Part shown: positions 1-64,000 of the stretch, piece by piece
How the letters are laid out: every line of letters starts with the position of its first letter
Position numbering within the stretch: position 1 is the first letter of the stretch
Position numbers and translations under genes: made by a program
The notes under the pieces: generated by a model
Databases searched by the model: none
What the model saw: only the letters and a program-made list of their open reading frames with translations
What the model was told of the DNA's origin: nothing
Virus record (IMG/VR): IMGVR_UViG_3300037453_000505
Length of the DNA stretch: 64,000 bases
Reading direction: 5' to 3' (one strand)
Source: a virus
Taxonomy: Duplodnaviria; Heunggongvirae; Uroviricota; Caudoviricetes

Positions 1-10
1 TTTAAGAATA

Positions 11-95
11 GATTACTTTTCCAACCTTGTCATTATCTCCTGTTGCTAGTAGTAATCAAAGGGCAGTATTAGAACAGGAGATAATGACAAGGTTG
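11..95. repeat. Perfect inverted repeat forming a long hairpin: a 29-bp stem (cttttccaaccttgtcattatctcctgtt / aacaggagataatgacaaggttggaaaag) around a loop of about 28 nt. It lies immediately upstream of, and overlaps the start of, the first CDS.
   Basis: Direct reverse-complement match seen in the sequence. Confidence 0.7.
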
Positions 96-662
96 GAAAA
101 GTTATCTATTCTTAAAGATGAAAAGCCAACCATATTAGACACAAATTCTCAATTCTTAAAGATTGAGCAGATGTGTAAGGACAGCTGAACAATTAAAAAA
201 CTTAGCATTCAAGATTGAAAGTTGGTGCTAGATTTTGATTGGAGAGTTGTTATAGATACAGATTGAGAGATAGATTGAATGGTGCTACCACCATTTCAAT
301 TGTTAATTGACCTTAGAAATTATACGGTCAGATGAAATCGTTGTTATCACCCACATATTATGGGAGATTATTCGCTTTGTATGGGTTGAAAATTAACTGA
401 TTTAGTTTCAGACTGTATTGCTAAGAGAGATTTGACTACGTTAGTGGGTTGAATGATTGACTTTTGAAATAGCTGGACATCAAGCGATGCTGGAGATAGC
501 GTTAGACACCCTGCTGAATGTATAGTAAGTTATTATACAAACAATGGAGTATCTAGTTGGAATGATTTACCTGTTTCAAAAGAAGCTATCGATAACACAT
601 TATATGACCGCTGACTTGAACGTAGTGAATTGGGAAGTGGATTCTCTAATTTATTTGACTAA
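84..662 (+). CDS. UBC-like E2 ubiquitin-conjugating enzyme homologue (code 25).
   Basis: Translates to about 192 aa with TGA read as Gly. It contains ...RCYHPHIMGDYSLCMGGKL..., which matches the E2 active-site pattern HPN-I-x3-G-x-(I/L)-C with the Cys eight residues after HPx. It is the first gene of the E2-X-E1-JAB cassette. Confidence 0.5.
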
Positions 663-673
663 TAAAATAACTA

Positions 674-1237
674 ATGCACAGAGATGAAAATGTTAGTGCT
701 GCTACTAGCACGGCATACTGAGCAGTAAATCTAAAGGCATTAGCTGACCATTGATACGCTTATCTAGGTAGAGATTTCGATGATTATTATTTTGTTAGGA
801 GAATAGGCGATGGTTATATAATTAAGAGAGTTATAACACTAGATGATAGTGATATGTCAGAAAGAATGCGGGAATGATTTGATGCTCACGATGCTTGGGT
901 TGATGCAGTTAGAAATGGAGATACAGATGAGAGTTATGAAAGTCGACAGAACGATATAGATATTCGAGATGAAGAAGATAGTGAAGATTATCACGATTGC
1001 TGTCAAGAAATTGTTGACATTCTTCATTGATTATGATTATGGAATGGTGATTATTCAAGCTATAACTGAAATTATTTAGATGAGTTTAACACTCAGACAA
1101 TAGATGTAAATATGCTAGATAATCTCTATAATAAACTAGATAAAAATGACGTCTTCAATGAAGAATTATGGAATGATATAGAGAAAACATATTGACTACA
1201 CCAGGTAGAATTTTTAGCTGCTGAACCTATAAGATAA
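674..1237 (+). CDS. Hypothetical acidic protein inside the ubiquitin-like cassette; possibly the conjugated substrate or Ubl component.
   Basis: Continuous ORF of about 187 aa under code 25 (MHRDENVSAATSTAYGAVNLKALADHGY...AAEPIR). No motif recognised. Its position between E2 and E1 is the only basis for the functional suggestion. Confidence 0.35.
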
Positions 1238-1269
1238 TGCCAGAAAGAAACTTTGACAGGGGGTTAGAT

Positions 1270-1893
1270 ATGTTTAACCCTAATCTTTTTAAAGAAAAAA
1301 AGATTTGAATCATAGGTGCTTGATGAATTGGGAGCAATTCAGCCTATGTGTTGAGTAAAATGTGATTAAAGGTTAAGGTCTGCGATTTCGATGAGGTCGA
1401 TGACGTGAATACTAGTTCACAGTTTTATTCAATGGAACAGTTAGGGAAACCTAAGGTAGAAATGTTAAAAGAAAACATAAAGAAAATGTGTGATGAAGAT
1501 ATTGAGATAGTAAATAGCAAGTATGAGAAATGAATGTTTGATGACTGTGATATTTTAATCTTAGCTTTAGATAGCTTAGCAGTTAGAAAACAAGTAATTG
1601 AAACTTGTAAGGACACTCAATTTATTCTTGACACTAGAATGGTTAAGAAAATAGCACAAGTAAATCTATTGTATGGTATTCAGAGACAGACACGAATGGA
1701 AAAAGAATGGAGAGAAGATGCCGACGCTAATAATGCAGGGACTCGTTGCACAGAAAAAGCAGTTGCTTTCAATGCATTATGAATGGCTGCATTAGTTGGT
1801 AGTATTGTGGCAGATAAACTTAATGGTAAAGATTTGAAATATCAATACACCCTAGATTTAGAGAGCTATAATTTATATGTTTTTAATTCATAG
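1270..1893 (+). CDS. E1-like ThiF/MoeB family adenylyltransferase (minimal E1).
   Basis: MFNPNLFKEKKIGIIGAGGIGSNSAYVLSKMGLKV...QLGKPKVEMLKENIKKM...DCDILILALDSLAVRKQVIETC... The Rossmann GxGxxG motif uses two TGA codons as Gly. The PKVE motif and the D-x-D-x-L motif are typical of ThiF/E1. The gene ends with TAG. Confidence 0.8.
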
Positions 1894-1895
1894 GT

Positions 1896-3137
1896 ATGAG
1901 AGAGTGAACAGAAAAATTAAAGCCTATTACTCAGGAAGAAATAAAGCCTATTGATTATAAAGAAATCAATGAGAAAATCTGACTGAATAATATTAAAGTT
2001 CATCAAGCTCCTGTTCTCACTATCTCAGCTTGGTGTCATAATCATATCAGAGCATTACATAAAAAGTATCCATCAGAAGAATGGACAGCTATTTGTAAGA
2101 TAGTTAATCATTGAGAAGGACAATTTGAAATGGTTGATATGATACACCCTTGACAAAAAACAACTAGCTGAGATGTAGAAACAACTGATGAATGAATGGA
2201 ATGGGCTATTGACCACTTGTTAGAACGTGGTGAAGATTTGTGAGAATGGAATTGTATTCTACATTCTCATCATCATATGGGTTGTTTCTGGTCTGCAACA
2301 GATGACAATGCTAGACTAGGAATGAACGATTGAAGAATGCTTATGTGGGCTGTGGTGACAGCTTATAAGTGAGAAGAAATAGATTATAAAGGTTGCCTTA
2401 ACTTTTATAAGCCATACCCTATTGAGATAGATTGTGATATAGAATATTACACAGAAGATTTATATTGACAGAGAGAACAATGGGGAGATTTTATAGAGAA
2501 TAGAACAAAAGAAATCTATAATGAAATGGTGTTGACAGATGAAACATTAAAGGAATATAAATGCGAATATGATTATGATAACCTATTAAAATATTTAGGT
2601 ATAGACATAACAGATGAGCTTAAAGTTAATGCTAATGTAGTTCAAATGAAAATGCCCTGCGAGTGATATGAAAATAGGTTGAAAGAAATTATGGAAGAAG
2701 CTAAGGAAAAAGTTCAGGAAGAGGTATGAGCGCCGGTAGATAATGAGCTTGTTGATTGGTCTAATTGGTCTGATAATTTACTAGAACAGTTAGATGAAAA
2801 CAAGAAAAAATCTGAGGTAGTTAAAACAACTAAATATAATTATGACTATACCAATAGCTGGGACGATTATGAATATAATCGTTTTTATAATACTAAGCCA
2901 ACTAAAGTTAGTAATAGAGATTTCTATGATAACCCTGAAGAAAAGTATTGCGAGTTTAGTTCAATAAACTACCCTACTAAGTGGAGTTTAATAAATGCTT
3001 ATGGTTTGAATGAACAGTTTGAATTTAGGTTGAATGCTGAAAAAGAACGAGAGGTCTATAACACCCACTATAAAATCTGGTGCTATGTATGAGATGAGTT
3101 AGAAGATTTATACACATATCCAGAAGATTATTTATAG
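1896..3137 (+). CDS. JAB/MPN (JAMM) metalloprotease; deubiquitinase-like.
   Basis: About 413 aa. It contains ...EWNCILHSHHHMGCFWSATDDNARL..., the JAMM zinc motif H-x-H-x7-S-x2-D. It starts 2 nt after the E1 stop. Confidence 0.7.
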
Positions 3138-3154
3138 AATAGTTCGGAGTGGGC

Positions 3155-3236
3155 TTAAATGGTGGTAGAGAGATAGGTTATTTTCCGTTGTCCTATCAAT
3201 AGCTGCTAAACAAATAAAGCTCTGCCACCACTTAAG
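3155..3236. terminator. Structured element downstream of the cassette: a 14-bp long-range stem (ggcttaaatggtgg / ccaccacttaagcc, one mismatch) enclosing an inner 6-bp hairpin (gatagg...cctatc).
   Basis: Inverted repeats seen in the sequence. Function is inferred (terminator or small RNA). Confidence 0.3.
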
Positions 3237-3327
3237 CCTGCTCCTAATAAAAAAGAATTAAAAGAAGAGTTGAAATTAGAAAACTAATGTTTATTATAAC
3301 AATAGTTTTATTTTTTTATTTATTAAA

Positions 3328-3861
3328 ATGACAGGTCGTATCAAGTTAAATGCTAAAATAATTGATTGATTATTATGTATTCAATGTAGCAAATGTTCGG
3401 AGATAAAAGATTACACTCATTTTTATAAAACTAATAAGAGTTCTCTTTGATATAGGTGAGTATGTAAAGAGTGCTGCCAAAAATATAGAGAAGATAATAG
3501 AGAAAGAAGACATAATATTTGAAAGAAATATTATGAAGAGCATAAAGAGAAAAGAAAAGAATATAATAGGCAGTATAGAATAAAGAATAAAGATAGATTA
3601 AAAGAATATGATAAGAAAAAGAGGGCTAAAATGTGATATGTAAGTATTCATAATAAGACTAGGAATTTTGTAAAAGAAAATAATTTACAACTTAATGAGT
3701 GTTGTATTTGTGGTAGCTATAGAAAAATAGAATTACACCACCCTAATTATAACAAGCGATATGAGGTTGTTGTAGTTTGTAATTGATGCCACAAAGAAAT
3801 TCATTCTTGATATAGACCTTGCCCTAATGTAATAAATCTTTTAACATTTAACCAACAATAA
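3328..3861 (+). CDS. HNH endonuclease-like zinc-finger protein.
   Basis: About 177 aa. N-terminal CxxC...CKEC followed by a basic repeat (KYYEEHKEKRKEY...). C-terminal ...ECCICGSYRKIELHHPNYNKRYEVVVVCNGCHKEIHSG matches the HNH pattern C..C...HH....VV.VC..CH..IH. Confidence 0.55.
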
Positions 3862-3919
3862 AATGTGCCCGAACCGATGTGAGTGAACAGTTATTATATC
3901 TCGTTTATCGAGAGATAGA

Positions 3920-4491
3920 ATGGAGAGAATAAAAAGGTGGGCAGAAAATGGCAAGCTATGTCAGATGATTATGCCCTACCCAAAAGACGTTAAAGATGAC
4001 TTACAAATAAAAAGACAATATGAAAAAGAATGCGATAGAGCAAGAGAAGAAAAATCATACACAAGAGATACACGAGAAAAACTAAAAGAAAAATATCCTT
4101 TTAAAGATTTACGATATGATTGGTGTGCTAATAATCGAGGTAGTAAGCGAGATTTATGTTATTGTAATTGACATATAAACAATGATTTAACTCTACAATT
4201 TGAGACAGCTTGGTCGCCTGTATTAAATGTCTTTCAGAAATTAAGTCAGAAATATAAATGCACCGTCTATTATGAATTTTCAGAGCCTGGTTGTTGGTTT
4301 AGTGGTAGGTATGTTTATATAGATTGAAGATTAGATGAGTCAGAAAACTTTAATGACCCGTGGTTTGGAGAATGAGTTGAGTGTAAAATATGTCATAATC
4401 ATTATGACGGTAGGTGCGAAGATGATTGGGGAGATATGACAAATCATATCTGTTTAGAATGTTATGAAAATCAATGAACTTAAAACGAGCA
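3920..4491 (+). CDS. Hypothetical Cys-rich protein (about 190 aa).
   Basis: The ORF-track fragment 3920..4171 continues through a TGA into ...CKICHNHYDGRCEDDWGDMTNHICLECYENQGT. Confidence 0.4.
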
Positions 4492-4822
4492 ATCTTTGGG
4501 GCTGATTATTGCCCTTGCCTTTTAACAGAAGACTTTACGGAGGTAAAGCAATTCTTTAGAAACCTAAAATCTGAACATAGTAGAAACGATGATGAATTAA
4601 GCTGGACAGAAATTACATCTATCTATCTATTTGTTTATGATGATAGGTATTCAGTCGAATCTGATATGAGTTGAGAGCTCCTTGTTTTAGATAAGGAGAC
4701 CGATGAGATAGTAGAACAGCAACACTGGGCTGATAGAGTTCCAGGTTTTTTCTATTGTCAGCCACTATCTTTAGAAGATTTTTTAAGACTTAACAAAGAT
4801 TACAAATGAAAAGATTGTATGT
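4474..4822 (+). CDS. Hypothetical protein.
   Basis: The ORF-track fragment 4474..4674 extends through a TGA (..DMSGELLVLDKETDEIVEQQHWADRV...). Confidence 0.3.
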
Positions 4823-5181
4823 AGTTTATGGTTGAGATGATAGACCATTTGCAGAGTGTGAAAGATTTAGGGACGCATATCGTCAAGCAAGAGAATGTCT
4901 TGGGAATGGTAGTGAATATATAACAATAGATATTTATTTGTGGGACTGAGGTAGATGATATACATATGAATGTTCTTATGGAGATTTCTATTTTATAGAT
5001 AGAAAAGGTAATGCTATTCTACCAGAAGACTTATCTGAAATGTGAGTGCTTTGGCTTAATTTATTTAGCCTCGATAAAGATAATATTGATATACTTAAAG
5101 ACGTGGCTAAAACATTTGAGTTTGAGCTTAACGATATAGGCGAATGAATTTATAAAGATTTATATTCTATTCAAAGAAACA

Positions 5182-5510
5182 ATGTTCATAAAAAATAAAG
5201 AGCTTGTTGGAATAACATTAAAGCGAGATGAGAATGAGTTTGGAAAAACATTCCTCAATTTTAGGGGTATCATTTTCATCATACACCCTGTATCAGACAG
5301 GGCTTTTGGAGTAGAGGTTTTATTTCCTAACATATGGCAAGATATGGTTGAAAGCACTCAGTGGCTAGCCTATGATAGAGATTTCGCTGAGTGATATGAG
5401 AGCATAGAGAGCGCACAATATGCAGTGGAAACATACCTATCAAATGTTTTATGATTTACTTTTGAGGAAGATGAGAAAGATAACAAATGACGCGGTTAAG
5501 TCGTTCTTTA
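5182..5510 (+). CDS. Hypothetical protein.
   Basis: The ORF-track fragment 5182..5394 extends through a TGA under code 25. Confidence 0.3.
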
Positions 5511-6280
5511 ATTTAGACTACTTTAAACGCGACAACACTAGAGTGGAACACTTGCCCGGAAGGGTAGAGATGTATTTGTTTTGAAATCGCATAGCAACAT
5601 ATTGGATAAGAGATTGAGTAGTGGAGTTGATAGATTGACATCATCAAACTGTTACGACAAAGGAAAGATTAAATTGAATATTACAATATATGGGTAAATG
5701 ATTTATTTATCAGAAAAACTATGATTGGTATTGGTCTGATGAAAACAATACAGTTAGACCATTTGGTAAATGAATAGCTTTTAGTTGTTTAAAGAAGAAT
5801 GGCATATGGCATATGTAGTATCAATAGATGATGGGTGGGCGACAGAGAACTATTACTTTGCCTATAAACAGAACGCCCTAGAAAAATTTAATAGCCTACT
5901 TGCGGAGGTGGGTAAGGTTAATCTTAACGGCGATAAGATACCGTGTAATGTAGAGAATTGAGAATGATGGATAAGAGTGAAACAAATAAAATGGAGCGAT
6001 GTGGCTAATCAGAAATTTATCTTTGTAGATAATGAAAATAATTTTGTATTAGTCTTAGGAGATTGTGCTACATTTGAGACAGAATATATCAAGCTAACTA
6101 AAAAGTATCGAGATAAAGACTTAGACTGGTCGGGCTTTTACGATGAGTTAGAACAAAAACTAAAATGAAAGGGAGTAGATATTATTCCTGATATTCAAAT
6201 AGTATATCACGACACACTCTCTCGAAATTAAAACAAAATTAAAAAAACACTGGATTTTTTATTTTATTTAATTATAACTA

Positions 6281-6538
6281 TGGCACGAAAAGATTTAGTT
6301 GTGAAGAAAAGATGAAGACCTAAATGACAATCAAAGAGAGTATATAAGTTCTCTTTTGATTGAGCTTTAAAGGGTATGAAGAGTTGAGATATTCTTTATA
6401 CAAGAAAGTTTGATGCAGACGTTACCTCGAGAACTACTGCTCTAGGGTTGAATGGGACATTTAAAACAGAGAGAGTAGTTATGATTCATATGAAATCTGG
6501 AGAGACAGAGAAAGGTGTTTTAATTACTAAATTATAAT
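6281..6538 (+). CDS. Small basic protein with an AT-hook-like KRGRPKG.
   Basis: MARKDLVVKKRGRPKGQSKRVYKFSFDGALKG... is continuous under code 25. Confidence 0.35.
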
Positions 6539-6540
6539 TA

Positions 6541-6973
6541 TGGCAAAAAAACTTAAATCATTATCAATTGAAGAAAGAAAAAAATTATTAGATGAAGCAA
6601 TCGATTTCTTCTCAGCTCTTGGAAAAGAAAGAGAAGATATGGATTATCTTTTATTTAAAGCGTCAGCTATGTCGTGAGTAAGAAAAGCTTTTAATTATAT
6701 CTCAGAAGATGTAATGTGAAGAGAGTTAAAAACAGATAAAGATATAGAAGAAGCAACTTATATTATGCTACAGAATATGGACTTTGAACAATTAATAAAA
6801 ATAGAAAACATATCAGATAGTGATGCCTTTTGGTATTATGGTTGAGTTGGTTTAGCTATTGGTATTTTAAAATGAAATGACAAATTAATTAAAGACTTTA
6901 AAGATGTTCAGAAGGCTCAGGAAGATAGCTGAAACTTATCAACAGAGATAAATATTTTAAATCTTAATGAATA
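6541..6973 (+). CDS. Hypothetical protein (about 143 aa).
   Basis: Continuous code-25 ORF beginning MAKKLKSLSIEERKKLLDEAIDFF. Confidence 0.3.
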
Positions 6974-7335
6974 ATAGGTATGTTTATTGGTGCTATATTG
7001 GTAGCGATATTATGTGCTTGGGGCTGTTTTAGATGATTAAATGAATGACTGCCTAAGCGAATAATTAGACAGAGCTTTTGATTGATAGAATTTTTTTATA
7101 GGTTCTTAAATGTAATAGCTCCAATGTCTTTATTGTATTCACTACTTGCCTTTAAATTCCATTTACCTTCTATAATTATTTGAATTATATTATATGCTAG
7201 TGCATATCTAGTAAAGAAAATAGTTTGGAAGAGTGTTTATGGAGATTATTTAGATTAAAAAATTACAATGTCTTGATTCGCTTTTATCCTAAGAAGGATT
7301 ATTATTAAATTAGTTTTACATTTTAAAAAATAATT

Positions 7336-7739
7336 ATGGCAACTAACAGAAAAGATTATATGAGAGCGTATTATGACTCTCATAAAGAAAAGATTCAGGC
7401 TCAACAAAGAGCTTATTACAAAAGGAAGAAAATGCAGCAAGCTAACCCTTGACTACTAGATTTAAGGGTAGACTTTACTACTCCAACAAGAGAAGATTTT
7501 AAATCTATAAGCCAACCAGAATTGACTTATTCTCAAAGATATTATGCTGCTAATAAAGAAAAAATTAGAGCACAGCAAAAGGCTAGTAGAGAAAAAAAGA
7601 AAAGACAAGAATATCAGAGAGAATATTATAAAGCAAACAAAGATAAAATTAGGGCACAACAAAGAGCTTCATATGCTAAGAAATATAAGAAATCCCTTTT
7701 TAGTAAAGTTATATCAAAGTTTAAATCTTTATTCAAATA
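7336..7739 (+). CDS. Small basic protein with three internal repeats of the motif YY-x-x-(H/N)KEKI-x-AQQ-(R/K)A.
   Basis: MATNRKDYMRAYYDSHKEKIQAQQRAYY...YYAANKEKIRAQQKAS...YYKANKDKIRAQQRASY. The same flavour appears in the HNH protein N-terminus. Confidence 0.4.
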
Positions 7740-7965
7740 AGAAATGTCATATTTAGATGAATGATTCAAGTGGATACGTTGATATGAAGGGTATTATTCC
7801 ATTAATAAAAGTGGAGATATAGCTAGTTATCATAAACTCTGAGGTAGGAAATGATGGGTGTTGAAAGAATATCCCCAATCATTTCTTAAACCTCAGGTGC
7901 AAGACAAATGTTTAGTAGTTAATCTTAATAATGGAACTTGACAAAAAAGATTTAGAGTTAAGAAA

Positions 7966-8250
7966 TTGGTAGCTGAAGCTTTTCTCCATTGCGATAGGAA
8001 TTGCAAGGAAGAAATATATCATAAAGATAGAGACTTTCATAACTGTAGTGCAGATAATTTATATTTGTCTAAATCACATAGTAATGTTATGAAGCATTAT
8101 ATTCACACCCCAGCATATCAAAAGAAACATACACTATTATTAATGAAACAAATTGAAAAAAGGCAAGAGAAAATTGAGAAAGAAAGAAAAAGATTAGATA
8201 AGGACTTAGATAAAGCAAAGGAATTTTTTAGAACTTTCTCTTGCAATTAA
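7966..8250 (+). CDS. Hypothetical protein (ORF-track fragment).
   Basis: 94-aa ORF on the correct strand for this arm. Confidence 0.3.
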   Translation: MVAEAFLHCDRNCKEEIYHKDRDFHNCSADNLYLSKSHSNVMKHYIHTPAYQKKHTLLLMKQIEKRQEKIEKERKRLDKDLDKAKEFFRTFSCN

Positions 8251-8299
8251 TAAATTAATCAGTAAGTTAAGATTAATATAATTTACCCGGAATTATACA

Positions 8300-8725
8300 A
8301 TGACTAAATTTACAGGACGTTTCGCAAACGATATGGAATGGCGATTTGCCCAGCCAGAACCTAAGGCAGGTAAACAAGTATTCTATGGTAGATTATGTTC
8401 TTGATATACAAAAGAACAATCTATCTTAACTTGAGAAAAATGGCTAGAGGTTATGAGGGCTAAATGATTTTATGGGAAAGAAAAGAAATATGTCCCTAAA
8501 TATTCTCGCCTACAAGAAGATGAATGAGTAGCTGAATACACTTGAATAGATATTACCTATTCAAAAGATGAGGCTAGAGTTTTTAGAAAAGAGTTTGCTA
8601 ATGTGATAGAGAATTTAGAACGAGAGCTTAGGCAAACAGAAGATAAGAAATGTATTAAGGAATTGAACGACAAGATAGAATTGGCAAAAGCTGAATTAGA
8701 TTTATTTAATAAATATAATAAGTAA
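8300..8725 (+). CDS. Hypothetical protein.
   Basis: Continuous code-25 ORF: MTKFTGRFANDMEWRFAQPEPKAGKQVFYGRLCSGYTKEQ... Confidence 0.3.
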
Positions 8726-9300
8726 TGGAAAAATTAATTGAACTAATTAATCAATATGTAAAAGAAAGAAAATGAGATTATATTATAACAGACTATGATG
8801 AAAAATGAACAGGTTTTGATGTAATTCTAGATTGAAAGATAGAATTTATTGGAGAAGAATCTATTCTATGTAAAAGATATGGGTTTATTAAGTGGCTATG
8901 TGAAAGGGGATTGATAGATGAAGATAAAGAAATAGGCTATTATATATTAGAATGATTTGATAAAGAAGATGCTATTCTTATGATGTTAGCCATCAATGAA
9001 GAACCTATTAATTTATTACTTAAGTATATAAAATATACGACAGAAGAAGAAAAATTATATGCGAGAATGCCTGAGTGAGTGATAGGTATCGAAGATTGGA
9101 ATCGATATGATGGTATCGCTTATTATCTAGATGAAGAAACTTGACAGAAATATTCTAGAAATGGGTATCCAATTGCTGATGATGAGATGTGTAAGTGGTG
9201 AAAGATATATAAAGTAGAGACTATTAAAACAGGTGAATGAAATTGGGATTATAAATTTAAGATTTTATCTATTAGAGAAGATAGTCCAACCTCTGCATAA
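8726..9300 (+). CDS. Hypothetical protein.
   Basis: Continuous code-25 ORF: MEKLIELINQYVKERKGDYIITDYDEKGTGFDVILDGKIEFIGEE... Confidence 0.3.
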
Positions 9301-9325
9301 ATGTTTTATTTTATTAGGTAGTACA

Positions 9326-9772
9326 ATGGTCGAAAAGAAAATAATTGATGAAGCTATTGAGCTGACGAATAATATACCATCTACAGATGATGTGGCTCTA
9401 GAAAAATTTGATAGCACGGAATGAACTGATATTTTAGTTCCACTACAACCAGAAGAAAAAGATTTAACTCCTTACCCAGAGGTAGAGTACAAAGTTATTG
9501 AAGCTCCAACTATGGATAAGTTAGTTAGAGATGTTAATACACATTTAAATAGCTGATGGCAAACTGAATGATGAGTTCAAGTAGTTAGTGGGGTTTCAAC
9601 TAGATTCTATCAATCTATGATAAGATGGAATGTTGATGCTAATGTTGGTCTGAAACCCGAAATGCCGTGTGAAAATTCCGAAGCCGGTGCCTTGGGTACC
9701 AAGCCCCTATATATTCCTGGGCTAGAAGATGAACCAGATTTATATGAAGATACTATTAGCAATGAAGCTTAA
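9326..9772 (+). CDS. Hypothetical protein whose C-terminus carries a GC-rich PEMP-x-E-x-SE...LG..P module.
   Basis: ...VGLKPEMPCENSEAGALGTKPLYIPGLEDEPDLYEDTISNEA. The ORF-track fragment 9233..9424 extends through a TGA. Confidence 0.35.
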
Positions 9773-10313
9773 TGAAACTATCCTTCCTGATAAAAGGAAT
9801 TATGAAACATATGATAATCCGTCTGAAAGAAATATTAGGTTTAACGAATTAAAAAATAGATGAAAGAAACCTGAGATGGGGCAATATGAAAGTATGAGTT
9901 GATGGATTTATTTTATAATCTATAAAGAGTAATTAGTATTTCTATATAACAGGGTCAATTCAGGGTCAACTTTTAAACCATTGATACTGTTTATAGGAAA
10001 AGCAAGTTGGAATGCTGGATGCCATAAAGAACAGCAATGCCAGGGGATACTTGGTATTTACCGAATGATGTGTATGTGTAAGCTCTACTAATCTATTATA
10101 TTGATTATAGATTGGACATAGATGTAAGATTTGGGGAGTTTTATAGTATTTCGGCCCTAATCTGAGACTTGGTCTATGGTGCACTCATTGGATAATGAGG
10201 TGTTTACAATGGGCGATAGGTTCTTTTTACTCTGTTCTTAGTTAGGAGTAGAGGTTTATATAGCCGATTAACATCGCCCCATACAAAGTGTTTTAGTCTT
10301 TATTATATTTACT

Positions 10314-10526
10314 ATGGAGAAACCTATAACTCTTAAAGAAGAGATTGCTCTTCTTAGAAAAGATTTAGCTCATCTAAATTTGGTTGAACAAAAACTAGAT
10401 TTAGAAATTAGAATGTCTAGAGCTGAAAAAGAAATTGCTAGGAAAGAAGCAGAATTTAAAAGATTGCAAGACCCAGACGAGGATATATATCCTGACTGTC
10501 CACTAGAATGTGCTTGCTGTCGTTAA
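10314..10526 (+). CDS. Small coiled-coil protein ending in a Cys cluster (CPLECACCR).
   Basis: ORF-track 70 aa on the correct strand, immediately upstream of the tRNA cluster. Confidence 0.35.
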   Translation: MEKPITLKEEIALLRKDLAHLNLVEQKLDLEIRMSRAEKEIARKEAEFKRLQDPDEDIYPDCPLECACCR

Positions 10527-10624
10527 TCTAATTGGAACGTCGGACGCCAATTTCTAAAGAGTCGACCACAATTGATTTGTGTGATTGTTTTTTATTGCAT
10601 TAGGGGGCTTCGGCTCCTTGATGT

Positions 10625-10715
10625 GGAGAGATGTCAGAGTGGTTGAATGTGGCGACTTGCTAAGTCGTTAACCGGGTGAGAAACCGGTTCGTAGGTTCGA
10701 ATCCTACTCTCTCCG
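10625..10715 (+). tRNA. tRNA-Ser (anticodon GCU), type II with a long variable arm.
   Basis: Cloverleaf folded by hand: acceptor ggagaga/tctctcc, anticodon loop ttGCTaa, long variable arm aaccgggtgagaaaccggttc, T-arm gtagg-ttcgaat-cctac. Confidence 0.75.
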
Positions 10716-10719
10716 AAGA

Positions 10720-10790
10720 TGGGAACTAGCCTAATGGTAGGGCAACAGGCTTTGAACCTGTGTGTCTAGGTTCGACTCCTAGGTTCCCAA
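10720..10790 (+). tRNA. tRNA-Gln (anticodon UUG).
   Basis: Perfect 7-bp acceptor tgggaac/gttccca, anticodon stem acagg/cctgt with loop ctTTGaa, T-arm ctagg-ttcgact-cctag. Confidence 0.75.
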
Positions 10791-10798
10791 AGTTATAT

Positions 10799-10875
10799 GC
10801 GGGTGTGACGTAATTGGTATAGCGTAGCAGACTTCAGCTCTGCCCGTACGGGTTCAAGTCCCGTCGCCCGCTCCA
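10799..10875 (+). tRNA. tRNA-Gly with anticodon UCA, which reads TGA codons.
   Basis: Acceptor gcgggtg/cgcccgc with discriminator U and an encoded CCA. Anticodon stem gcaga/tctgc with loop ctTCAgc. T-arm acggg-ttcaagt-cccgt. The GCGGG acceptor plus U73 are glycine identity elements. Confidence 0.75.
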
Positions 10876-10876
10876 T

Positions 10877-10953
10877 AGGAGATTAGCTCAGATGGTTAGA
10901 GCACTTGTCTGATATGCAAGGTGTCACTGGTTCGATTCCAGTATCTCCTACCA
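10877..10953 (+). tRNA. tRNA-Ile (anticodon GAU).
   Basis: Acceptor aggagat/atctcct, D-arm gctc-agatggtta-gagc, anticodon loop ctGATat, T-arm actgg-ttcgatt-ccagt, encoded CCA. Confidence 0.75.
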
Positions 10954-10956
10954 TAT

Positions 10957-11028
10957 GTACCAGTAGCTCAATGGTAGAGCAGTTGGCTGTTAACCAATTG
11001 GTTATAGGTTCGAGCCCTATCTGGTGCG
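10957..11028 (+). tRNA. tRNA-Asn (anticodon GUU).
   Basis: Acceptor gtaccag/ctggtgc, D-arm gctc-aatggta-gagc, anticodon loop ctGTTaa, T-arm atagg-ttcgagc-cctat. Confidence 0.75.
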
Positions 11029-11035
11029 GGATATT

Positions 11036-11112
11036 GTGAGTGTAGCTCAATTAGTTAGAGCGCTTGTTTGTGGAACAAGAGGTTGGGAGTGCGATTCTCC
11101 TCACTCACCCCA
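11036..11112 (+). tRNA. tRNA-His (anticodon GUG); no G-1 is encoded in the genome.
   Basis: Perfect acceptor gtgagtg/cactcac with discriminator C and an encoded CCA. Anticodon loop ttGTGga. The base at position -1 is T. Confidence 0.7.
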
Positions 11113-11118
11113 ATTTAT

Positions 11119-11189
11119 GGCGGTATCGTTTTATGCAGGTAAGACGGCCTGGTAATGGCAGAAATGTGGTGCAAGTCCCTTTGCCGCCC
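11119..11189 (+). ncRNA. tRNA-sized structured element of unresolved identity; possibly a degenerate or atypical tRNA.
   Basis: A 7-bp terminal stem ggcggta/tgccgcc encloses 57 nt with internal hairpins (gtttta-tgcagg-taagac; gcc-tggtaat-ggc). I could not fold a canonical D/anticodon/T cloverleaf by hand. It sits between tRNA-His and tRNA-Arg. Confidence 0.3.
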
Positions 11190-11193
11190 CTAT

Positions 11194-11267
11194 GTCCCCA
11201 TAGCATAATTGGATAATGCAACAGCCTTCTAAGCTGTGGATTGGTGGTTCGAGCCCACCTGGGGATA
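11194..11267 (+). tRNA. tRNA-Arg (anticodon UCU).
   Basis: Acceptor gtcccca/tggggat, D-arm gcat-aattggata-atgc, anticodon stem acagc/gctgt with loop ctTCTaa, T-arm ggtgg-ttcgagc-ccacc. Confidence 0.75.
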
Positions 11268-11290
11268 ATTTAGATTTAATTATTATAAAA

Positions 11291-13471
11291 ATGAGAACAT
11301 TACTATTATTTAGATGAGCACCTTGATGTGGAAAGTCTACATTTATAAAAGAACATTGATTAGAACCATACACTTTATGTGCAGATACTTTTAGAATGTT
11401 GTATTCTTCTCCTACATTATATGTAAATGGAGAGGTACATATTCCACAAAATGTAAATGGTGTCGCTTGGGATAACTTATTCTCTTGTCTAGAATATAGA
11501 ATGCAAAATGGAGAGTTTACAGTTATCGATGCTACAAATTCTAAAACTGTGGAGATGAATAAATATAAGAAACTAGCTGATGAATATAGATATAGACTTT
11601 ACATTGTCGATATGACAGATATTCCTATCGAAGAAGTAAAGAGAAGGAACAAACTTAGACCAGAATGGAAATGGGTACCAGAAGAAGCTATTGATAATAT
11701 GTACTCTAGATTTTCTACACAAAAAATTCCTAGCTGAATTAAAGTAATCAAACCAGAAGAGGTAAATGATTTATTAAGATGGAGAGCTGTAGAAATTCCA
11801 GACACATATAAAGAGGTAGTACACATAGGAGATATCCATTGATGTTATGAAACATTAATGTCTGCTCTACCTAATGGAATTGAAGAAGATAAATTCTATA
11901 TATTCCTATGAGATTATTATGAAAGAGGTCCAGAAGATGTAAAGACTTTAGACTTTATGGAAAGTATAATAGATTTGCCTAATGTTGTATGTCTAGAATG
12001 AAATCACGAAACTCATTTATGGACTTACGGTATAGGTAAAATCCCTAGAAGTAAACACTTTATGGGATATACTGTGAATGAATTAATCGAATGAGGATGG
12101 GATGCAAAAAGAATGAGAATATTTATGAAGAAATTACTTCAATGTTATTACTATACTTTCAAAGGTAAAACTGTTTTATGTACTCATTGATGAATAAGTA
12201 ATTCTAATTTTGAAGAATTGTTCCCATTAGGGTTAACTTGTCTTGCTACAATAGATTTAATTCATTGAGTAGGTTCTTACAATGATACTTGAGAATGTGA
12301 CAGTAACTTTGCTAAAGGAGATATATTAAGCTGTCACTGACATAGAAATATTGAAGATAAACAAATAGAATGAATAGCTAACCTAGAATGATGAGTTGAA
12401 TGGGGAAAAGAATTAAGAGTTGCTATACTAAATGATAAATTAGAAATAGTTAAATATCCATACAAAGATAGAATACCTTCTAAAGAAGAATTCTTCTGAG
12501 TGAAACAAGATATAACTGTGAAACAATTTATTGAGAGCTTAAGAAAAAATAAGTATATCAATGAAAAAAATGTGCAGTGAAATATAAGTAGCTTTAACTT
12601 TACTAGATGAGCTTTTAGCAGAAGCCATTGGGATAGAGAAACAGTTAAGGCTAGATGATTATTCATTAATACTAATACCTATAAGATAGTTGCTAGAGCT
12701 TATAATAAGTTCTTCAATGTAGATGAACAAAAGAGCACAATGCTATTTAGTATAGGACAAAATGCTCACTTCCCTATCGTTGGGTATAAGAAATATAATG
12801 GGTATTTGTGAATAATTTGATACGATGAAGAAAGTGATGAGTTAGTATTCACAAGTAAATCTGAAGTGGGTTGACCTCACGCTCAACGACTTAAAGAAAT
12901 AGTTATAGAGAAAGGTATAGACTTAGATAAGGTAAAAGACTATTTAAAAGAAAACTTTTGTTCATTAGTCTTTGAGGTAATTGACCCTGTGAATGATGCA
13001 CATATTATTAAGTATACTGAAAGAGATGTAATTCTATTAGATTGTGTAAAGAATACTATTAACTTTGAGAAACTAGATTATAATAGTCTATTAAAGTTAG
13101 GAGAAATACTTTGATTCACAGTGAAAGAAAAGTTAGTAGAGTTAAAAGATATGGTGGAGCTAAGAGAATGTATAGATGAATTACTTAATCCTAATTCAGA
13201 ATACAATACTTGAACTCCTATTGAATGAATGGTATTTGTTGACAAAGATGACTTTATGTTTAAGCAGAAATGAGAATACTATCAGCAATGGAAAAAACTT
13301 AGAGCTTTGATATGAGTAGTAGCAAGATGACAAAACTTTACTCATACTTGAATGTTGACAAATCCAGAGATGAATGAGTTCTATTGATGGTTAAAGGAAC
13401 AGGCTTTAACTTGAGAAGAAAACATTATAGAGCTTAGAGATAAGTTCTATACTAACAAAGCTATGATTAGC
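11291..13471 (+). CDS. Trifunctional Pnkp-like RNA end-healing and sealing enzyme with kinase, metallophosphoesterase and ligase domains.
   Basis: About 727 aa under code 25. The N-terminus carries a P-loop, LLLFRGAPGCGKST, with the first Gly encoded by TGA, and VIDATN, which is kinase-like (compare T4 Pnk). The middle region has GDIHGCYETL...FLGDYYERGPEDVKTL...CLEGNHE, the calcineurin-like phosphoesterase motifs GDxHG / GDxxDRG / GNHE. The C-terminus has ligase motifs I (KYNGYLG), III (SLVFEVIDP), IV (EGMVFVDK) and V (FMFKQKGEYY). This is the domain order of bacterial Pnkp. Confidence 0.7.
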
Positions 13472-13604
13472 TAACATAGGGAGTCGTCCACCTAGGCACG
13501 GACGGATAATGTGGGGTATCACACTGTAAATATTGGCTTTAGTATTAGTAATGCGAAGTACAAACATTATGAGTAGTAAGGTTGATATGATATATCTCCC
13601 CTTT

Positions 13605-13677
13605 GGCGGGGAAGTCCAACGGTAGTGGCGTTGTCGGCTATAGACAAAGGTTGTTGGTTCGAATCCAACACCCGCCG
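13605..13677 (+). tRNA. tRNA with a CUA-type anticodon loop (ggCTAta, which would read TAG). The loop has an atypical G32-G33, so the identity is uncertain.
   Basis: Acceptor ggcgggg/acccgcc (6 of 7 pairs). D-arm gtc-aacggtag-ggc. Anticodon stem ttgtc/gacaa with loop ggctata. T-arm gttgg-ttcgaat-ccaac. No CCA is encoded. Confidence 0.45.
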
Positions 13678-13771
13678 AGGAGGAGTTTGAAAAATGTGTA
13701 AAATATGTATCAAAATAACTTGAAAAATGTGTAAAATGTATGCTATTTTATATTGAAAAATGTGGGACAGA

Positions 13772-14100
13772 TGGAGAAACTTATAGAGTTATTGAATGAA
13801 TATATCAATAAAACAATTCTGCCTTATGATAGAGGTGCTGAATGTATTAAATTTGAAAATGGTTTTTTCTATTTCAGAGATTGAGATTGTTTAATAGAAG
13901 ATACCATAATCTCAAACCGTTATTGATTTATCAAGTGGCTAGTAGATAATGATAAGATAAAAATACCTCACGAATTAGATGAATTACCAGCTATGTATTG
14001 ATATGATTATGATAGTGTAGAATGTAAAGCAGATAGATTACTAATGCTACTATCAATATCTAGTTCGCCGATAGATGATTTAATTAGTTATTTAAAATAA
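13772..14100 (+). CDS. Hypothetical protein.
   Basis: Continuous code-25 ORF: MEKLIELLNEYINKTILPYDRGAECIKFENGFFYFRDGDCLIEDTIISNRYGFIKWLVDNDKIKIPHELDELPAMYGYDYDSVECKADRLLMLLSISSSPIDDLISYLK. Confidence 0.35.
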
Positions 14101-14101
14101 A

Positions 14102-14293
14102 ATGCAATACACTAAAGAATGAACTATTGAAGTAAGGGAAGATATTTTTAATCAGCTTAGAGCTGAGAATGATTTGCTTACTCAAGAGAATAGAGAGCTT
14201 AGGAATATGCTAGAGCTTGCCATTAGATTATGTGAGAGATGGTCTCAAATTACTATCGAAAAATGAAACCTTTTAGATACTTATTTAAAATAA
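14102..14293 (+). CDS. Small coiled-coil protein.
   Basis: MQYTKEGTIEVREDIFNQLRAENDLLTQENRELRNMLELAIRLCERWSQ... Confidence 0.3.
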
Positions 14294-14298
14294 CAATG

Positions 14299-14517
14299 TA
14301 TATTCCAAACACACCAAAGATTGCCGAGCCGCAATCTGAAGAGCTAGCAAATGCTCTAGCCGAAAATCAAAGGCTCAAGAAAGAATTAGAACTTGCTAGA
14401 ATCAGAGATGAGAATAGGAGAATGCAAGAGGAAATTAATAGACTTAATTGGCCAGATAAATTGTGGCCATATACCGACCCATATACTCCTAATATTATTT
14501 ATTGTGCTAATACCTAA
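14299..14517 (+). CDS. Small coiled-coil protein.
   Basis: The ORF-track fragment 14239..14517 has a likely start at MYIPNTPKIAEPQSEELANALAENQRLKKELELARIRDENRRMQEEINRL... Confidence 0.3.
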   Translation, partial: YIPNTPKIAEPQSEELANALAENQRLKKELELARIRDENRRMQEEINRLNWPDKLWPYTDPYTPNIIYCANT

Positions 14518-14664
14518 TAAAATGATTTGAGATATATTCTTTACTTTATGGTTATTCTCTCTTATGGTTATAACCATAATAGGTTGATTGGTCGCTATAG
14601 ATTGTATGGCATTAGATTGAATAATTACGGACGTAATAAAATCTAAACTTAGAAAATGGGCTAA

Positions 14665-14699
14665 TAAAAATAAATAATTTTATTTATTAATTATATTAC
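14665..14699 (+). promoter_or_regulatory. Conserved AT-rich motif AATAATTTTATTTATTAATTATATTACT immediately before an ATG; copy 1 of 3.
   Basis: Near-identical sequence recurs at 14868..14902 and 15153..15180, each time directly upstream of a small membrane-protein gene. Confidence 0.45.
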
Positions 14700-14879
14700 T
14701 ATGTGACTAATACTTTGAATTTTTCTTACTATACTAGCAATAATTCTTATTGTAGGATTTCTTTCTACGATATTTGTAATAGTCGACTTGGGACTTTTTG
14801 ATGGGGAACTATCAGAGCTCATACAGGATAGAGCTAAAGAATGGCTACATAAAAAATTAGATAAAGAATAATTTTATTT
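14700..14879 (+). CDS. Small single-pass membrane protein (59 aa).
   Basis: MGLILGIFLTILAIILIVGFLSTIFVIVDLGLFDGELSELIQDRAKEWLHKKLDKE: a hydrophobic helix followed by a charged tail. Confidence 0.45.
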
Positions 14880-14902
14880 CTTAATTATATTACTATGGAT
14901 AT
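14868..14902 (+). promoter_or_regulatory. Conserved AT-rich upstream motif; copy 2 of 3.
   Basis: aataattttatttcttaattatattact directly before an ATG. Confidence 0.45.
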
Positions 14903-15154
14903 AGGATGAATTGTATTATTGTGTCTTCTAGTAGGAGTAGTTGCATTTGTAATAGGGGCAATAGTTACAGCCGAGGGTTTAAAGAACTTATTTTGTAGGC
15001 ACGATTGGGAAGAAGTTTACAAAGCTAATAGTTACCAAAAAGAAGGAGATATAGAGAAAGGACTAACTAATTGAGTTGACATTGGGTTTGTTTGTAAAAA
15101 ATGTAAAGCAGTAAAAAGAAGCTCGGTAACATTCTACCCAATAGAAGATAGATA
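14903..15154 (+). CDS. Small membrane protein with a C-terminal CxxC...CxxC zinc ribbon.
   Basis: MDIGGIVLLCLLVGVVAFVIGAIVTAEGLKNLFCRHDWEEV...GFVCKKCKAVKRSSVTFYPIEDR. Confidence 0.45.
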
Positions 15155-15180
15155 ATTTTATTTCTTAATTATATCACTAT
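15153..15180 (+). promoter_or_regulatory. Conserved AT-rich upstream motif; copy 3 of 3.
   Basis: ataattttatttcttaattatatcact directly before an ATG. Confidence 0.45.
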
Positions 15181-15341
15181 GTGTGAAGACTGCTGAAGTG
15201 GACCTATAATAGGGATTATAATTGTTTCATTACTTTTCTTATTTATTGTGATTAACCTTGCTACAGATTTGGAACTTAGTGAATGGATAAGCGATTGGCT
15301 TAAAAGTTGGATAAGGAAATTGCCTCATCCTAAATATTAGT
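15181..15341 (+). CDS. Small membrane protein.
   Basis: MCEDCGSGPIIGIIIVSLLFLFIVINLATDLELSEWISDWLKSWIRKLPHPKY. Confidence 0.4.
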
Positions 15342-15366
15342 TTTTATATTTTTACCAATATATATT

Positions 15367-16152
15367 ATGAAAAGTTTTGTTTGGAGTATTGTTATACTCT
15401 TGTTAGTAATCTGTGGTTTTAACTCTTGGTTTGTAGTTGAGCCAGGTTATAATTGATTTACTGTTACCTTGGGTAAAGTAAATAGTACCGTTTATACAGA
15501 TGGATTACATTTTAAAACTCCTTTTATTACTAAGTCTGTAAAGTATAACATTCAGACACAAAAGTTAGATGCTGTAGCAGATGCAAGTAGTAAAGACTTA
15601 CAGAGTGTAGCCGCTGCAATTGTAGTTAACTACAAATTCAAAGAAGATGAGGTAGTTAAACTTTATAAGAATGTAGGTAAAGAAGATAAAGTAGCAGAAA
15701 AGATTATCACTCCTGCTATTCAAGAAGTGTTTAAAGCAGTTGTTGCTAAATATTCAGCAGAGCAATTGATTACTGAAAGAAGTGATGTGTCTAAAAACAT
15801 TGAAGAAGCATTGAATAAAAGACTTGAACCATATGGAGTTCAAATTCAACTATTTAATATCGTAAACTTTAACTTTAGTAAATCATTTAACGATGCAATT
15901 GAAGCTAAGGTAACTGCTGAACAGAATGCTCTTGCTGAGAAGAATAAGCTAGAGAAGGTTAAGTATGAAGCTGACCAAAAAGTTGTAGCCGCTGAAGCTC
16001 AAGCTAAGGCTATTGAAATTCAAGCTAAAGCTATTCAGAACCAATGAGGTGAAGAATATGTAAAGCTTAAATGGATTGAAAGATGGGACGGTAAACTACC
16101 TGTAACTATTGCCTGAGAAGATACTTCTTTTATTATGATGATGGATAAATAA
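15367..16152 (+). CDS. SPFH/band-7 (prohibitin-, stomatin- or HflC-like) membrane protein.
   Basis: N-terminal TM segment (MKSFVWSIVILLLVICGF). The core ...TVYTDGLHFKTPFITKSVKYNIQTQKLD...ITPAIQEVFKAVVAKYSAEQLITERSDVSKNIEEALNKRLEPYGVQIQLFNIVNFNFSKSFNDAIEAKVTAEQNALAEKNKLEKVKYEADQK... is SPFH-like with a coiled-coil tail. The ORF-track fragment 15469..16047 is the central part. Confidence 0.6.
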
Positions 16153-16546
16153 TGAAACGATTTAAGCCATTCACTCCAAGCTATAGAAAAAAGCATAAAT
16201 GGACTAGCTTTCGAGAGCATAGGATGGAAGAACTAGCAGAAATAAATTGAGAGTATGTTTATGTTAAAGAGAAATATGGTAGGATGGATTACTCATTTAT
16301 GTGATGAGTTAGTGATATCCTAGAAGAAACAATGGAAGATTATGAAGCTCTTAGTGAAGAGAGTTGTATGTATTGCAATAGACATTGTAAACAATATTGG
16401 ACACACGAAGACAGTTGGGTTATTCACCTCTGTCTTCCCTGTCTAATAGGGGACAAAATTACTATTTTACTTGAAAAGATTATCACTCGATGGGAAAAGA
16501 GAAACGACAGAAGTGGTTGATATATCTCATTTACATCTGCATAGGA
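16152..16546 (+). CDS. Hypothetical Cys-rich (zinc-binding-like) protein.
   Basis: ...EESCMYCNRHCKQYWTHEDSWVIHLCLPCLIGDKITI... The ORF-track fragment 16332..16520 is extended upstream through TGA codons. Confidence 0.35.
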
Positions 16547-16600
16547 GAGATTATTCTCTTCTGTGCTTGGTGGTATTATGAGATTAATTTTGTTAGCTAA

Positions 16601-16674
16601 AGGTACGTGGTGTAATGGTAGCACAGGAGCCTCCAAAACTCTTAGATTAGGTTCAATTCCTAGCGTACTTGCCA
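16601..16674 (+). tRNA. tRNA-Trp (anticodon CCA).
   Basis: Acceptor aggtacg/cgtactt (one G-U pair) with discriminator G and an encoded CCA. D-arm gtgt-aatggta-gcac. Anticodon loop ctCCAaa. T-arm ttagg-ttcaatt-cctag. Confidence 0.65.
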
Positions 16675-16697
16675 TTTATATTTATACAAAAACAAAA

Positions 16698-17672
16698 ATG
16701 AAAGTATTATCCCTATTCGATTGAATAGCTTGTGGGTATGAAGCTTTAAATAGAGCTTGAATACCTATCGAAGTTTACTATGCTAGTGAAATTGATAAGC
16801 ACGCAATTAAGGTAGCGACCACAAACCATCCAGACATTATTGAAATTGGTGATGTGTGTGAAGTAAAATGAGAAGACTATCAATGAGTTGACCTAGTTAT
16901 AGGTTGAAGTCCTTGTCAATGATTTAGTATGGCGGGTAAGATGTTAAACTTTAACGACCCCAGGAGTAAGCTATTCTTTGAATTCGTTAGATTAGTTAAA
17001 GAAGTAAAACCTAAATACTTTCTCTTAGAAAATGTGAAGATGAAGAAAGACTTTATCAATATCATTAATGAGCAATTATGGGGAATAACTCCTATAGAAA
17101 TTAATTCTGCTTTAGTGAGTGCTCAAAATAGAAAGAGATTATATTGGGTTGGTAAACTTCAAGAAGATGGGACTTATACTAAGGTAGAAATACCCCAACC
17201 AGAAGATAAATGAATTACATTGAAAGATATTCTACAAGAAGATGTAGATGAAAAATATATTTTAACACAAAAACAAGTTGATATGATTGCTAATTGGGGA
17301 TGATTTGAAGACCCAATCGCTAGTATCAAATGACCAGATGATAAGATGTGAACTCTCACTACACACTGTGGCAAGATGTCTAATGGGATTAAACTAATTA
17401 GATGAAGACCTATAATGCCATATGAACCAGGGCATAGAAGATTAAAATACACAACTTATATAGATAAATGTCCTACTCTTACTACAACTTGTGCTAGTGG
17501 AGACCAAAAGAATGTGGTATTAAATGGAGATGTAATTAGAAAATTGACACCTATAGAATGCGAGAGATTACAAACATTGCCAGACAATTATACTTCTGCC
17601 GCAAGTGACACACAAAGATATATCCAACTTTGAAATGGCTGGACGTGCGATATAATAGCACACATATTTAGT
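16698..17672 (+). CDS. DNA (cytosine-5)-methyltransferase.
   Basis: Motif I LFDGIACG (FxGxG). Motif IV GGSPCQGFS (PCQ, with the first G encoded by TGA). An ENV motif is present. AQNRKRLYWVG is QxRxR-like. The C-terminal PIECERLQTLPDNYT matches the conserved end of C5-MTases. About 324 aa under code 25. Confidence 0.75.
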
Positions 17673-17689
17673 TACTTAAAGTAGCAAAG

Positions 17690-18331
17690 ATGAGACTACA
17701 AGACACATATACAAATGAAGAGGCATTCTCAAAAATATTTATGAAGAATAACGTGAGAATTACTGTGTGGAGACATTACCCAACTGCCCTTTGCCCAGAG
17801 AGGTATTGTTGACATATACAATATCATAGCAGAGATGGTAAAGATTATCTTTGGAATATTCCTTGACCAGATTTATATACAATCCTACCAGACCTCGCTA
17901 GAGATATGAACCAAGATGTAGCTATAGTTATTTATGAAGCTCTATGAGAATGGTTTAATGAAACGTTATATCAATTTCAAATGGGCGACTGACTTATTGC
18001 TGAAGGTATAGTTACTCTTACAAATTGTTGTCAAATAATGTTTCCTCCAAAAGAAGACTTTAGTGCAGAGTTACAACTAATTGAGGCAGAAAAAGGTAGG
18101 ATAACTACAACTACTGATATTTGAGGAACATTTTATTATGCTCAAAGGCATCCTACTCGTGATGATTATAGACATAGAATCGCTGAAGCTTATAGATGAG
18201 ATGACTCTTTAGGTGCTTGGCTTAGCAATAGAAGCCCGACTGATATTCAGTATATGACAAGTGAAGAATATGAGAGAGCTAGAGATGAAGGAAGGATAGA
18301 TAAAGACACATTGTATTTAATTACTAATTAA
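17690..18331 (+). CDS. Hypothetical protein.
   Basis: Continuous code-25 ORF: MRLQDTYTNEEAFSKIFMKNNVRITVWRHYPTALCPERYCGHIQYHSRDGKDYLWN... Confidence 0.3.
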
Positions 18332-18339
18332 TTATACTT

Positions 18340-18672
18340 ATGAGAATTCAAAAAGAATCCCTTATCGATGAGGATTTTATCATCGATAGTCTCGCTTGCC
18401 TGGCAGAGGATATAATAGACCTGAAAGATGGGCAAGAAGACATTGTTTCCTGTCTAATGACAAAGTCAGACATAGATATGAAACAAACAGATTTTATAAA
18501 GAAACTTAACGACGATGTAAAAAGTCTACATTGAAATCAGTTGAATCTTAGACTTAGACTAGGAGACCTCTCTGATGAGACAGAGGAATCACGCATTGGG
18601 CTTATTGTTTTTGGTGCAGTTATGGTAATATGGAATATAGTTTTATCAGCACTTATTGCAAATGTACTCTAA
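18340..18672 (+). CDS. Small protein with a C-terminal transmembrane helix.
   Basis: The ORF-track fragment 18340..18534 extends through a TGA into ...RIGLIVFGAVMVIWNIVLSALIANVL. Confidence 0.35.
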
Positions 18673-18684
18673 CAACTTTATAAG

Positions 18685-18888
18685 TATGGGCTTTGGTTGT
18701 TGCCATTGCCCATATTGTCGTCACGTACGGAAAAATAAATATGGGAAACGAAAGACTAATAAGAAATCTTCTTATTGGTGAAGCCTTCGTCCATATCAAT
18801 ACAAGAAAATAATTAAGAAACTTAGGCAGCACAAACACGATGAAGAGTTGCCTAATAGACTTTTTAATATTTTGCAATACACAGACTA
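18685..18888 (+). CDS. Small basic Cys-rich protein.
   Basis: MGFGCCHCPYCRHVRKNKYGKRKTNKKSSYWGSLRPYQYKKIIKKLRQHKHDEELPNRLFNILQYTD. Confidence 0.3.
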
Positions 18889-19439
18889 ATGAATAAATAC
18901 GAAGTAGAAAAAGCTGCTGAAGAATTAAACAGAATAGCAGGAATCCCTTGAAACGAAGGAAGGGCTATGGAATTAGCTAGAGCTTTAATAGCTCATTATA
19001 AGGGTGAAGATAAAAAGAAAGATGATAGTCAGTTAGAAATACCTTTTGATAAGGAATAGGTTATTAAAATCTGACAAAAATATATAATCTATATATAGGG
19101 ATTTTATTTCTTTACAATAGATTATATGTCGAAATGAGAAGAAATTATAAAAGAGCACTTCTACAGTAAAGAGGAAGTAGAAGAAGAAAAGGAAAGAGTT
19201 TGTGAGAAATGAATTGAAATTGAAAGCTGTAGAAAATGCTTATTTGAAACACTATGTCATTATGAGAAAATGTGCGAAGAAAATAAAGTTTGGAAAGGCG
19301 GAACTCTCTAGCCGTGAATAGGGGTGTACGCGCCAGCTCGGATTTAATCTGGAACTATTCTAAAGAGGAGAAAAGGATATGGTCGGCACCTTAATATACA
19401 AATTTGTATATTTTGGGAAGATTTAAATCTTAATCTATC

Positions 19440-20030
19440 GGATGACCAACAAACGATTAAAGCTTCTGATAGTTGTTATGACTATTATCTTAATATTTAT
19501 ATTAGGATATAATCAATGACATACAGAAGATATTATTATTGAGATGCAAGAATCTGTTGGTTCGGGAGAGGTTCTCACTTGAGAGACTACACCAAGTATA
19601 GAAGAAACAATTGTTTATACTTGGGAGATGACCGAGCAGAGACTTGCAGAACAGGTTGATAAACTTGTGGGGAATTACGATATTAGTTACACTATCGTAC
19701 ACGAATGCGCATCTAAAGTTGAGGACTATAAGAAGTGTATTCAAGATGTTGTATGAGTAAGCAATGCCGAATCATCAATATTCAAGAAGGGGATGTACCC
19801 ATCTAATAATGGCTTTTGATTAATGCAAAAAACTAAGAATGGATACATTAAAAGAAAGTTTTCTTCTGTAGAAGAAAGCATTAAGTACCGAGTGAATCTC
19901 TATTCAGAGAAAGAGTGGTATAAGAGAACGACCAGTCAAGCTCGGTTAGATTGAAAATATTGCACTAGTGAATGTAGTTGACGGAAGAAAAACTATTCTA
20001 GTGCTATCAAAAAACTTGAGCTAGACTAGT
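19440..20030 (+). CDS. Secreted or membrane-anchored protein (N-terminal signal/TM).
   Basis: MTNKRLKLLIVVMTIILIFILGYNQGHTEDIIIEMQESVGSGEVLTGETTPSIEETIVYTWEM... Confidence 0.35.
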
Positions 20031-20399
20031 TCAAAACAGGCCATATCCTTTTTGTAAAAAAAACTTGCAATTGGTATAAAATTCAGTATAAGATAATTGA
20101 TAAATTAATTTACCCAAAAACAAAAACAAAAATGAATGTAGTACCTCATATCCTTATGCAAGCGGGGGATATAATAAAAATGCCTTGAGGCTGAATGGAT
20201 TACTTTGTAAAAGTTGTCTGACTCGTAGAATGATATTTGCGAGTAGAACACAACAACAACAGATTCACTCTGCCTCGAGGTTTTTATTTAAAGAGCAAAG
20301 ATTATTACATTCCTTTAAAATAAAAAATGTGAATAGATTGACACCATTATCTATCCACAAATTCTTTTACTATATATATGAGAGCCGATGAACAACTAT

Positions 20400-20560
20400 T
20401 ATCCATTGCCGTGGGTCCGTAACAAAATATGAAAAGATACGGTTGAGCAAATGGTCGTAAGCCCAATCGAGAGAAAGGGTTGGGCTTACTTATTTGCCGA
20501 CAATGACTGAGAGTGGCTATCAGTGAGGACGAATCACTGCCACTCAATCACCTCTGTATC
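20400..20560. ncRNA. Candidate structured RNA: a GC-richer island with several nested hairpins.
   Basis: Hairpins ccgta...tacgg, aagcccaa-tcgagagaaagggt-tgggctt (8 bp), and gagtggc-...-gccactc (7 bp) enclosing cagtga-ggacgaa-tcactg (6 bp). No convincing code-25 ORF covers it. The ORF-track minus fragment 20347..20547 looks like an artefact. Confidence 0.3.
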
Positions 20561-20755
20561 CTTTACCCACAAATACAAAGGAATTTGAATGAGCTTAAAA
20601 AGAGCCCAAACAAAATGATTTAGAATATGCCGATACCCCGGAAAGCTAGTTAAAGAAGAAAATTAATAAATGTCAACTAGCTAAAATATCAGCAGAGTCT
20701 TTTATATAGATTCGAAATCTAAAGTCAAGAGAAATTTTAAAAAAAGTATATGTAA

Positions 20756-21040
20756 TGAAAAACACAGTATCTAACAAGCGAAAAACCTTTTCATTCTCAC
20801 AAGCAAAAAAGGTGTTACAGGAAGAGGCTGTAGCTTCGTGATTAGAATGGGCAGAAGAAGTTAATGGAGACTTCTCTAGTGAAATAGAATTCATTTTAGG
20901 TCTAAAGGGCCGATGGCTCCTTTGCCATATGGGGAAAAATTATCCCTACACTATTAGATTTAGACTAATATGAGAAAGAGATTACATTAGAAGCCAACCA
21001 CAAAACTTCATTACACTTGCGAAAGAAAGACTTTTACATT
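20756..21040 (+). CDS. Hypothetical protein.
   Basis: MKNTVSNKRKTFSFSQAKKVLQEEAVASGLEWAEEVNGDFSSEIEFILGLKGRWLLCHMGKNYPYTIRFRLIGERDYIRSQPQNFITLAKERLLH. Confidence 0.35.
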
Positions 21041-21054
21041 AATTATAATCAACT

Positions 21055-21339
21055 ATGGGAATAAATCCATATAAATCTGTGAATGGTTACACCGTAGTTT
21101 ATAACCACTGAACCATTAAGATTATTACTAAAGACAAACTAGATGTTATGGAATGAGTTGTATACCTACCAAAGTCACTCATTCAATTTATCCTAGAACA
21201 AGATTTACCGTCACCACTAAAAGGGTCTGTATTATCTCTTAATGAAGAAGTGGGTTGTATAGTTGATGCTATATGTTTTTCTCCTGATGAGAAAACAGGG
21301 TTCTTAACTCTAAAGAACCTATATTACATAACGAAATAA
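21055..21339 (+). CDS. Hypothetical protein.
   Basis: MGINPYKSVNGYTVVYNHGTIKIITKDKLDVMEGVVYLPKSLIQFILEQDLPSPLKGSVLSLNEEVGCIVDAICFSPDEKTGFLTLKNLYYITK. Confidence 0.35.
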
Positions 21340-21408
21340 AAATTTCCTCTTGACTTGGAAAGTTAAATCGTTAAAAAAGGGTTACCTTTATTTAATTAAC
21401 CTATTTAA

Positions 21409-22073
21409 AAAGATGCCAATCTTTGGACAAACAACTAGCGATAAGCCTAGACATCCCTCATCTTCCTGGGCTAATTGGAAGAATGGAAAATTCATTGCTT
21501 GGAATAGAGACACTCAAGCAGAAGAAGAAATTACTTTACCTAAAGAGTTTATTGTTGTAGCAGAAAGCTATAGCATTAAATGATATCTAGCTGACAAAGG
21601 TGGAGTATGGTCAAATGAAATCTATTCATTTGCTAATGACCCATTTACAGTTAGAAGTAATACTGGTGAAATCCTTTACGAAGGTTTATGGAAGGACATC
21701 AAGGATAAAGTAAAAGCATTAGGGTTAAAGATTACAACTAATGTACATTATATTGACCCTAAAGAAACAGATGTACTTAGAACATTCTGTATCAAATGAG
21801 CAGCTTCACAAGAATGGATGAACTCATTTAGTAATGAGAACAGAAACGCTGAAGCTAACAACACTGTAACTTTGAAAGAGGTTAAAGATGGAAAAACTTG
21901 AAGTGTCAAATACACATATCCATCATTTGCTACAGTTACTCCACTCACTTCTGAGCAGAGAAACTTACAGCAAGAATGGGGTGCTAAGCTATTAACTTAC
22001 AAAAATGAAGTAAGTGAAGAAGCAGAAGAAGCTCCTGTAAATAAATATGATACAGACGAACTTCCATTTTAGT
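21409..22073 (+). CDS. Putative single-stranded DNA-binding protein; annealing-protein context.
   Basis: Ends ...EEAPVNKYDTDELPF, an acidic D-x-x-(I/L)-P-F tail like those of bacterial and phage SSBs. The ORF-track fragment 21350..21583 extends through a TGA. The start may be the ATG giving MPIFGQTT at about 21409. Confidence 0.4.
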
Positions 22074-22093
22074 TCACAAATAATTACCAAATA

Positions 22094-22842
22094 TGCTCTA
22101 TCACCAATTTGCTCCCCTTAAGGAAGATTATAAAACTATTATAGTCTCAGTTACTGAAATTGAAAAAGCTCTTGTTCCTACTCCTCCATTTGTTGGAGAG
22201 TTAGAACCTAAGAAAAAAGCTAATACTTATTGGGTTTGAAACTTAGTAGAAAATATTGTATTCGCTAGAATTAATCAATGAGTTGATGCAGCCCAACACC
22301 AAATTGAAATAGCTAGGAGTATGATGAATCCAGAAAGGATGAAATATTTTTCTTCTAGTTGAGATGAAGATAAGCAGTTTCAACGATTATATAATTGACT
22401 AGAACAGTTGATACCATTAGCTGAACAGTATGAAGCTATAGGTATGTATGATATAAGAAACCTTAGGAGTGCAGTTGAAATAGATTTTAGTGGTTATAAA
22501 ATCATATTAACAGGAGAAATAGATTGGTGAATGGATTGAAGTATGCTTTTCGATTGCAAGACAGCTAAAAAGAAATGGAATGAAACAGAGAAGCGAGAAC
22601 TTTGATGTTATCAATGAAGGTTCTATCCTTGGTTTCAATTCTTACAGCATCCAGAAATAGATGTGATTTCATTTAGCTATCTTGTGTTCACAAAGCAGAA
22701 AAAGATTCAACATCAAAACATTACTCATATCATTAAAAGAGATGAGGCAGAGCAATTCGTAAAAGAAAAGCTCTACGATTATTTAGTGTGAGTTCACGAA
22801 GGTAATATAGAAACTACAGAGAACTCGCTCGATAGAATGTAA
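22094..22842 (+). CDS. PD-(D/E)xK-type recombination exonuclease (lambda Exo / YqaJ-like).
   Basis: ...YKIILTGEIDWGMDGSMLFDCKTAKKK... contains E-I-D ... D-C-K, the PD-(D/E)xK catalytic motif. It sits next to the SSB-like gene. Confidence 0.4.
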
Positions 22843-22843
22843 T

Positions 22844-23303
22844 GAATAAAGATAGTCAACGTTGAGAAGCTACAGAGCTTATCGAACTTATTGCTAATCT
22901 TATTGCTAGCTATTCACATCATTACGAGTTATACAACTCTCTACAAGTAGATTTAAACAACAGAAAAATCTTTACAGAAGATGAAGCTGCTGACTTGGAA
23001 GAGCAAAGCATATGGCACGAGATGAAAATGGAGAGCCTCTTGGAGGAGAGAAGATTAGCTATGAGAAAATTAAAGGAAATGGCTGTTGAGTGTGATGACC
23101 ATATGCGATGCTTGGTAAAACATTCAATAGCCATTTATCAATTTAGCCAAGAAGTTTTAAATACAAAAATGGATGACCTAGACTATATCCACTTGGCTGA
23201 AACTGCTTACCAATATATGTATGAATGTGTAAGCAAATTCTTATGAGTTACATTAGTAACTTGTGCTCGTTGTCTAGAGGATGAGCTTAGTTTAAACAAA
23301 TAA
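22844..23303 (+). CDS. Hypothetical protein.
   Basis: Continuous code-25 ORF that includes ORF-track 22995..23246. Confidence 0.3.
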
Positions 23304-23313
23304 AAAAACACAA

Positions 23314-23874
23314 TGCCAAAGAATATCTATGAAAAGGTATTGGACTTGTACGAAAAGGATATAGAGCAATGAAGAATATTCCTATATGAAAATATGGAAT
23401 TATTAATGAGAAAGAATCCTTTATTACGTCACAAGAACTATACTTATACTAAAGACGATATTCTTTCTGAGAGCTTTCTTATTGCAGACAACATTATATT
23501 GAGAGAAGATGTTGCTAATGAGAAAAAAATCAGTAAGCTATGGTATCTATTTAATAGATGAGGTTGAGTTCTATATAATAAACTTAACCAATATTGATTA
23601 GAGAGTTACACTATTGACGATATAAGAGATAGTGAACATCGAAGCTATGATATGGATATCGATATGCTACAATATGTATTAGTCGCAAATAATGTTATTA
23701 CCCCACTAGAAGCAAAAGTTCTTCAGCACCTTTGAGAAGGTAGGGGCAAGTATGAAATCGCAAGATTAATGAAGACTACATATTATAATGTTAGAGATAT
23801 CGTAGATGCTATAGCTACAAAAGTAAAAAGATTTATCGAACAAAATGATTTAGAAGATGCAGACGACCGCTAAA
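23314..23874 (+). CDS. Sigma-factor-like transcription regulator (sigma-70 region 4 / LuxR-type HTH).
   Basis: C-terminal ...ITPLEAKVLQHLGEGRGKYEIARLMKTTYYNVRDIVDAIATKVKRF matches a region 4.2 HTH pattern. Confidence 0.45.
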
Positions 23875-23943
23875 TGAACTCGTAAAGAGTTAAAGCAGTT
23901 TATAACTGTGTACCAATGAATACTAGAGTTCTCTTTAGAGAAG

Positions 23944-24435
23944 GTATGATTGGAGGTAATTATTAAGCATAACAAAGCTGACCCGGACGATATGCTTGAT
24001 GATGTAAATGCTAAACTAATTGAAGTATGTGAGGAATACCTAGAAACTCACAAAGTAGGGTTGGATAAATTCCAACTAGCGACAGTAGTTATGGATTTAT
24101 ATACACAGACTATTTCAGAATTACCCGAACCTTTCAAGGTTATTGCTAAAGAAAGTAAGACCTTAGTAAAGGAATACCTTGAAGTAAATAAATCTAAAAG
24201 AGAAGCTCTAGAAAGAATTAAAAATGAGAATGATGCCTTGGATAAGGAGATTCTCGTAAGGAAAAAAGAACAGAAAGAGAAAAAAGCTATTGTAGTAGCG
24301 GAACCCGAAATGCCGGCCGAAATTTCAGAACCCGAGTACTTGGGGTCCCAAGCCCCCCGTCCTAAGCCAAAAAAGAAAGTAGCTAGAAGTACCGATGCTC
24401 TAGCGATAGATAATTTTGTTTTACCTAAATACTAA
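23944..24435 (+). CDS. Hypothetical protein with a C-terminal GC-rich PEMP-AEISE-PEYLGSQAP module and a lysine-rich tail.
   Basis: ORF-track 23950..24435: ...AIVVAEPEMPAEISEPEYLGSQAPRPKPKKKVARS... Confidence 0.4.
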
Positions 24436-24888
24436 TGGGGATGCACAAGTTAGATTATATACGTAGAGCCCCAGGTATTGGGGATTATAATGCTTTAGTA
24501 GAAGCAATAAATTATTTGATAGATAAGGTCAACGAAAAGAGGGAAATTGTCCCAATTAAGATAGAAAGAGAAGTAAAGGACTTTTCATTCTTCTGATGAA
24601 ATGAAGTATCGTTACCTTATAAGAATAATTACATATTAGTTATGCCAGAAGATGCTACTAATGTGTTTAGTGAATATGCTTTCACTTATAAAGAAACATC
24701 ACAAATCAATGATGCTATACTACAATGAAAAATTGTAGCTTTGGAAATTGAGGTTACTGAGAAGATAACTGAAAAGGAGAAAAAACAGGAGACTATCTTT
24801 GAGACAATAGAAACTATCGAAGATAATGAACCAATTAAAACAAAAAGGAAAAGAGGAACTAGAAAGAAAAAATCTTCTTGGAGTTAAT
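24436..24888 (+). CDS. Hypothetical protein.
   Basis: Continuous code-25 ORF: MGMHKLDYIRRAPGIGDYNALVEAINYLIDKVNEKREIVPIKIEREVKDFSFFGGNEVSLPYKNNYILVMPEDATNV... Confidence 0.3.
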
Positions 24889-24908
24889 TTATAAACAAAA
24901 ACAAAATT

Positions 24909-25525
24909 ATGGAACAATTACAAAATGAATTAAACAAAGCTCTTGCAGACTTTAAAAGTCGAGGTGATATACAAAATGACCATTATGATAGCTATACTAG
25001 ATATATCTATAATACTAAAACTTATGATATGCTAGTGAAGAAAACAAAAATGGTTTGCGAAATATATCCGCAACTAGAATATGATAAAGTGTTTAGATAT
25101 GCCCTAAATAGATGGTTTAATCATATTATCTCATTGTTTGCAGAAGATGTTTTTGCAGAACATAGTATAGTAGAAGAAGAGCCAGATATTTATAATAAGG
25201 AAATCGACTTCTATATTAATTCTATCCCATTTGACTTAAAGATGTCTGTCTTTCCTAAATGATTTGGAAAGGATATTGATTATGCACTAGAGCATAAAGA
25301 GGAATTAATTGAATGGATGTATAAACATTGTTCCAGAGAAAAAAGATTGCATAATGGGAATAAAATCTTTATAGTTTGTTATTCATCTAACGGTGACCAC
25401 AACCAGGTGAAAGGTAACTTACAGCTAGTTAAGAATGCTATAGATAATTATATTGCCAATTATGATGAATGAAACTTAACTATACAAGATAATAGTCTAT
25501 CTGATATTATATTTATTATTAAATA
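24909..25525 (+). CDS. Hypothetical protein; possible PD-(D/E)xK nuclease.
   Basis: ORF-track 24909..25262 extends through a TGA. ...IDFYINSIPFDLKMSVFPKGFGKD... contains a D-x(n)-D-L-K arrangement. Weak call. Confidence 0.3.
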
Positions 25526-25811
25526 AACATAATGGAGAAGCAAGATTTAGCTATAATAGACACTCTACAAAAGTTTTTAAGTAGATTTAATTGCGCCTTT
25601 TATTCAATAGAAGACCCTGTAAAAACTTTAGAGGAGTATTTTGATTTACATTCAGATTGAGACTGAATTATTTATGTTCACGTTAAAACTTCTGAATGAG
25701 AGTTCTCCCATTGATATATCTTAGATATAGATATGGCAGACTTACAATCTATTATTAATTGGCTAAAAAATTATACAAGAAATGTTTTACGTTTGCAATA
25801 TTGAATAGATG

Positions 25812-26328
25812 CCTAAAAAAAAGTTTGAATGATGGAAGCGAGATAGTATAAATGCTGAAATCATTGAAAATTCTGATAAGGCTATAGAAATTATTCTCTA
25901 CGGTTTTATACCTAGCAAGAAAAATAATCGTAGAAACTTCTGACGCATATCTTTACCTAGTGAAACCTATATAGAACGGCATAAGAGAATAGTGAACGTG
26001 TTATCTTGAATAGAGTGGGAATATAATACATTTCCCTGTAAGATAACAATAATATCTATAGCTTGAGATAGAGTTAAATCAGATATAGACAACCAAGCTC
26101 AATCTATATTCGATACATTTACAGACTTATGAATAATCCCAGATGATAATAGATTTATCGTCCAAGAGTTAAACATAAAGAATATGGGCTATGCAAAAAA
26201 TGCATATATGACTAAAGTTTTAGTCCAGCCTCTCAATGGAAGTCCCTACAATATAGAGCACGACCATAAAGGAGAGGACTTAAAAAAGTTCACACATTAT
26301 TTAGATTTATTTATTACCAATAATTAAT
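25812..26328 (+). CDS. RusA-family Holliday-junction resolvase.
   Basis: MPKKKFEGWKRDSINAEIIENSDKAIEIILYGFIPSKKNNRRNFGRISLPSETYIERHKRIVNVL...CKITIISIAGDRVKSDIDNQAQSIFDTFTDLGIIPDDNRFIVQELNI matches the RusA pattern (D-x-D-N ... DD). Confidence 0.6.
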
Positions 26329-26829
26329 ATGAAATGAGTTAATATCAAGGAAGCACGCCTATTAGACCAATGGCTTCATACAACTATCGCTTCAGTTACC
26401 TGGAGAGATTTAATCAACTTCTTTGAGAAGGATATCTCTACTATTGCTAAAGCTGTAGAGGAATTAGACAAATCAGAGCTTTATAAAACTGTAGGAACAG
26501 ATATTGAAAATAAAGCTAAAGAAATTGTAAAAGAAAAATGCGAACCAGAATGGAACAGAATCTCTGAAGAAATGAAACCTTTAGGAGAAAAAAGAAATGA
26601 ACTAGCTAAAGAAAAGGCTGGGGGAAATTGGGATAATGAGAAAGAAGAAGAACTTAATAATTTAGATAAACAATTATCTGAATTATCTGAAAGTTATCAG
26701 AAAGTAACTACTGATGCTAATGCTGAATTAAACGAATATAAAGAAAAGAGAATTAATGAAGAACAATGAGCAGCTTTCTTATTAGAAGACTATGACTATG
26801 ACCTTGTAGGGTGATATGTTGGTTTCTAA
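26329..26829 (+). CDS. Hypothetical coiled-coil protein.
   Basis: Includes ORF-track 26572..26769; continuous under code 25. Confidence 0.3.
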
Positions 26830-26858
26830 TAATTTTATTACTTAAACAAAAATAAAAA

Positions 26859-27540
26859 ATGACACTTATTTGAGCAACAAAAGTGAAGGGTAAATGGACT
26901 TTAGTAGCTGATAGTGCAGTTACTATCTGACAAATTATGACTGATGCTTCAGAAGGGTTTCGTCCTAAGATTAGAGAAATTGTAGGGAAAAATGTAACCC
27001 TTATTGCTGCAGGTTGTGGGACGATAAAGGACATTGACTTTACTTTGAATATTATTGAAAATAAACTTGCAAAAAAGAAATTTAAAAGTAAAAATGAATT
27101 AAAGTTCTTTATCCAAGAAACTTTAGCAGATAGCTTTAGAGAATTAAAAACTCTAACAGATAGCCCACAAGCAGCATTTGTCTTCTTAGAACCAAAAACA
27201 GATACACTATGGATGTGTGATGAATATAGTGTAACTGAACCAAAAGAATGTGCTCAAATAGCTTTTGGGTCTGCTGACCAAAATTTCTATAAAGCGAAGA
27301 AAAACCAAGATTTCTTTACAGCATTCTGTCATTGTGTCGAGTGTGACGAATTCTGTAACTTCCCTATTATTGCTTATAGAGATTGAGAAGTTCATAGTTT
27401 CAATGGACGAGAAAGAGCTGATAGTTTTTATTCTATATTAGGTTGATATAATGAGCCATCAGAACTCTGCTGTGAGCCAGTTGCAGACCCAGAATGGGCA
27501 AGAGAAGAATATATCTGCGACTGAGCAGATAAAGAGTTGT
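26859..27540 (+). CDS. HslV / proteasome beta-subunit-like N-terminal nucleophile (Ntn) peptidase.
   Basis: MTLIGATKVKGKWTLVADSAVTIGQIM... resembles the HslV N-terminus TTIVGVRR-G-V-IAGDGQVTLG, with Thr at position 2 as the nucleophile. ORF-track 26937..27386 is the core. Confidence 0.5.
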
Positions 27541-27678
27541 AATAGATTAATTGAAACTCTCATTTCAAAAAATAGTAAACTCGAAAAGAGGATGAAAGAT
27601 ATGGAATTAAATTTTTCTATATTGTGTATTACTTTAATAGTCTCATTAATCGCAGTATTCATAATCTTTTCAATATAA
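27451..27678 (+). CDS. Small protein with a C-terminal TM helix; last gene of the + arm.
   Basis: ORF-track 75 aa: ...NFSILCITLIVSLIAVFIIFSI. Confidence 0.35.
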   Translation: MSHQNSAVSQLQTQNGQEKNISATEQIKSCNRLIETLISKNSKLEKRMKDMELNFSILCITLIVSLIAVFIIFSI

Positions 27679-27679
27679 A

Positions 27680-27712
27680 AAATCCCCTCGGAAAAGGGGA
27701 TTTTTATTATTG
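27680..27712. terminator. Bidirectional rho-independent terminator at the convergence point of the + and - arms.
   Basis: aaaaatcccctcggaaaaggggatttttat: an 8-bp GC-containing stem (atcccct/aggggat) with A/T runs on both sides. Confidence 0.7.
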
Positions 27713-29069
27713 TGTTATTTTATCTCGAAGTTTATTTGTTGTATCTCATTGGAAAGTCTTAGGCGCTATCATCTGTGCAGATAATGTAGTTCATCAGAAG
27801 ATAGATTGGAATTCTGTAGATTGGTCTCCAAATCACACAAATCTATAGTGTGCTGTATTATAAGGAGGCATTCATTGGTCATTTAACATAGAGCCCTGTC
27901 ATCTCCATCATAATGTGATTACATCTCCAGCTTCCAAATCTACAAGACAATCCATATTATATGTAGCCCAAGGTCAATCTAATTGACTACGTGCTTGGCT
28001 TTGTCAAGCAATAAATTCTTGTGGAGTAAATTGTACTGTACCTCATCATTCTGGGATAGATTTACCAACAGTTCAAGTAACAGATATTGTTCACATATTA
28101 TCTGTTTTAATTCAATTACCTCAATACATTATTGGGCTAATTGTATATCCTCAATGCTTTGCTGTAGATAATCAAGATACATATTGAAATACTTCTCTAG
28201 CTCAAGTAATTTTTAGAAATCATCTTCATAAGTTTAGGTAACATTCAGTTCAGACATTGAACTGTACTGTAAGTTGTCAAGTTATTCTATAATATCAACT
28301 TGCCTTAATTTTAATTCAGTTCCTTGTGGCTAATTCTGTATTTCAAGTACATCTATTCCAATCTCATTCAATAAAGTCTACTCTATCCATATTTCAACTC
28401 ACTGAATCAATAGTACATTGTCTTGTTAAGTCGTGGTCAAAACCTATACATACATTATTATCATAGAAAGTATTCTCTTTATCTGAAATCCATATTGTAT
28501 GTCATTCTGGTCAACCATAGCTAGTTGTGATTAGTTTAGAAGTATTATTGACTTTTATCTCAGGATAATCATATTCTGGACAATCATAATGGGCAGATAT
28601 TCTTATCTTACTATTACTTCAATCACAACCAACAGGTTCTATTGTAATATTTTCTCAAGCTTGTAGTTTTTGATTTAAATATCAAGGAGTGCTATCTCAA
28701 CTACAGGCTTTTACTTTTTCATCTGTAGAGCTGATTTTCCATCAACCTTTTATTCAACAATCCTCTCAATCAGCATAACAGTCGCTTGGGGGAGTAACTT
28801 CTGTCACTGTAATATTTTCTCAAGCTTTTACATATGTAGGCTTTGGACACTCTGCTGTAAGTTTAACTACACCACATTCGCTTGTATCTACAACAAGACA
28901 ATCATTAGTAGATTGAATATTTATTCAGCAGTTATCTTTGCAAGATTTTCAGCAGCAACTTGTGTTACAATCTTCTGCATCTAATATATCCACCTTTAAT
29001 ATTTCTCCATCGTCTGGGCAATTATTATTGCAAGGATTACAAGGAGATTTACATTTACAATCACTCATT
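27706..29069 (-). CDS. Cys-rich N-terminus with a Gly-rich body; a structural (fibre/receptor-binding-like) protein and the last gene of the - arm.
   Basis: MSDCKCKSPCNPCNNNCPDDGEILKV... then ...GGYTISPIMYGGNGIKTDNMGTISVTGTVGKSIPEGGGTVQF... Many TGA=Gly codons. Coordinates approximate. Confidence 0.35.
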
Positions 29070-29074
29070 GTTAT

Positions 29075-29449
29075 AATGTGTCTTTATAAAATTTACTTGT
29101 TTCATTAGAGAACAATTCTTTATTTCTATGTTTAGGCTTAACTAGTTCTTCTTTATAAAATACTCATCTTGGCAAAGAAAGAATAGCATAAAGCTCATCT
29201 CTAACTCATTCACCTAATACAGGTTCTCGTAGTTCTACCATTTTCTTTAATTGAAGGTGTGGTGCTTGAGCATCTCAAAAGAAATTATTAAGATGAACGT
29301 GGGTTCTCCTTTTTATCTTCTGCTTATTTATTGGGTTATTTATATCGTATCATTCGTGCCTTAAACATTTTCAAATAGTATGGTGAATATCTTCGGCCGT
29401 AGCATCGATAACTCTTTGTAGACGATATTCTTTCCCCTCAATAACCATT
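29075..29449 (-). CDS. Hypothetical protein.
   Basis: MVIEGKEYRLQRVIDATAEDIHHTIGKCLRHEGYDINNPINKQKIKRRTHVHLNNFFGDAQAP... Confidence 0.3.
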
Positions 29450-29464
29450 CTATGTTTGTCTACT

Positions 29465-29950
29465 CACATTTTATTCTTCTTCATTTAAATCCTCATCTTC
29501 TGTCTTTGGCATTTTACCTTTCAGAGTTTTTGCTATAAATTGGACTAATGCCTCAAAAGCATCAATCTCTGGCAAATGAGAACCGTCTGTGTTGATTGAA
29601 TATATATGTCCTATGATAGAATATCATTCAGTGATAATCAACATAGAGAATATAACAGTAGAAACGAATTCTAAATCTCAAGCTCAAACTCATCTAAGAA
29701 TTACAACGACTATCAAAGGTAGCATCCAGCGAGTCATCTTTTTAAATATCCCCTTCCACATTTTCTTAGATGTTACTTGTGTTTTATCATCTATATAAGC
29801 ATCAGCTATTCAAAAGATATAATCTAGTGCAAGCATAACAGAGAGAATAATTAGGACTTCTCAACTGACATTAAAATATTCTAGCATACTTGCTAATCAT
29901 ACACCTCAGATAGCTGTAGCTACCATTCCCCCTGTACTTACTTCTGGCAT
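29465..29950 (-). CDS. Phage holin (toxin-secretion / phage-lysis holin family, Phage_holin_4-like).
   Basis: MPEVSTGGMVATAIGGVGLASMLEYFNVSGEVLIILSVMLALDYIFGIADAYIDDKTQVTSKKMWKGIFKKMTRWMLPLIVVVILRGV...MLIITEGYSIIGHIYSINTDGSHLPE... matches the holin-4 pattern (A-M-V-L-D-Y-I-T-G ... GY-S-I ... EN). Confidence 0.55.
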
Positions 29951-29961
29951 ATATAAATTAT

Positions 29962-30887
29962 TTACAAAGGTAAATCAGAATTTAACTCAGGGTAAGCTTT
30001 TCTTAAAGCTTTACTTAAAGTTTCAATTCACATTTTAGTATCTGAATTTTCTTCAGGGTACATCTTTTTAAGGACTTGCAAAACTATTAAAGCCCTATTT
30101 TTTCTCTTTAGATATTCTGGGTCGACTTTAGCGTCTTCCTTTATATATAATACCCAATATCTATAATTGAATAATCCTTTAAAGTCTTTTAATGTTTTAT
30201 ATGAGATATGAAATCTTGATTTGAGTTTCTTCTCATCATTAGGTGTCCAACTATTTACAAACCAGAACCCAGATTCATCCCAACCTACTAAAGCAATACA
30301 ATGTCATCCAGTAGGATTTGTAGGTACAGTTTTGATTTCTCAAGCTGTCATCTCATTCCAAGTTTTCCTATCTCATCTAACACACCATACAATAGGACAA
30401 CCTTGATAAAGATATCTCTTCATTAAATCAATTCCTTTATCTGTTCTATCCCATTCTTGTGTAGCATAAGCATCAAACTTAGCCAATTCTCAATTCTCTT
30501 CTATAAGAATTCATTCTTTAAGAGCTATAGATACAGCTCTTTCTACATAGTCTCAACCATCATATTCAGTTGTACTATGTCACATTTTACCCCACAAATC
30601 TCTCCATTGTGGAGTAATTATATTTCTATCTTTAGGTTCAACTCAATTCTTTTTCACATTAAGGATTTGAACTCAATGCGTAGTTCAGAGGCTAGTACAA
30701 GCCCCTAAACTTCATTGATTAGATGTCTTATAAATCCATTTTCATAGTGAATAGAATTCAGGAAGTTTAACAGAATAATCTACTTTAATAGCTTCTTCTG
30801 CCTCAAAGTCTGTAGCTTCAGCAAAGGAAGCTGGTAGAGTTAAGCAACCTTCAAAAGCTCTCAACTCTTTATCTGTCAATTTATCCA
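29962..30887 (-). CDS. Papain-like (C1 family) cysteine peptidase; candidate endolysin or lysis peptidase.
   Basis: ...QGSLGACTSLGTTHG... matches the Q-x-x-x-G-x-C active-site Cys region. ...NPTGGHCIALVGWDESGFWFVNSWTPN... matches the catalytic His-x-(V/I)-x-x-V-G-Y ... W-x-V-x-N-S-W motif of papain family peptidases. It is immediately upstream of the holin. Confidence 0.55.
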
Positions 30888-30984
30888 TAGTATTCTATTT
30901 ATAGGATAAAATATATCGGGTGGACAATTATTCCACTTTGATAACGAACGTGTCTTATTTTAATTTTAACTACAGTACCACCTG

Positions 30985-31198
30985 CTATTTCATTATCTTA
31001 GCAAGAGCTTCATCATAATCAATTCTCTCATTTCAGAAATAGATTACAGGCAACTGTGTGGCTCATTCTATTTCTTCTGGCTCTGCATTATGTATATCCT
31101 TTTCTTCAAAAGACATATTGTTTTCTTCTGCATATTTTTTTAATAGAGGTGATATTAGGTGACATCTACTGCAGAATTCACCTGTTATAATTTTAATC
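30985..31198 (-). CDS. Glutaredoxin/NrdH-like small redox protein.
   Basis: MIKIITGEFCSRCHLISPLLKKYAEENNMSFEEKDIHNAEPEEIEGATQLPVIYFGNERIDYDEALAKIMK: CxxC at the N-terminus of helix 1 and a cis-Pro-type LPVIYF motif. Confidence 0.5.
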
Positions 31199-31404
31199 AT
31201 TTTTATTTCAGAATTTTCTGATAAAAGCTGAATTGTCTATCTTATCTTCTTCAAAGTTTTTTCTTCAATAGAACTCGCTCTTTTTTCATAAATTATATCC
31301 TGATACTGGGCGGATATATCACATTACACGAGTCCATATCTCGCATTTCGTTCTCTTTGAATTGTCTGTTGTCATTAATTAATGGTGGGGTAAGGGGTAA
31401 AAAA

Positions 31405-31746
31405 TTATTCCCCTTCAAAAGAAGGGCAATCTTTTCATATCATATATTTTCTAATTGAATTACAATGTACACATCTATCCCAAGGGGAATTCCCTAAGAA
31501 GACACAAGCTTTTGATGGGTTAACTGTTTGAATAAATCCCTCCACTTCGCTCTTCTTCTTTTTAGGAGAAGGCTGTTTTCTAGGGGTGTATTGCTCTTTA
31601 AGCTGATTAAACTCTTCTTCAGAGATTACCCCTGTTAGATATTCAAAAGCTGTATAGCTATCTATTTTTTCTGTAAGGGAATGTATCTCTTTAAGTTTCT
31701 CTCTCATTAGGTCTTTCGTTATTCCAAAATTAAGGAGGTCATTCAT
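31405..31746 (-). CDS. Hypothetical protein with a C-terminal C..C...C..C cluster.
   Basis: ORF-track 31435..31746 extends through a TGA: ...ACVFLGNSPWDRCVHCNSIRKYMIGKDCPSFEGE. It is followed by hairpins at 31395..31430. Confidence 0.35.
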
Positions 31747-31794
31747 AAAAGAAACCTGTTTATTGGTTGAGTTACATCAAGGACAACCTCAGCC

Positions 31795-32094
31795 TTTGCA
31801 AGAGCAACGGCAATTCTTATTACATAAGTTACAGTGCATTATTCTAATATTCATTCTAAAGCTTGTTGTTTCTTCGCTAGTTGATTTTGCCTAGCTCTAT
31901 TTTTCCTAATTACTGCTCTCTTTTCAGAGAATAAATTAGAATATTCTTTTCATTGGTCTGTTAATTGATATGTCCCAGGTTGAATGTTCCCATTCTTTAC
32001 CTGCTGATAATAAGCAATCCTTTTTGCATCAGCAAGGGAATATCCTCTTTGCTGGAGTTTCCATACTTGCCTACTGAAAATATTTCTAGCCATT
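31795..32094 (-). CDS. Small hypothetical protein.
   Basis: MARNIFSRQVWKLQQRGYSLADAKRIAYYQQVKNGNIQPGTYQLTDQGKEYSNLFSEKRAVIRKNRARQNQLAKKQQALEGILE. Confidence 0.3.
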
Positions 32095-32099
32095 TTAAT

Positions 32100-33300
32100 T
32101 ACTTTATTTAATTAAACCTCAAATTCATTTTCAAAGTTCAGCTCACCAAAATCAAACTGGATTAAGCATAGCATTAAATACATTAACCCAATTAACATCA
32201 GAACTATTTCAGCCTGCATTTCTACTTCAGTTACCTAATTTAGATGTATCTGGATTAGTATTATTTCATTCTGAAGTTCAATTGCTTTGTCACTTAATTA
32301 TTCAATCTGTAGTAGTTGTAGGGTTTCAGTCCTTATCAACTAATCAAATTGATTTAAGAATATCGTTTAATGTGGAATTACCTCATCCACTTCAACTAGA
32401 AGCAAATCTAAGTTTATTATAGCTATCTAAATCTTGTGCCGCAGAAAGAGCTACATTATTATATAGGTCATTAGCTCTTTTATATAGTTCAATTATGTAT
32501 TGGTTTGTTGTATCTCAATATTCTTTTCTTAATGTAGACATAAAGTTAATCAAATTAGAAGCTATCTGTTGTTTAGCATTAATCTGTTGTTCTTTAGCTT
32601 GAATATATCTAGCAAAACTTTCATTATATGCCTCATTTTGCTGAGCTCTAATAGAACCTAGACTAGCACCACTATGAACTCATTGTGCTGCAATATTAGC
32701 AGCTTGTCTACCAGCATCTGTAGCTAAATAATTTCATAGGTCATCATAATATTTATTTACCTCTTGAGTAAGTTCTCCTTCAGGTCAGAACATTCTATTA
32801 ACATAATCTCTTTGCCTAGAGATATCGCTTGAAAGTTCATTATATAATTTTCAAGCCGCACTCTGAAGTTTACCTTCATTTCAAGCTATATAATTCAAAA
32901 GGTTATCATATGCTCATAATGTTGTATTAGCATATTGAGAATATTTTCCTAAACTATTAGCTAGGTCTCAATAGGCTGTAGCCATAGCATTATCTCAAGC
33001 ATTAGCATAACCTTGTGCTTGAAGGGCATATGTTTCAGCAGGAGAAAATGTTCTAGTAGGTAAATCAGCTGAAGCAGGGATAGAACTTGGAGTTGCAGAA
33101 GTTGTAGGACTTCAATAGATATTGTCCTCCATTCTAATCTGTCCCGCTGTTTTAGTTCAATTTAATAAACTATTCACCTGACTTAAAATATGGTCGGGAG
33201 AATAAGTTTTTTCTGGCACATATTTAGTTTCCTCAATGACATTCCCATTAGGGTCTATATATCATCAGGTAACTACATATCTTCAATTGTTTATTGCCAT
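32100..33300 (-). CDS. Hypothetical structural protein (about 400 aa), Gly/Asn/Ser-rich.
   Basis: MAINNGRYVVTGGYIDPNGNVIEETKYVPEKTYSPDHILSQVNSLLNGTKTAGQIRMEDNIYGSPTTSATP...GFWGAELGKGIGGLIK. Its N-terminus is like the next gene's. Confidence 0.35.
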
Positions 33301-33317
33301 TATTAAAATATTATTTA

Positions 33318-33866
33318 ATTAAATTATTTATACATTTCATTAAAGTTTGCCTCATCTATAAGAGTATCAAGTTTGTCTGAAAATATACTTAAAAAAGGTT
33401 TCCTTCATTTCAATGGTTTATATTTGTTTTCTTCCGCATTATAATCTTTAAAATATTGACTAACATCCACTCTATTATGATAATTTATAGTAAACGGCAT
33501 CTCGACTTCTTCGTCTTCTCCTTTATTATTTTTTGTAGTATATTTTACAAATCACTGCTTTTTAAATAAACCATCATCATCTTTGTATTCTTCTATCTTT
33601 ACGTGAAATGTTTTATCTTCTCAATTCTCATTTGTTTTTATCTCATACCATCTATTATCTTCAGGAAGTGTTTTTGCTCAAGGGGCTATCCCTATAAATA
33701 AGTTAGGACTCTCTACTTGTATATGAGGTATTTTTTGTCATCTTGCGGCTCTACGTAAAGTTATTGTTGAATCTTTTTTTATTATAGGCCTTAATAAACG
33801 TTCTTTGCGAATTACAGGCTCATTCGCTACAGCTCAGGCAAAAACTCTTCAATTATTAGTCGCCAT
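33318..33866 (-). CDS. Hypothetical protein sharing the N-terminal motif MA(I/T)NNGR with the preceding gene.
   Basis: MATNNGRVFAGAVANEPVIRKERLLRPIIKKDSTITLRRAARGQKIPHIQVESPNLFIGIAPGAKTLPEDNRWYEIKTNENGEDKTFHVKIEEYKDDDG... Confidence 0.35.
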
Positions 33867-33985
33867 AAATTATTTATTATTTAGTTAAATTAATACGTCC
33901 TATATGAATTGTTGTTTCTATAAGCCCTCTGTCAAATAACATTATATCAATATTTATCTTGTAGCTCATTTAATCATTGAAGATA

Positions 33986-34534
33986 GCTATCTCATCTTAG
34001 TTTTCTAACATTCTGAATTTCATAAGGAACTTCTGGTGCAGCAGTTATACTTCAAGACAATCCTAGATTATTATTTATCATACTTGGATTAGGCTGGTAA
34101 TTGCTAGTAGGGATATATGAACTATTCTTATTGTTTAGATTTTGAAAATATTGATATGTTCTAGAATTTTTTAAATTTTCAGGAACTGTAGTCGTAGCAG
34201 GTAAAACTTCTTCATAGTTGTTCGGATATTGTCTTCTTCTAACCGTAGAAGTTTGTGTTGGCTGTGTCACTGTAACTTCATTTAAACTATTCACAGCATT
34301 CTGTGCTTGTTGAACTCTATCTTCAGCTCAGTACATAGCTAATTTAATAGCTTGAAAGTTGTCCATAACATCTCTCATATATCCACTAGCAGCAGCTTGT
34401 TTCTCTGGAGAAGCATTTGCATAAGCCTGCAATACATTTCTATATGTATTATATTGATTAGCTAATGATGCATAGTTATCATTAGCTATTTGCAATTCTG
34501 CATTAGCTGCATTAATTTGTTCTTGAGTTGGCAT
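33986..34534 (-). CDS. Hypothetical protein (coiled-coil N-terminus, Q/N/T-rich C-terminus).
   Basis: ORF-track fragments 34328..34534 and 34052..34294 are joined by TGA=Gly and extend to about 33986. Confidence 0.4.
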
Positions 34535-34694
34535 TACTATTTATTTAATTCATCTAAAGAAAGGATTTCTACTTTTTCTTCTTCTTTCTTCTTTTTTGAG
34601 TTTTTCTTTTTCTTAACTCACATTAGTTTCTTGAGGTAGTCGAAGTAATCTTCTTTCCCTGGCTTATATGTAAATTTCATTATTGTTTATTTAA

Positions 34695-35186
34695 GGGGTA
34701 AATTAGTCTGCATTAATGCTATCTAAGTAACTAGCTATAGCAATAGCATTGATTAAACTACCACTATCTAATCCTAGATATTTACAATCAATAGCTCCCA
34801 TAGCAGATACATATAATATGAATGCAGAATCTGTATTAGCTAATTCATCATCACAAGTTCCAGTCTCATCTACAGTTAATCCTTCATCAGTAACATATTT
34901 TTCAAAAGTATTACCTGCTTTAACTGCATTATAAAAAGGACGCAATTCTTCTCCAGCTCATTCTATAATCGTATTAGCATTAGCTTGTACTGTATCTGGG
35001 TCTGTTACATTTTGCATAAGTTCTGAAGTCGCAAATCGATTTTCTGCATAGCTTCTCATATCTCAAATTGTAGCATCTCAGCATCCACAATTCTCATTAG
35101 CATAACGCCAACAACTGAGAGTACGACATTGACAAGGCCCACAAGCCAACATTTCTTTCTTTCTATTACGAAGGAATTGTTTTAAT
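34695..35186 (-). CDS. Hypothetical protein with a Cys-rich N-terminus.
   Basis: MRQLKQFLRNRKKEMLACGPCQCRTLSCWRYANENCGCGDATIGDMRSYAENRFATSELMQN... includes ORF-track 34703..34945. Confidence 0.35.
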
Positions 35187-35375
35187 TGTCTCATTTACAA
35201 TTAATTTAATTATTAAAAATTAAACTCCTAGCTATCGGGGGAATAACTAGGAGCATAGAGAAATTACTTTCTCTATATTTAGATTATATATTTAAAGGTT
35301 TTTGCTATAACTTTTTCTAATTATATAAAAAGCCTCTCTATTAAAGAGAGACTTTTGAGGTTACGACATTTACTA

Positions 35376-35897
35376 ATACTATCCGTTACTTGCAGTTGTT
35401 GCAGGTGGATAAATAGATGTGTAAGGAGAACTAACTATCCAGCTTGGAGTTGGATATGGAGCAAGTCTATTAACTAAGTCAATAGTTTGCTGTGCGTTAT
35501 TAGCTTCTAACTTAGCTTCAGCTAAATCAGTTCTTAATTGAGTGATTGTGTTTGCACACATCATATCAAGAATCTTTTGAGTGTTAGCTGTATCGTTAGC
35601 TATAATAGCAGCAGTATTTTGCTGTCATTGGAGAATAGCTTTTTCGATGTTGCTATTTACTCAACAGAAACCTTGAGTAATTAAGGTTGTCTGATTAGCA
35701 AGAGCTTGTTGGCTTGCTAATTGGTTCTGCCACATTGTGTTATTTTCAATTAATAACTCGGCAGCGCTAGGTCCTTTGTCTTGACTTGCAGCCCCTGCCA
35801 TAAAAGCAGCAGCATTATTATTACCTCCAAACGCGAACCCATTGTTACCCCCCAATAGGAACAAGAATAGAAGTAAAATAATTAGCCAAGTTCACAT
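35376..35897 (-). CDS. Membrane protein: N-terminal hydrophobic helix, Gly/Asn-rich linker, coiled-coil C-terminus.
   Basis: MGTWLIILLLFLFLLGGNNGFAFGGNNNAAAFMAGAASQDKGPSAAELLIENNTMWQNQLASQQALANQTTLITQGFCGVNSNIEKAILQGQQ...; ORF-track 35661..35864 and 35379..35564 are joined by TGA. Confidence 0.4.
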
Positions 35898-35904
35898 TCC
35901 TGGT

Positions 35905-36270
35905 GTCGCAATTGATGTAGTACCATCCATCGGCTTTTACAATTATGGAATAAAAGATAACTGGTGTATCGTTGTTATGCTAGCCACCATATCTTCTTAC
36001 TTCACATTGTCGATAATTTGTACAACTTCGTTCTGTCTATCAGCTCATAACATAGAAGAGAATCATTTAATCTTATTAGCTACATCTTTATTATTAGCTA
36101 ATAGTCAAGGCATAATCTCTTGTGCTAATTGATTTAAGCTGTTCAAATCAGAAAAGTTCACATTTTGGAGCTTTTCTTGTGGTATTCATAACTGTAATAA
36201 CTTATCCTTTATCCCAGAGAAGTTTCACATTCCCATCAACATTTGTAATAGATTATTCATCTCGAGGCTA
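35905..36270 (-). CDS. Hypothetical protein.
   Basis: MNNLLQMLMGMGNFSGIKDKLLQLGIPQEKLQNVNFSDLNSLNQLAQEIMPGLLANNKDVANKIKGFSSMLGADRQNEVVQIIDNVK. Confidence 0.3.
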
Positions 36271-36500
36271 TTACAAATTAAATGATGTGATACTCTTCTT
36301 TGAGCTCGTGGATTTCTTTGTGGTAGTGTTTATCTACCTCATTCTTTTTACCCATATATTCTCCTAGAGACTTAATCTCATCAAAAACATAGGTTAAAAT
36401 TTTTCTCATCTCTTGCGGATGTTGTGTAACCGTGTTGATTACGTTTTCATAGAGAATTTCTTCTCAATTGAAAAACATTTCTCTCTTTAATTCCATCGTC
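36250..36500 (-). CDS. Small hypothetical protein.
   Basis: MELKREMFFNGEEILYENVINTVTQHPQEMRKILTYVFDEIKSLGEYMGKKNEVDKHYHKEIHELKEEYHII. Confidence 0.3.
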
Positions 36501-36617
36501 AATTTGGATTAAAATATAAAAGCAACCATAATATATAAATATCATCACAATAATTTACTTATAGTTATGAAATTGTTCTATACTATGGTTGCCTTATATT
36601 ATCCAAATCTTTTTGTT

Positions 36618-36860
36618 AACTATTTGTTAGTTATATGTTAAGAGAATTTCTCAATTCTCTAATATATGATTTGATTGTTTGATTACCCTATCTAATCGTT
36701 CTTTGGTAATCTTTCTCTCTTGTAATGTTTTAATTAACCTTTTCTTGTTTACAGACACTTTAGCTGCATAATAATTTCTTTCATCTTTACATCTCTCACA
36801 GATGGTTGTTCAGGGTCTTATAATGTCTCCACAAACCCTACATTGATTTTTAGTTTGCAT
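36618..36860 (-). CDS. Small zinc-ribbon protein.
   Basis: MQTKNQCRVCGDIIRPGTTICERCKDERNYYAAKVSVNKKRLIKTLQERKITKERLDRVIKQSNHILENGEILLTYN: CxxC...CxxC. Confidence 0.35.
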
Positions 36861-36949
36861 TGCGCCGATTTTAATAATAAAAAACAGCGCTGTAAAGTTT
36901 TTCTGCCGGTTTCAAATCAAATTTCAAGAGATTTTACTATTTTATAGTG

Positions 36950-37618
36950 GCTCAGCAGGTATACTACCTCAGCTACCTCATCAACTACTATTAGGATTAT
37001 AGCTTCAATAATATTCTGCTGCAAAGTCATATCATCATCATTGAGAATATCACATAGTTTGCACAGTTGCTTTAAATTCGGTTCAAGTAGTTATGTAATA
37101 TACACAATCTGCAGCAAGTGATTGATAGATTTCAACTTTTCAACCGCTTGTACCTGATACATAAGTTCATCCAGATAGACTATGATAACATCCAGAACCT
37201 CACGAACTTCCGTTACTTCGGAATGTTCAAGTTATATGATAATATCAGGTGTATGGAGCAGTAAATAATGTATATGAAGAAGTTACATATGCTGCGGTTT
37301 GAGAATAACTTGTGGCTGTCATAGTAACAGGTATTACCTGAACAACATCACAAGTTGTGCTTGCACTTCACCGTCTAGCAGCACAAGTAATAGTACAGCT
37401 CCCAGGAGTGACACAAGTGACTAATCCTGTTTGACTTACTGTGGCTATACTTGTATCACTACTTGACCATATAAGCGTTTTATCCTGAGCGTCACTAGGA
37501 GATATTGTAGCTGTTAGTTGCTGTGTATCTCAAGCATCACGAAAGATAATCGCTTCATAGTCTAATACAATTGAAGAAATAGGCTTAATGTAGTAGTGAA
37601 AACTTAATACATTTCTCA
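36950..37618 (-). CDS. Bacterial Ig-like (Big_2) domain protein with a Gly-rich C-terminus; a structural or decoration protein.
   Basis: ...QQLTATISPSDAQDKTLIWSSSDTSIATVSQTGLVTCVTPGSCTITCAARRGSASTTCDVVQV... matches the Big_2 consensus (tatv-P ... vtWsSsd-siAtV ... G-v-a ... G-a-itat ... v-V). Confidence 0.55.
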
Positions 37619-37790
37619 TAATGGAATAATAATTATTATAAAATTACTTTACTGCAACATCTGAAACTATGGTTCAATTACTTCATCAACTTGAACTACT
37701 ACTAGAACTTGACGTAGACCTTCTTCAAGGGATATATTTTATTCAAGTTACTCATCACCATAGATTTCAGTTATTTGAGCTTTCTCGGCC

Positions 37791-39239
37791 TCTATTGGTT
37801 CTGATAAATGTATCAGATGAATAATAATTTCAAGGTCAATAATTACTTGCATCTACTTGTGTTGTACTTTGATTTGCTATTGTTCAAGTTCGTGGAAATC
37901 AATAGTTATTTCATCGTTGATAATACTTACCACAATTAGCCTCACTTAATGTATCTCCACTATTCCATACTGTAGTAGCTCACAAGTTTTTATCTGCTAT
38001 TGTTACCCAAGTTTGTCAGTCGCTACTTAAACTTATAAGTCAGTCTGTGCTACTCCAAAATATTCATCAGCTTTCTATACTTGTTCAATATAGTTTAGTC
38101 CAAGATGATGTAGGCACAGTTGGGGAATTCTTGAAACAACGGACAGAGAAAACGTAAGAACGGTAGTCGCTATTCTGGGGATTAAGAGCAGTCGAACTGA
38201 AGTATAGGTAGTAGGAGCGATTTGCATCGCTACGAGAAGAAGACCAATAGTACCCGCGGGTACCCTGACCGTCGATATTAGTAGTCAAGGGGTAACGTCT
38301 ACCAGCGAAAGGCAACTTCAACGCTATTCCAAAGTTAGTTCAATCAGAACTTCATCCACCTAAAGCTGTCCATATATCATATACAGCTTGCCACTCTGTA
38401 TTAAGTGGTACGTGAAACCCACTTGGACAAGGTCCCCTCATAGCAGAATAGTCCTTATAAGCGTGGAAAGTTCAAATCGCTCAATGAAGCTTCATATCAG
38501 GAGTTCCCCAAGTTCATTGGGTTACTCATCACCAAAGGTTATCATTTTGAACGGTACTCCAATCATAACTTCAAGTTCCTCTGAATGTATCACCCTCATA
38601 ATAATTTCAAGGTCAATAATTTGAAGCATCTACTCTAAAAGAAGTAGCAGGGATATTTCAACTATGTGCAAATCACAAATTATTACCTCGTTGATAAAAA
38701 TTACCACAGTTAGCATCTGTTAATGTATCTCATTGGTTATATACAGTTGTAGCTCATAGGTTTTTATCTTGTATCGTTATGGGATTTGTTCATACAGTTC
38801 AAGGAGAAATTGTTATAAGTCATAAAGCCTGATTTCGCCAAATTCACGTTTGTCAAATTCAAGGATTATATATTCTAGTCCAACTACTATCTGGTATTAC
38901 AGGCGCATCCTTGAAACAACGGATGGTAAACCCTGTAGAACGGTAGTTGCTCCACAGAGGGTCGATGCTAGACGAATTGAAGCCTAAACTATAGGCATAA
39001 TTAGCATTGTTCGGAGTAGAAGACCAGTAACCACCACGAGACCCCGCGCTGCTAACATTGCCGTCACTGTAGCTACGATATCCAGCCATAGGCATCTTTA
39101 AGTAAGTCCCCATAGTTGTGGCGTTCTGTGCCATTGAAAATGTAGAAGTAAGTATCCCACACAAAGCTGACCATTCACTCTGAAGTGGCACGTGAAACCC
39201 ATCTGGAGCTGGACCTTGTGTATCAAAATGTATTGCCAT
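37791..39239 (-). CDS. FISUMP (Fibrobacter succinogenes major paralogous domain, lectin-like) repeat protein of about 483 aa.
   Basis: ORF-track fragments 38859..39239 and 38085..38321 are joined by TGA=Gly into one frame, with a checked length of 1449 nt. It contains ...PAPDGFHVPLQSEW...GGYWSSTP...GFTIRCFKD, then ...ITIQDKNLGATTVYNQGDTLTDANCGNFYQRGNNLGF...CPSGFHVPLNTEW...GYYWSSS...SVRCFKN, then ...VTIADKNLGATTVWNSGD...CGKYYQRGNNYGFP... These are the FISUMP hallmarks IGNQxWMAENL, YGxLYNW, CPxGWHxPSxxEW, GYYWSST and GFSVRC. Confidence 0.65.
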
Positions 39240-39264
39240 AATTATTTACTTAAGAAATAAATTA

Positions 39265-39900
39265 ATTTCATTGAAGATAGATAATCACCTCATAGAAGTT
39301 ACTAGCCTGTCAAGTCCACCATCTTCAAGCACGAACTCACATATAATATAAGTCTGCATTAACAGAATTCGGAGTAAAACTTGTAGTCCAACTTTGTCAA
39401 GTACCTGTAATTATAGAGAAATTCCAAGTTCATTCTTCTAAAGTTCAAGTTATTGTTACTCTAGTTGTAGAATTATTTTTATTTTCCTTAAATTTTTGAG
39501 TTCAAGTACCACTAACTATCTCTCAAATATAAATCAGTCACGTACTACTTCAGCCATATTCTGTACTACTAGCCGAAAACTCTATTCAATTATTAAAAGA
39601 TTTTATATTACCTCAGCTAATAACCCCATCAGAAGATAGAAAAAAATTCCAACCATCATAAGAGTTACCAGTACAAGCAGCTATAACTTCAAATCAAACT
39701 ATTTTTTTATCGAACTGTTTATAATGTAATCAAAACGTATCTGTAGCATTTACATATCATTGCCAATAAGTAGTAGCATTATTAATACATTGTGTACCGT
39801 TTAATGATAATTCACTATATCTATTTGTACTACCTCAATCTGAAAGCATAACATATTCTTCTGTAGGTATAATGTTCTCTCCTATATAAATATTCTGAAC
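39265..39900 (-). CDS. Hypothetical tail-associated protein.
   Basis: MVYTIKDVQNIYIGENIIPTEEYVMLSDGGSTNRYSELSLNGTQCINNATTYWQGYVNATDTFGLHYKQFDKKIVGFEVIAACTGNSYDGWNFFLSSDGVISGGNIK... (about 212 aa). Confidence 0.35.
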
Positions 39901-39939
39901 ATCTTTAATTGTATAAACCATTTATAATTATAGAATTAT

Positions 39940-40991
39940 CTAAATAGATATGGATTTCGCCAAGGTAAATCCGTAAACGTTTTATTTGTTTTTAAAATTA
40001 CTCAACTTCATCATCAAGAAGTAAGTGGATAAATATATCATTTCTCATCTATAAATCAAACATCTCAATGAATGCTTGTATCATAAGGAGTAGCCTCTTG
40101 AGTAAGTAAAGTCATATTTCAAGATGTATCTATGTAATAATTATTACTTCCATATCAGCTTCAAGTTCCATTATTTGAATTCATTCATCAAGAAACAAAG
40201 TTTCATAGAAAATGAACATACCTATCTCAATATGCAGACCAAGAAGTTGAATTTGAATTTCCTACAAATCATTCATCTCAAGTTCATATCTTCTGAAAAC
40301 GTCACCATCAGTTATATCTAAATGCTCATCTATATAGTTTTCAATCAGGGCCAGCAAAACTATCATTACTACGTCTTGAGTTACTTCATCAAGTAAAATT
40401 AGTTATAGCATTAGTAGATGGATTTACATAAGCAGAATATCAACTTCAAGAAGTATCATTTCCGTTAGTTAAATAAGCACCTAAATGTCAATAATACATA
40501 TATCAACTACCTTGGTCTGTTCAAGATGTTCAGATTTTTGTAAAGGTTATATTGTCTCAATCGACAATACCTTTATAAATATCATATCAACTATTAGCCC
40601 ATACTACTCAAGGTTCTCAAGGTACTACAGATGTATAAGAGAAAGAAGATATTACATTTCATTGAAAGTCTAATATTCCTTTAGGAGTTAATATTCTATT
40701 ATCTCAGAAATATCGAATTCTAAGCCAGTTGTTAGGCATAGTTACAGATAATGTTTTAGATGTACTTGTGAGGTTGTCTAGATTTATGGTTCTCATAGTA
40801 TTAGAATTTTGCTGAAAATCTAATGCTGTTCTATTTCAAATATAAACCCCAGAATAAAATCTAAATCTACTTCAGCTATCTACAAAGTTTATGCTTCAAA
40901 TATCTGTAACTAGGTCCTGGTATTCCTGAAAGTTAGCTTCTGAATAATAATAATTTGGTTCAGGAATGTCTATATAAAGATGTATTGCCAT
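39940..40991 (-). CDS. Hypothetical Gly-rich tail-associated protein (about 350 aa).
   Basis: MAIHLYIDIPEPNYYYSEANFQEYQDLVTDIGSINFVDSGSRFRFYSGVYIGNRTALDFQQNSNTMRTINLDNLTSTSKTLSVTMPNNWLRIRYFGDNRILTPKGILDFQGN... Confidence 0.35.
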
Positions 40992-40998
40992 ATGATTA

Positions 40999-41695
40999 AT
41001 TATTTATATTAAAATCAATATTTTTTCTTTGTTTTATTAAAATATTCTAATGTTTCTTGGGCTGTTCGCTTCTTATTTTCTACTATTACATTATTTATCC
41101 ATCAATTTACTATTCAGCTTCAACCAGGCCTTCATCATATATATAAATCAGAGCTTCACGTAGTTAAACTAACTGACTTACTTCAAATTAAACTTCAATT
41201 AAGATATATCTCTACAGTGCTTCAATCGTAAGTTGCTACCATATTATATCGGTTTCAAGTAGAAAGAGTAGTAGAACTTTCTATGTCGGCTGAGGATGAA
41301 TATCAAGAAAAAGCATAGTAATATCCACCGTTATCTCATAGAGAATAAAAGCTATAATTACTTTCACTTCATCGACATACAGCAGTTCACCAATTACTAC
41401 CATCTATTGAATAATATTTAAATCGAAAACTCAATGTTCTTGGTCAGTTTCAAGTAATTACAGCACTAGATAACCCATATAACCTTCATCAATTAAGCCT
41501 CACACATTTTACCCCTCATTCTGTAACTAGGCTAACCGTTCAGGTAGTAGTTAAAGTGGCTCAACTTATTTTATCTTTGTAATCATCTGTTAACGGCAAA
41601 TATATTTTTGTGTTACTTCAAGGAAACCATCCTCAAGGATAAATCTCATTTTCAACTCAATTCACATATTTAAAGACATTCTTAATTTTAGGCAT
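40999..41695 (-). CDS. LamG / concanavalin-A-like lectin-fold protein; candidate receptor-binding module.
   Basis: MPKIKNVFKYVNGVENEIYPGGWFPGSNTKIYLPLTDDYKDKISGATLTTTGTVSLVTEGGVKCVRLNGGRLYGLSSAVITGNGPRTLSFRFKYYSIDGSNWGTAVCRGSESNYSFYSLGDNGGYYYAFSGYSSSADIESSTTLSTGNRYNMVATYDGSTVEIYLNGSLIGSKSVSLTTGSSDLYIGGRPGG... shows the LamG_3 pattern (SFRFK ... W ... ATYDG-T-x-IYLNG). Confidence 0.5.
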
Positions 41696-41710
41696 AGGGT
41701 TATTTATTTT

Positions 41711-42196
41711 TTAAGTTAAAACTGTTACTGTTTTTCAACTTGAACTTTCATAATAAGTTCAATCAACAGAGGTGTCCCAATAAGTTGTTCGACTATTTCA
41801 ATCTCAGCTACATTCTAATTTTACTCCTGTATAATATCTACTATCTCAATAATAATTCCAAAATGTTATGGTTTCTATTTTATAAATATCTCATAAATCA
41901 ACCTGTAACGTAGAAGCTCCACTAAATCATATATATGTCCCCGTTGGGGATTCACTACCATTTACCCATCTTGAAAGTGCTGTACTATCTTCCCTTGTTC
42001 AACTAATCGCTGTAACGGTTTTATTTAACGCTACATTGGTTCAGTTAACAAAACATTTTATTTGTACATAATGAGTAGAGGCATTTCTACTATTGCTTCA
42101 TAAAGATAGCCTAACATATCTATATCACTTATTTCAAGGATATATTTCTTTTTCTACCCCCCCCCCTCGAATTAATACCCTTTTGATTTTAGGCAT
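41711..42196 (-). CDS. Small discoidin (F5/8 type C)-like protein with an in-frame G10 homopolymer near its 5' end; candidate phase-variable receptor-binding module.
   Basis: MPKIKRVLIRGGGVEKEIYPGNKGYRYVRLSLGSNSRNASTHYVQIKCFVNGTNVALNKTVTAISGTREDSTALSRWVNGSESPTGTYIGFSGASTLQVDLGDIYKIETITFWNYYGDSRYYTGVKLECSGDGNSRTTYWDTSVDGTYYE... Codons 11 to 14 are GGG GGG GGG G, which is plus-strand C10 at 42157..42166. Confidence 0.5.
42157..42166 (-). repeat. Homopolymeric G10 (C10 on the + strand) tract inside the 5' coding region of the discoidin-like gene.
   Basis: Counted directly: tttctaCCCCCCCCCCtcga. It is the only long G/C homopolymer I noticed in this AT-rich window. Confidence 0.85.
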
Positions 42197-42262
42197 AAGA
42201 ATTATTAATTTCAAAATAAATATAGAGCCTACATAGAATTTTCTATATAGGCTCATCTTTTT

Positions 42263-44991
42263 TAATATGTCATATATGCAACGTTCTCATCATAGCTAGT
42301 TAATGCAGCATATTCTGCTTCAGTACCTACCCAGATTTGACTTATAGATGTAGTTGTTCAAGTTGTATTAGATGTGATAGCTCAACCTCATCATCCACCA
42401 CCTCATCATTCAGGTTGTAATTCAAGGTTACCTCATATAGCAAGGAAAACAAACTGGTCAATTCCATCTGCCGTAAGGGTTGTATCTGTTTCATAAGGGT
42501 TAGTCACATTTGTTCAAAGTGTCATTTCATATGCAGTACTTCAATTCTCAACTCTTAATATGTAAGTCTGTCAATCCTTAATTGTAGCTGGAGCATTTAC
42601 TGTAAAGTTCGCACTTGGAGTATATGTTGAAGCTAAGTCAAGAGTAATTGTTGCTCAAGTCTTTGCTTGCCATCAGAAATCACTATAAGACATATCTCAT
42701 CCTCAAGCTTGTGCTACAGCATCGTCTACATATTTCTTAGTAGCTGGACTTCAATCATATTCTGGAGTATAAGGCGAAGAATAATCTTGTCAAGTAGCTA
42801 AGAAATATCAAAGTGCTTGAGTTGATGTACTTACTGCAGAAACTGTTTTAGAACTTCAACTTCAAGTTAACGTAAATACTATACTTATATGATATATTCT
42901 ACTTCTATTACCTGTACCAGTCACATCTCAAGTAGCATAAGCTCTTAAAAATGTAGCTTTACTAGAAGATACCGAATATAATGTATATATATTATTACCA
43001 TAATCCAAAACTGGTGTTTTTCAAGCTTTATACCAATCATAAGCTGCGATAGCATTTGTTAAATCTGATGTGCTAGCTATTGAAAATACCTTAACATTAG
43101 TAGCATCAGCTTTCCCTGATATAGTTGTATCCATTGCAGATATCTTATCATATACAGCATTCTTAGAAGGAGCTTCAGTTGTTACTCAATCCCAGCTAGA
43201 ACCGTAAGCTGTATCTGAAACTTGACTTGGATAACTTATATTTACCTCTGTAATTCCTGTTACTTGACCTAAAGTGTTCGTTGTTATCTGTGGAACTTTT
43301 GTAGCAGAACCTTTTGAAGTATATGCTGTTTGTGCAGTTAAAGCATCTTGCTTTCAACCGATAGTCGTATCCATAGCATTAATCTTATCATACACAGCAT
43401 TCTTTGAAGGGGCGTGAGTTGTATCAGCATCCCATCCGCTTCAATATGCCGCATCAGATATTGCACTTGTTCATAACTTACCATTGAAAGTTTGCCAATC
43501 TGCACTACTTAAATATCAATCATTACTAGATGTAGCAGCTCAAAGTTTAGTTTGAATTGTTGTCTTAGTTTCGTCTCAAGTATTTGTGTTACTTGTGTTA
43601 GAAAGTTTTGTCCTTTCTGCAGAAGTAAGGAATAAATTAGTAGAACCTTGAGTAATAGCATCACTTGTTTGAGTAGATGTATTAAAATAATTAGTTAAAT
43701 CTACAGAAGTTTCTCATATCATTACCCAAGTATTATTTGAGTAGATATATTCTTCGTATTTATCTTGTCCACTTCAAACAGGTCAAAGCAAATATATTAT
43801 TGTTGTTTTAATATCTGTAGTAGGCAATGTAGCTACAACTTTAAATCAAGCAAAGTTTGCTACATAATCAGCTACTTCTTGTTTTGTGTATGTTTCACTT
43901 TTTGTATAATAATTTGTTAAGTCGCTTACAGCCTTAGTAATATATCCAGCATCATTAGTTAATGTAGATACATTATCTAAAGGTTGAACTGCAGAATTAG
44001 CTTTAGTTCTAATAGAACCCAAATCTGATATAGTATCTTGCTTTCAAGCTATCGTTGTATCCATAGCAGATATCTTATCATAGACAGCGTTCTTTGAAGG
44101 AGCTATACCTGTTATTCAATCCCAACTAGCGGCATAAGCATCATCTGAAACTGCTCATTGTGTAGCAGCAGATATATTATCGTCTACATATTTCTTTGTA
44201 GCAGGACTACCTGCATAAACAGGTGTATATGGAGTTGAGTAATCTGTAAGCGTGTCTAGATAACTTCCAGCTCAATTTCAACTTCCATAATTTATTCTAT
44301 TAACAGTTCAATTATTTGTTAGTATAAATATTTTATCAAGACTTAATGAACTAGCATCGCCCATTCCATTATCCAAACTCCTTAATCAAGGGAAGATGAA
44401 AGAAATTCAATTAGTAGAATATGTTCAAGAAAAAATATATAGTCATTTTCTTTCAACTGGGTCAGATGGAGTATAATATACTAATGGGTTCTTACCTGCA
44501 TCATACCAATCATAAATATCTTGTGCTGTAGTTAAATCTGATGTTCAATTTAGATAGAAAGTTTTTGTATCGCTTTCTGGGATGGTAACAGCTCAAGTGT
44601 CTCAGTTTACAGAAGTAACTCAACTATTACTAATAGTCATATTACCACTACCAAACGTTAACCCTATTCAAGTACCTGCCACTGCTTTAGCTGCAGTATT
44701 TCTTACAACTACAGACCAAGTTCAGTTAGAATTTAGTTTATAAACATAAACTTCGTCTAATTGATTAGCTGCGCTATTATGGTCGCTTCTACTTCTATAA
44801 TATTGAAATTCAACTTCAGTAGGAGTTGTGGCATCATTTACATATGCCATAAATGCTAGTCTAGTTTGACTTCACGTAGCAGGATTAGAATTAGAAGAAG
44901 CTCTACAATAAACTACTCCATTCTTATTATAAGCAGTTATGAAATCATTCCAAGTCGAACTACCATAAGAAAGAATAACCATATCATCCTG
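42263..44991 (-). CDS. Large tail-fibre protein C (about 909 aa) with three internal about 35-aa repeats of the motif SWD-x3-APSKNAVYDKI-x-AMDTTI-x-GK-x-DA.
   Basis: N-terminus MVILSYGSSTWNDFITAYNKNGVVYCRASSNSN... Repeats ...AYAASWDGITGIAPSKNAVYDKISAMDTTIAGKQD..., ...AAYGSGWDADTTHAPSKNAVYDKINAMDTTIGGKQDA..., and ...TAYGSSWDGVTTEAPSKNAVYDKISAMDTTISGKADA... The C-terminal module ...PSANFTVNAPATIKDGQTYILRVENGSTAYEMTL... is shared with gene B. The start may lie upstream at a non-ATG codon. Confidence 0.5.
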
Positions 44992-45087
44992 TTTAGCATC
45001 CAAGGCATTTTTCAAGTCTGTTTGGTCTGCTAATGTTCAAGAAATATTTCACCATTCTGCACTTGTTTGTGTATTAGAAATTACATT

Positions 45088-47453
45088 ATTAGCGTCAATA
45101 CTAATTCAAGTACCTGCTGTATAAGTTGTATCTGTAGATGAGATTATAAAATTACATCATTGTCATTGACTTACTCATCATCGAAGATTGTTGTTTGATG
45201 TGCTTGACCAATCCCAATCTGAATCTCCATAGCTCCTTGTTATGAATGTACTTGAACTATAATAATTTCAAGGTCAATAATTTGAAGCATCTACTTGCGT
45301 TGAAGAAGTTGTTATAGTTCAACTATGTGGGAATCAATAATTATTTCCCCGTTGATAGAAGTATCAACTATTAGCATCACTTACCTCATCTCAGCTATTC
45401 CATACTTGTGTCGCTCATAAGTTCTTATCTTGTATTGTATACCAAGCAACTCCGTCACCACTTATTGAAATTAATCCATCTATTGTATTATGGAATATTC
45501 AAGCACCTGCTGCTACTGAACTTCAATCATATAATGTTGTCCAACTATTATCTGGAAGAACAGGAGTGTTTTTAAAACAACGTATAGATGCTGCATTAGA
45601 ACGAGCTATACTTGTAACTCTTGCTGAACCACTACCAGCTGAAATACAGTAAGCATCATAAGAATCTGATGCTGTCGATGCCCAATAATATCAATATCAT
45701 TGACTAGAGACACTACCGTCCGTCATTCAACGCAAACCAGCAAGAGTCATTTTTAAATAGTCTCTCAAAGTTGTATGGTAAGAAGGCAAAGATAATGTAG
45801 TGAATAATATTAAAAGTAACGCATCCCACTCATCTTTAGTAGGTACGTGAAATCCACTAGGTGCGGGTCATTGTGTATCCCATCCACATCTTTCTTCAAT
45901 AGTGATATTATCTCCTGCAGTAAGTTCACCCTGCTTAGCATCTAAAGCATTCTTTAAATCTGTTTGGTCTGCTAATGTACCTATAATATTTCACCATTCT
46001 GCACTTGTCTGTGTATTTGAAATTACATTATTATTTGAAATTGATATTCCAGGTCAGGCTGTATATGTTGTATCTGTAGAGCTAATAGTCTTTCAATCTG
46101 CAGCGATTTGAATATTTGTTCAAGCTATTAATTCATCTTGTTTTCAGCTCCAAGTAGTTCTAAGCCCTGTGCTATCAGCTAAGTCTTTTATATCAAAGTC
46201 ACCTGCTACATAAGTTGTATCTGTAGCAGAGATTGTTTTTCAATCTGCCGCAATTTGAATATTTGTTCAAGCTATTAATGTATCTTGCTTTGTATTGTCG
46301 TGATAAGCATCTGTTATATATCAAGCATCATTAGTTAATTCACTAATATTATCATTAGGCTGAATAGCTGTATCAGCTAAAGTACCTTGTGTTGCTGTAG
46401 CAAATTCACTTACATCGTGAGTAACTATATCTCAATAAGTTGCTATTGTATCAGAAGCTGATTTACCCGCAGAAGCGTTACTTCTAATAGTAGATAAATC
46501 TGATATAGCATCTTGTTTTCAATTAAAGGTTGACCAATCTGTTGAAGTTAGGTAACCATCGTTAGAAGATGAAGCTGCTCAAAGTTTTGTCTTTATTGTA
46601 GCATTAGTTTCATCTCAAGTATTTGTTCAAGTTGTGTTTCATAATTTAGTTCTTTCTGCTGATGTTAGGAATAAGTTTGTTACTCATTCTGTAATGTCAT
46701 CTGCAGTTCAAGTTAGCTGACTTAAGCTATCTCAAGGTTGAATAGATGTAGCTCATAAAGCTGCGCCACTTCTAATGGTTGCTAAGTCAAAAATTGTATC
46801 TTGTTTTGTTGTTAATGCTTGTGTGATTACTCTGTTTTCTACAGGGTTAGTACTTACTGAAGACATAGCCGTATCAATAGCTATAGGTCTTTCTGTATTA
46901 ATAAGTAATAACCATTGAGTTCAATCATACGTATAAAAGTCTCAAACCTTTACAGTTTGTTGCTCAACTACAGTAGAAGCTAATCAAGCAGTATATTCGC
47001 TACCATCTGGACGATAGTTAGTTCATCATTGAGCAGCGACTACACTTACTACATAGTAATCTCAAGCACGATATTGATATGGGTTATCTACAGGATTAGT
47101 CATAGGTAATCAAGTAGTACAGTTCCAGTTAGAAAGATATCTTCATCTAGAACCTGCGTTCTGTATATATTCATACAAAACCTTTCATTGCTTTGCGGAT
47201 AGAGCATCTGTAGTAGAAGTCGAATATAAGTTATCCTCTACTCAAGGTACAGATATATCAACAGCCTTATTCTCGTCTGGAGTTAATGCTTCTCAATTAA
47301 CTTTTACAGTTTCAATTACATTAACCTGAGCTCAAGCTTCTATACTATTGATTTTCTCCATAACACTATCTTCTATGGCGAACTCCTTTTTCTCCTTCTG
47401 TATAGAGGTTTCATCTGCAAAATATTGTTGACGTGCTTTTGGCATCAATCATT
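45088..47453 (-). CDS. Large tail-fibre protein A (about 788 aa) with an N-terminal STSTTDALSAKQGK fibre motif, internal repeats and a C-terminal FISUMP lectin-like domain.
   Basis: N-terminus MPKARQQYFADETSIQKEKKEFAIEDSVMEKINSIEAGAQVNVIETVKVNGEALTPDENKAVDISVPGVEDNLYSTSTTDALSAKQGKVLYEY... The C-terminus contains ...PAPSGFHVP... and ...YTIQDKNLGATQVWNSGDEVSDANSGYFYQRGNNYGFP... An in-frame stop follows at about 45088. Confidence 0.45.
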
Positions 47454-47574
47454 TAGTTAAATATTTAAATAGTATCTATATTTAGATTATATTTTTCTTG
47501 CGTTTATCTATAACAAAATAGCCACACCTATACATTAAGTATAGATGTGACTAAAATGTATTTTAATAATAATC

Positions 47575-47920
47575 ATATATTGTACCTCAAATACTTCATT
47601 GACTTCAAGGAATCCATACTTTTAAGACATCTCACGCTGATGCTGTATATGGTCATAAAAAATATTCATCGTGATAAGTTCAAGAAGTGAAATAATAATT
47701 AAACATCTCTACATCATTTAATGATAGAGCATATCAGTGCATACTTCATACTTTTACAAATCAAAGTCATCTGAATGTATATGTAGTAGGTCAAGAAAAA
47801 TTTGTCGTATGTACAGTTCAATATTCTTTACAAGCTTTTGCGAAAGCTCACATTGAGGCTCACGAAACTGATATATTTTTTATAATGCTAGTATCTACTG
47901 AAATAGCATCACTCACTATT
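47575..47920 (-). CDS. Small Gly/Tyr-rich protein between tail-fibre genes B and A; possible fibre chaperone or assembly factor.
   Basis: MGAFAKACKEYGTVHTTNFSGPTTYTFRGLGFVKVGSMHGYALSLNDVEMFNYYFTSGTYHDEYFLGPYTASAGDVLKVWIPGSQGSIGGTIYDYY. Coordinates approximate. Confidence 0.25.
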
Positions 47921-47997
47921 CAAGTTATCTCTCACCAAAGATTATTATTATTTGAACTATCCCAACCAGATGGGCTGGTTGTTCTAATTATAAATGT

Positions 47998-50564
47998 GCT
48001 ATTATCATAATAATTTCAAGGTCAATAACTAGAAGCATCTACTTGTGTAGACGAAGTAGTTACAGTTCAAGTTCGTGGAAATCAATAGTTATTTCATCGC
48101 TGATAATATTTACCACAATTAGCTTCACTTAATGTATTTCAATTATTATATACCGTAGTAGCTCATAAGTTTTTATCGGCAATAGTTATCCAATTATTAC
48201 CATCACTAGATATAGAAATAATTCATAATGATGGGCTATGATATATTCAAGAATTTCAGCTGCCCTGATATAATACTGTCCAATTACTATTTGGACTTAT
48301 TGATATATCTTTAAATGGACGAATTGAATTTGCATCTGAACGCCTACTGAATTGAGTAGGGTTTACAATATCCCCGAATTCAATATTATAAGCAAACTCT
48401 TCACCAGCGTGTGTGGATGACCAATAATATCCAACGTGTTCTTGATTAAACTCGTGAGAATCTTCATACCAACGACTTCCTGCAAACGGTATTTTTAAAT
48501 AAGTTTTAAAATCGCTTCATCAATTAGAATTCCAAGCTCATAAACTTACTCACATATCATATAAAGTTACCCACTCATCTTTAGAGGGTATATGGAATCC
48601 ATCATCACAAGGTCATTGCATAGCTGAATAATCGTCTCATATTATTATTCACTTTCAAGCATTATAACTTGTTGCTTCTGGGTCTCCTGGTTGTAACTCT
48701 AAATTTCAGCCCACGGCTAGAAATACAAACTGGTCAATACCGTTTTCAGTTAATGTTAAATCTTCGTTATAAGGATTAGTTATATTTGTTCAGAGTGTCA
48801 TTGTATAAACTATTGCTCAATTTGTCACCCTTAATATATATCTCTGTCAATCCTTTATAGAAGATGGAGCATTGATAGTAAAATTCGCAGACGGAGTTAT
48901 TGAAGTAGATAAATCTAGAGTAACTGTAGCTCAAGATTTATTCTGGAAATTGAAATCATTATATTTCATATCTCCATCTCAAACAATTTCCCAACTATCT
49001 CAATCCCATACCTTTAATATATTATTAGTTGTATCATACCAAAGCTGTCAAGTAACTGGATTAGAAGGAGCTGTAGTTCAAGATGTTATAGCGTTTTTAA
49101 CTTTATCATCTACATATTTCTTTGTCGTAGGACTTCAGTCATAAGCTGGAGTATATGTAGGTCAATAGGCACTATAGTTTACATCTGTACTAAGGAATTT
49201 TACTAGCTTTTGATTTTCATATGTGATACTTGTAACTACATCACTAGAGTAGTTTAAATCTAATCTAGTATTATGTATTTGTGTATCTCAATCTGCACTC
49301 ATTACAGAATATCCTGTATAAGCTTCATAGAATGATAATTTATCTCAATTAAGATGTGAATCTGAAGTGAGATGAAAGTTTGTTGTCTCATCTGTTCAGA
49401 ATACAATTATAGGATTATTTCAAGCTTTCCAATAATCATACGCCGCCTGTGCCTGAGCTAAGTCTGTAGCATCAGCCTGTGAAGCAGACTTTATGTAGAA
49501 AGCTTTTACATTTGTATAAGTATCCACAGGAGTCCAACTTGTTCAATTATATATTTTTAATATATGATTAGTTGTATCGTACCACAATTGTCATTCTGTT
49601 GGATTTTGTGGAGCTGCGCTTCAAGAAGAAATAGTATCTCATATACTATCATCAACATATTGTTTATTAGCTATAACTGTAGTATCTACAGAAAATTCAC
49701 CAGAACTAAGATTTAATCAATATCAAGCTGTATATGTAGTATCTGTATCTATAATATCCCAACTTGTTCAGTTATATACTTTTAATAAATCATTAGTTGT
49801 ATCATACCAAAGCATTCATTCTGTCGCAGGAGAAGGGGCTGTAGGTCAAACATATTTACTTCATTCTATTGCGTCATTAATAGCTGAAGCAACTTCTCCT
49901 GCAGTTTGATACCCTATGTTATTTGTTAATTCTGTGATATTATCTCAAGGTTGAATAGATGTAGCTCATAAAGCTGCACCTGCCCTAATAGTAGATAAAT
50001 CAAGAATATTATCTTGTTTTGTAGTAAGAGCTAAATAAACAGCTCTATTCTCTACGGCGTTCCTAGATGTAGGAGATAATCCATCGTCTATAATTATTTC
50101 TTTTACTTTATTAACCTGTAGTAACCATTGATTTCAATCATAGATATAGAAATCATTTACATTAACTTCCTCTGTCTCAACAGTCTGACTTGCTACTCAA
50201 GGAGTGTATACACTTCAATGAGGGCGATAATTTAACTGTCAAGTAGGTGCAACTGTAGCAACTATATAATAGTCTCAAGTTGCATATGTATGAGGAGAGT
50301 CTACTGGGTCTGTTACTGGCAATCAAGTAGTACAATCCCAAGAAGATAAATATTTATTTAATCAAGTTATTGCATTTATCTGGTCTTGTAATGCCTTACC
50401 CATATTAGCAGATAAGGCATCAGTTGTAGACGTTGAATTAATGTTGTCAATAACCCCAGGAATATTGTTAATTTTTTCTTCAATTTCCTGGGTTAATTTA
50501 TTGACACGCTTTTCCTTATCTGTATACACTCAATCTCAATTATATATTAATCTTGCGTCTGCCA
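47998..50564 (-). CDS. Large tail-fibre protein B (about 855 aa); paralogue of A (N-terminus) and C (C-terminal module), ending in a FISUMP-like region.
   Basis: N-terminus MADARLIYNWDWVYTDKEKRVNKLTQEIEEKINNIPGVIDNINSTSTTDALSANMGKALQDQINAIT... The internal ...PSANFTINAPSSIKDGQIYILRVTNGAIVYTMTL... matches gene C. The FISUMP C-half (PDGFH..., GYW...) and module lie at about 48005..48640. The stop, TTA on the + strand, is at 47998..48000. Confidence 0.45.
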
Positions 50565-50593
50565 TATTGTGTATTTAGATTAAGGAATAAAAA

Positions 50594-52241
50594 TTAAGGC
50601 TGTGGCTCTGGCTCTGGTTCAGAAGCGACAGGTCTAATTACTATATATTTATAACTTCAAGTTTCTGTCTGATTAGAAATAACTGTAATCTGTCAAAGTC
50701 AAATAACTTCTCTAGTATCTCATTCGATATCCTGATAGTTAGTGATAAGCACAGCAGAATCAGCTGTAATATCAGCATCTACTACAGTAGAAGTATCTGA
50801 ATTGGCAAAGTTACCTACTCCAACTTTAACCCAAGCGGAAGTAAATAAGTTAGGCAAATAACTTGAATCAATCTTTCCATTTGCATCCAATGGAGCAACT
50901 CCATTAGGCTGTCCTTTTTCAGATTGTAATACAAAGTCAGGAGCTTCAGCTCATTGAGAAAGATATAATCCTTCAGAAATTCTAGCCTCATCAGCAATTA
51001 TTTCATCTGTTCTAACTGTATCGCCTTCAATCTGTCCTGTAATTGTCATTCAATTACCACCATTGATAGCTCAAGTAACTCTTAAAGTTCCATCGATATC
51101 AACACTTCAATCAGTTTCTACATCTTTAAGATGTGTACTTCCATTTACATATAAATCATCTGTAATAGTAGTATCTCCACTAACATTTAAATTTTTAGCA
51201 ATAGATACGTCATCAGAGAAAATAGCATCTCCTGTAACAGTTTGATTTCCTGTAACAGTTGAATTACCTGCTACAGATAAATTTCCTCCAACAGAAGTAT
51301 TTCCACTCAAAGTAGAAGCCCCTGCTACAGTTAAAGTATTATTTAAAGTTGTAGCTCCTGTTACTCAAAGAGTTCCAGCAACAGTTTCATTTCAAGCAAC
51401 TGTAACATTATTAAGATTAGCAGCTCCCGTAGAAGTAATGTCATTTAAAGTTACTAATCCTGTGAAAGATGAAGTTCATCCTATAGTAGCATCTCAAGTA
51501 ACTGCTAAGTCTCATCCAACTGTAGCAAGTCAAGAAGTTTCTAAAGTATCTGAAGCAATTCATCCTGTAACTGTTAATCCATCTCCTACTGTAGCAGCAC
51601 CAGATACATCTAATGTAGCTGAGTCTATATCTGTAGAAGTTAAAGAAGTAATATTTCAAGAGTTAGCAGTTATTGAAGCTGCAGAAGCATCTCAAGTAAC
51701 AAATAAATCTGCCCCTGTTGTCACGTTTCAAGTTAGAGTTGAAGTTCAGCTAACTGATAGAGCTCCAGCTGAAACTGAATTAGAAGTTACTGTACCTAAC
51801 GAAGCATCGTTAGAAGTTATTGTATCAGAAACTATTGAGTTAGAAGTTATGTTAGTTATGTTTCAAGTTGAAGCATTTATTGTATCTAATGTAGCAGAAA
51901 CTCAAGTGAATGTTCAATCTGCAGTTATATTTCCTATAAATTCAACATCACCATTAATTGTCTGTAAAGTCACATTAGATAAGTCTAAATTCATATCTTC
52001 AATAACACTTTCTAATGCAGTACTATCAAGAGAAATTCTATAAATATTTTCTCATTCAATAGCTACTGAAATAGGAGAACTCCCTGTAATCTCAAAATTT
52101 CTTACATCACATTCGTTGTATCTCTTTCCTGTAGGAATTCTATATACAGCTTGTGTTGTAGTTGAACCAGTGGTTGTATTGGCTACCCTTCCAGTTCAAA
52201 GTCTTTGTCCACCGTTTTGTGGTTTTCTTTGTCTAGGCATT
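50594..52241 (-). CDS. Tail-fibre protein with beta-helical Gly/Thr/Ser/Asn repeats and a conserved LD-x-NGKI-x3-LP fibre motif.
   Basis: MPRQRKPQNGGQRLGTGRVANTT... Repeat arrays ...SGNTSVGGNLSVAGNSTVTGNQTVTGDAIFSDDVSIAKNLNVSGDTTITDDLYVNGSTHL... (ORF-track 51107..51310 is a fragment). ...GVAPLDANGKIDSSYLPNLF... matches the widespread tail-fibre P-x-LD-x-x-GK-(I/L)-P-x-x-x-LP motif. It ends ...SEPEPEPQP. The + ORF 51438..52043 is its antisense shadow. Confidence 0.7.
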
Positions 52242-52558
52242 GTTTTGTGAATTTAATAAATTAAATTGTTCAGCCATCCAGATTATTAAGTTAGCGAATT
52301 CTTCTTTTGGAAGTCATTCTAACATAGGCTGGATGTCGATTTTAAGCTCTTCGATATCGTAAGCTGGCATTTCTTGAGGAAGCTCACCCTCTGTGTCAAC
52401 AGCTTCTTCCACAGCTAACTCTCATCCTGGAGCAAACATTGCTTCATCTTCTGGAGTTAGTCAAGCTGTTTCATCATACATAGGGGCCTGTTGTGCCTCA
52501 GGTGACACATCAATACCTAGAGCAGCCATCTGTTGTTGTATGGCATCTAATTCGTTCA
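52235..52558 (-). CDS. Small acidic protein directly upstream of, and overlapping, the tail-fibre gene; possible fibre assembly or chaperone protein.
   Basis: MNELDAIQQQMAALGIDVSPEAQQAPMYDETAGLTPEDEAMFAPGGELAVEEAVDTEGELPQEMPAYDIEELKIDIQPMLEGLPKEEFANLIIWMAEQFNLLNSQNNA. Its TAG stop overlaps the tail-fibre ATG (AATGCCTAG). Confidence 0.4.
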
Positions 52559-52559
52559 T

Positions 52560-54915
52560 CTATGTATTAAACATAATATAAATAAACCAGATTAACCAAT
52601 AAGAATTATTCACAGTTTGTATTAGGCTGTAATTGATATTCTCAATCTGGTCAAGTTGTAAATAAAGGAGCAATAAACATTTCAGCCAATCGTCAACCGA
52701 AACAAATTATATCTCCCTTTCATCAAATCAATTCTAATTTTATTTGTGTACAATAGTCTTGATTTTCTCATAAATCTGTAACTAAAGGCATAGTCGAAGC
52801 TAATTCATATATCTTATCATTAATACATACTCAGTGACTTTCAGTTATTAATTCATCATAATCTTCACACCAAGGTGAGTTCTGAGCTATGTACTGTCTC
52901 ATTACATCTTCTTCTGGACAGTTAGGTTGATATTGAATTTGACTATCCTGTAATACAGATAACATACATTCTATTTTTTCCTCTTCTTCTCTAGTTAGTC
53001 ATTCATTGAGATAATAACTTGTCATAAGTCATAACCAAGTATTTCAATCTCAGCTAACAGGAAATTCGTATGTATATCCTATTCATTTAGAATAGTTTGT
53101 TATTTTTATTTTCGTACCATTTGAATATACTCCTGGTCAAAGAGTTGTTATTAGTCTATTAAGTTTTGCTAAGTTATATAGTTTAGGTCTATTAGCTAAG
53201 GCACTATTTACTCATTCCCAATTACTTTCATTCTCTATTAGATATGCTGATATACGTGCATTATATTCGCTATCTCAGCAATCCATAACAGCATCATCCC
53301 TTATATAGATTCAATCTTCTCAAAAGTATACTCATTCAGTAGCTCATTTTATCAAATGTCAATTTACGTGGTCTTCACTCCATACTTTAAATAAAGTATC
53401 GAATTTGTATATGTGAGTAGAGGTAGGGTCAAAATCTCTTATGTCTGCACGATTATGTCGTTCTTCATATGGAAGATAACTTACATTACAAAATACCCTA
53501 AGATTATTGTTATCATTTCAGATAAATACTTCGTCTCAAGGACGTAAAGCAGAGAGTTTTCAGTTAAGTCAACTTTGAGCTCAAACATCATCAAATGTAA
53601 GTCAATATCTTCAAGCAGACTGTACAGTTAAGGTTAATAATCTTTTGTCATTACTTACCAATACTAAGTCTCAATCATATTCAGTGAAGGAATATCTACT
53701 CCAAAGTCATATACTAGCTGATTGATTATACATAGTCCAGAATCTATTTTGTTCATCTGGCACTCATAAAGATATATGTTTTCTTCAAAAAGCTAATACC
53801 ATATCTCTATATGCTGTAATGGATATTTTATCTACTCAGGCGAACATATCATCATTAATAAAGAATTTATTATATCATCAAGTGTCTTTATTATAATGAA
53901 TATACCCATTTTGAGTAAGGATAAATATCTTATTATTAGCATCAGCCACTCAAATTATTTTTCATTTCGAACTACCTGATAATCATCAACTATCTTGATT
54001 ATATACAGCCATATGTCTACAATCTCAAGGAGCATACATTATTTCTATGTCCTTGTTATTTGTAAATCAAATTACCTCTCACCAATTATCAAATATAGCA
54101 TATGACACTCAATATCAAGTAACTTCTTTACCTTCTTCTGGGACCTTAAATCAAAGCCAAGGGCTATCTACAGTTATTCTTCCTTTACTATCTACTCAAG
54201 TAATCATTCTAACTTGTCAAGAGAATCAATCTCCGTCCAAGTTCCTGCTATGATAAACTAATAAATAGTTTCAAGGAGATACAGCTCAACTTGTTTTAAA
54301 TTGAGCATATCAGTTTTCTACATTTTCATCAGAAAATAATCATAACGTAGTTCAGAGATTATATTCATTGATTTGAATTCAGGTTCCTAATCAAGTAACT
54401 TCTTCTGCAGTAGTTCAAGATATTTTTTCTAATACCTGGTCTGAGCTTGTTATTCTTTCATCTTTCATATACCTTGTTCAGGTAACATAATCTGTAACAA
54501 AAAGCTTCCAATCTCAACAGTCCTTACTTTGAACCATATCATCCTGTGTACATCTGAAGAATCTTCATACACATCAACTACTGATAGGAGCGGCGAAGAT
54601 TGCTTTTATTTTGTCTTTTTTTCACATAGCGTAAACGTTTCACATTACATTTTTACAATCTTCATCCCAGAGGATTTTTATATCAGTTACTTCGAATCAA
54701 GAAGTTTCTTCTCAAGTAGCCCATCTTTGACTAATAGAATAAGCTAATCTTGTTTTTAAAAAGAATGAGGAATTTCTATGGTTTGTAGCATATGGCACGT
54801 GGCACACATCTACATTAATAAAATCATAATATAGATTATTCACAGCACCAGCAAGCACCCCATTCCAATACCAATCTGTTTTATCTTGTTGCATCATTTT
54901 ACTTGTTGGCGGCAT
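52560..54915 (-). CDS. One or more large structural (tail) protein genes. The N-terminus, MPPTSKMMQQDKTDWYWNGVLAGAVNN..., is at about 54915; downstream boundaries were not resolved.
   Basis: ORF-track 54712..54915 continues through many TGA=Gly codons (..SISQRWATGEETSGFEVTDIKILWDEDCKNVMGNVYAMGKK..). I could not place the internal stop by hand. Confidence 0.3.
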
Positions 54916-55522
54916 TTAAAGCTCAAGGAACAATGTATTTAATATTATTATCATACATTTCCTTTAATTTCTTAAGTTTAGTTTGGAACTTACTATAATA
55001 ATTAGCACTAGCATTAATGTCACTGCTATTTTCTAGAGCGTATTCACTTTTCATATAGAGTCTTAATAAAGAAAGAGTATATCTATCTATATCAACATCA
55101 TCATCCATAGAAGACACTTCTTCAAATCATTTAGAATAGACTATAAAAGCATCCGTTAGTCAAGAAGGCAATAATACATTTACTTTATTATCTCCTACTA
55201 TAGAATAACTATTTCTATCTAAATTATCTCAATACATCTCTTCCATAAGAAGTCTCTTGTATCCAGCACAACAATCTTTAGGGTCTAAACTACATCATAC
55301 ATTACAACCCTTTCAGAAAAAACCTCGCACCTTAGTAATAGGATACGTAGTAGTTATCTGTGCTTTACAATCCGCTACAGCAAATCTCTCTATAACCTTC
55401 CTAGGATAAAAGTCATAGATTTCCATTGCAAAGGAATTTAAAATATCCGAAAATCTAGCTATTTTACTTTCACATCAACTGTCAGTGATGTTTGTTCAAG
55501 CGTATATATCTTTTACTTTCAT
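54890..55522 (-). CDS. Hypothetical structural protein (about 210 aa).
   Basis: MKVKDIYAGTNITDSGCESKIARFSDILNSFAMEIYDFYPRKVIERFAVADCKAQITTTYPITKVRGFFGKGCNVGCSLDPKDCCAGYKRLLMEEMYGDN... includes ORF-track 54923..55117. Its stop overlaps the next ATG (TAAATG). Confidence 0.4.
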
Positions 55523-55529
55523 TATAAAT

Positions 55530-56538
55530 TATTTGTTTAGTGTAAAAGTTGCTATTCAACAATCATAAATTTTTACAAATCAACTCTCAACCATACCGCA
55601 CATATTGTCTTCTAAATCAATAATATGCTCCTCTGTTTTAGGATTATACCGATGGGCGGTTGGTTGACTTATATCTAATAATTTATATCATAGCTTTATA
55701 ATATCGGCATACATACATTTATCTAATCATACTTTTATTTCATCAGTATGATATTTAACGTTATTTAGTAAATTAAGCACATCTTGTTTATCGTCCCAAT
55801 CCCGTACCATAATAATATTATATCAATGATTTATAGCGACTATTGCTTTATCTTGATGATAACTTTTCCGTTTTGGTCTTCATTTTGGAGCTTTAGTAAC
55901 ATTATGATATGTATTAGGATTTATCTCTATAAGAGTATTGTTTGTCTTTATATCAAATGGAGTGCCTCCAATAATAAATTCCATATCCTTTGATTTTTCC
56001 CCTATATCTATATTATATCCATTATTATTCAAGAACCAGGCAAATTTTATATTATAAGAAGATTTAGGATTAGGATTTGCATTATGTAAAGGCTCTAACC
56101 TCTTTTTCTTTTCTTCTTCAGATAAAGAATTAATATGTTTACTCCATACAATTCAGCGACACTTTAAGCTACAGCATTTTTGTCCTTTATAATAAGGTTT
56201 AAAAATTTTTCAACAACCTCCGCACTTTGTTTCGGGGATAGCCCTTACTGAAAAAGCACATTCATTACTACAATATTTTTGCTCCTTATAATATGGCTTA
56301 AAAGTTTTTCAACACAATTCACATACTTTATCGTGCAAGACTTTATGACTAGCATAGCCGCACTCTTTACTACAGAAAAACTGAGTAGAATTTTTAGGAC
56401 GAAATTCTTTTTTACAAAATTTACACAGTCTATCTTTTAATCTTGTTCTAGATTTATAGGAGCATTCGTTGCTGCAATATCTCTGTCCTCTACGAGGTAA
56501 AAATTCTTTTCAACAATATTCGCAAGTTTTAATAGTTT
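55530..56538 (-). CDS. Protein with four tandem zinc-ribbon repeats (C-x2-C-G-K-x-F-x-P ... Q-x-Y-C-S-x-x-C) and a C-terminal domain of unknown function, possibly a nuclease; immediately downstream of the capsid gene.
   Basis: MCNKTIKTCEYCGKEFLPRRGQRYCSNECSYKSRTRLKDRLCKFCKKEFRPKNSTQFFCSKECGYASHKVLHDKVCELCGKTFKPYYKEQKYCSNECAFSVRAIPETKCGGCGKIFKPYYKGQKCCSLKCRG... then ...FIIGGTPFDIKTNNTLIEINPNTYHNV... Confidence 0.45.
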
Positions 56539-56722
56539 TATTACACATAATATTAGTAATAACGCTATAAATATATAATATATTTATATTACTGATAAAT
56601 AAGAGAAATACAAGAGATGCTTAATTAATTAAAAGAAAAGGGAAGGCTAATTAAAGCCCTCCCATATTTGAAAGACTAGATTAGTCTAAAAATTCTACAT
56701 CATCTAATCCACATACTTCACA

Positions 56723-58165
56723 AGAGTTAAGTACGCATTTTCCAAAGTTCTTAATGAATCTATATGCTCCTTTATCAACTCACATCCATACTACAGCAAA
56801 TTTAACATCTCCAACAATCTTATTACATTCTCCGAGTTGAGCTCCGATATTATAAGGATTGTCTGGTAAGTATCTAAGCATAGGAGTTCCGTTCTTAATG
56901 CTTCCATTAATAGGTGCATTAGAAACAACTTTACCGTTAGTATCAACTACAGTATATTTTGGCTGGAATACTCCAACTTTATCTTCAGGGATTGTCAACA
57001 TTACAGAGAAGTCGAAGTCGTTAAGAATTGGAAGATATTTGAAAGTAATAGTTGTTCCAGCATATCTAATTCTTGGTAATCCAACATCGATATCATATTG
57101 ACTTCCATCTAAGAATCCAACATTTCCATAGTCTTGGAAATATCCTTGCATCATATGAAGTCCTTCCATAGCTTTCTTGTTCATAGCAACTGTTACGTTG
57201 TTTTTGTACATTCCAGAAATCATAGCTTTATTGATAACGATATCTAAGAAAGCTTGGATTTGATGTCTAGCGTTTGTACATTCAGAAGCTGATTCATCGC
57301 AGCATCCTTCAAGGTCGAAAGCAATCTTTAATCCATTTTCTTGTGCTTTAGCAAGAGCAGGGAAAAGTCCCATAGTCTCCCATTTGTATGTAGAGATTTG
57401 CATATTTCTATCATAGAAAGCTGCGTGTAAGAATTCTTTAATAGCTTCTACATCTCCTTTTCTGAACATAGCATCTACGATAGCTTGGATTCCTCCAGAG
57501 ATAAGGTAGTCTTTGTTCAAGTCACACCAATTGAATTCGTGAGAAATAGAGATAGTTCTGAAGAATGCAGAATAGTAATCCATTCCTCCTAATTCTACTG
57601 GATTGAAGATTTCAGTTGCACAACTTCTATCTCTTAAGTAAGCTCCTCTTCTAACTTTATCTCCTGCTTGTAATTGAACAGAAGGAGCTTCTTTCAAAGT
57701 AATAACATTTGTAGCAGAATTAACTGATTCAATGTATAATCCATTAACTGGATTTCCTCCTTGTCTCATAACTAAGATAGTTGAATCTCTATTAACTCCT
57801 CCTAATTTTTCAAGAGAAGCAACTTCAATTTCAGCTCCATTTACAGAAACGATTTCAGTCTCTTCACCACAAATTCTTGGTTCATACCAACCTACTTTAC
57901 AATCTCCATCTAACAAAGTCAATTCACTAGAAGCAGCTAAATTGTCTTTGAATTTATAAGTTACATATACTTCTCCTGTTGTAGGGTCTTTTTGAGGTAC
58001 TACATCGAAGAAAATAGTCTCATATCTTAGGAACTCTTCATATTGTCCCCAAGTTTCGAGAACTCTACCATTAGCATACAATGGGTTCAAAATGTCTTGG
58101 AAGCGAACTGATTTTTCAGATAAACCAGTAGCATCGCAAGGATTACAGCTTTGTGTGCTTGCCAT
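56723..58165 (-). CDS. Putative major capsid protein (about 480 aa), a highly expressed structural protein.
   Basis: This is the only ORF over 400 aa in the standard-code track (56780..58165). It has no internal TGA in 461 codons and extends 19 codons past a single TGA near the C-terminus. It lies directly downstream of the scaffold-like gene and portal candidate. It is preceded by AAAGGTG. Function is assigned by position, size and codon usage only. Confidence 0.45.
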
Positions 58166-58289
58166 TTAAGTTCACCTTTTAAAAATAAAAAGAAAAAAGC
58201 TCACGCTATTCCAAGCGTAGCTCAAAAGTTAATTAAATAAATAATTAACCACTAGACTAATACATTCATCTTCTTGATAAAGGTATTCC

Positions 58290-59165
58290 TCTAGGAGTGG
58301 TTTGAGTAGGTTTCTCTACTTCAGCAACTGGTGCGGACGTAGGTACACCTTCTCACATAGTGTTTGATTTTAATGGAGCATTCGCAAAAATGTCCATAAT
58401 TTTGTTAGCACTTATTGAAGGATTCAATACTGCTAACTTTGCAACATAATAGCGAGTTAGATTTTTCTTACTAGCATCGCTTTTGTCTTTTTTGTACGAC
58501 TGTTCTAATCTCCAAAGAGTATAGAATTCATCATCCAATTTTGTTACTCTAGGGTCATTGTCCGTAGTAGTAACTTGTTCATTAAGTTTCTTATTCATAT
58601 CCTTAAGAATTTGAATAGTATTAGCATTCTGTTCGTTATCGAACTGGTGCATACTTCTTTCTTTTTGGAATGCTAAGTAAACTTTTTTAGCCATTTCTTC
58701 TGCAGACTTCTTATCCTTGATATCTTGAAGTCATTGCTTTAACTCTTCGTCAAGCTTATCTGATTCTTTAGATGAAGAAGTTGCTTCAGCTTTTACATCC
58801 TTAGCTTCTTCAGATGGAAGGTCTTTTGTTTGTTCTTTAATAATCTCATCAAGAGCAGCTTCATTCTCTTTTTGAGTTTGATTTGCATCAGCTTCTTGAG
58901 CAACAGTTTCTAATGTTTTGTTTTCGTTAAGTATTTTATTAACTTCATCCAAAACATCTTTTTGTTCGACAGGAGCTTCAGCAGTTTGAGTTGTTTGTGC
59001 AACATCTCAACTTGAAGTTCAAGTTCAGTTGTTATTGGCAACTGTTTGTTCAGATTGTGCAGGCTGAACTACCTGTTCTGCAACTGGTGCAGTTTCATTT
59101 GGATTGGAAATGTTTTGCTGACTCTCAGCAACTTGTCCAATTGTTGTGGTTTCTTCCCCGTTCAT
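58290..59165 (-). CDS. Putative scaffolding protein (acidic, Q/E/K-rich, coiled-coil).
   Basis: MNGEETTTIGQVAESQQNISNPNETAPVAEQVVQPAQSEQ...; ORF-track 58731..58952 and 58353..58694 are joined by TGA. It sits between the portal candidate and the capsid gene. Confidence 0.45.
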
Positions 59166-59587
59166 AATCTTAAATTTATGAATTAAAATACGAATAGATT
59201 TTACTAGCTATGTTTAGATTTTACTCGCTTCCCTTGCCTACCAACTCAAGGTACTATCCCATAGCTAGCTAATCCATTCAACCACCATCACCATTATGCG
59301 TCTACGCATCACTTATAAAAGGTGTCCAATTATCACCTTTTCTATATATAGATTATAAATTTTAAGTTTTTTACTATAACTTTTTAAAATAAAAAGAAAA
59401 ATCTGAGTTCTAAACCCAGATTTTCTTTCTATATTTTATTCTTCATCACATTCTTCATCTCGGATGTTTTGTCATCGTATCGACATTTTTATTGTTGTGG
59501 CAATATAAAATCGAGCTGACTTTCATCTACTTGCTCTGTAGGATATGCAGAATTTACATATGGCGCTTGTGATTGGTCTGGATTAGC

Positions 59588-61509
59588 TCATTGTGCTTGT
59601 TGCATCATTATAGCAATTTCCTCTTCTGAAGGTTGTCCATTGGTAGGCTGTTCAACCTGTTGTGTCTGTTGTACTTGCTGTTGTGCTTCTATTTCTTTTT
59701 GCTGAATGTAATCTTTAATTACATAACTATCGTCAATATATTGTTTTTGTTCATCAGTTGACATAGCTTTAAATCCTTTAAGTCCTGCATAATCTGCAAC
59801 ACTTTCAAGGAATGCTCTATTATCAATATCAGGTAATCCTGTAATAGGGTTAGTAGCGAATGCTGAAGTGTTCTGCATCATAGTCAATAATCATTGAACC
59901 TTAGAAGCTTTAGTTTCTTCAACACCAATATCTGCTGAACATACAATCTTAAATTTCTTATCTAATTCAGATAAGTTGATTACATATTCTTCATCTTCGT
60001 TCTGCACATAAGCTACACTAGCTCAACTTTGTTTAGCAAGTCATAGCCAATGGTAAAACAACTTAGCATAGAATCTACCTATAGATTTAATCATAGGACT
60101 AAGTCTAGCCTTAGAAGCATTAACTCTTTGTTCTGCTCAATATCTTGAACGTTCAATTTTTCATTCTCAACCTAGAACATATGAGTTAACTCAACAAATA
60201 GTATAGGCATCAGCTTTGATATTCTCAAACTGATTCATAGCTAATTGAAGGATATTGTAATCAGTAAAGTCTATCTTTGTAATAGCATTATTCATTCCTG
60301 CATATGATGGATTGATTGAATATACCTTTCATTCATCATAACCAATACTTGTAGGAGCATTACCTGTGGTAGGGTCGGTAATAGCTCATTGAACTGCAGC
60401 TAATACAGGATTCAAATGTCTATAAACAGCATCTGCAATAGAATTAAATAAAGCATTACACTGTTTCTGATGTCACATAACTTTCTTTCAAATTCCACTT
60501 GGAATACATCAAACTCACTTTTCAAATGTTAATTCTATAAATGGTCAATCTTTTCCAGAAATAGCAAAGTCTTCTCAATATTTGAAAGGACTATCCCCTG
60601 AATAAACAAAATAACCATTTACCATAACCATAAGCTTATCACCTATGTATAAGTCAACTACTTCACAGTAGCTAGAAGTATCCAAAATATTAAATGTATC
60701 GTCATAAATCATACCCGTAGGAGTTCCATCACCCAGGTATCCCAAATACGTTGCGGAATACGCATCAATATCATATATCTTTGTAAAATCTGCTTTACTA
60801 AGTGGCATAGGTGCTTCTAGAATGGCTGATTTCTTTTTCTCTACTTGCTTTCACATTCAATCCTTTCAATCCCATATAGGATAGAAAGCATCTTTTAATC
60901 AATCAAATGGGATAAATCTTCTTCTAAATTTCTCTGGTGCTTTATAGAAATCTGTAGCTCAAACGCTATAGAACATTTCAAAAGCTGACACAGGGAATAA
61001 GCAAGGTATAAATGTAACTACATTATCACCTTCATCATTCTTCATTAAGCTTGTAGTATAACCTGGCATTCCATAAGAAGCTCAAATCAATGAAGCTTCA
61101 TTTCTAATAATTTCATTAGTTTGTTCTGTTTCAGAGATTTCTGTTCCCCGTTGGAAAAATAATTGAGCATCGTCAACTATTTGTGCTTCTACTTCTTCCA
61201 TAGGATACACTTTAGGTCTTAAGTCATTATCATATAATGAAGCCATAAATGTATCGTGAATTGAAGTTATTAAAGGATAAATTTTAGCTGACTTATATTG
61301 CATATTATGTTTCTTAAGTCAAGCTTCATACTCTTTAGAATATAACTTATCCATCTTAATAACATCAAACCATTCTGGAAAGATATTGTCTCTAAAGTGG
61401 ATTAGAATGTTTTTAAGTTTTCAGTAGATGGTACGTTCAGCATCAGTGGAGTTATCTTGGTAGATTTTATTCTTTTTCTCCTGCTCCTGCTTTTTTACTT
61501 CGCTATCTA
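59588..61509 (-). CDS. Putative portal protein (about 640 aa).
   Basis: MENIDSEVKKQEQEKKNKIYQDNSTDAERTIYGKLKNILIHFRDNIFPEWFDVIKMDKLYSKEYEAGLKKHNMQYKSAKIYPLITSIH... ORF-track fragments 61082..61303, 60575..60808 and 59588..59887 join in one frame. The assignment is by size and synteny (large ORF, small gene, this gene, scaffold, capsid). Confidence 0.4.
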
Positions 61510-61514
61510 TATTT

Positions 61515-61847
61515 TCCATTAATTTAGATTAGTAGAATTAAAAATATCTGATGCACTTCTGAGTTTTGTCTCAATCTTTACATCCCTCTTATCCTTAGAG
61601 AAACCACAAATATTATCGATTTCTTTGTAATATTTTAAAAGTTTCTCTTCATATCCCTTCTCTTGGGAATCTTGTAAACGTTTAATTTCTTGAACAAGTC
61701 ATCTAAGGTAAAGCTCTTGAGCAGACATTCATAACTCTTCTTGAACGATTCTGTCTAGCATTTCCTTAGCCTTCTCATTTTCTGGGGCAATGTGTTCTGT
61801 CATAACATCATCTTCCATCTGATTTACATCTATTGACATAATTTATT
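61515..61847 (-). CDS. Small protein (about 110 aa) whose stop overlaps the portal start (TAATG).
   Basis: MSIDVNQMEDDVMTEHIAPENEKAKEMLDRIVQEELGMSAQELYLRGLVQEIKRLQDSQEKGYEEKLLKYYKEIDNICGFSKDKRDVKIETKLRSASDIFNSTNLN. Confidence 0.35.
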
Positions 61848-62174
61848 GGCATAAAAATATAAAAGAAATATTAGGTACTTTCGTTGTAAAAAATAATTTA
61901 AGACACATACAATGTTAGAGGTGGACAATTTATCCACCCAAACATTTTGTATGTCTTATTAACTTTCTGCTTCAAGTGCTTTGCTTGTTTTCTTCTCAAT
62001 ATTACTTAATTGCTTTTTTGTTGAAACTTGTTGTGTTTTTGTTGCTTTAACATTTCTGTTAATATCTTTAGCTAAGCTTAGGTCTAAATGAGGTTTGTAC
62101 TTACTAATAGATATCTTACTTACTTCAGGAGTATAACCTTTTAATCACAAATCCTTTACTAGACTTGCACCCTT

Positions 62175-64000
62175 TATAGTTACAGGCACCCATTGTTTAT
62201 AGCTTGTAGTTCCTCAAGCTCATCAATTACTTCTTCAACTACCTCATAACTTACTTGCTAAGTTCTTTAAGGCAGACGAGAAACTTGATGCGGCCTTTCA
62301 ACTTCAAGAAGAACTCTTTCAACTAGTTTGCATACTCTCTAGATTAGATATAGCCATTCAATCCCATTGGTATAGCATTGAATTCATATAATCAGCATAC
62401 ACATCATAGTCATCTCACAATAAAGCTCTAAGCTGCTCTGGGTTCTTTTGAATAAACTCTTTGTTTTTATGGAATAACGCAATCATAGCTGCCTGCTTCT
62501 GTTCTGGACTAAAGCTATCTGTATCGTAAATTCTATTATAGATACTATCAATTAATGTAGCAGTAATAGCTCCTGTAGGGTCACTATTCTTATACATATT
62601 GGTTAAAATAGAAGCTTCAGCAACAGCTAAATTTACATCTCAATCCTCAATAGCTTTAGATACAGCTCAAATCTGTCTAAGGGTTTGTTCATAATTATAT
62701 TTCAAACTTACAGATTTACTTCAATCATCATTCTCTTTCACATTAAAGAACCTATCTAATATCTTCCTATCTCATTCTTTAGCTTGACTTTGAATAATCT
62801 GTAATGCGGCAACTGTAGCGTCATCTTCATCTAATACTTGAAGTTTATCGAAGAATGAAATATTTTCTCACTCTAAAGGCTGTTGTCACATCTTTAACAA
62901 TAATGCCTTATCTAATCATACATTTTCAAATTCTGTCTTCGTCCATTTATTATCTTTACCTTTAGCTCAGGCATTTAAAGCTTCAATTAATTGACTTTCT
63001 CTAGTAGAGATTAAGTTATAAGCTTGTCATTGTCATAACATCTTTACATAAAGCTGATAGTTAGGGTCAGATGAATGATTATTTAACCAATTCTTAGCAT
63101 AATTATAAATTAAATTTGTTGTATAAGTTTCATTATATCAATGGGCTTTTACATCTTCAATTAATTTATTCCAAGATGGGTCAACAACTTTTTCGCTACC
63201 ATTCATTTGAATTTCTCAATGTTCGTTAGTTATATGCTTCATATGGTCTAACCAAAGTTCCATTTCAGTATCAGCCTCATTTCAACTTTCCTTACCATTC
63301 ATATGTCAGTAATCTTCGTATTGAATTAACGACTTAGTAAAGTTAGAACTTCAAGGACGATATTTAGCATTCTCTAACATAGTATTAAAGAATATCTCAG
63401 CCTCTTCTGGAGTTTGTGGAGTAACTATTCATTTCTTATAAAACTCTAATCAAGCTCTAGTATTTTGCATAGTATCAGCTAAATCATTAGCTGTAAAATA
63501 ACTAGGGGCGTTTCTGTTGATAGCTTTCATTACATTCTTAGGTAATGCAGCTAATTGGCTTCAGTTAATAAATGTTTTAGCTAAGTTTCAAGCATAAGTC
63601 CATCTAGTATCCCAAGGCAACCCTGAGTCAAACATTTGTTTAATAGTTTCCCAAGTTTCTGTATTATCTATTTCATAAGAGAAGTTTTTATCTGAACCAA
63701 GTTTGCTTTCTCCCATTATAATAGAAGGGATACCTCAAGTTTGTCAAGTCATTTCATATGTATAACCATATGAATTCATATCTTCATTAACCATATATCT
63801 AAGACTTCAGAACGATAATTTCCACCATTCATTTTCTATATAAGCCCAAGCTCAATCTGGTCAATCTGTAGTCCAAGCTCAAGCAAGTTTAGCTATCCAG
63901 TTATATGGTTTCCATTGTCTTCAGAAGTTTTTACCTAAAGCATTAAAGAAAGCTCATACTCAGAATGTATCTTTATATATAGTAGGGTTCATTGCAGAAG
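62175..64000 (-). CDS. Large ORF truncated by the window edge (at least 608 aa in the window); possibly the terminase large subunit by synteny, unverified.
   Basis: There is no in-frame TAA or TAG on the minus strand from 64000 down to a TAA at about 62175; many TGA=Gly codons. ORF-track 62415..62597 lies inside it. The Walker motifs expected for a terminase ATPase would be beyond the window, so none was seen. Confidence 0.3.

Follow-up and report, generated by a model that had tools for sequence, protein, structure and literature searches.

Evidence for an Absconditabacteria-type genetic code, with UGA as Gly and CGA and CGG as Trp, in a tailed-phage genome

Gene layout of the phage window

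The window, by which we mean the whole 64,000-nt stretch of DNA analyzed here, has a GC content of 32.6% and encodes an HK97-fold capsid protein, tail fibres, a holin and a tRNA cluster, in keeping with its identification as phage DNA from the sequence alone. The two-arm organization proposed in that sequence-only reading was also borne out: 98% of coding bases lie on the + strand left of ~27.6 kb and on the - strand right of it, and the GC skew changes sign at ~27.6 kb, where the arms converge. Based on relatives found as stand-alone contigs of 72-82 kb, the full genome is ~76-82 kb. The features assigned are as follows.

84..27542, + strand: early/nucleic-acid-metabolism arm, with ThiF/E1-like, JAB-like, Pnkp-RNA ligase, SPFH, Dcm methylase and RusA-like genes and tRNAs (Pfam and PHROG matches)
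1168-1893, + strand: ThiF/E1-like gene (ThiF, E=5e-14)
1896-3137, + strand: JAB-like gene, directly after the ThiF/E1-like gene (Prok-JAB, E=2.3e-3, below threshold)
10624..11268, + strand: tRNA cluster, Ser(GCU), Gln(UUG), Gly(UCA), Ile(GAU), Asn(GUU), His(GUG) and Arg(UCU) (ARAGORN; Rfam tRNA 52-69 bits)
10799..10875, + strand: tRNA-Gly(UCA), the UGA decoder, with the Gly identity set (ARAGORN label 'SeC', from the anticodon alone)
11119-11189, + strand: tRNA-like remnant inside the tRNA cluster (Rfam 18 bits, E=1)
11291..13474, + strand: kinase-phosphatase-RNA ligase fusion, Pnkp/Rnl1-like (AAA_33, Metallophos and RNA_lig_T4_1 domains)
16601..16674, + strand: tRNA-Trp(CCA) of ordinary bacterial Trp identity (A1:U72, G73), distinct from tRNA(UCA)
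16698..17684, + strand: C5 cytosine DNA methyltransferase (DNA_methylase, E=3e-47; PDB alignments)
27707..63998, - strand: late arm, with a giant protein (C-terminal part), portal-like, scaffold-like, major capsid and tail/fibre proteins, holin and peptidase
29471-29950, - strand: holin (Phage_holin_4_1, E=8e-14), in the lysis cassette at 29471..30888
29962-30888, - strand: papain/C39-like peptidase of the lysis cassette (Peptidase_C39_2, E=1.3e-4, below the Pfam threshold)
37644..50565, - strand: tail-fibre/receptor-binding module (Pfam matches), with many informative CGA/CGG sites
37644-39239, - strand: FISUMP-repeat protein of the tail-fibre module (Pfam)
41009-41695, - strand: LamG protein of the tail-fibre module (Pfam)
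41711-42256, - strand: F5/8-C protein of the tail-fibre module (Pfam)
42262-47445, - strand: 1727-aa protein of the tail-fibre module
47563-50565, - strand: 1000-aa protein of the tail-fibre module
56681..58165, - strand: major capsid protein (HK97 fold), nearly without reassigned codons
59489..61519, - strand: portal-like protein (weak PHROG match only, phrog_156, E=2.8e-4)

The portal-like gene lies upstream of the scaffold-like and capsid genes, an order that fits a portal. Phage_fiber_rpt and an Ig-like tail domain were also matched, as were RusA-like and HNH genes; a PDB search with the LamG protein gave no match. For structural work on the capsid protein, a 98%-identical database relative served as a stand-in. 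A greedy call of a + strand ORF at 35647-36375 was rejected as spurious; three - strand ORFs occupy the locus. No large terminase was found among the ~45 predicted proteins scanned, a set that covers the small ORFs only partly, and the gene presumably lies outside the window, with ~12-18 kb of genome beyond. The local tRNA cluster noticed from the sequence is real: seven tRNAs lie together, with tRNA-Trp separate from them, and a close relative (L105) has the same cluster.

Metagenome assemblies contain relatives of this phage in at least 73 capsid-protein clusters, and a relative of 76 kb is present in GenBank as part of a 'Methanobrevibacter' MAG. No relative was found among GenBank phages by megablast (24 kb) or tblastn (capsid protein), or in IMG/VR by scans with capsid peptide patterns and the exact tRNA. 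The lineage is common in metagenome assemblies, but the reference phage collections searched yielded no member of it.

Decoding of TGA, CGA and CGG

Re-prediction of the genes agreed with the proposal that TGA is a sense codon, as greedy coding density rose from 22.6% under table 11 to 92.2% with TGA as sense (controls: TAG as sense, 37%; TAA as sense, 56%). There are 34 stop-to-stop ORFs of at least 200 aa with TGA as sense, versus 2 with all three stops (controls: TAG as sense, 2; TAA as sense, 11); these two, of 461 and 265 aa, correct an earlier count of one ORF over 200 aa. Of the 85 ORFs called, 83 contain TGA; the stop codon is TAA in 70 and TAG in 15. In early-arm genes TGA makes up 20-100% of the Gly codons.

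Alignments, composition, codon exchange and the identity of tRNA(UCA) all agree that TGA means Gly and not Trp. Three motifs cited for this assignment in the sequence-only reading are present as described and hold in alignment. The E1 Rossmann motif, KI-TGA-IIGA-TGA-TGA-IGS, aligns with GcGGiG, GlGGlG and GiGGvG of MccB, MoeB and TcdA, with TGA as Gly restoring the GxGGxG of the ThiF/E1-like gene; the Pnkp P-loop, FR-TGA-AP-TGA-CGKST, aligns with GssGsGKST, and with FRGAPGCGKST in homologues; and motif IV of the methyltransferase, G-TGA-SPCQ-TGA-FS, aligns with AGFPCQAFS of M.HhaI. A check of Gly conservation at the Pnkp TGA positions (32 columns, 103 standard-code homologues) found G at 55% and W at 0%, and nine of the TGA columns are invariant G among these homologues. 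Of 21 conserved Pnkp columns with TGA, 19 are G, and the remaining codons with good sampling keep their standard meanings. Comparison with relatives gave 404 exchanges between TGA and GGA, GGT or GGG.

The tRNA(UCA) has a 7-bp acceptor stem, a short variable loop, G1:C72, C2:G71, G3:C70 and U73. The features by which Gly identity was assigned to tRNA(UCA) by Shulgina and Eddy (eLife 2021; PMC8629427) are all found in the phage tRNA, and the selenocysteine identity implied by the ARAGORN label was rejected on structure.

These data leave next to no room for translation under table 4, in which TGA would be Trp, the reading found in phages that infect Mycoplasma-type hosts and in TGA-recoded gut phages with a suppressor tRNA-Trp. 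Database relatives are indeed stored with W at TGA (e.g., FRWAPWCGKST), but this is how public pipelines translated them, and the alignments at TGA positions already refute it: the glycines of the P-loop and the Rossmann motif sit on TGA, and Trp is absent from all 32 Pnkp columns. With codon shares of 4.38% for TGA, 3.28% for GGN and 1.37% for TGG, table 4 would also require a proteome with 5.8% Trp and only 3.3% Gly, compared with 7.7% Gly if TGA is Gly, and the terminal pairs and U73 of tRNA(UCA) are unlike those of the real phage tRNA-Trp. Public databases consequently hold this phage family in the wrong code, with W for G (code 4) or with shredded genes (table 11).

Table 25 had been proposed for the whole window; its assignment of UGA to Gly stands, but its standard reading of the other codons does not, since comparison of aligned codons shows CGA and CGG behaving like Trp codons rather than Arg codons. 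The window contains 61 CGA and 10 CGG codons (31 and 5 per 10,000 codons). At 13 of 44 aligned CGA/CGG sites a relative has TGG, and at none does a relative have a different Arg codon; among 364 ordinary Arg sites, 1 is TGG (p=6e-13) and 302 pair with other Arg codons. The TGG-paired sites comprise eight CGA and five CGG (5/6 of the aligned CGG sites); the comparison involves seven relatives that are mutually non-independent, and CGG, with 10 codons in total, is the thinner half of the result. Counted as pairwise codon exchanges, 31 are with TGG and one is with an Arg codon. Four of the 44 sites pair with Phe or Tyr codons and a few CGA sites with Lys, Ser, Ala or His codons, and decoding of CGA may be ambiguous or mixed at a few sites.

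Protein-level comparisons point the same way. The sole CGA codon of the Pnkp gene falls in a column that is Y50/W45/F2 and never Arg among standard-code homologues, and the repeat NNNL-CGA-GGV of the 1727-aa protein matches NLWGGV of its paralogues. A search for standard-code comparators with a LamG and FISUMP chimera protein returned only recoded, W-rich phage relatives among the best 120 matches, and Pfam score differences were used for the CGA sites in their place. Reading CGA/CGG as W raised Laminin_G_3 from 53.0 to 62.9 bits (+9.9) and F5_F8_type_C from 24.4 to 31.5 bits (+7.1); the Fib_succ_major score did not gain because the CGA sites fall outside the matched part.

Plain table 25, with TGA alone reassigned and CGA and CGG remaining Arg, is the code registered for SR1 and Gracilibacteria. 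The low frequency of CGA and CGG, the basic-looking contexts of several CGA sites (e.g., KGRPK-CGG-KSY) and one CGA/CGG site that pairs with AAA would all suit an Arg reading. We nevertheless consider it improbable, as it is contradicted by the lack of any pairing with AGA, AGG, CGT or CGC at the 44 sites, by the aromatic Pnkp column and by the Pfam scores that rise with W. If CGA and CGG are Trp, table 25 still puts Arg for Trp at 71 positions in the window, several of which are core aromatics of receptor-binding domains. Our main reading, to which we assign a probability of roughly 0.85, is that the window represents ~80% of a dsDNA tailed-phage genome written in an Absconditabacteria-type code with UGA as Gly and CGA/CGG as Trp.

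Probable host and translation of the recoded genes

A host of Gracilibacteria/Absconditabacteria type had been proposed for this phage. The requirement for a lineage that reads UGA as Gly was upheld, and the CGA/CGG result narrows the assignment towards Absconditabacteria, since the combination of CGA and CGG as Trp matches the code predicted for that group. In the Codetta analysis of Shulgina and Eddy (PMC8629427), Absconditabacteria read UGA as Gly and both CGA and CGG as Trp, and the phage resembles those bacteria in its three reassignments, low GC and CGA/CGG frequencies (31/5 here versus <37/<7 per 10,000). Their inference was made from bacterial genomes, whereas ours comes from a virus and from codon exchanges among phage relatives, and is independent support. 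The evidence thus points, although indirectly, to Absconditabacteria (SR1) as the probable host. The CGA/CGG signal would provide virus-side support for a reassignment so far only computationally predicted in Absconditabacteria, and a code-based host marker for these bacteria versus most Gracilibacteria.

A host among the Gracilibacteria (BD1-5) is a less likely alternative, but one that deserves some weight. UGA stands for Gly in the two clades alike, and a Trp reading of CGG has been predicted for some Gracilibacteria (PMC8629427). The phage tRNA(UCA) is 82-92% identical (61-68/74), with the same anticodon arm, to chromosomal tRNA(UCA) of ~80 Absconditabacteria/SR1/Gracilibacteria MAGs, and this similarity does not separate the two groups: identity is 63/74 to Gracilibacteria-labeled MAGs versus 61-65/74 to SR1-labeled ones, and the two best matches (68/74) are unclassified or labeled 'Peribacteria'. 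Against a Gracilibacteria host, CGA too behaves as Trp (8 sites), the combination reported for Absconditabacteria (PMC8629427). Most of the clearly recoded phages in Liu et al. (mBio 2023; PMC10746230) were also assigned to Absconditabacteria, with 34/38 Gracilibacteria phages not clearly recoded. When 185,579 species-representative genomes were scanned with the capsid protein, neither a prophage nor a misbinned copy turned up, and no CRISPR spacer match was found. TGA use far above that of any host was considered and rejected, because the phage's TGA share of Gly codons (57-59%) falls inside the range of the host loci (8-82%).

We expect the phage to depend on its host to read UGA, CGA and CGG, because almost all genes in the two arms contain TGA, no phage tRNA for CGA/CGG is present and equally TGA-heavy relatives show no tRNA(UCA) in the stretches fetched. 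The anticodons UCG and CCG are absent from the window tRNAs (ARAGORN and the Rfam tRNA model), that is, the tRNA(UCG)/(CCG)-Trp required for CGA/CGG decoding is not in the phage window. For two relatives (L001 and L106), the proteins of which are W-rich under code 4 and thus TGA-rich, the 14-22 kb retrieved around the Pnkp gene contains no tRNA(UCA). The phage's own tRNA-Gly(UCA), being host-like in sequence, would have been acquired from the host lineage. Together with tRNA-Trp(CCA) it may act as a supplement, since TGA is the commonest Gly codon (~58%) and TGG is used at 2.4x its level in sampled host DNA.

The presence of a phage-encoded tRNA that reads UGA could alternatively suggest that the phage itself drives the recoding in a standard-code host, using its suppressor tRNA-Gly(UCA) so that TGA times the late genes; such systems are described in PMC10746230. 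We think this very unlikely. TGA is present in 83/85 ORFs, among them all early-arm genes that reach 100 aa, and under this model nothing could be translated before the tRNA accumulates. In addition, L001 and L106 are equally TGA-rich with no tRNA(UCA) in the stretch fetched, the phage encodes no decoder for CGA/CGG as Trp, the ~45 predicted proteins scanned include neither a release factor nor an aminoacyl-tRNA synthetase, and the late capsid gene lacks TGA, the opposite of what the model predicts.

Known recoded phages and the codon usage of the capsid gene

The statement that phages of code-25 lineages are poorly characterized proved overstated, as Liu, Jaffe, Chen, Bor and Banfield (mBio 2023; PMC10746230) describe dozens of Absconditabacteria and Gracilibacteria phages and prophages with dense in-frame TGA. 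Their set, sourced from IMG/VR and GVD, includes 50 Absconditabacteria phages; the phage studied here resembles the phages of that work in its dense TGA, collapse of coding density under table 11, hallmark genes and inferred UGA=Gly host. A phage with TGA as Gly is therefore not new (2023), and CGA/CGG as Trp is the extension. Liu et al. compared only tables 25 and 11. Searches of PMC10746230 found nothing on CGA/CGG or on capsid genes, and the suppressor-tRNA passages found there concern code-4 phages, not a tRNA-Gly(UCA) as here. In the literature searched, no paper reports CGA/CGG as Trp, or capsid purging of reassigned codons, for phages.

Stop-recoded phages of standard-code hosts, as described in PMC10746230 and bioRxiv 10.1101/2021.08.26.457843, read TAG as Gln or TGA as Trp with a phage suppressor tRNA, release factor and synthetase. 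The present phage is like them in encoding a tRNA that reads a canonical stop codon. It is unlike them in that recoding is genome-wide rather than concentrated in late genes, the amino acid is Gly, neither release factor nor synthetase was found among the ~45 proteins scanned, the stretches fetched from two relatives contain no decoder tRNA and the capsid gene shuns the recoded codon. In following a host sense-codon reassignment without a tRNA for it, the phage resembles the AGG=Met phages from baboon gut, which adopted their host's reassignment without a tRNA of their own (PMC8629427); the codons, amino acid and host clade differ, and here the sense reassignment is combined with that of a stop codon.

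The capsid gene departs strongly from the codon usage of the rest of the genome. Only 1 of its 42 Gly codons is TGA, versus 59% elsewhere (binomial p=4e-15), while 17/18 Arg codons are AGA and 5/5 Trp codons are TGG. Phe is encoded by TTC in 88% of cases versus 30% elsewhere, and the NNC share is 0.44 versus 0.24 (p=2e-8). This avoidance is kept in 73 relatives down to 48% identity, and in L003. Recent horizontal gain of the gene from a standard-code phage was rejected because the TGA-poor state is kept to 48% identity and the GC content of the gene is in line with the remainder of the genome.

The capsid gene, which we assume to be the most highly expressed, has a strong codon bias and shuns TGA, CGA and CGG. 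The reassigned codons may be abundant elsewhere through AT-biased mutation and may be translationally inferior, being read either more slowly or, within the UGA/UGG box, with more errors. We consider it likely that this phage lineage deviates from the standard code at three codons and that the purging of its capsid gene reflects a cost of reassigned codons even where one is the commonest synonym. The capsid gene's codon usage bears on a question left by Liu et al., whether dense TGA is due to codon optimization or mutational drift; the capsid avoidance, if the reassigned codons are indeed inferior, runs against codon optimization. On the host side, EF-Tu was not near the tRNA(UCA) loci, and the single host locus carrying L10 and L7/L12 has 0 TGA, in a genome that uses little TGA anyway.

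Reading frames and the meaning of TGA

When all three stop codons were applied, the window (G+C content 32.6%) contained two stop-to-stop ORFs of at least 200 aa (461 and 265 aa), versus 34 with TGA read as sense, the longest being 1737 aa. The sequence-only reading had described this shredding of the frames correctly, although it counted one ORF over 200 aa with TGA as a stop. Control read-throughs yielded two such ORFs with TAG as sense and 11 with TAA as sense. A greedy ORF set had a coding density of 22.6% under table 11, which rose to 92.2% when TGA was sense (TAG and TAA controls, 37 and 56%, respectively), so gene re-prediction improved both measures as had been proposed. Strand coherence was seen only in the TGA-sense set, in which 98% of coding bases are on the + strand to the left of ~27.6 kb (the early arm) and 98% on the - strand to the right of it (the late arm), and the GC skew switches sign at the same point. 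TGA is present in 83 of the 85 ORFs, and genes terminate in TAA (70) or TAG (15) and in no other codon. The + strand ORF 35647-36375 was discarded as an artefact of greedy calling, as three ORFs on the other strand fill this stretch:

35379-35930, - strand, replacement ORF
35997-36260, - strand, replacement ORF
36278-36496, - strand, replacement ORF

TGA makes up 4.38% of the codons in the window, GGN 3.28% and TGG 1.37%. Read as glycine it gives proteins with 7.7% Gly and 1.4% Trp, versus 3.3% Gly and 5.8% Trp when read as tryptophan. The main test of the code was a gene whose family is very large in metagenomes (>3500 matches):

11291-13474, + strand, Pnkp fusion, a P-loop kinase, metallophosphatase and T4 Rnl1-type RNA ligase in one polypeptide; directly downstream of the tRNA cluster

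Its start is probably the M at 11291, since the longest ORF begins within tRNA-Arg. In an alignment with 103 homologs of normal Trp content (standard code), G occupied 55% of the cells in the 32 TGA columns and W none, and nine columns were invariant G; for reference, the same homologs had 47% G opposite GGN and 45% W opposite TGG. Of 21 conserved TGA columns 19 had G, and standard meanings were recovered for the other well-sampled codons. The expected glycine conservation was thus found, and tryptophan is excluded. The P-loop of this enzyme, the GxGGxG motif of the E1-like protein and motif IV of the MTase, all previously cited in favor of glycine, agree with solved structures when TGA is Gly, as does the GN of motif X. 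There were also 404 exchanges between TGA and GGA, GGT or GGG relative to related phages.

Absconditabacteria are predicted to read CGA and CGG as Trp besides UGA as Gly (Shulgina and Eddy, 2021; PMC8629427). The window has 61 CGA and 10 CGG codons. Opposite the sole CGA of the Pnkp gene, the 103 standard-code homologs have Y in 50 cases, W in 45, F in two and R never. A codon-by-codon alignment of the window genes with seven relatives, which are not independent of each other, provided 44 CGA/CGG sites; a relative has TGG at 13 of these (8 CGA and 5 CGG sites), Phe/Tyr codons at four and Lys at one, and AGA, AGG, CGT or CGC at none. At ordinary Arg sites, by comparison, other Arg codons were opposite at 302 of 364 and TGG at one (Fisher p=6e-13). 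In the reverse direction, a relative has CGA or CGG at 16 TGG sites of the window. Table 25, put forward earlier as the full code, therefore holds for TGA, on composition, alignment and motifs, but not for CGA and CGG, which it leaves at their standard meaning and which behave as Trp. Reading the two codons as W instead of R raised the scores of Laminin_G_3 (53.0 to 62.9 bits), F5_F8_type_C (24.4 to 31.5 bits, now above the Pfam threshold) and DUF1281_C (49.4 to 50.9); that of Fib_succ_major was the same because no CGA lies inside the matched part. The repeat NNNL-CGA-GGV of the 1727-aa fiber protein is NLWGGV and NLWGEI in its paralogs within the window.

Transfer RNAs and the host

Two of the window's tRNAs bear directly on the code:

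10799-10875, + strand, tRNA-Gly(UCA), with a 7-bp acceptor stem, short variable loop, G1:C72, C2:G71, G3:C70 and U73
16601-16674, + strand, tRNA-Trp(CCA), with A1:U72 and G73, unlike the phage tRNA(UCA)

ARAGORN labeled the former "SeC" from its UCA anticodon, a label we rejected given its ordinary cloverleaf, 7-bp acceptor stem and short variable loop. The tRNA-Gly(UCA) calling rule of Shulgina and Eddy is the identity set found in this tRNA (PMC8629427). Across 185,579 species-representative genomes, 95 stretches fit the structural pattern of a Gly-type tRNA(UCA), ~80 of them 74-nt tRNA(UCA) in MAGs labeled Absconditabacteria, SR1, Gracilibacteria, "Peribacteria", Patescibacteria or unclassified, with conserved synteny to tRNA-Tyr, Ala, Arg and Glu. 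Compared with these MAG tRNAs, that of the phage matches at 61-68 of 74 positions (82-92% identity), and its anticodon arm, GCAGA-CTTCAGC-TCTGC, is unchanged. A scan of IMG/VR with the Gly-type pattern gave two contigs, whose tRNAs have a D-arm and anticodon stem unlike the MAG host type. L109 (IMGVR_UViG_3300020577_006161), an unrelated 46-kb TGA-recoded contig (ORFs of at least 150 aa rise from 1 to 11 with TGA as sense), has a Gly-type tRNA(UCA) at 5555-5634 whose D-arm and anticodon stem differ from the Absconditabacteria type.

The tRNA set varies among the relatives L001, L106 and L107 over the 14-22 kb retrieved around each Pnkp gene: tRNA-Gln, Ser, Cys, Leu and Gly(UCC) occur in one of them and tRNA-Pro, Tyr, Ile and Arg in another. 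Of the stretches fetched, only that of L105 (96% identical) shares tRNA-Gly(UCA) with the window. The genes for tRNA-His and tRNA-Arg are separated by 80 nt that hold a tRNA-like remnant (11119-11189, + strand) with a good 7-bp acceptor stem, an Rfam tRNA score of 18 bits (E=1) and no ARAGORN call, which is possibly a decayed tRNA gene.

As neither a UCG nor a CCG anticodon occurs among the window's tRNAs, the decoding of CGA and CGG must come from the host. The same must be true of TGA, because it occurs in all early genes and because no tRNA(UCA) turned up in the 14-22 kb retrieved around the Pnkp genes of L001 and L106, which are equally TGA-rich. Judged from codon meanings, the three-codon code points to Absconditabacteria as the probable host; CGG as Trp is predicted for only some Gracilibacteria (PMC8629427). 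Similarity of tRNA(UCA) does not separate the two groups. There was no CRISPR spacer match, and no prophage link was found in the 185,579 species-representative genomes. The relatives' sample names ("Methanobrevibacter sp." MAG GCA_017652345.1 and ENA "TONG22-1" scaffolds) may point to a ruminant gut origin.

Codon usage of the capsid gene and database relatives

In the major capsid gene (56681-58165, - strand), TGA accounts for one of 42 Gly codons (GGA 36, GGT 5), versus 59% elsewhere (binomial p=4e-15). CGA and CGG are absent, all five Trp codons are TGG, and AGA makes up 17 of 18 Arg codons. TTC encodes 88% of Phe versus 30% elsewhere, and the NNC share is 0.44 versus 0.24 (p=2e-8). The gene is likewise TGA-poor in L003 and, with a single exception, in 73 relatives whose identity goes as low as 48%. 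We interpret this bias as a result of translational selection on what would be the gene with the highest expression, both the high expression and the mechanism being inferred; on this reading, the reassigned codons are favored by mutation but translationally inferior. The pattern does not fit the codon optimization discussed for dense TGA by Liu et al. (2023; PMC10746230). The phage TGA share is not unusual, as host loci span 8-82% of Gly codons. A 548-aa structural gene (50594-52240, - strand) is also GGA-rich (24 TGA versus 28 GGA), as is its L003 homolog.

The 17 closest database relatives carry W at TGA positions (FRWAPWCGKST) and 5-7% Trp, and were therefore translated with code 4, as were most others, W standing for G. 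L003 (GenBank JAGCBE010000101.1, 76,181 bp), placed in the "Methanobrevibacter sp." MAG, is annotated with table 11 and shows only scattered short ORFs, plus the capsid gene ending at 443 aa at its TGA. The lineage is thus mistranslated in protein databases, and no member was found in the phage collections searched. Liu et al. (2023; PMC10746230) had described dense in-frame TGA in phages and prophages of these hosts, so a TGA = Gly phage is already a known type; the reading of CGA/CGG as Trp in a phage and the codon avoidance of the capsid gene extend this, and neither was found in the literature searched.

Gene content

The proposal of a phage-like genome was upheld. The neighbors of the capsid gene include a putative portal gene (weak match), a scaffold-like gene with an acidic product and an Ig-domain protein; also on this side are tail-fiber repeat proteins (1000 and 1727 aa) with FISUMP, LamG and F5/8-C modules, together with a holin and a cysteine peptidase. 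On the opposite arm are eight tRNAs along with genes of the ThiF/E1-like, JAB-like, Pnkp-ligase, SPFH, Dcm and RusA-like types. Neither terminase nor integrase was seen among the scanned proteins of the window, which is roughly 80% of a genome since relatives are stand-alone contigs of 72-82 kb; some 12-18 kb would lie outside it. Further features are:

1168-1893, + strand, ThiF/E1-like gene; the next gene (413 aa) is JAB-like on a weak match, and unknown ORFs lie on the flanks
3863-4483, + strand, DUF1281_C/Api92-like protein
55529-56548, - strand, HNH-endonuclease gene that separates the capsid gene from the structural gene next to it; repeated CxxC motifs resembling zinc fingers
61959-63998, - strand, ORF cut by the window end, C-terminus of a protein of 3000-3500 aa in relatives

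The giant protein (61959-63998; L099, L103, L104 1-6336) is encoded directly upstream of the portal-like gene, and no domain was recognizable in it. The HNH gene appears to be a homing endonuclease that inserted in this phage only, because its flanking genes are adjacent in L003, L099, L103 and L104. The region 84-4483 (+ strand), conserved in L105, may encode a module for ubiquitin-like conjugation or deconjugation, and the Pnkp fusion would be a tRNA-repair enzyme countering host anticodon nucleases. FISUMP (Fibrobacter succinogenes major paralogous) modules are common to three fiber proteins (37644-39239, 42262-47445 and 47563-50565, - strand), and their near-identical repeats, e.g., GKYYQ-[CGA/CGG]-GNNYGF, suggest module shuffling among receptor-binding proteins.

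Follow-up and report, generated by a model that had tools for sequence, protein, structure and literature searches.

A code-25 phage cassette that most likely encodes a ubiquitin-like conjugation pathway

The window, a 64,000-nt stretch of a tailed-phage (Caudoviricetes) genome (IMG/VR record IMGVR_UViG_3300037453_000505), begins with four genes, here called g1, g2, E1 and JAB (Table 1). The initial annotation listed them as consecutive genes on the + strand, and all four are indeed present, but only when TGA counts as sense. Under translation table 11, no open reading frame (ORF) across nt 1–3137 exceeds 83 aa, and the summed length of ORFs longer than 100 aa in the whole window rises from 3,996 to 25,146 aa once TGA is sense. 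Because the residue that most often faces TGA in the family alignments is Gly (193 of 580 residues, with Asp next at 52 and Trp outside the ten commonest), the genetic code of the phage is, by this measure, code 25 (TGA read as Gly). Judged by that code, the hosts would be uncultured Gracilibacteria or Absconditabacteria. The window further contains genes for a portal, tail fibres, an RNA ligase/kinase and a DNA methyltransferase, as well as eight tRNA genes, one of which reads UGA. Databases mostly mistranslate code-25 phages, with TGA taken as stop or Trp, which is probably why the cassette went unnoticed.

Table 1 Features at the start of the window
Feature	Position (nt)	Strand	Remarks
Fold-back arm	1..44	none	Inverted copy of 73-116, 98% complementarity (repeat search)
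g1, 3' part, UBC-like (E2-like) catalytic domain	38..662	+	5' end cut by the sequence end
HPH-x7-Cys, E2-like active-site motif	348..380	+	His89-Pro90-His91...Cys99, numbered from the Met at nt 84
g2, acidic accessory protein, 187 aa	674..1237	+	Conserved in relatives
E1, single ThiF/MoeB-type adenylation domain, 218 aa	1237..1893	+	Pfam ThiF
JAB, likely JAB/JAMM metalloprotease	1896..3137	+	JAMM motif in the N-terminal ~175 aa
Long RNA hairpin	3148..3245	+	Just 3' of the JAB stop; -56.5 kcal/mol, z -5.4 (RNA fold)

The genes are as tightly spaced as first described, with 11 nt between the g1 stop and the g2 start, the E1 start codon overlapping the g2 stop (TAATG) and 2 nt between the E1 stop and the JAB start. 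The left end of the element, where the cassette had been placed, is only the end of the sequence; in a related 75-kb contig (L014) the cassette lies mid-contig. The fold-back arm is most likely a contig-end artefact: another related contig, L011, matches window positions 44 to 1 in reverse and positions 38–1303 forward at 95% identity. In-frame TAA and TAG codons at nt 3–11, which seemingly precede g1, fall within this arm. Hence g1 is not the complete 192-aa gene (84..662) originally called but is truncated, and the ATG at nt 84 codes for a Met inside the protein; in L011 the same frame runs on upstream as an unbroken ORF of at least 422 codons, and full-length homologues have 378–455 aa, the E2 of the relatives carrying an extra N-terminal domain of ~190 aa. 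At the other end, the hairpin is kept in two related contigs, where 7 of the 33 pairs are retained through two-sided changes and a T-run follows, and it is probably the operon terminator. Purifying selection is established for all four window genes (dN/dS 0.07–0.33).

The cassette sits in a + strand block of non-structural genes, and the structural genes lie on the other strand, more than 24 kb away. The suggestion that tail or fibre proteins are the conjugation targets finds no support. In a full-length relative, the operon lies near a divergent junction. Among relatives of the window type, the cassette occupies one syntenic position amid non-structural genes, in a sample that is biased, given that these relatives were found through the cassette genes themselves.

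The E1 is firmly identified as a ThiF-family adenylation domain, and a fortuitous resemblance is excluded by a Pfam ThiF (PF00899) score of 66.2 bits (E = 3.2e-18), where the cut-off is 28.1. GAGGIG (nt 1315–1332), two of whose glycines are encoded by TGA, and Asp112 are invariant among the relatives, as is Cys171 (nt 1747–1749). The ATG at nt 1237 agrees with the starts of the homologues and gives a protein somewhat longer than the ~208 aa first estimated. The E1 proteins of the relatives measure 217–227 aa, with one adenylation domain and no insertion, and the E1 here has neither CxxC zinc motifs nor an inserted or mobile Cys domain. In E1 enzymes, the Arg of the N-x-x-R-Q motif contacts ATP; here Ser takes the place of this Arg, the HMMER alignment giving NTSSQ for the E1 and all relatives versus NTNRQ in TcdA, and the E1 of the standard-code relative reads NLNNQ. 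A profile of the family matches TcdA, MccB, SAE2, MoeB, UBA3, UBA5 and Cap2 in the PDB. Selection on the E1 is strong, at a dN/dS of 0.07–0.085.

The JAB protein is identified as a JAB/JAMM metalloprotease with moderate confidence. Its motif, H123-S-H125-x7-S133-xx-D136 (nt 2262–2303), is not fortuitous: all 8 relatives keep E62, H123, H125, S133 and D136, residues that align with the motif of Rpn11, which accounts for the top seven PDB matches of the family profile (E 0.05–0.15, aligned across the JAMM motif). Pfam Prok-JAB matches 7 of the 8 members, the best at 16.6 bits (cut-off 25; E = 0.0074), and all matches of the family lie under the curated thresholds. A conserved C-terminal region of ~240 aa follows the protease domain, and the dN/dS is 0.20.

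For g1, the predicted structure and one motif point to a UBC-like E2 at the level of the fold, an assignment that is weak at the sequence level. The predicted model has the UBC-like three-dimensional fold, and the best Foldseek match of this model, which was built with Trp at the TGA-encoded Gly positions, is UbcH5c (E = 0.21). The HPH-x7-C spacing, with the HPH codons at nt 348–356 and the Cys codon at nt 378–380, was found as described in the initial annotation and equals that of HPN-x7-Cys in UbcH5. It is invariant in 32 clusters, with an x6 spacing in one subgroup, and the most distant relatives (~20% identity) always retain P90, H91 and C99 and almost always H89. Alignment with hhalign pairs the motif with the HPN...C of canonical E2s, at a non-significant probability of 0.4%. 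None of seven g1 family members matches the E2 models Pfam UQ_con and Prok-E2_A to E; g1 has no match in Pfam, PHROGs, PADLOC or NCBIfam, and sequence and profile searches of the PDB with g1 found no E2. No sequence model tried detects the g1 family, which nonetheless keeps an HPN-type motif and the spacing of eukaryotic E2s; it would represent an E2 family not recognised before and bear on the origin of the eukaryotic E2 active site.

The window starts inside the operon and holds no Ubl (ubiquitin-like modifier) gene, in line with the earlier remark that no obvious Ubl ending in Gly-Gly is present. In all 12 related contigs that reach far enough, however, a small gene of 75–84 codons lies directly upstream of the E2 gene, and its product has an invariant C-terminal K-x-T-Q-G, ending in TQG; in 3 of the 12 loci a two-residue tail follows the Gly (TQG-AN, TQG-NN). 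The family profile matches Pyrococcus SAMP2 (4e-4) and MoaD (7e-4) in the PDB, and in Pfam the members match ThiS (6e-6; 3 of 7) and SAMP2 (2.9e-5; 4 of 7), which identifies the protein, with moderate confidence, as a SAMP2/ThiS-like beta-grasp Ubl. In this phage the gene would lie off the left edge of the window, to judge from the relatives. The supposed four-gene cassette would thus consist of real genes but of five in all. Its linkage is established in four gene orders, in each of which the E1 comes with a JAB and an E2 that bears the Cys: Ubl-E2-g2-E1-JAB, Ubl-E2-E1-(small genes)-JAB, E1-E2-JAB and, in a standard-code phage-like contig (L016), Ubl-like-JAB-E1-E2. The additional protein g2 is missing from the type of cassette seen in L008, L009 and L014. 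Its check for a beta-grasp fold was negative, and no known fold was matched; the tail at its C-terminus, ...EFLAAEPIR, is strictly conserved although modelled as disordered.

Taken together, the genes most likely form a Ubl conjugation pathway encoded by the phage. The E2/E1/JAB reading of the initial annotation is supported, having come through the refutation tests that were run. More specifically, we put at roughly 70% the probability that the window opens inside a five-gene operon of a code-25 phage, Ubl-(NTD-E2)-g2-E1-JAB, that runs a stepwise conjugation. We infer its chemistry, targets and timing as follows. The E1, which probably forms a homodimer as MoeB, ThiF and UbaA do, would adenylate the C-terminal Gly of the Ubl (...K-x-T-Q-G), which may transit via Cys171 of the E1 before its transfer to the invariant Cys in the UBC-like domain that g1 encodes. 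The g1 E2 would then join the Ubl to lysines of target proteins, chosen by its ~190-aa N-terminal domain and/or g2, given that no E3 is encoded. The JAB would trim the two residues after the Gly in the relatives that have them and probably also undo conjugation. Because the operon sits in a non-structural block and, in a full-length relative, near a divergent junction, it may be expected to act while infection is under way, on proteins of the host or of the phage.

Somewhat short of even odds is the broader proposal that a clade of phages, comprising phages of code-25 bacteria from candidate phyla and at least one standard-code relative, carries its own full minimal pathway (SAMP2-like modifier, 218-aa E1, HPN-type E2 of a new family fused to a substrate-binding domain of its own, new accessory protein and JAB) and uses it offensively in the course of infection, on host proteins or its own. 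If true, such offensive tagging, whether for takeover, for counter-defence or on the phage's own proteins, would mirror the Bil defence of hosts, and a full set conserved under purifying selection in phage genomes would show that bacterial viruses, like eukaryotic ones, deploy ubiquitin-like tagging. With the hosts uncultured, effectors encoded by their phages offer one of the few ways into their biology. The 218-aa E1, the 75-aa Ubl and the single-chain E2 with its built-in targeting domain would also offer a very small, separable system in which to study E1-to-E2 transfer, with neither a mobile Cys domain nor an E3.

The same biochemistry could instead serve defence, as a Bil-like anti-phage or superinfection-exclusion system that tags the proteins of competing phages. 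Anti-phage defence is the role shown or proposed for the bacterial Ubl/E1/E2/JAB operons that have been characterised (Bil, Bub and CBASS Cap2/3; PMC11601596), and for Bil the tagged protein is the central tail fibre of the phage (10.1101/2023.09.04.556158, PMC10557695). The E1 domain matches the Cap2 'E1-E2' models of PADLOC at ~1e-8, covering only their E1 part, and PDB Cap2 chains match the E1 family profile at ~2e-4. Moreover, the presumed specificity parts g1 and g2 diverge far faster than the E1, synonymous sites included (dS ~2.0 versus 0.65), which suggests module exchange or an arms race. We nonetheless regard a defensive role as unlikely, given that the cassette occupies a single syntenic position in the window-type relatives (a sample with the bias noted above) and no variable island, that g1, g2 and JAB have no sequence match among the models of PADLOC-DB v2.0.0, a library that may lack Bil models, that the single-domain E1 is unlike BilD, and that no CapW or CapH/CapP-type regulator occurs among the immediate neighbours.

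Two other explanations would leave no role for an E2. A sulfur-carrier pathway on the model of ThiF-ThiS, MoeB-MoaD or TtuC-TtuB, in which a ThiF-like enzyme adenylates and thiocarboxylates a carrier of the ThiS/MoaD kind to supply tRNA thiolation or cofactor synthesis and the JAB only matures that carrier, would accord with the single MoeB-like domain of the E1, with its best NCBIfam match (ThiF PRK08644, 4e-22) and with a phage that invests in tRNA functions (its tRNA genes and RNA ligase/kinase). The Ubl resembles ThiS, MoaD and SAMP2, families that also include sulfur carriers, which formally corresponds to an outcome that the initial annotation named as refuting its reading; yet no other sulfur-transfer gene occurs in the cassette or the scanned immediate neighbours, where no rhodanese, cysteine desulfurase, ThiG/ThiH, MoaE or TtuA-like match was found. 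The E1 also scores far under the NCBIfam equivalog cut-offs for ThiF and MoeB (PRK08644, 78.9 versus 159; TIGR02356, 47.4 versus 275; PRK05690, 38.6 versus 266), the Ubl ends in a single Gly after Gln and not in Gly-Gly, and all four gene orders couple the E1 to a UBC-like protein with an invariant Cys, useless to a sulfur relay. We consider this pathway quite improbable. It is harder still to credit a peptide modification of the MccB/PaaA kind, with the E1 adenylating a small peptide or g2 at the C-terminus and the E2-like fold a coincidence. MccB is the best single-sequence PDB match of the E1 (5e-6), with PaaA also listed, and the extreme C-terminus of g2 (...EPIR) is strictly conserved. 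However, the matches to MccB and PaaA are confined to the common Rossmann portion, the family profile gives TcdA and true E1 enzymes equal or higher scores, and the E1 has no N-terminal peptide-clamp region (218 aa versus ~350). In addition, g2 is not a constant part of the cassette, and the beta-grasp Ubl, whose C-terminal Gly never varies, is the obvious substrate.

Among known systems, archaeal sampylation (SAMP1-3, UbaA, HvJAMM1) and Thermus TtuB/TtuC/JAMM come close to the conjugation pathway proposed here in several respects: SAMP2, ThiS and MoaD are the closest relatives of the Ubl, and the E1 of these systems likewise consists of one MoeB-like adenylation domain, has a conserved Cys past the crossover region and is partnered by a JAMM protease. 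To our knowledge, they operate without any E2, whereas the E1 of the cassette always has a UBC-like protein with an invariant Cys linked to it. SAMPs end in Gly-Gly, the Ubl in Gln-Gly; and the E1 enzymes of sampylation and Ttu also serve sulfur transfer, in contrast to a cassette with no sulfur-pathway partner among its proteins and scanned immediate neighbours. PRTRC cassettes (NCBIfam TIGR03735-03742; 'ParB-related, ThiF-related cassette' in NCBIfam naming) are linked to plasmids and integrative elements. The E1 matches PRTRC_ThiF weakly (7e-12) and the JAB matches PRTRC_A faintly (0.097), with scores far below the cut-offs (45.2 versus 144.75 and 12.2 versus 101.8, respectively). Type II CBASS combines E1 and E2 chemistry with a JAB peptidase (Cap2/Cap3), as the cassette does. 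However, Cap2 is one fused E2-E1 protein whose substrate is the C-terminus of a CD-NTase and not a Ubl, whereas the cassette has separate E1 and E2 genes, a dedicated Ubl and neither a CD-NTase nor an effector.

The 6d operons of bacterial genomes, considered here together with the PRTRC cassettes, have a five-component set that includes a fast-evolving extra protein (PMC1779556, table row 6d), as the cassette does, but their E2-like protein has no His upstream of the Cys and one downstream (PMC1779556), whereas HPH precedes the Cys here. Bacterial Bub (6E/DUF6527) operons encode a Ubl, an E2 and an E1, with a JAB in type I, as Ubl-E2 and JAB-E1 (type I) or E2-E1 (type II) fusions, form oxyester (Ser) intermediates and include the serine protease BubE (DUF6527) (PMC11601596); the cassette encodes separate proteins, its E1 and E2 each keep an invariant Cys, and none of the four has a Pfam match to DUF6527. 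The sole phage-borne Ubl-JAB pairing that we found described is that of the Lambda/T1 tail assembly proteins I and K (Ubl and JAB-NlpC/P60; PMC1779556), which comes without an E1 or E2, includes an extra C-terminal domain in protein I and lies within the tail gene cluster, whereas the cassette is far from the tail genes.

A parallel in organization is Bil (BilABCD, types I and II), which likewise encodes separate Ubl, E2, JAB/JAMM and E1 proteins in one operon without an E3, an arrangement that we found in the 12 related loci. BilA loses Ala98 by C-terminal trimming (PMC10557695), and the Ubl here may similarly need trimming to a bare Gly where a tail is present. The differences lie in the parts. 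BilD, a large E1, combines inactive and active adenylation domains with a mobile Cys domain and a Cys4 zinc site (PMC10557695), whereas the cassette E1 is one 218-aa domain without CxxC motifs. The Bil E2 uses a Cys with a downstream His (CEHH signature in type II), and the cassette E2 a eukaryote-like HPH-x7-C; the SAMP2/ThiS-like Ubl, the N-terminal domain of the E2 and the extra protein g2 also set the cassette apart. It is also encoded by a phage and not in a host defence island: where Bil, Bub and CBASS Cap2/3 have recently been shown or proposed to be host weapons against phages, here the set is borne by the virus.

The whole window (1-64000) uses genetic code 25, in which TGA is read as glycine. 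Under table 11, the standard bacterial code, nt 1-3137 hold only fragments, with a longest ORF of at most 83 aa, and each cassette gene has one reading frame with many in-frame TGA codons. The summed length of ORFs >100 aa in the window grows from 3,996 aa to 25,146 aa once TGA counts as sense, against 7,164 aa when TAG is taken as sense instead. In alignments of the four cassette protein families with their relatives, glycine stands opposite 193 of 580 TGA codons, with aspartate next (52) and tryptophan outside the top ten, and the Rossmann loop of the E1 is encoded as G-A-TGA-TGA-I-G, that is, GAGGIG. The phage also encodes a tRNA with a UCA anticodon, labelled ‘SeC’ by ARAGORN, which is of normal length, matches Rfam as an ordinary tRNA and carries a GCG/CGC acceptor stem plus U73, features that we take to be glycine-like; the phage therefore has its own UGA decoder. 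The dominance of glycine opposite TGA and this acceptor stem rule out code 4, in which TGA is read as tryptophan. Eight tRNA genes are found in the window in total. Gracilibacteria and Absconditabacteria use code 25 (PMC10746230), and the host is judged to be of this type from the genetic code only. Database homologues of the window proteins were mostly called with TGA as tryptophan, so their sequences contain false tryptophan residues.

The four consecutive genes that the initial annotation placed at the left end are present, but only when TGA is read as sense. The E1, put at about 208 aa, starts at an ATG that overlaps the stop of the preceding gene as TAATG, as in relatives, and has 218 aa. 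The first gene (g1, encoding the E2-like protein) had been taken as complete from nt 84, but that position is a conserved internal methionine and the gene is cut by the sequence end: full-length homologues have 378-455 aa, of which the window retains only the C-terminal half, approximately 190 residues. The first 44 nt repeat nt 73-116 in inverted orientation (98%) across a 28-nt spacer, and this fold-back most likely arose in assembly at the contig end. The TAA and TAG ahead of g1 (nt 3-11) lie inside this fold-back arm and hence do not mark a genuine gene boundary. In L011, a 1.9-kb related contig with 95% identity to window 38-1303, the g1 frame stays open upstream over at least 422 codons. 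A g1 truly split in two, or a pseudogene, is ruled out by this intact ORF and by the position of the stops.

Coordinates of features in the window and in related metagenome contigs (L-numbers)
Feature	Location	Remarks
g1 (E2-like)	..662	5' end cut off
g2	674-1237	187 aa
E1	1237-1893	218 aa
JAB	1896-3137	413 aa
Hairpin after JAB gene	window 3148-3245; L001 about 5808-5910; L004 about 12358-12460	
DUF1281_C / Api92-like gene	window 3863-4483; L001 5935-6561; L012 7140-7760; L004 12948-13568	
tRNA cluster	window 10624-11268	seven: Ser, Gln, UCA-reading, Ile, Asn, His, Arg
UCA-anticodon tRNA	10799-10875	
Kinase-phosphatase-RNA ligase fusion	window 11216-13474	752 aa; phrog_8238, E 1e-207
tRNA-Trp(CCA)	window 16601-16674	
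531-aa protein	37644-39239	
1000-aa tail-fibre-like protein	47563-50565	
Ubl-like gene, JAB, E1, E2 (fourth gene order)	L016 6122-9218	table 11 contig, 20.6 kb
g2-like ORF	L005 7740-8303	
71-aa ORF	L004 7642-7857	
Small paralogues	L008 10685-12199; L009 5025-6321 and 894-1124; L010 1066-1296; L014 12096-12899	

The assignment of the third gene as a ThiF/MoeB-type E1 is borne out by a Pfam ThiF score of 66 bits (cut-off 28) and by matches of the family profile in the PDB to TcdA, MccB, SAE2, MoeB, UBA3, UBA5 and Cap2. The protein consists of one adenylation domain, with GAGGIG, Asp112 and Cys171 invariant and with neither CxxC pairs nor an inserted Cys domain. By position, Cys171 would correspond to the crossover-region cysteine of ThiF, MoeB and UbaA. 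The arginine of the N-x-x-R-Q motif of other E1-superfamily enzymes is replaced by serine in all relatives (NTSSQ, residues 58-62), and the standard-code relative L016 has NLNNQ there; a conserved ATP-contacting arginine appears to be missing. No E1 or portal-protein relatives turned up in IMG/VR, the E1 gave no tblastn match in GenBank phages, and an exact-match DNA scan of the window against IMG/VR and GTDB genomes gave none either.

For the JAB protein, the proposed JAMM/MPN protease identity is moderately supported: E62, H123, H125, S133 and D136 are invariant, and the best seven PDB matches of the family profile are all Rpn11, over the JAMM motif (E 0.05-0.15). Prok-JAB matches seven of eight relatives, all under the Pfam cut-off. 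The C-terminal ~240 residues are conserved, with no domain assigned.

The UBC-like identity of g1 was supported by motif and predicted fold and found no counterpart in profile searches: neither the single sequence nor the profile matched Pfam, PHROGs, PADLOC, NCBIfam or PDB sequences, and an hhalign comparison of the E2-domain alignment with four canonical E2s matched HPH…C to HPN…C and nothing else, at a probability of 0.4%. HPH-x7-Cys is spaced like the HPN-x7-Cys of UbcH5, is invariant in the family and is retained in relatives at ~20% identity. An AlphaFold model (mean pLDDT 81, 32 sequences) was made of the full-length database homologue P0004, in which TGA-encoded glycine is written as tryptophan, and its first Foldseek match in the PDB was UbcH5c, not significant. 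From this Trp-for-Gly model, the motif and the gene context, g1 is probably E2-like. An exhaustive HMMER search of 1.84 billion proteins with the g1 family returned only 39 representatives, and the nine distant relatives in this set that were scanned against Pfam showed no informative domain.

The acidic protein g2 has 31 homologue clusters, every one ending …EFL[AD][AC]E[PDN][IV]R. Its model (pLDDT 81, pTM 0.71) shows a three-strand meander plus helices, with the conserved tail disordered. A weak g2-like ORF (g2 profile, E 1.1e-5) precedes the Ubl gene in L005, whose cassette otherwise lacks g2.

Using the E1, g1 and g2 families as queries gathered 18 metagenome loci, found via the cassette genes themselves, so that core or accessory status in the phage group cannot be read from their counts. 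Such phages occur, for example, in SRR27107206 and in the JGI samples Ga0247609 and Ga0247610. A 75-84-aa gene lies directly upstream of g1 in all 12 loci reaching that far. Its family profile matches Pyrococcus SAMP2 (4e-4) and MoaD (7e-4) in the PDB, and members match Pfam ThiS (6e-6) and SAMP2 (2.9e-5). Taken singly, the sequence matches of this Ubl and of the JAB are sub-threshold or marginal. The Ubl C-terminus K-x-T-Q-G is invariant in the family alignment; by locus, the protein ends in …TQG with the glycine last in nine, in …KQG in one and with two extra residues (AN, NN) in three. The initial annotation saw no obvious Ubl, which is correct for the window, where neither a Ubl gene nor a second cassette copy was found at E <= 10, but does not extend to the relatives. 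The Ubl gene of this phage would lie left of nt 1, its presence being presumed from those loci. In L004, a 71-aa ORF just upstream of the Ubl gene has a sequence pattern reminiscent of a second beta-grasp (…LEQGDIVVVWVR); it lacks a terminal glycine, a Ubl-profile match and Pfam support.

Four gene orders occur: Ubl-E2-g2-E1-JAB, as in the window; Ubl-E2-E1-(tandem small genes)-JAB, in which g2 is absent and the acidic tail of the E2 is longer; E1-E2-JAB; and that of L016. The last, a distant form of the cassette, comprises in this order a 73-aa ubiquitin-like candidate ending …KHESA, without terminal glycine, a 313-aa JAB with HSH-x7-S-xx-D, a 221-aa ThiF protein and a 405-aa E2-like protein, and adjoins replication genes, with DnaB-like and SNF2-like neighbours. 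Linkage kept through such reshuffling argues for a functional unit. Between E1 and JAB, the g2-less type carries a tandem array of four to six small paralogues, of ~73-104 aa with one of 174 aa (L009), many ending …LF[IL]; single copies occur further upstream. Downstream of the cassette, at a distance of one to three genes, window-type relatives keep a conserved gene whose 206-aa, Cys-rich product has a DUF1281_C / Api92-like ferredoxin-like domain (Pfam 3.4e-10 for the copy in L001).

Between the window and three relatives, dN/dS is 0.07-0.085 for E1, 0.20 for JAB, 0.14-0.21 for the E2 domain and 0.19-0.33 for g2. Synonymous divergence is uneven (0.65 for E1, ~2.0 for g1), which suggests that the cassette is mosaic. 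A long conserved hairpin after the JAB gene (stem ~24 bp, z -5.4), without a match in Rfam at gathering score, probably ends the operon; across three sequences, 7 of 33 pairs have changed on both sides with pairing preserved, and the relatives have a T-run behind it. In one relative, a 75-kb contig, the cassette is found a few kb into the + strand block, beside a divergent junction. The window is otherwise phage, with portal, tail fibres, RNA ligase/kinase and DNA methyltransferase. The 752-aa fusion encoded immediately behind the tRNA cluster resembles a tRNA-repair enzyme, a type of enzyme that phages use against host anticodon nucleases. The 531-aa and 1000-aa proteins, both encoded on the - strand, share repeated modules, GPCP.GFHVP…EW…YYWSS, which may resemble the Fibrobacter succinogenes major paralogous domain.

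We infer every chemical step of the pathway from family knowledge. The E1 would adenylate the terminal glycine of the Ubl and hand it, possibly via Cys171, to Cys99 of the E2, which would conjugate it to targets chosen by the E2 N-terminal domain and/or g2; the cassette encodes no E3. The JAB would trim the AN and NN tails and probably also deconjugate. The favoured reading is that the cassette acts on host or phage proteins during infection, and the main alternative is that it serves a defensive, Bil-like purpose against competing phages. A pure sulfur-carrier pathway is unlikely, since every gene order includes a linked UBC-like protein with its cysteine and no sulfur-pathway partner was found among the genes scanned.

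In a limited searchable library of the literature we found no phage described as encoding a complete E1/E2/JAB/Ubl cassette, and neither ubiquitin nor ThiF turned up in the main code-25 phage paper. The one phage precedent that we found there is the lambda tail-assembly pair of Ubl and JAB, which lacks E1 and E2. The cassette is neither Cap2/Cap3 nor Bub, and its NCBIfam PRTRC scores are far under the cut-offs. Archaeal sampylation shares the Ubl type and E1 type but has no E2. Like Bil, the cassette combines separate Ubl, E2, JAB and E1 without an E3; however, Bil's defining E1 architecture is absent, and the E2 motif and Ubl type are unlike those of Bil (PMC10557695, PMC11601596). Class 6d of Iyer et al. 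2006 (PMC1779556) resembles it in having an operon of five components, one of them an additional protein that evolves fast; the class 6d E2 lacks the upstream histidine (PMC1779556).

Follow-up and report, generated by a model that had tools for sequence, protein, structure and literature searches.

Absconditabacteria (SR1) use genetic code 25, in which UGA is read as glycine, and carry a chromosomal tRNA-Gly with anticodon UCA (Campbell et al. [quoted passage not shown] A tRNA of this kind has also been described in a virus. The patesciphage RSA-ATP1, which has an Absconditicoccaceae host, encodes a tRNA-Gly-sup(TCA) for which its authors knew of no earlier report and could trace no origin, and they speculatively derived such phages from suppressor-tRNA phages that infect standard-code bacteria (bioRxiv 10.1101/2024.03.08.584096). 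Suppressor-tRNA phages include those using code 4 (TGA=Trp) and code 15 (TAG=Gln), whose suppressor tRNAs are deployed in standard-code hosts and have been proposed to mediate a switch of code in the middle of the infection (Borges et al., 10.1101/2021.08.26.457843).

Here we analyze a tRNA-Gly(UCA) gene carried by a tailed phage and located in what we term the window, that is, the whole stretch of 64,000 nucleotides under study. The gene shares with the SR1 chromosomal tRNA-Gly(UCA) its anticodon, the set of nucleotides at the acceptor end, a 74-nt body and the anticodon arm, with an identity of 85-92%, and it departs from it in its neighborhood (Ser-Gln-UCA-Ile-Asn-His-Arg, as opposed to the host array UCA-Tyr-Ala-Arg-Glu-Leu) and in three private substitutions, among them those forming a compensatory C11:G26 pair. 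Like RSA-ATP1, the phage is a code-25 phage whose small set of tRNA genes includes one for reading UGA as glycine. RSA-ATP1, however, is 39 kb long and encodes four tRNAs (Met, Arg, Leu and Gly-sup), whereas the family considered here comprises contigs of up to about 81 kb and the window contains eight tRNAs; moreover, the source of the RSA-ATP1 tRNA was not traced, whereas the present one is clearly related to host genes, a distinction drawn from the published description. With the suppressor tRNAs of code-4 and code-15 phages it has in common that a phage-encoded tRNA reads a canonical stop codon, but the present host already translates UGA as glycine, the early genes of the phage are recoded and the residue inserted is glycine. 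Both code-25 phages and one patescibacterial phage with a tRNA-Gly(UCA) have already been published; what is new here, as far as sequences can tell, is the clear host-derived origin of the tRNA and its residence in a tRNA island that varies in content and lies next to an RNA-repair gene. The phage thereby becomes a second, independent instance of a virus carrying the tRNA that defines the altered code of its host, and its tRNA leads back to chromosomal copies in the host, which speaks for capture.

The phage and its tRNA island

The window encodes an HK97-fold capsid protein, a portal and a holin (Table 1), together with an HNH endonuclease, ThiF-like and SPFH proteins. The capsid family falls into approximately 73 clusters at 90% identity, on contigs of up to 81 kb, while 22 kb of the window gave no megablast match among GenBank phages and a search of IMG/VR for relatives of the repair enzyme described below returned no true ones. 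Hence, the window belongs to a tailed phage of some 75-85 kb, from an uncharacterized but common family. UAA is the main stop codon, ending 63 of the 74 ORFs.

Table 1. Coordinates of the features discussed in the text (positions in the window).
Feature	Position	Strand	Basis or remark
ThiF/E1-like protein	1168-1893	+	Pfam
Protein containing HSHHHMGCFWSATD	1896-3137	+	JAMM/MPN-like motif, by eye
Seven-gene tRNA island	10624..11268	+	ARAGORN, Rfam
tRNA-Ser(GCU)	10624-10716	+	island gene 1
tRNA-Gln(UUG)	10720-10790	+	island gene 2
tRNA-Gly(UCA), Absconditabacterales type, CCA encoded	10799-10875	+	island gene 3; ARAGORN, Rfam, cloverleaf
tRNA-Ile(GAU)	10877-10953	+	island gene 4
tRNA-Asn(GUU)	10956-11029	+	island gene 5
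tRNA-His(GUG)	11036-11112	+	island gene 6
tRNA-Arg(UCU)	11193-11268	+	island gene 7
Three-domain RNA-repair enzyme	11291..13474	+	Pfam AAA_33, Metallophos, RNA_lig_T4_1
tRNA-Trp(CCA)	16601..16674	+	ARAGORN, Rfam; eighth tRNA, downstream of island
C5 cytosine DNA methyltransferase	16698..17684	+	PDB alignment to M.HhaI
Holin	29471..29950	-	Pfam Phage_holin_4_1
Tail-fibre-like genes	37644-39239, 42262-47445, 47563-50565	-	Pfam PF09603, paralogue alignment
Major capsid protein, HK97 fold	56681..58165	-	1 TGA in 42 Gly codons; no CGA/CGG
Portal protein	59489..61519	-	PHROG 156/332
Last ORF, probable C-terminal part of a giant protein	61959-63992	-	position relative to portal

The tRNA-Gly(UCA) gene had been placed by the first-pass annotation in a cluster of eight tRNAs, a description that holds for the number of tRNA genes in the window and not for their arrangement, since only seven are adjacent and the tRNA-Trp(CCA), which the annotation had also listed as a separate gene and which both ARAGORN and Rfam recover, lies 5.3 kb away. 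On its downstream side the island abuts a gene for a 727-aa protein in which a P-loop polynucleotide kinase, a metallophosphatase and a T4 Rnl1-type RNA ligase are fused. This repair enzyme matches the kinase domain of Pnkp and a tRNA ligase in the PDB, counts thousands of homologues (about 45% identity) encoded on large standard-code contigs, and is itself encoded with 32 in-frame TGA codons and one CGA. Scanning for promoters and terminators around the island revealed nothing above chance level.

Several other features of the genome deserve mention. In three relatives (L224, L225 and L227), the gene upstream of the portal, spanning positions 1 to ~6230, codes for a giant product, 3,000-3,600 aa long, and one of the copies matches an ART-PolyVal domain; the last ORF of the window is probably the C-terminal part of such a protein. 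The three tail-fibre-like genes contain four copies of a module of ~240 aa resembling Fib_succ_major, with the motifs GFHVP, SVRCFK, DKNLGAT and YYQ-[CGA/CGG]-GNNYGF; these modules look like a paralogous family of receptor-binding domains, and a sequence search of the PDB with one of the repeats gave no match. At the other end of the window, the ThiF/E1-like gene is followed by one whose product contains HSHHHMGCFWSATD, which fits by eye the JAMM/MPN metalloprotease motif HxHx7SxxD and suggests a putative E1-plus-JAB pair in the early region.

A glycine tRNA with anticodon UCA

ARAGORN locates a 77-nt tRNA with anticodon tca exactly at 10799-10875 on the plus strand, and Rfam classifies the same segment as an ordinary tRNA (RF00005, E=6.9e-10, with a score of 57.8 bits where 29 is the threshold). 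The segment folds, at minimum energy, into a cloverleaf with an acceptor stem of 7 bp, a D stem of 4 bp, and anticodon and T stems of 5 bp each, with a 7-nt anticodon loop (CUUCAGC, including U33) and a variable region of 4 nt; the z-score of the folding energy (-1.67) is unremarkable on its own. The acceptor strands are GCGGGUG and CGCCCGC, followed by U73 and an encoded CCA, and U8, G18G19, U33 and the T-loop are all undamaged. The cloverleaf with anticodon UCA, the acceptor sequence, the U73 discriminator and the lack of a long extra arm had all been proposed in the first-pass annotation from inspection of the sequence, and they stand.

ARAGORN cannot separate isotypes for the anticodon UCA, and the "SeC" tag that it attaches to this gene derives from the anticodon alone. 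The anticodon is also the one argument for a selenocysteine tRNA, a reading to which we attach negligible probability: a variable region of 4 nt stands in place of the long extra arm, the acceptor and T stems measure 7/5 instead of 8/5 or 9/4, the discriminator is U73, Rfam assigns the gene to the tRNA and not the tRNA-Sec family, and the 841 in-frame TGA codons found at glycine positions (see below) cannot all be selenocysteine sites. According to Shulgina and Eddy (2021, PMC8629427), Gly-accepting tRNAs with anticodon UCA are recognized by G1:C72, C2:G71, G3:C70 and U73, and Trp-accepting ones by G73 plus A/G1:U72. All four Gly-type elements are present in the phage tRNA, in agreement with the glycine identity first put forward for it, whereas the tRNA-Trp(CCA) of the same window displays A1:U72 and G73, the canonical bacterial Trp signature. 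Regarding the anticodon, E. coli GlyRS uses C35 and C36 as identity nucleotides. The phage tRNA has C35 but an A at position 36, which speaks against charging with glycine; every host tRNA-Gly(UCA) is the same in this respect, and the GlyRS of these hosts would consequently have to tolerate A36. The tRNA sequence supports its assignment as an element-encoded tRNA-Gly(UCA) decoding TGA, and as neither a Trp nor a Sec tRNA.

TGA as a glycine codon

When ORFs of at least 100 aa are considered, the standard code covers 17% of the window, as opposed to 90% if TGA is read through, and dropping TAG or TAA as stops leads to no comparable rescue. At least one in-frame TGA occurs in 73 of the 74 called ORFs, those of the early block included, with about 11 per gene and a maximum of 99. 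Across these ORFs there are 841 TGA (4.4% of all codons), 262 TGG (1.4%) and 619 GGN codons (3.3%), so that reading TGA as glycine yields normal contents of both glycine and tryptophan, whereas reading it as tryptophan yields 5.8% Trp and 3.3% Gly. The heavy dependence on recoded TGA anticipated in the first-pass annotation is borne out by these figures, and the per-gene count of TGA that it proposed, combined with alignments to homologues, points to glycine as the residue inserted.

One line of evidence comes from conserved positions. With TGA translated as X, alignments to PDB entries place it at both Walker A glycines of the Pnkp-type kinase and, in the cytosine methyltransferase, at the invariant glycines of motif IV (GxPCQ) and motif X (GN) of M.HhaI. 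The repair enzyme could be compared with 85 homologues of ~45% identity that use the standard code and have normal Trp and Gly contents. In its 32 TGA columns, glycine makes up 63% of the residues of these homologues (background 5.6%), 12 columns are glycine in 85 of 85 sequences, and tryptophan is not among the eight commonest residues; in the same alignment, Trp accounts for 45% of the residues in the TGG columns of the window, and Gly for 49% in its GGN columns. A similar picture emerges from the capsid family as translated with code 4 by public gene callers, in which 40 columns contain a non-conserved "W" and the other residues at those columns are 65% Gly against a background of 7.9%, whereas three columns correspond to a true conserved Trp. 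Codon exchanges between orthologues agree: 97 of 149 exchanges in 38 ortholog pairs are between TGA and GGN, and in 63 ortholog pairs the top codons sharing the 301 variable TGA columns, each column counted once, are GGA, GGT and GGG, although the events behind these pairwise counts are not independent, owing to shared ancestry.

These data also bear on the possibility of a Trp-inserting opal suppressor operating under genetic code 4, as in many gut phages. Public gene callers do apply code 4, with W at TGA, to this phage family, and the anticodon UCA gives ARAGORN no isotype from which to decide. Yet Trp is essentially missing from the TGA columns of standard-code homologues, the amino acid composition it would impose is the skewed one given above, and the tRNA itself has U73 instead of G73 and a G:C pair at 1:72 instead of A/G:U. 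We regard a Trp suppressor as extremely improbable and, by the measure of these alignments, TGA is a glycine codon in the phage.

CGA and CGG as apparent tryptophan codons

The window contains 58 CGA and 10 CGG codons (68 in all), with sites for example in the repair gene (CGA at residue 533), in the three tail-fibre-like genes and at 52606-54915. A comparison of 63 ortholog pairs, covering 8,418 codon positions of the window, yielded 35 variable CGA/CGG columns. TGG shares 19 of them and Phe or Tyr codons five more, while AGA appears in one and CGT or CGC in none. The CGT/CGC columns behave differently and have AGA/AGG as their partners (21 co-occurrences), while those of AGA/AGG have Lys codons and CGT. 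At the CGA column of the repair gene, 76 of 85 standard-code homologues have Tyr or Trp and none has Arg or Lys, and in the tail-fibre-like genes, which are rich in TGA, CGA and CGG occupy Trp-like positions, with one column of the four repeats reading W/W/CGA/W. One column is a counter-example: the window has AGA there, L130 and L133 have CGA, and distant homologues have Arg. When Arg and Trp versions of the tail-fibre repeats were searched against Pfam, the relevant part did not align to PF09603. Overall, CGA and CGG appear to behave as Trp codons in this phage family, in agreement with the reassignment described for Absconditabacteria. None of the eight tRNAs that ARAGORN finds in the window is a tRNA(UCG), and we found no report in the literature of a virus tracking the CGA/CGG sense-codon reassignment.

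The apparent use of CGA and CGG as tryptophan is also relevant to a further reading of the tRNA-Gly(UCA), as a device for switching code so that TGA-containing genes are expressed in a standard-code host, in the manner of code-4 and code-15 suppressor tRNAs. That role has been proposed for the suppressor tRNAs of other recoded phages (10.1101/2021.08.26.457843; PMC10746230). In the present case we deem it very unlikely, as TGA is found in 73 of 74 ORFs, early block included, and release factor 2 would truncate nearly all of their products; furthermore, CGA and CGG are used as Trp without any phage tRNA to read them, and hence the translation system of Absconditabacterales is needed.

In the capsid gene, TGA is only one of the 42 glycine codons, as compared with a share of 58% over the whole genome (p=1e-14), and neither CGA nor CGG occurs. 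The capsid genes of L224, L225 and L227 show a like avoidance: TGA accounts for 5-9% of their glycine codons, against 30-82% in neighboring genes, and CGA/CGG are again missing. Read with the standard code, the capsid gene of the window would yield an almost correct protein. That the reassigned codons are shunned by the gene with the highest expression suggests a poorer translation of these codons. We lean, with some reservation, towards a scenario in which the phage family follows the Absconditabacteria code in full (UGA=Gly and CGA/CGG=Trp) with a tRNA for the first reassignment only, and in which the capsid gene avoids reassigned codons as their decoding would be slow or costly, the tRNA-Gly(UCA) being an answer to that bottleneck. 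The apparent reassignment of CGA/CGG and its avoidance in the capsid gene provide, in this regard, a natural system in which to study the translation cost of reassigned codons.

Probable host origin of the tRNA

When a single genome of each species was scanned for tRNAs combining the anticodon UCA with an acceptor of Gly type, at least 120 loci came up and, among the matches listed, most record titles named Gracilibacteria, Absconditabacteria or "Peribacteria". The comparison with SR1 and Gracilibacteria tRNAs suggested by the first-pass annotation separates two types. Among the matches listed, the Gracilibacteria type (76 nt) is 68-70% identical to the tRNA of the window, and the Absconditabacterales (SR1) type (74 nt) is 85-91% identical in nine genome copies; the best of 88 Absconditabacterales-type copies from metagenomes reaches 92%. 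The anticodon arm, GCAGA-CUUCAGC-UCUGC, with its unusual G37-C38, is identical in the phage and the Absconditabacterales tRNAs. The pattern used in the metagenome scan required GTAGC, where the window has ATAGC, so that only host-type copies could be recovered by it; a pattern that matches the phage copy is, for instance, ATAGCGTAGCAGACTTCAGCTCTGCCCGTACGGGTTCAAGTC. No host copy identical to the phage tRNA was found among the genome and metagenome copies compared.

In the nine genomes, and in those metagenome contigs with enough context, the host tRNA(UCA) heads a conserved array, UCA-Tyr-Ala-Arg-Glu-Leu, which indicates that the host copies are chromosomal genes. The neighborhood of the phage gene is different, and the array was hence not copied as a whole, although the phage tRNA-Arg(UCU) resembles the host tRNA-Arg(UCU). 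One metagenome match with a different tRNA neighborhood (L155) was rejected as a phage copy because it encodes RecA and is host chromosome. The type of the tRNA and the use of CGA/CGG as Trp lead us to infer that the host of the phage belongs to the Absconditabacterales (SR1).

Among 15 distinct members of the tRNA-Gly(UCA) family, all 315 stem cells pair (315/315), with seven pairs having changed on both sides. The phage tRNA has three private substitutions, two of which (T11C and A26G) turn the U:A pair at 11:26 of the D stem into C:G, the third falling in the D loop. Such a compensatory pattern is the expected product of selection for a working tRNA after capture and, given that two of the three private changes make up this pair, the gene probably came from a host by capture and has been maintained in working order.

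A tRNA island of constant position and changing content

The region of the repair gene was compared in six distinct relatives, two of which are represented by a further, duplicate contig, and all of them are TGA-recoded. The closest, L132, comes from another sample, with a repair protein 96% identical; it has the same seven tRNAs within 10 kb, and its UCA tRNA is identical at 77 of 77 positions. In the others, the tRNAs within 10 kb are Gly(UCC), Ser, Arg, Trp and one odd tRNA in L134 (repair protein 90% identical); Pro, Tyr, Ile and Arg in L130 and its duplicate L131 (76%); Pro, Ile and Arg in L133 (75%); Gln, Ser, Cys, Leu and Gly(UCC) in L128 and its duplicate L129 (68%); and Gly(UCC), Ser, Cys and a tRNA with anticodon UUA in L135 (68%). 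Thus, the tRNA-Gly(UCA) is restricted to the near-identical L132, whereas relatives with repair genes 68-90% identical have either an unrelated tRNA-Gly(UCC) or no Gly tRNA at all within 10 kb, and its absence from them marks it as dispensable for the lineage. Its derivation from the tRNA-Gly(UCC) of these relatives by mutation of the anticodon was considered and rejected, as the tRNA bodies are unrelated. Across L128-L135, the tRNA genes precede or flank the repair gene, sitting immediately before it in most loci and after it in L135. The island, in short, is constant in position and fast-changing in content, and the tRNA-Gly(UCA) is a lineage-specific gain.

Such a distribution could also be that of a neutral passenger, acquired from a host not long ago and serving no selected function in the phage: the gene is confined to one shallow lineage (the window and L132), in an island with a fast turnover. 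We consider this unlikely, since the tRNA has diverged by 8-15% from every host copy compared with it and shows no damage to its structure, all stems pair, two of its three private changes compensate each other, and both the invariant nucleotides and the encoded CCA are intact.

Two tRNAs of these relatives are peculiar in themselves. ARAGORN assigns the anticodon UUA to the gene at L135:14235-14307, which would decode the stop codon UAA; a real ochre suppressor there would be odd, UAA being the main stop in the window. The odd tRNA of L134 (12313-12385) has an abnormal anticodon loop, and its sequence is unlike that of the UUA tRNA.

Why the phage might keep the tRNA

The first-pass annotation had offered, as one rationale, adaptation to hosts in which decoding of UGA as glycine is limiting. 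TGA is indeed the sixth most used codon of the phage and its commonest glycine codon, but its share (58%) falls inside the range of host loci (26-82%) and its frequency is only 1.17 times that of the sampled host genes, so that these figures do not bear the rationale out. Within the phage, the share of TGA among glycine codons is 62% in the late minus-strand block and 49% in the plus-strand block (p=9e-6), and it reaches 75-83% in some structural genes. Of the eight phage tRNAs, about half correspond to codons that are enriched in the phage (AGY, AAC, TGG and TGA), whereas for CAA, ATT, CAT and AGA a phage tRNA is present and the codon is not enriched. The small excess of TGA and the matching of only half of the tRNAs make codon supply a weak rationale. 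The avoidance of reassigned codons in the capsid gene, on the other hand, suggests a fit with the idea of limiting decoding, without proving it.

An alternative motive for retention is counter-defence or insurance, with the island and the kinase-phosphatase-ligase keeping the tRNA pool intact under cleavage or depletion by the host or by shut-off. The tRNA(UCA) would then be kept not for codon matching, but because loss of UGA decoding would be lethal to a phage with 841 TGA codons. Phage T4 offers a precedent, for it combines a tRNA cluster with a Pnk/Rnl1 tRNA-repair pathway, in which Pnk and Rnl1 repair tRNA-Lys cut by the anticodon nuclease PrrC. The present phage likewise unites a tRNA cluster with kinase, phosphatase and Rnl1-type ligase activities, although these are here fused in a single protein that abuts the island. 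The location of this T4 Pnk/Rnl1-like enzyme directly downstream of the island, the persistence of the linkage in L128-L135 in spite of their differing tRNA content, and the weak matching to codon usage all speak for insurance. However, the anticodon loop is the same as that of the host, with no changes that would evade a nuclease, we know of no cognate anticodon nuclease for the present host, and the linkage may reflect nothing other than a permissive insertion site. Insurance is hence a tentative possibility, less likely to be the motive than not to be. It concerns the reason for keeping the tRNA and is compatible with its identity as tRNA-Gly(UCA).

Whatever the motive, we are fairly confident of the explanation as a whole, namely that this is a functional, host-captured tRNA-Gly(UCA) reading UGA as glycine on an SR1 phage of ~75-85 kb, where it adds to or safeguards the decoding pool. 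The gene would have been captured from a host chromosome into a fast-turnover island beside the RNA-repair gene; its transcription would fall to the host RNA polymerase, and its charging with glycine to the host GlyRS, and the product may then add to, or safeguard, the pool that decodes the commonest glycine codon of the phage.

Public records and other UGA-Gly phages

The approximately 73 capsid clusters show this phage family to be widespread in public assemblies, and its gene calls there (P0001-P0090) use code 4, with W written for Gly at every TGA and, presumably, R at CGA and CGG. In these calls, relatives of the repair protein contain 5-7% "Trp" and 1.5-3.7% Gly. Because the code applied is not the right one (W stands for G and, probably, R for W), the proteins of the family are systematically wrong in public databases. 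A capsid homologue, P0042, is listed at NCBI as part of a Methanobrevibacter MAG, apparently through a binning error.

Searching IMG/VR with a 17-mer of the anticodon arm returned five matches, all of them chance occurrences inside coding sequence and none in a tRNA. IMG/VR does contain two contigs with other Gly-type UCA tRNAs. One is L002 (IMGVR_UViG_3300036985_004989), a 21-kb contig from an unrelated, small code-25 phage with terminase and portal genes, whose tRNA at 7794-7867 is a different Gly-type tRNA(UCA). At 2657-3283 this contig encodes a collagen-like protein in which 24 TGA codons, read as glycine, restore perfect Gly-X-Y repeats. As judged from these tRNA genes, the data suggest that phages may have gained UGA-Gly tRNAs more than once.

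Follow-up and report, generated by a model that had tools for sequence, protein, structure and literature searches.

A predicted kinase-phosphatase-RNA ligase fusion beside the tRNA genes of a code 25 phage

Described RNA repair enzymes and the phage fusion

Bacterial Pnkp comprises, in order, a kinase, a binuclear metallophosphoesterase, and a ligase of the Rnl4 type, and is encoded adjacent to a co-oriented hen1, the gene for a 2′-O-methyltransferase. The Rnl4 adenylyltransferase carries a helical insert of its own, to which the Hen1 N-domain binds, and is followed by an equally distinctive C-terminal helical module. The Hen1 N-domain is required to activate the Rnl4 ligase for sealing (PMC3675462). 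The Pnkp1-Rnl-Hen1 complex (4xrp) contains Hen1 together with a ligase on a polypeptide of its own. Phage T4 uses two polypeptides, Pnkp and Rnl1, to repair tRNA-Lys against the PrrC anticodon nuclease. Fungal Trl1 (Rnl6; 6n0t, 9qw7) is a trifunctional heal-and-seal enzyme with the order ligase-kinase-CPD, a GTP-dependent kinase, and a 2H cyclic phosphodiesterase; its Rnl1-like adenylyltransferase bears a characteristic helical C-terminal domain. RNA ligases are sorted into clades by the domains appended to them (PMC6379707). Discussion of the Rnl6 clade has to date concerned fungi and kinetoplastids.

The locus described here lies in a 64,000-nucleotide stretch of phage DNA, referred to as the window. 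It encodes a single polypeptide with the domain order of bacterial Pnkp, whose kinase and phosphatase are the nearest solved relatives of its first two domains and share their catalytic residues. It differs from Pnkp in a PF09511 ligase of the Rnl1/Trl1 type, in length (727 aa, against 851 positions in the TIGR04075 profile), and in the absence of a Hen1 gene nearby, with no 2′-O-methylation of the junction expected; in contrast to the 4xrp complex, its ligase is fused. The chemistry predicted for it is that of T4 Pnkp and Rnl1, which are likewise phage-encoded. However, it is one chain, has a metallophosphoesterase in place of the DxDxT (HAD) acylphosphatase of T4 Pnkp, and has no match to the C-terminal tRNA-specificity domain of T4 Rnl1. 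The ligase module is nearest to that of Trl1, but the domain order is reversed, the healing domains are N-terminal and of an unrelated type (AAA_33 and Metallophos), and QxxK replaces the RxxR 2′-PO4 ligands. No Tpt1 partner was found, and the fusion is bacterial and viral rather than eukaryal.

Genetic code and domains

The fusion ORF contains 32 in-frame TGA codons and no TAA or TAG. The span of 11291-13471 and the 727 aa given in a preliminary description are exact, provided that TGA is sense; that description had silently read TGA as glycine, and correctly so. Under the standard bacterial code, the longest ORF at the locus is 113 aa, and standard-code ORF calling finds no gene there. Once TGA is sense, window-wide ORFs of ≥100 aa rise from 3,968 to 25,034 aa in total and the longest ORF is 1,737 aa, versus 461-463 aa with TAG or TAA as sense; these two codes were rejected. 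In an alignment with 22 distant standard-code homologs, 411 of the 653 non-gap cells at the 32 TGA columns are Gly and a single one is Trp, ruling out TGA=Trp (code 4). Since the homologs have Gly rather than Trp at these positions, the phage is assigned to genetic code 25 (UGA=Gly). Both marks of this code are present, TGA at the Gly positions of homologs and a tRNA(UCA) with glycine identity elements. The acceptor stem and discriminator U73 of this tRNA fit glycine identity by E. coli GlyRS rules. ARAGORN labels it "SeC." The window is phage-like, with a weak portal match, a holin, an HNH endonuclease, and Ig-like, lectin-like, and fiber-like proteins, and the element is a tailed phage. Public protein databases translate the code 25 clade with code 4, placing Trp at every UGA, which corrupts conserved glycines of active-site motifs.

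Table 1. Coordinates of the fusion ORF, its predicted domains, and surrounding tRNA genes
Feature	Position	Strand	Remarks
Kinase-phosphatase-ligase fusion ORF	11291..13471	+	727 codons; ATG at 11291, TAA at 13472-13474
Predicted 5′-OH polynucleotide kinase domain	11291..11740	+	Residues ~1-150
Predicted binuclear metallophosphoesterase domain (2′,3′-phosphatase/cyclic phosphodiesterase)	11816..12415	+	Residues ~176-375
Predicted ATP-dependent RNA ligase adenylyltransferase (Rnl1-like N-subdomain and NTase core)	12473..13282	+	Residues ~395-664
C-terminal all-helical module after motif V	13283..13471	+	Residues 665-727
Seven-tRNA array: Ser-GCU, Gln-UUG, Gly-UCA, Ile-GAU, Asn-GUU, His-GUG, Arg-UCU	10624..11268	+	ARAGORN; Rfam
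tRNA-Gly, anticodon UCA, decoder of recoded UGA=Gly	10799..10875	+	G1-C72, C2-G71, G3-C70, U73
Eighth tRNA, Trp	16601-16674		ARAGORN
Ninth, tRNA-like gene	13605..13677	+	131 nt past fusion stop; anticodon CUA, G33, weak D-arm

With TGA read as Gly, every motif named in the preliminary description is found in the protein. Pfam matches to all three domains bear out the order kinase-phosphatase-ligase in one polypeptide: AAA_33 (residues 4-142, 7.8e-15), Metallophos (176-355, 4.7e-18), and RNA_lig_T4_1 (PF09511; 453-664, covering profile positions 1-227 of 227, 9.8e-36).

The kinase carries GAPGCGKST (9-17) and VIDATN (78-83). Its P-loop (G9-T17, with K15 and S16), D80 of VIDATN, lid arginines R119 and R123, and D32 and R35, which align with D38 and R41 of CthPnk, comprise the P-loop Lys/Ser, general-base Asp, Arg, and lid arginines of the bacterial Pnk clade, into which the domain fits. 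The phosphoesterase carries GDIHG (180-184), GDYYERG (207-213), and GNHE (237-240). Its active-site residues D181, H183, D208, R212, N238, H239, H299, and H351 match the Pnkp set of Asp187, His189, Asp233, Arg237, Asn263, His264, His323, and His376. The kinase and phosphatase motifs thus align with those of Pnkp, as had been proposed. Structure-based comparison was made on P0037, a homolog of 49% identity to the fusion protein, and through this proxy C. thermocellum Pnkp structures were the best matches to kinase and phosphatase. The phosphatase fold also matched PP1, PP2A, PP5, and lambda phosphatase.

The ligase carries KYNGYLG (501-507), SLVFEVIDP (558-566), EGMVFVDK (645-652), and FKQKG (657-661). 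K501 of motif I (KYNG) aligns with the lysine of Trl1 KANG (KxNG) and is invariant across the family. None of the outcomes named in the preliminary description as grounds for its refutation is seen. E562 of motif III, E645-G646 of motif IV, and K658 and K660 of motif V also align with Trl1; H571 lies nine residues past E562. The motif I lysine and motifs III, IV, and V of covalent lysine nucleotidyltransferases are therefore all present, and they are invariant in the family. Catalytic residues of all three domains are invariant among 29 family members with identity down to 45%. Both among solved structures and in sequence, the ligase module is nearest to the fungal Trl1 ligase domain (6n0t, 9qw7), and Q665 and K668 of the C-terminal module occupy the positions of the Trl1 RxxR 2′-PO4 ligands. 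An Rnl1-type adenylyltransferase domain with an Rnl1-like N-terminal subdomain is present, and the score to TIGR02308 (Rnl1, T4 RnlA) is 42 bits versus a cutoff of 242.

tRNA neighborhood and family

The fusion gene was described as directly following the tRNA cluster, and the array does end 22 nt before its ATG. Each array member scores 52-69 bits to the Rfam tRNA model. Eight tRNAs were said to adjoin the gene; eight are present in the window, of which seven form the array and the Trp tRNA lies apart from it. A tRNA-Tyr seen by eye in an 80-nt array spacer (11113-11192) is unsupported by Rfam and ARAGORN. The tRNA-like gene downstream of the fusion scores 31.6 bits to RF00005 (gathering threshold 29, E 6.2e-5) and is detected by ARAGORN only with a relaxed threshold. 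Of the relatives compared, L087 alone shares it, and L087 and this phage are one and the same; the gene is possibly a pseudo-tRNA. No convincing promoter or terminator was found between array and ORF, and promoter-like sites around the gene are at background (22 versus 17.8 expected). Judged from spacing alone, the array and the fusion gene appear to share a transcript.

All code 25 relatives have the tRNA adjacency, though tRNA content turns over. Spacing of 22-31 nt is kept among relatives of 75-78% nucleotide identity, and the order Ile-GAU, Arg-UCU, fusion gene is retained in L085 and L088. In a second lineage, a 24-member clade, a tRNA cluster begins ~80-130 nt downstream of the gene; a third case is the unrelated locus L099. 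Of the loci examined, the adjacency is missing in 14 of the 16 viral protein clusters and in 43 of the 44 bacterial loci, so a tie to phage tRNA genes is not a trait of the family at large. The tRNAs of the phage read the codons it uses most (TGA makes up 58% of the Gly codons in the window; AGA accounts for 66% of Arg and CAA for 72% of Gln), and a codon-supply role could by itself account for the array and for its location. The tRNA-centered counter-defense module suggested earlier is plausible: the clade-conserved adjacency and its two further lineages favor it, and the many clusters and loci without adjacency, together with the codon match, count against it.

The fusion architecture forms ~1000 clusters at 50% identity, throughout which the three domains stay fused. 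Full-length matches were found in 113 cultured-phage records (Staphylococcus Twort-like, Bacillus SPbeta-like, and Brochothrix A9), and the fusion also occurs in Lactobacillus and Fusobacterium phages. Brochothrix phage A9 gp147, Staphylococcus phage Twillingate gp176, and homologs in Bacillus SPbeta-like Goe11 and Goe12 match the fusion protein over its full length at 35-38% identity and have its three-domain architecture. They differ in using the standard genetic code, and the A9 and Twillingate homologs have no tRNA genes within 6 kb. The fusion is also found at 190 bacterial genome loci, mostly in Clostridia, and many gut Clostridia carry it. In Acetatifactor muris it is a lone chromosomal gene with ordinary cellular genes as neighbors. 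A GTDB genome scan found no close relative of the protein (best 46% identity). The family cluster is named merely "predicted kinase," and homologs are inconsistently annotated as RNA ligase, polynucleotide kinase, Ser/Thr phosphatase, or hypothetical protein. SPFH/Band_7 was ruled out as a family-wide partner, with a flanking homolog in 3 of 86 related loci plus an annotated HflC in phage Twillingate. A literature search that covered surveys of RNA repair systems in part found no characterized family member. The fusion protein belongs to a large, already sequenced family, and is real yet fairly ordinary, since it is common in cultured phages and Clostridia.

Predicted function and alternatives

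As judged from sequence, the enzyme is a chimera of Pnkp-type healing domains and an Rnl1/Trl1-type sealing domain. It probably heals and seals RNA for the code 25 phage on its own, independently of Hen1, with tRNA as the most likely substrate. Its enzymatic activities, end chemistry, tRNA substrate, and counter-defense role are predicted as follows. [quoted passage not shown] The central metallophosphoesterase, of the Mn2+/Ni2+ and Pnkp/lambda-phosphatase type, would open and remove the cyclic phosphate to give a 2′,3′-diol, and the N-terminal P-loop kinase, of the bacterial Pnk type, would phosphorylate the 5′-OH. The C-terminal ligase, a putative ATP-dependent Rnl1/Trl1-type adenylyltransferase with a short helical C-module, would be adenylylated on K501, move AMP to the 5′-PO4, and seal a normal 3′-5′ phosphodiester. 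This pathway would equal the function of T4 Pnkp plus Rnl1 in a single chain. Host or phage tRNAs cut in the anticodon loop would be the likeliest substrates. Because the ligase is not Rnl4, no Hen1 activator would be needed and no 2′-O-methyl mark would be left. The 2′-OH end chemistry is not certain, since the ligase is nearest to Trl1-LIG, which needs a 2′-PO4, and H571 and K668 fill two of the three triad positions that serve this need.

The label of bacterial Pnkp, as first applied to this protein, suits its healing half only. The domain order is that of Pnkp and the kinase and phosphatase are nearest to CthPnkp, which would fit a canonical Pnkp whose Hen1 was lost or lies beyond the window and whose ligase self-adenylylates without sealing. 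This reading is barely credible and in effect already refuted. The protein scores 78.5 bits to TIGR04075 (NCBIfam bacter_Pnkp) against a cutoff of 750. Of the 851 profile positions, the match spans 10-325 and leaves the ligase portion (326-851) without a counterpart. The C-terminal domain instead matches PF09511 at full length, and Pfam and structure comparison both place it as Rnl1/Trl1-type rather than as the Rnl4 module of Pnkp. No obvious Hen1 context was seen in the ~1000 family clusters or at any locus examined. Pfam or PHROGs searches covered 50 of the 79 window ORFs, none shorter than 110 aa and including all those of ≥180 aa other than two giant fiber-like proteins (42262-47445 and 47563-50565) and one low-complexity ORF. 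Among these 50 proteins, no Hen1, Tpt1/KptA, RtcB, or 2H phosphoesterase was found, and the only methyltransferase is, as first described, a C5 DNA methylase (~16698-17684). The missing Hen1 had been presented as an anomaly, which is not borne out: only the Rnl4 ligase needs the Hen1 N-domain (PMC3675462), and absence of Hen1 is expected because the ligase of the fusion is not of that type. A DNA-end processing enzyme, or a Ser/Thr protein phosphatase with an attached kinase, is likewise highly improbable. Some homolog records do read "putative serine/threonine protein phosphatase," and the protein phosphatase folds noted above are matched, but the best matches of all three domains are RNA-repair enzymes, the domains remain fused across the family, and the ligase falls in RNA rather than DNA ligase clades.

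A general role in mending RNA of any kind, mRNA and rRNA included, after cleavage by toxins or under stress is rather unlikely. Under it, the position beside the tRNAs would reflect no more than co-expression in an early or auxiliary region, and the tRNAs would supply codons for an AT-rich, UGA-rich phage. Many Clostridia carry the gene on the chromosome without tRNAs nearby, most phage clades lack the adjacency, and the tRNA set mirrors the most-used codons. Against this, the 22-31 nt adjacency persists at the nucleotide divergence given above while tRNA content changes, at least two further lineages acquired the arrangement independently, and the nearest characterized ligases, T4 Rnl1 and Trl1, are both tRNA-specific (PMC6379707). 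A Trl1-like route, in which the phosphoesterase leaves a 2′-PO4 that the ligase requires and a Tpt1-like enzyme later clears the junction phosphate, is quite improbable. In CthLIG, a triad of His227, Arg334, and Arg337 enforces the 2′-PO4 requirement (PMC11404444). In the fusion family this triad is only partial: H571 (=His227) and K668, at the Arg337 position, are invariant, but Q665, the Arg334 equivalent, is variable. Further, the healing phosphatase belongs with the Pnkp enzymes, which clear 2′-, 3′-, and cyclic phosphates (PMC3675462), and not with the 2H cyclic phosphodiesterases, and no Tpt1/KptA was found among the 50 window proteins scanned. An unlikely joint reading is that the family is the bacterial and viral counterpart of the Trl1 clade (Rnl6), and that the code 25 arrangement of tRNA array, ORF, and degenerate tRNA(CUA) with G33 is a co-transcribed tRNA supply and repair operon. 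The enzyme would then preferentially re-seal tRNAs encoded by the phage itself, among them the UGA-decoding tRNA-Gly that 58% of its glycine codons require, with the downstream tRNA-like RNA as decoy or substrate.

For the preferred Hen1-independent heal-and-seal enzyme, "Pnkp without Hen1" is likely a misfiling of a chimeric architecture that should work alone. The significance is modest: the filing of an architecture is corrected within a large, inconsistently annotated family, and characterizing one tractable cultured-phage homolog would fix annotation for thousands of genes. Of the non-eukaryotic relatives of fungal tRNA ligase seen in this analysis, the ligase module stands nearest to it, which is relevant to how the Trl1 clade originated. 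The tight, conserved link to an array that includes a UGA-decoding tRNA-Gly suggests that protection of the tRNA pool matters in the poorly known hosts of code 25 phages.

Reading frame and genetic code

Under the standard bacterial code, no long ORF is present at the position of the repair gene. The 727-aa kinase-phosphatase-ligase fusion of the preliminary description is borne out on a condition left unstated there, that TGA encodes Gly. Its frame has 32 in-frame TGA codons and zero TAA or TAG, and code-25 translation gives 727 aa that contain every motif listed in that description. TGA=Gly completes R(stop)AP(stop)CGKST to give GAPGCGKST, and GDIH(stop) and (stop)NHE likewise. With TGA read as sense, ORFs of at least 100 aa across the window sum to 25,034 aa, against 3,968 aa otherwise. 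TAG and TAA were rejected as sense codons in the window ORF scan, since they did not produce long ORFs. When the protein was aligned with 22 distant homologs that use the standard code, Gly filled 411 of the 653 non-gap cells in the 32 TGA columns and Trp filled one; TGG columns were mostly Trp. Close relatives sometimes have a Gly codon at window TGA sites, and across the window 58% of Gly codons are TGA. The tRNA(UCA), labelled "SeC" by ARAGORN, carries G1-C72, C2-G71, G3-C70, and U73, which we take to be the bacterial glycine identity set. Based on Gly in homologs at TGA columns, the TGA share of Gly codons, and the identity of tRNA(UCA), the whole window is recoded and uses genetic code 25. 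Code 25 is used by Gracilibacteria and Absconditabacteria, one of which presumably includes the phage host. Phages of these lineages with dense in-frame TGA are on record (PMC10746230). No close relative was found in the GTDB genome set.

Window content is tailed-phage-like, with a weak portal match, a holin, an HNH endonuclease, Ig-like and lectin-like domains, and giant fibre proteins, and GC content is 32.6%. Three tail-fibre-like proteins share repeated "GFHVP..EW..L ... YWSS ... RCFK" blocks, contain long collagen-like or Gly-rich stretches, and look like modular receptor-binding proteins. Elsewhere in the window, a ThiF/E1-like gene and a weakly JAB-like gene next to it are reminiscent of ubiquitin-like conjugation and deconjugation systems of phage-host conflict. 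The public-database entries for the clade of relatives P0001–P0016 are code-4 translations that put Trp at each UGA, among them the UGAs of the P-loop, GDIHG, and GNHE. One of these entries, P0001, is the window's own protein; it carries 32 W-for-G errors, and its start codon is misplaced within tRNA-Arg. The window's phage was found again in locus L087 (sample SRR12681650), with 100% identity across 12.9 kb.

Features of the window discussed in the text
Feature	Coordinates	Strand	Details
ThiF/E1-like protein	1168-1893	+	Pfam 4.4e-18
JAB-deubiquitinase-like protein	1896-3137	+	weak match, E 0.0074
tRNA(UCA)	10799-10875
Spacer, tRNA-His to tRNA-Arg	11113-11192	+	80 nt, 52% GC
Repair gene	11291-13471	+	closing stop TAA 13472-13474
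tRNA-like gene	13605-13677	+	Rfam 31.6 bits, gathering 29
Three direct repeats starting TTGAAAAATGTG	13687-13765	+	just 5′ of next gene (13771)
Small membrane protein	14895-15155	+
SPFH/Band_7 protein	15367-16152	+	Pfam 4.4e-34
tRNA-Trp(CCA)	16601-16674	+
C5-cytosine DNA methylase	about 16698-17684	+
Tail-fibre-like protein	37644-39239	-	531 aa
Tail-fibre-like protein	42262-47445	-	1727 aa
Tail-fibre-like protein	47563-50565	-	1000 aa

Domains of the repair protein

Pfam searches matched all three proposed segments, as AAA_33 (residues 4-142, 7.8e-15), Metallophos (residues 176-355, 4.7e-18), and RNA_lig_T4_1 (PF09511; residues 453-664, entire profile, 9.8e-36). No NCBIfam model reached its own cutoff. 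The bacterial Pnkp equivalog TIGR04075 scored 78.5 bits against a cutoff of 750, with the match confined to profile positions 10-325 of 851, the kinase and phosphatase; the C-terminal part instead gave a weak match to the T4 RnlA model. In sequence searches against solved structures, the kinase aligns with Clostridium thermocellum Pnk structures 4gp6 and 4jst, with D32 and R35 at the positions of general base Asp38 and Arg41. The top match of the phosphatase is CthPnkp phosphatase 4j6o, with equivalents of Asp233, Arg237, Asn263, His264, and His323 (residue roles from PMC3675462).

The same search gave significant matches of the ligase segment only to Trl1-type tRNA ligases (9qw7, 5e-10; 6n0v, 6n67, 9r3w, and 6n0t, near 1e-4), and no T4 Rnl1 or Pnkp ligase chain was matched even at E≤10. 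The motif I lysine K501 (KYNG) is present and aligns to the Trl1 KANG lysine, and motifs IV (EGMV vs EGFV) and V (KQK vs KYK) also align. Across 29 family members, with identities down to 45%, none of these residues varies, K501 included. The fold was tested on a predicted structure of P0037, a standard-code homolog that shares the domain architecture and is 49% identical to the window protein (mean pLDDT 91.2, pTM 0.70). Foldseek placed its ligase nearer to fungal Trl1-LIG (E about 1e-17, target TM 0.66-0.70) than to T4 Rnl1 (E about 1e-14, TM about 0.55). The alignment in this model spans 314 residues, more than the 289 of the Trl1 adenylyltransferase domain, which means that part of the C-module is superimposed as well. 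RNA ligase clades are set by modules appended to the nucleotidyltransferase core; Rnl4 combines CthPnkpC with Hen1N, and in Rnl6, the Trl1-LIG clade, the appended module is a helical C-domain of its own (PMC6379707). By these criteria, the repair ligase is an Rnl1/Rnl6-type adenylyltransferase, nearest to Trl1-LIG. A His227-Arg334-Arg337 triad enforces the 2′-PO4 requirement of Trl1 (PMC11404444). At these positions the repair ligase has H571 (invariant), Q665 (variable across the family), and K668 (an invariant Lys), and with the triad only partly kept it is not a strict Rnl6 member. The "bacterial Pnkp" assignment therefore stands for the kinase and phosphatase, which both align with Pnkp, and fails for the ligase.

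tRNA linkage and neighboring genes

Seven same-strand tRNA genes end 22 nt 5′ of the repair-gene ATG, in agreement with the placement described earlier. A promoter and terminator scan of this interval, itself at background level, gave no convincing candidate. The spacer between tRNA-His and tRNA-Arg has acceptor-like ends and was not called as a tRNA by Rfam or ARAGORN, relaxed settings included. A weak ninth tRNA-like gene lies 131 nt 3′ of the repair-gene stop and, among fetched loci, is found only in L087, the same phage. It has anticodon CUA, which would read UAG, a G at position 33 in place of the universal U, and a weak D-arm. TAG shows no sense-codon behaviour in the window, so this gene may be a pseudo-tRNA or decoy. 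The direct repeats downstream resemble promoter or operator elements present in several copies.

In the remaining code-25 relatives (68-77% protein identity, 75-78% nucleotide identity over the repair gene), tRNAs still abut the gene even though tRNA content turns over. Pro, Tyr, Ile, and Arg-UCU tRNAs precede the homolog by 24 nt in locus L085, Pro, Ile, and Arg-UCU by 31 nt in L088, and tRNAs flank it on both sides in L083. Across 86 viral loci in 16 protein clusters (≥65% identity), tRNA adjacency occurs in two clusters, the code-25 clade and a 24-member clade (40-45% GC) with 7-8 tRNAs beginning about 80-130 nt 3′ of the stop codon. Of the 44 loci examined from the bacterial collection, one (L099) has an upstream group of three tRNAs that stops 83 nt short of the homolog, which is ≤55% identical to all else fetched. 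The linkage thus has three or more origins; clades keep it stably, but it is not a family property. Codon supply is an ordinary explanation of the tRNA set and would predict exactly what is seen: the tRNAs decode the window's commonest codons, which besides TGA include AGA (66% of Arg) and CAA (72% of Gln). Asn, His, and Trp tRNAs are also present.

About 2 kb 3′ of the repair gene, a small membrane protein gene is followed by an SPFH/Band_7 gene. A similar pair lies 3′ of the homolog in L088, IMG/VR locus L004, and Staphylococcus phage Twillingate, where it is annotated "membrane protein" then "HflC". The pairing was found by tblastn in only 3 of 86 related loci. tRNA-Trp(CCA) lies directly 5′ of the C5 methylase gene, and a naive first-ATG call of the methylase would read through it.

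Proposed function and family distribution

The CthPnkp ligase self-adenylylates, and its RNA sealing needs the Hen1 N-terminal half on a helical insert (PMC3675462). Hen1 dependence is a property of the Rnl4 module; the repair protein is without this module, so Hen1 absence is expected. Pfam or PHROGs scans of 50 of the 79 code-25 ORFs, including every ORF of ≥180 aa except two giant fibre-like proteins and one low-complexity ORF, detected no Hen1, Tpt1/KptA, RtcB, or 2H phosphoesterase. The C5 DNA methylase was the sole methyltransferase among them; both earlier observations were upheld at this scope.

The repair protein is most likely a Hen1-independent heal-and-seal enzyme. The metallophosphoesterase would take off the 2′,3′-cyclic phosphate, the kinase would phosphorylate the 5′-OH, and the K501-adenylylated ligase would join 3′-OH and 5′-PO4 ends. 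CthPnkp-type phosphatases free phosphate from 2′-, 3′-, and cyclic ends (PMC3675462). This pathway is functionally that of T4 Pnkp plus Rnl1, in a single chain that joins healing modules of Pnkp type to a Trl1-like module for sealing. The most probable substrate is tRNA, given that both characterised ligase relatives are tRNA-specific (PMC6379707) and that tRNA linkage recurs. We infer the tRNA substrate, the end chemistry, and a counter-defence role.

The fusion is very common. A word-indexed search gave 4,852 significant matches; among the best 120, all have PF09511 and nearly all have AAA_33 and Metallophos. When P0037 was searched exhaustively against 1.84 billion cluster representatives, 1,041 matched at E≤1e-30, and the best 150 are, with few exceptions, end-to-end matches of 700-760 aa. 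Cultured phages contribute 140 matching records (113 over ≥80% of the query, 35-38% identity), including Staphylococcus Twort-like (Herelleviridae), Bacillus SPbeta-like, Brochothrix A9, Lactobacillus, Fusobacterium, and Acinetobacter phages. Their annotations read variously "RNA ligase," "polynucleotide kinase," "putative serine/threonine protein phosphatase," or "hypothetical protein." In IMG/VR there are 434 related contigs, and in the GTDB species set 190 loci, chiefly in Lachnospiraceae and other Clostridia; the Acetatifactor muris homolog stands alone among ordinary chromosomal genes. In Brochothrix A9 (93402-98180), the homolog gp147 directly follows ribose-phosphate pyrophosphokinase and nicotinamide phosphoribosyltransferase genes, an NAD+ salvage pair, which suggests a counter-defence gene neighborhood. 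A literature search, which covered the survey literature in part, found no biochemical characterisation of the family.

The repair gene is a code-25-phage member of a large, already sequenced, loosely annotated family that is a variant of known RNA repair systems. To a specialist, it will come as no surprise that a phage encodes an RNA repair enzyme beside tRNA genes. Of some interest are the chimeric Pnkp/Trl1-like architecture, a ligase that resembles fungal tRNA ligase more than T4 Rnl1, and the conserved coupling of the gene with a tRNA array in which the UGA-decoding tRNA-Gly is present.

Follow-up and report, generated by a model that had tools for sequence, protein, structure and literature searches.

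Circularly permuted FISUMP cassettes as probable ligand-binding modules in predicted tail fibres of a TGA-recoded tailed phage

Fib_succ_major/DUF1566 domains are C-type-lectin-fold targets of diversity-generating retroelements, including those of Bacteroides phages (PMC5758913, PMC8143477). Systems with such Fib_succ_major/DUF1566 (Lcl_C) targets are the Bacteroides 'Bacuni' phages and Legionella LdtA, with Mtd of Bordetella phage BPP-1 as a functional analogue. FISUMP domains also occur in phage genomes as the annotated uncultured Caudovirales proteins A0A6J5N676 and A0A6J5LVS1 (UniProt) and as a 176-aa signal-peptide ORF of the short normal form (73.7 bits) in the 735-kb phage record LR756501.1. 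Modular type IV pilins with grafted lectin modules are represented by Streptococcus sanguinis PilB and PilC (PMC8179133, PMC9934059). Code-25 phages of Absconditabacteria and Gracilibacteria have already been described, in a study that leaves tail fibres and lectins unmentioned (PMC10746230).

Here we analysed a stretch of 64,000 nucleotides, referred to as the window, which by its gene content is predicted to derive from a tailed phage. Besides the genes treated below it carries a portal or adaptor gene (phrog_156/332), a tail-fibre-like gene and an RNA-ligase/kinase gene. We consider it likely that this tailed phage reads TGA as glycine and uses four cassettes of about 237 aa, each a permuted long-form FISUMP domain, as probable ligand-binding modules in adsorption. 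The FISUMP cassette probably belongs, like Lcl_C/DUF1566, to the C-type-lectin-like group. It is not the first FISUMP domain seen in phages, and the word 'undescribed' in the preliminary description was too strong, since phage FISUMP/DUF1566 proteins were already known (PMC8143477, PMC5758913); what is new is the permuted, inserted form. Literature searches gave no description of FISUMP domains in code-25 phages, nor of a phage protein with a permuted lectin fold. When 25 kb were compared by megablast with 50,697 phage records, no match was obtained, and tblastn against phage records yielded nothing but a distant FISUMP ORF, present in two records of 735 kb. Among viral models, Foldseek ranked FISUMP-annotated phage proteins highest (E 7e-5 and 8e-4).

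Reading of TGA and the four cassette copies

The minus strand of 37791..39239 contains 31 in-frame TGA codons and neither TAA nor TAG, and translation with table 11 yields short ORFs only. When TGA is read as glycine, the FISUMP motifs quoted earlier for this region are restored, DKNLGAT and YQRGNN among them, and so are GPGNYY and NLWGG. ARAGORN detected a tRNA with anticodon UCA (Table 1), whose GCG..CGC acceptor stem and discriminator U correspond to the known glycine identity elements of bacteria; the window also encodes a tRNA-Trp(CCA) of its own. Where one cassette copy has TGA, the codon in the other copies is a GGN glycine codon in 18 cases and TGG in three, and the stand-alone gene and fibre genes A and B together use 208 TGA vs 111 GGN codons. 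The glycine-type acceptor stem and the TGA/GGN pairing between copies support the assignment to a code-25 lineage, and the tRNA(UCA) is predicted to read the TGA codons, making all four cassettes translatable.

The protein of 483 aa previously placed at 37791..39239 was located correctly, but its length and end were not: the ORF reads through the TGA after 37791 and encodes 531 aa, and the codons gained are the conserved NLWGG end of its second cassette, U2. This stand-alone gene consists of two tandem permuted FISUMP cassettes and a Ser-rich tail.

Table 1. Positions in the window of the predicted genes and cassettes (C-half and N-half as defined in the text).
Feature	Coordinates	Strand	Remarks
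tRNA, anticodon UCA	10799..10875	+	ARAGORN; G1:C72, C2:G71, G3:C70, U73
Stand-alone gene, 531 aa under code 25	37647..39239	-	stop TAA at 37644-37646
Cassette U1, stand-alone protein aa 3-240	38520..39233	-	four-cassette alignment and motif positions
U1 C-half	~38904-39233	-	
U1 N-half	~38520-38849	-	
Cassette U2, stand-alone protein aa 263-498	37746..38453	-	four-cassette alignment
U2 C-half	~38124-38453	-	
U2 N-half	~37746-38069	-	
Tail fibre gene A, 1727 aa (predicted)	42265..47445	-	PF22337 Phage_fiber_rpt 35.3 bits, N-terminal; PF24243 Phage_tail_C 28.9 bits, C-terminal
Cassette U3, fibre A aa 520-759	45169..45888	-	flanked by Cys520 and Cys764
Tail fibre gene B, 1000 aa (predicted)	47566..50565	-	PF22337 Phage_fiber_rpt 37.7 bits, N-terminal
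Cassette U4, fibre B aa 645-881	47923..48633	-	between AGKGIIIGD and GIVSDAISVD

Throughout the window the motifs DKNLGA, YQRGN, GFH[VI]P, YW[SA]S and [IV]R[CP]FK each occur in four sets, all on the minus strand, which bears out the hallmark motifs first noticed in tandem; outside these sets there are just two isolated occurrences, FWSST at 38060 within U2 and IRPIR at 2774. The 23-mer ATAATAATTTCAAGGTCAATAAT is found exactly at 37821, 38598 and 45259 and with 1 mismatch at 48007, with no match in 100 shuffles. Modules had been proposed to recur at about 37810, 38565, 45255 and 48005, and a 264-nt repeat family was indeed recovered at 37805, 38579, 45240 and 47988, the repeat at 37805-38068 (D1) coinciding with the N-half of U2. 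The repeating unit is a cassette of about 237 aa in which a GFHVP..YWSS..RCFK half (C-half) is followed by a DKNLGAT..YQRGNN..NLWGG half (N-half). The C-half has the consensus xxGPxPxGFHVP..EW..LKxPxAGxR..GYYWSS..IRCFK and is followed by a linker ending SWTxLY; the N-half has the consensus GIFxxxxGLISISxDGxxWxTIxDKNLGAT..CGxYYQRGNNYGF..VDASNYGPGNYY..NLWGG.

The four cassettes (236-240 aa) align end to end, with pairwise identities of 46-55% at the amino acid and 57-61% at the nucleotide level. The DKNLGAT half is the better conserved (59-75% amino acid, 65-75% nucleotide identity) and the GFHVP half the less conserved (36-49% and 45-55%). The modules are thus not near-identical in DNA, as had been stated, and since their pairwise DNA identity is only moderate, we regard the copies as old paralogues. 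Mismatches among the modules are most frequent at codon position 3 (0.50, compared to 0.40 and 0.35 at the other positions), and 298 of the 708 columns with identical residues use different codons. This mismatch pattern and the synonymous differences indicate that the modules are coding and not non-coding repeats.

It is very improbable that a diversity-generating retroelement uses the cassettes as variable-region targets, even though Fib_succ_major/DUF1566 domains are a known target class in phages (PMC5758913, PMC8143477) and the C-half is the more variable half. The 64-kb window holds no reverse-transcriptase-like ORF, its YxDD hits all lying in fibre, portal or other proteins, and no repeat pair with adenine-specific mismatches; moreover, all bases and all codon positions contribute to the differences between copies. 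The locus therefore differs from the retroelement-target systems described above in that no retroelement is present in the window and diversity arises via paralogous copies and module shuffling.

Membership in the FISUMP family and the order of the halves

Profile searches recovered the FISUMP family: the stand-alone protein scores above the curated cut-offs of both PF09603 (48.0 bits, cut-off 33.9) and TIGR02145 (65.4 bits, cut-off 41.65). Fibres A and B by themselves do not reach the PF09603 cut-off, with 18.4 and 23.7 bits, but their cassettes share 46-55% identity with U1 and U2. Both profiles match only at profile positions ~59-187, on the GFHVP..RCFK half. A whole-domain match in profile order, leading from the N-terminal third to CPxGW..YWSS..VRC, is not found in the stand-alone protein, and the DKNLGAT half alone has no match at E <= 10 in Pfam and NCBIfam. 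PDB sequence searches with the stand-alone protein and with the N-half profile returned nothing below E 0.29. Some relatives show a weak precomputed hit to PF26707 (DUF8237), a profile that co-hits ordinary FISUMP proteins.

In a profile comparison the N-half did not match a narrow selection of short-form FISUMP proteins, which at first suggested that it is unrelated to FISUMP; this view was overturned by long-form proteins. A search starting from one cellular relative retrieved many low-tryptophan, apparently not TGA-recoded proteins with recorded PF09603 hits, several of them named 'TIGR02145 family' or 'FISUMP domain-containing' in their source. Their long form reads WMDRNLGA..YGDLYQWGR..(~50 aa)..NDNLWQG..NPCPSGYRLP..YYWSS..VRCLKD, and the Pfam profile spans the DRNLGA/YQWGR stretch unbroken (P0216 268-448 on profile positions 5-187; P0188 506-726 on 4-187).

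For profile-profile comparison by hhalign, 173 phage-family cassettes, with Trp corrected to Gly at 25 glycine columns, were aligned to 25 low-tryptophan (<4% W) long-form FISUMP proteins, most of which have recorded PF09603 hits. The N-half matched template columns 1-82 (probability 99.4%, E 8e-22) and the C-half columns 100-224 (99.9%, E 2e-34). With the halves re-ordered N then C the match extended end to end over 189 columns (100%, E 8e-50), while the native order aligned through the C-half only (106 columns, 99.8%, E 5e-29). In the SR1 protein L011 BLAST likewise placed the N-half of the window cassettes at 293-378 and the C-half at 391-514, that is in the opposite order. As both halves match the long form with their order swapped, the motifs are FISUMP motifs, as the preliminary description said; DKNLGAT and YQRGNN belong to the long form, as the hhalign match of the N-half and the Pfam profile running through DRNLGA..YQWGR indicate. 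Judged from these alignments, the phage cassette is a circularly permuted long-form FISUMP domain. With long-form FISUMP proteins it shares homology of both halves, a common motif set and membership in an extracellular, paralogously expanded adhesin-like family. It differs in the swapped halves, in a CP..VRC cysteine pair that seems mostly replaced by a pair involving the other half, in the phage-fibre context with internal insertion, and in that the phage protein lacks a signal peptide or lipoprotein signal. The permutation explains the 'half domains' seen by standard profiles. It also makes automatic annotation, for which code 4 is often used and Gly then appears as Trp, miss the cassette family.

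The stand-alone protein had been described as one complete domain flanked by half-domains, which holds for the linear order but not for the building block, as the unit recurring in the window and among the 120 best relatives is a C-half followed by an N-half. Searches gave 953 relatives at E <= 1e-3, the best 120 of which were examined. These 120 all contain 7-13% Trp, so we take them to come from TGA-recoded contigs translated with code 4. Among them the median distance between GFHVP and the following DKNLGA is 142 aa (5th-95th percentile 137-153, n=174), and the architectures are CN (46), CNCN (39), CNCNCN (4), CNNC (8) and CNCNNC (4). Both orders of the halves occur within single phage proteins; some phage proteins end in a normal-order cassette with the direct junction NLRGNTTNTNVARKGPC, and the same junction is present in a cellular pilin.

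Alternatively, the functional domain could be an N-half followed by a C-half, so that the 531-aa protein would hold one central domain and two orphan halves, and the halves of single-cassette fibres would be completed across trimer subunits by domain swapping. The central N1-C2 stretch is in normal order, and its N1-to-C2 spacing of 116 aa lies within the 94-118 aa seen in some cellular normal-order domains, which makes this register conceivable in tandem proteins; as fibres are trimers, pairing between chains is also conceivable on geometric grounds. We nevertheless think this register unlikely, since all 46 single-cassette relatives among the best 120 of 953 are C-then-N, the sole register possible within one chain for such fibres, and the recurring fibre unit starts at ..DYSAMxGP and ends at NLWGG. 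The same conclusion is suggested by an AlphaFold2 model (mean pLDDT 82.7) of P0003, the closest two-cassette relative, which is 59% identical to the window protein and was translated with Trp at TGA codons. Only residues 1-11, 500-505 and, between the cassettes, 247-269 were modelled at low confidence, so that the sole internal segment of this kind is the N1-C2 linker, and the C-to-N linker is predicted to form the first strands of a four-strand beta-meander. A model of P0016, which has the C-N-N-C architecture (9 sequences), reached a pLDDT of only 41 and is uninformative.

Further evidence for the C-then-N cassette comes from cysteines. The two cysteines of the usual FISUMP pair, in GP[C]P and VR[C]FK, almost exclude each other in the 173 cassettes (both in 15, the first only in 71, the second only in 73, neither in 5), and the AN[C]G cysteine of the other half is present in 82% of them. 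In the window, the pair CPxGW..VRC is complete in U2, while U1 and U3 lack the first cysteine and U4 lacks the second. The pattern across the 173 cassettes argues that the two halves of a cassette touch, and we infer that both pack into one globule.

Placement in the predicted fibres and the stand-alone protein

Genes A and B are predicted tail fibres from their fibre repeat and tip domains (Table 1) and their repetitive shaft. The genes between and after them encode Big_2, Laminin_G_3 and F5/8-type-C-like domains. FISUMP domains had been assigned to the C-termini of fibres A and B and interpreted as distal tips; their presence stands, but U3 lies in the middle of fibre A and U4 is sub-terminal, with ~120 aa following it in fibre B, so that both are lateral insertions in the shaft. 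The fibre A shaft repeat KQxELxAGxNIxI-AADGKT-ISxTDTTYxAG occurs in three copies, at aa 386, 435 and 504, and the third copy has EER-C[cassette]C-NF in place of the AADGKT turn. Relatives show the same insertion pattern, e.g. IEIKNG-[cassette]-VVTLNNAITNTGV.

These insertion sites suggest how the permutation may be used. The normal long form runs [DRNLGA..YQWG..NDNLWGG] to [CPxGxHxP..YWSS..VRC], and the phage cassette presents the second part first, the old termini being joined by a short linker (..SWTKLY-G..-GIFW..) and the new termini lying at the old internal junction. With its termini at this junction, the cassette could sit in a beta-hairpin turn of a fibre shaft repeat, and this is its location in fibres A and B.

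The 531-aa protein begins MAIHFDTQGPAPDGFHVP, i.e. straight in the cassette. Read from the sequence, it lacks the secretion or lipoprotein signal typical of cellular FISUMP members; no virion-anchoring domain was recognised in it and no match was found in PHROGs. It might accordingly be no virion component, but a lectin, either soluble or cell-associated, that is produced late in infection, with possible roles in receptor masking (superinfection exclusion), binding to host pili or envelope, or cell aggregation. The start within a cassette without a fibre N-terminal repeat or anchor domain, the missing PHROG family and the use of the cellular relatives as adhesin modules on pilin-like proteins would fit such a role. 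We find it doubtful, because the gene lies in the same-strand late block directly after the fibre and other binding-domain genes, homologues in other phages occur as fusions with fibre repeats, Phage_tail_C, Big_2 or LamG-like parts, and a signal peptide is missing.

Cellular relatives and proposed function

In a scan of one genome per species, 24 loci were found in TGA-recoded MAGs, with up to 7 per genome in four larger assemblies. The locus-bearing MAGs are labelled SR1 or 'Candidatus Peribacteria', and one only 'uncultured bacterium'. Every ORF of these cellular loci contains in-frame TGA, and in all 26 ORFs in which the two halves are present, the DKNLGA half comes before the GxHxP half. 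In 19 of 24 matched ORFs the ..R[CP]F[KQE].. motif lies within a few residues of the stop, and 11 ORFs start with the type IV pilin N-methylation motif PF07963 (30-33 bits). The pilin-like FISUMP genes adjoin MutS or UvrA genes, which indicates that they are chromosomal. As in the S. sanguinis modular pilins, a module is joined to a pilin-like part in these SR1/Gracilibacteria-type N_methyl plus FISUMP proteins, where it lies C-terminally. The pilin forms are cellular and of normal order; the phage copies form a group of their own.

Identity to the cellular cassettes amounts to 40-46% for the C-halves and 41-55% for the N-halves of the window, whereas the window N-halves share 55-64% identity with phage cassettes of normal order. 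As phage N-halves are closer to each other than to cellular ones, the phage family is a separate branch that holds both orders. Recent capture of a cassette from host pilins was considered and rejected in view of the low identity (40-55%) and of the grouping of phage units irrespective of their order.

From context and family, receptor binding is the most likely function of the cassettes. They would act as ligand-binding, probably glycan-binding, modules displayed sideways on trimeric fibres and in multiple copies on a separate stand-alone protein, and the phage may use them to adsorb to the cell envelope of an SR1/Gracilibacteria-type host. Specificity would reside in the variable half, with 36-49% identity between copies, and the conserved half (59-75%) would provide the scaffold.

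A further proposal, to which we give a low probability, is that phages of SR1/Gracilibacteria-type bacteria decorate their fibres with the adhesin family that these episymbiotic or predatory hosts mount on type IV pilin-like proteins, and that the permutation was selected for splicing into fibre hairpins. Since phage fibres would carry the adhesin family of host pilins, the phage may bind the ligand of the host's pili. If this is true, the ligand could be located on the bacterium to which the host attaches, so that the phage would accumulate in the places its host inhabits, or alternatively on the host's own coat, and the cassette family would be a natural series of circular permutation by duplication, from normal through tandem to permuted.

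To our knowledge, almost nothing is known about host recognition by phages of TGA-recoded candidate-phyla-radiation bacteria. The cassette is a clear and abundant candidate recognition module, with 953 relatives at E <= 1e-3, the best 120 of which all come from TGA-recoded contigs, and it can be expressed and tested after recoding of TGA to a glycine codon. Its relation to the pilin-borne FISUMP modules provides a testable link between phage adsorption and host adhesion, and for protein evolution the family offers normal, tandem and permuted forms side by side.

Layout and gene content of the window

At about 27600 the coding strand flips from + to -, and the sign of both the GC skew and the AT skew is reversed there as well; this position separates an early/replication block from the late structural block. 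The very start of the window (1-116) is a near-palindrome of 116 nt that is 85% self-complementary. The fusion gene listed in the table lies directly 3' of the tRNA cluster and looks like a tRNA repair module sited beside the tRNA genes.

Features of the window and of a huge-phage locus
Feature	Location	Strand	Match
Seven-tRNA gene cluster, including the Gly-like tRNA(UCA)	window 10624-11268	+	
Polynucleotide kinase + phosphatase + RNA ligase fusion, 752 aa	window 11204-13474	+	phrog_8238, 692 bits
Late proteins with cysteine-rich N-terminal stretches	window 27707-29083, 31405-31890, 34703-35194, 56681-58165	-	
Small genes around the FISUMP gene, other binding folds	window 36942-37643, 41009-41710, 41711-42295	-	domain scores in text
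176-aa ORF with signal peptide	LR756501.1 (735-kb uncultured phage), L007, 2800-3330		PF09603, 73.7 bits

The small genes around the FISUMP gene include a Big_2 domain (61.8 bits), a Laminin_G_3 domain (53 bits) and an F5/8-type-C-like domain whose 25 bits fall below the cut-off. Genes 41009 and 41711 share an N-terminal MPK(I/A)K start with fibre A; the FISUMP gene and gene 39936-41003 have the start MAIH in common (repeat D14). Cysteine-rich starts of late proteins are exemplified by MSDCKCKSPCNPCNNNCP.. and MASTQSCNPCD...; no Pfam or PHROG match accounted for these starts in the four proteins tabulated.

FISUMP proteins in other genomes

At loci L008-L031, TGA-recoded Patescibacteria (SR1 MS502-49, BNUE01; 'Ca. 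Peribacteria' MAGs JAISMG01, CAZMFL01, CAZXON01 and CAZEFV01) encode paralogues of ~400 aa, which combine a type IV pilin N-methylation motif and a pilin body with a C-terminal long-form FISUMP domain. They occupy up to seven loci per genome, with 5-7 in the four larger assemblies, and these pilin-like genes are adjoined by MutS or UvrA. A single SR1 ORF of >2784 aa carries two long-form domains. The LR756501.1 ORF, from a huge phage whose record carries no annotation, encodes a FISUMP protein of the short normal form. P0003, the closest two-cassette homologue, is encoded on the same element as an integrase, an ERF recombinase, NinG and a glycosyltransferase (L032-L034, ENA assemblies, one with a sample name beginning STEW19), and this element is temperate-looking.

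Cysteine pattern of the permuted cassettes

In a tally of 173 phage cassettes, which also concerns U1-U4 of the window, the cysteine of GP[C]P was nearly mutually exclusive with that of VR[C]FK (first only, 71; second only, 73; both, 15; neither, 5), and the AN[C]G cysteine, located in the other half, occurred in 82%. Those cellular proteins of normal order whose sequences were read retain the classic CP..VRC pair and have no third cysteine. Taken together, these patterns suggest that the disulfide is re-wired in the permuted form.
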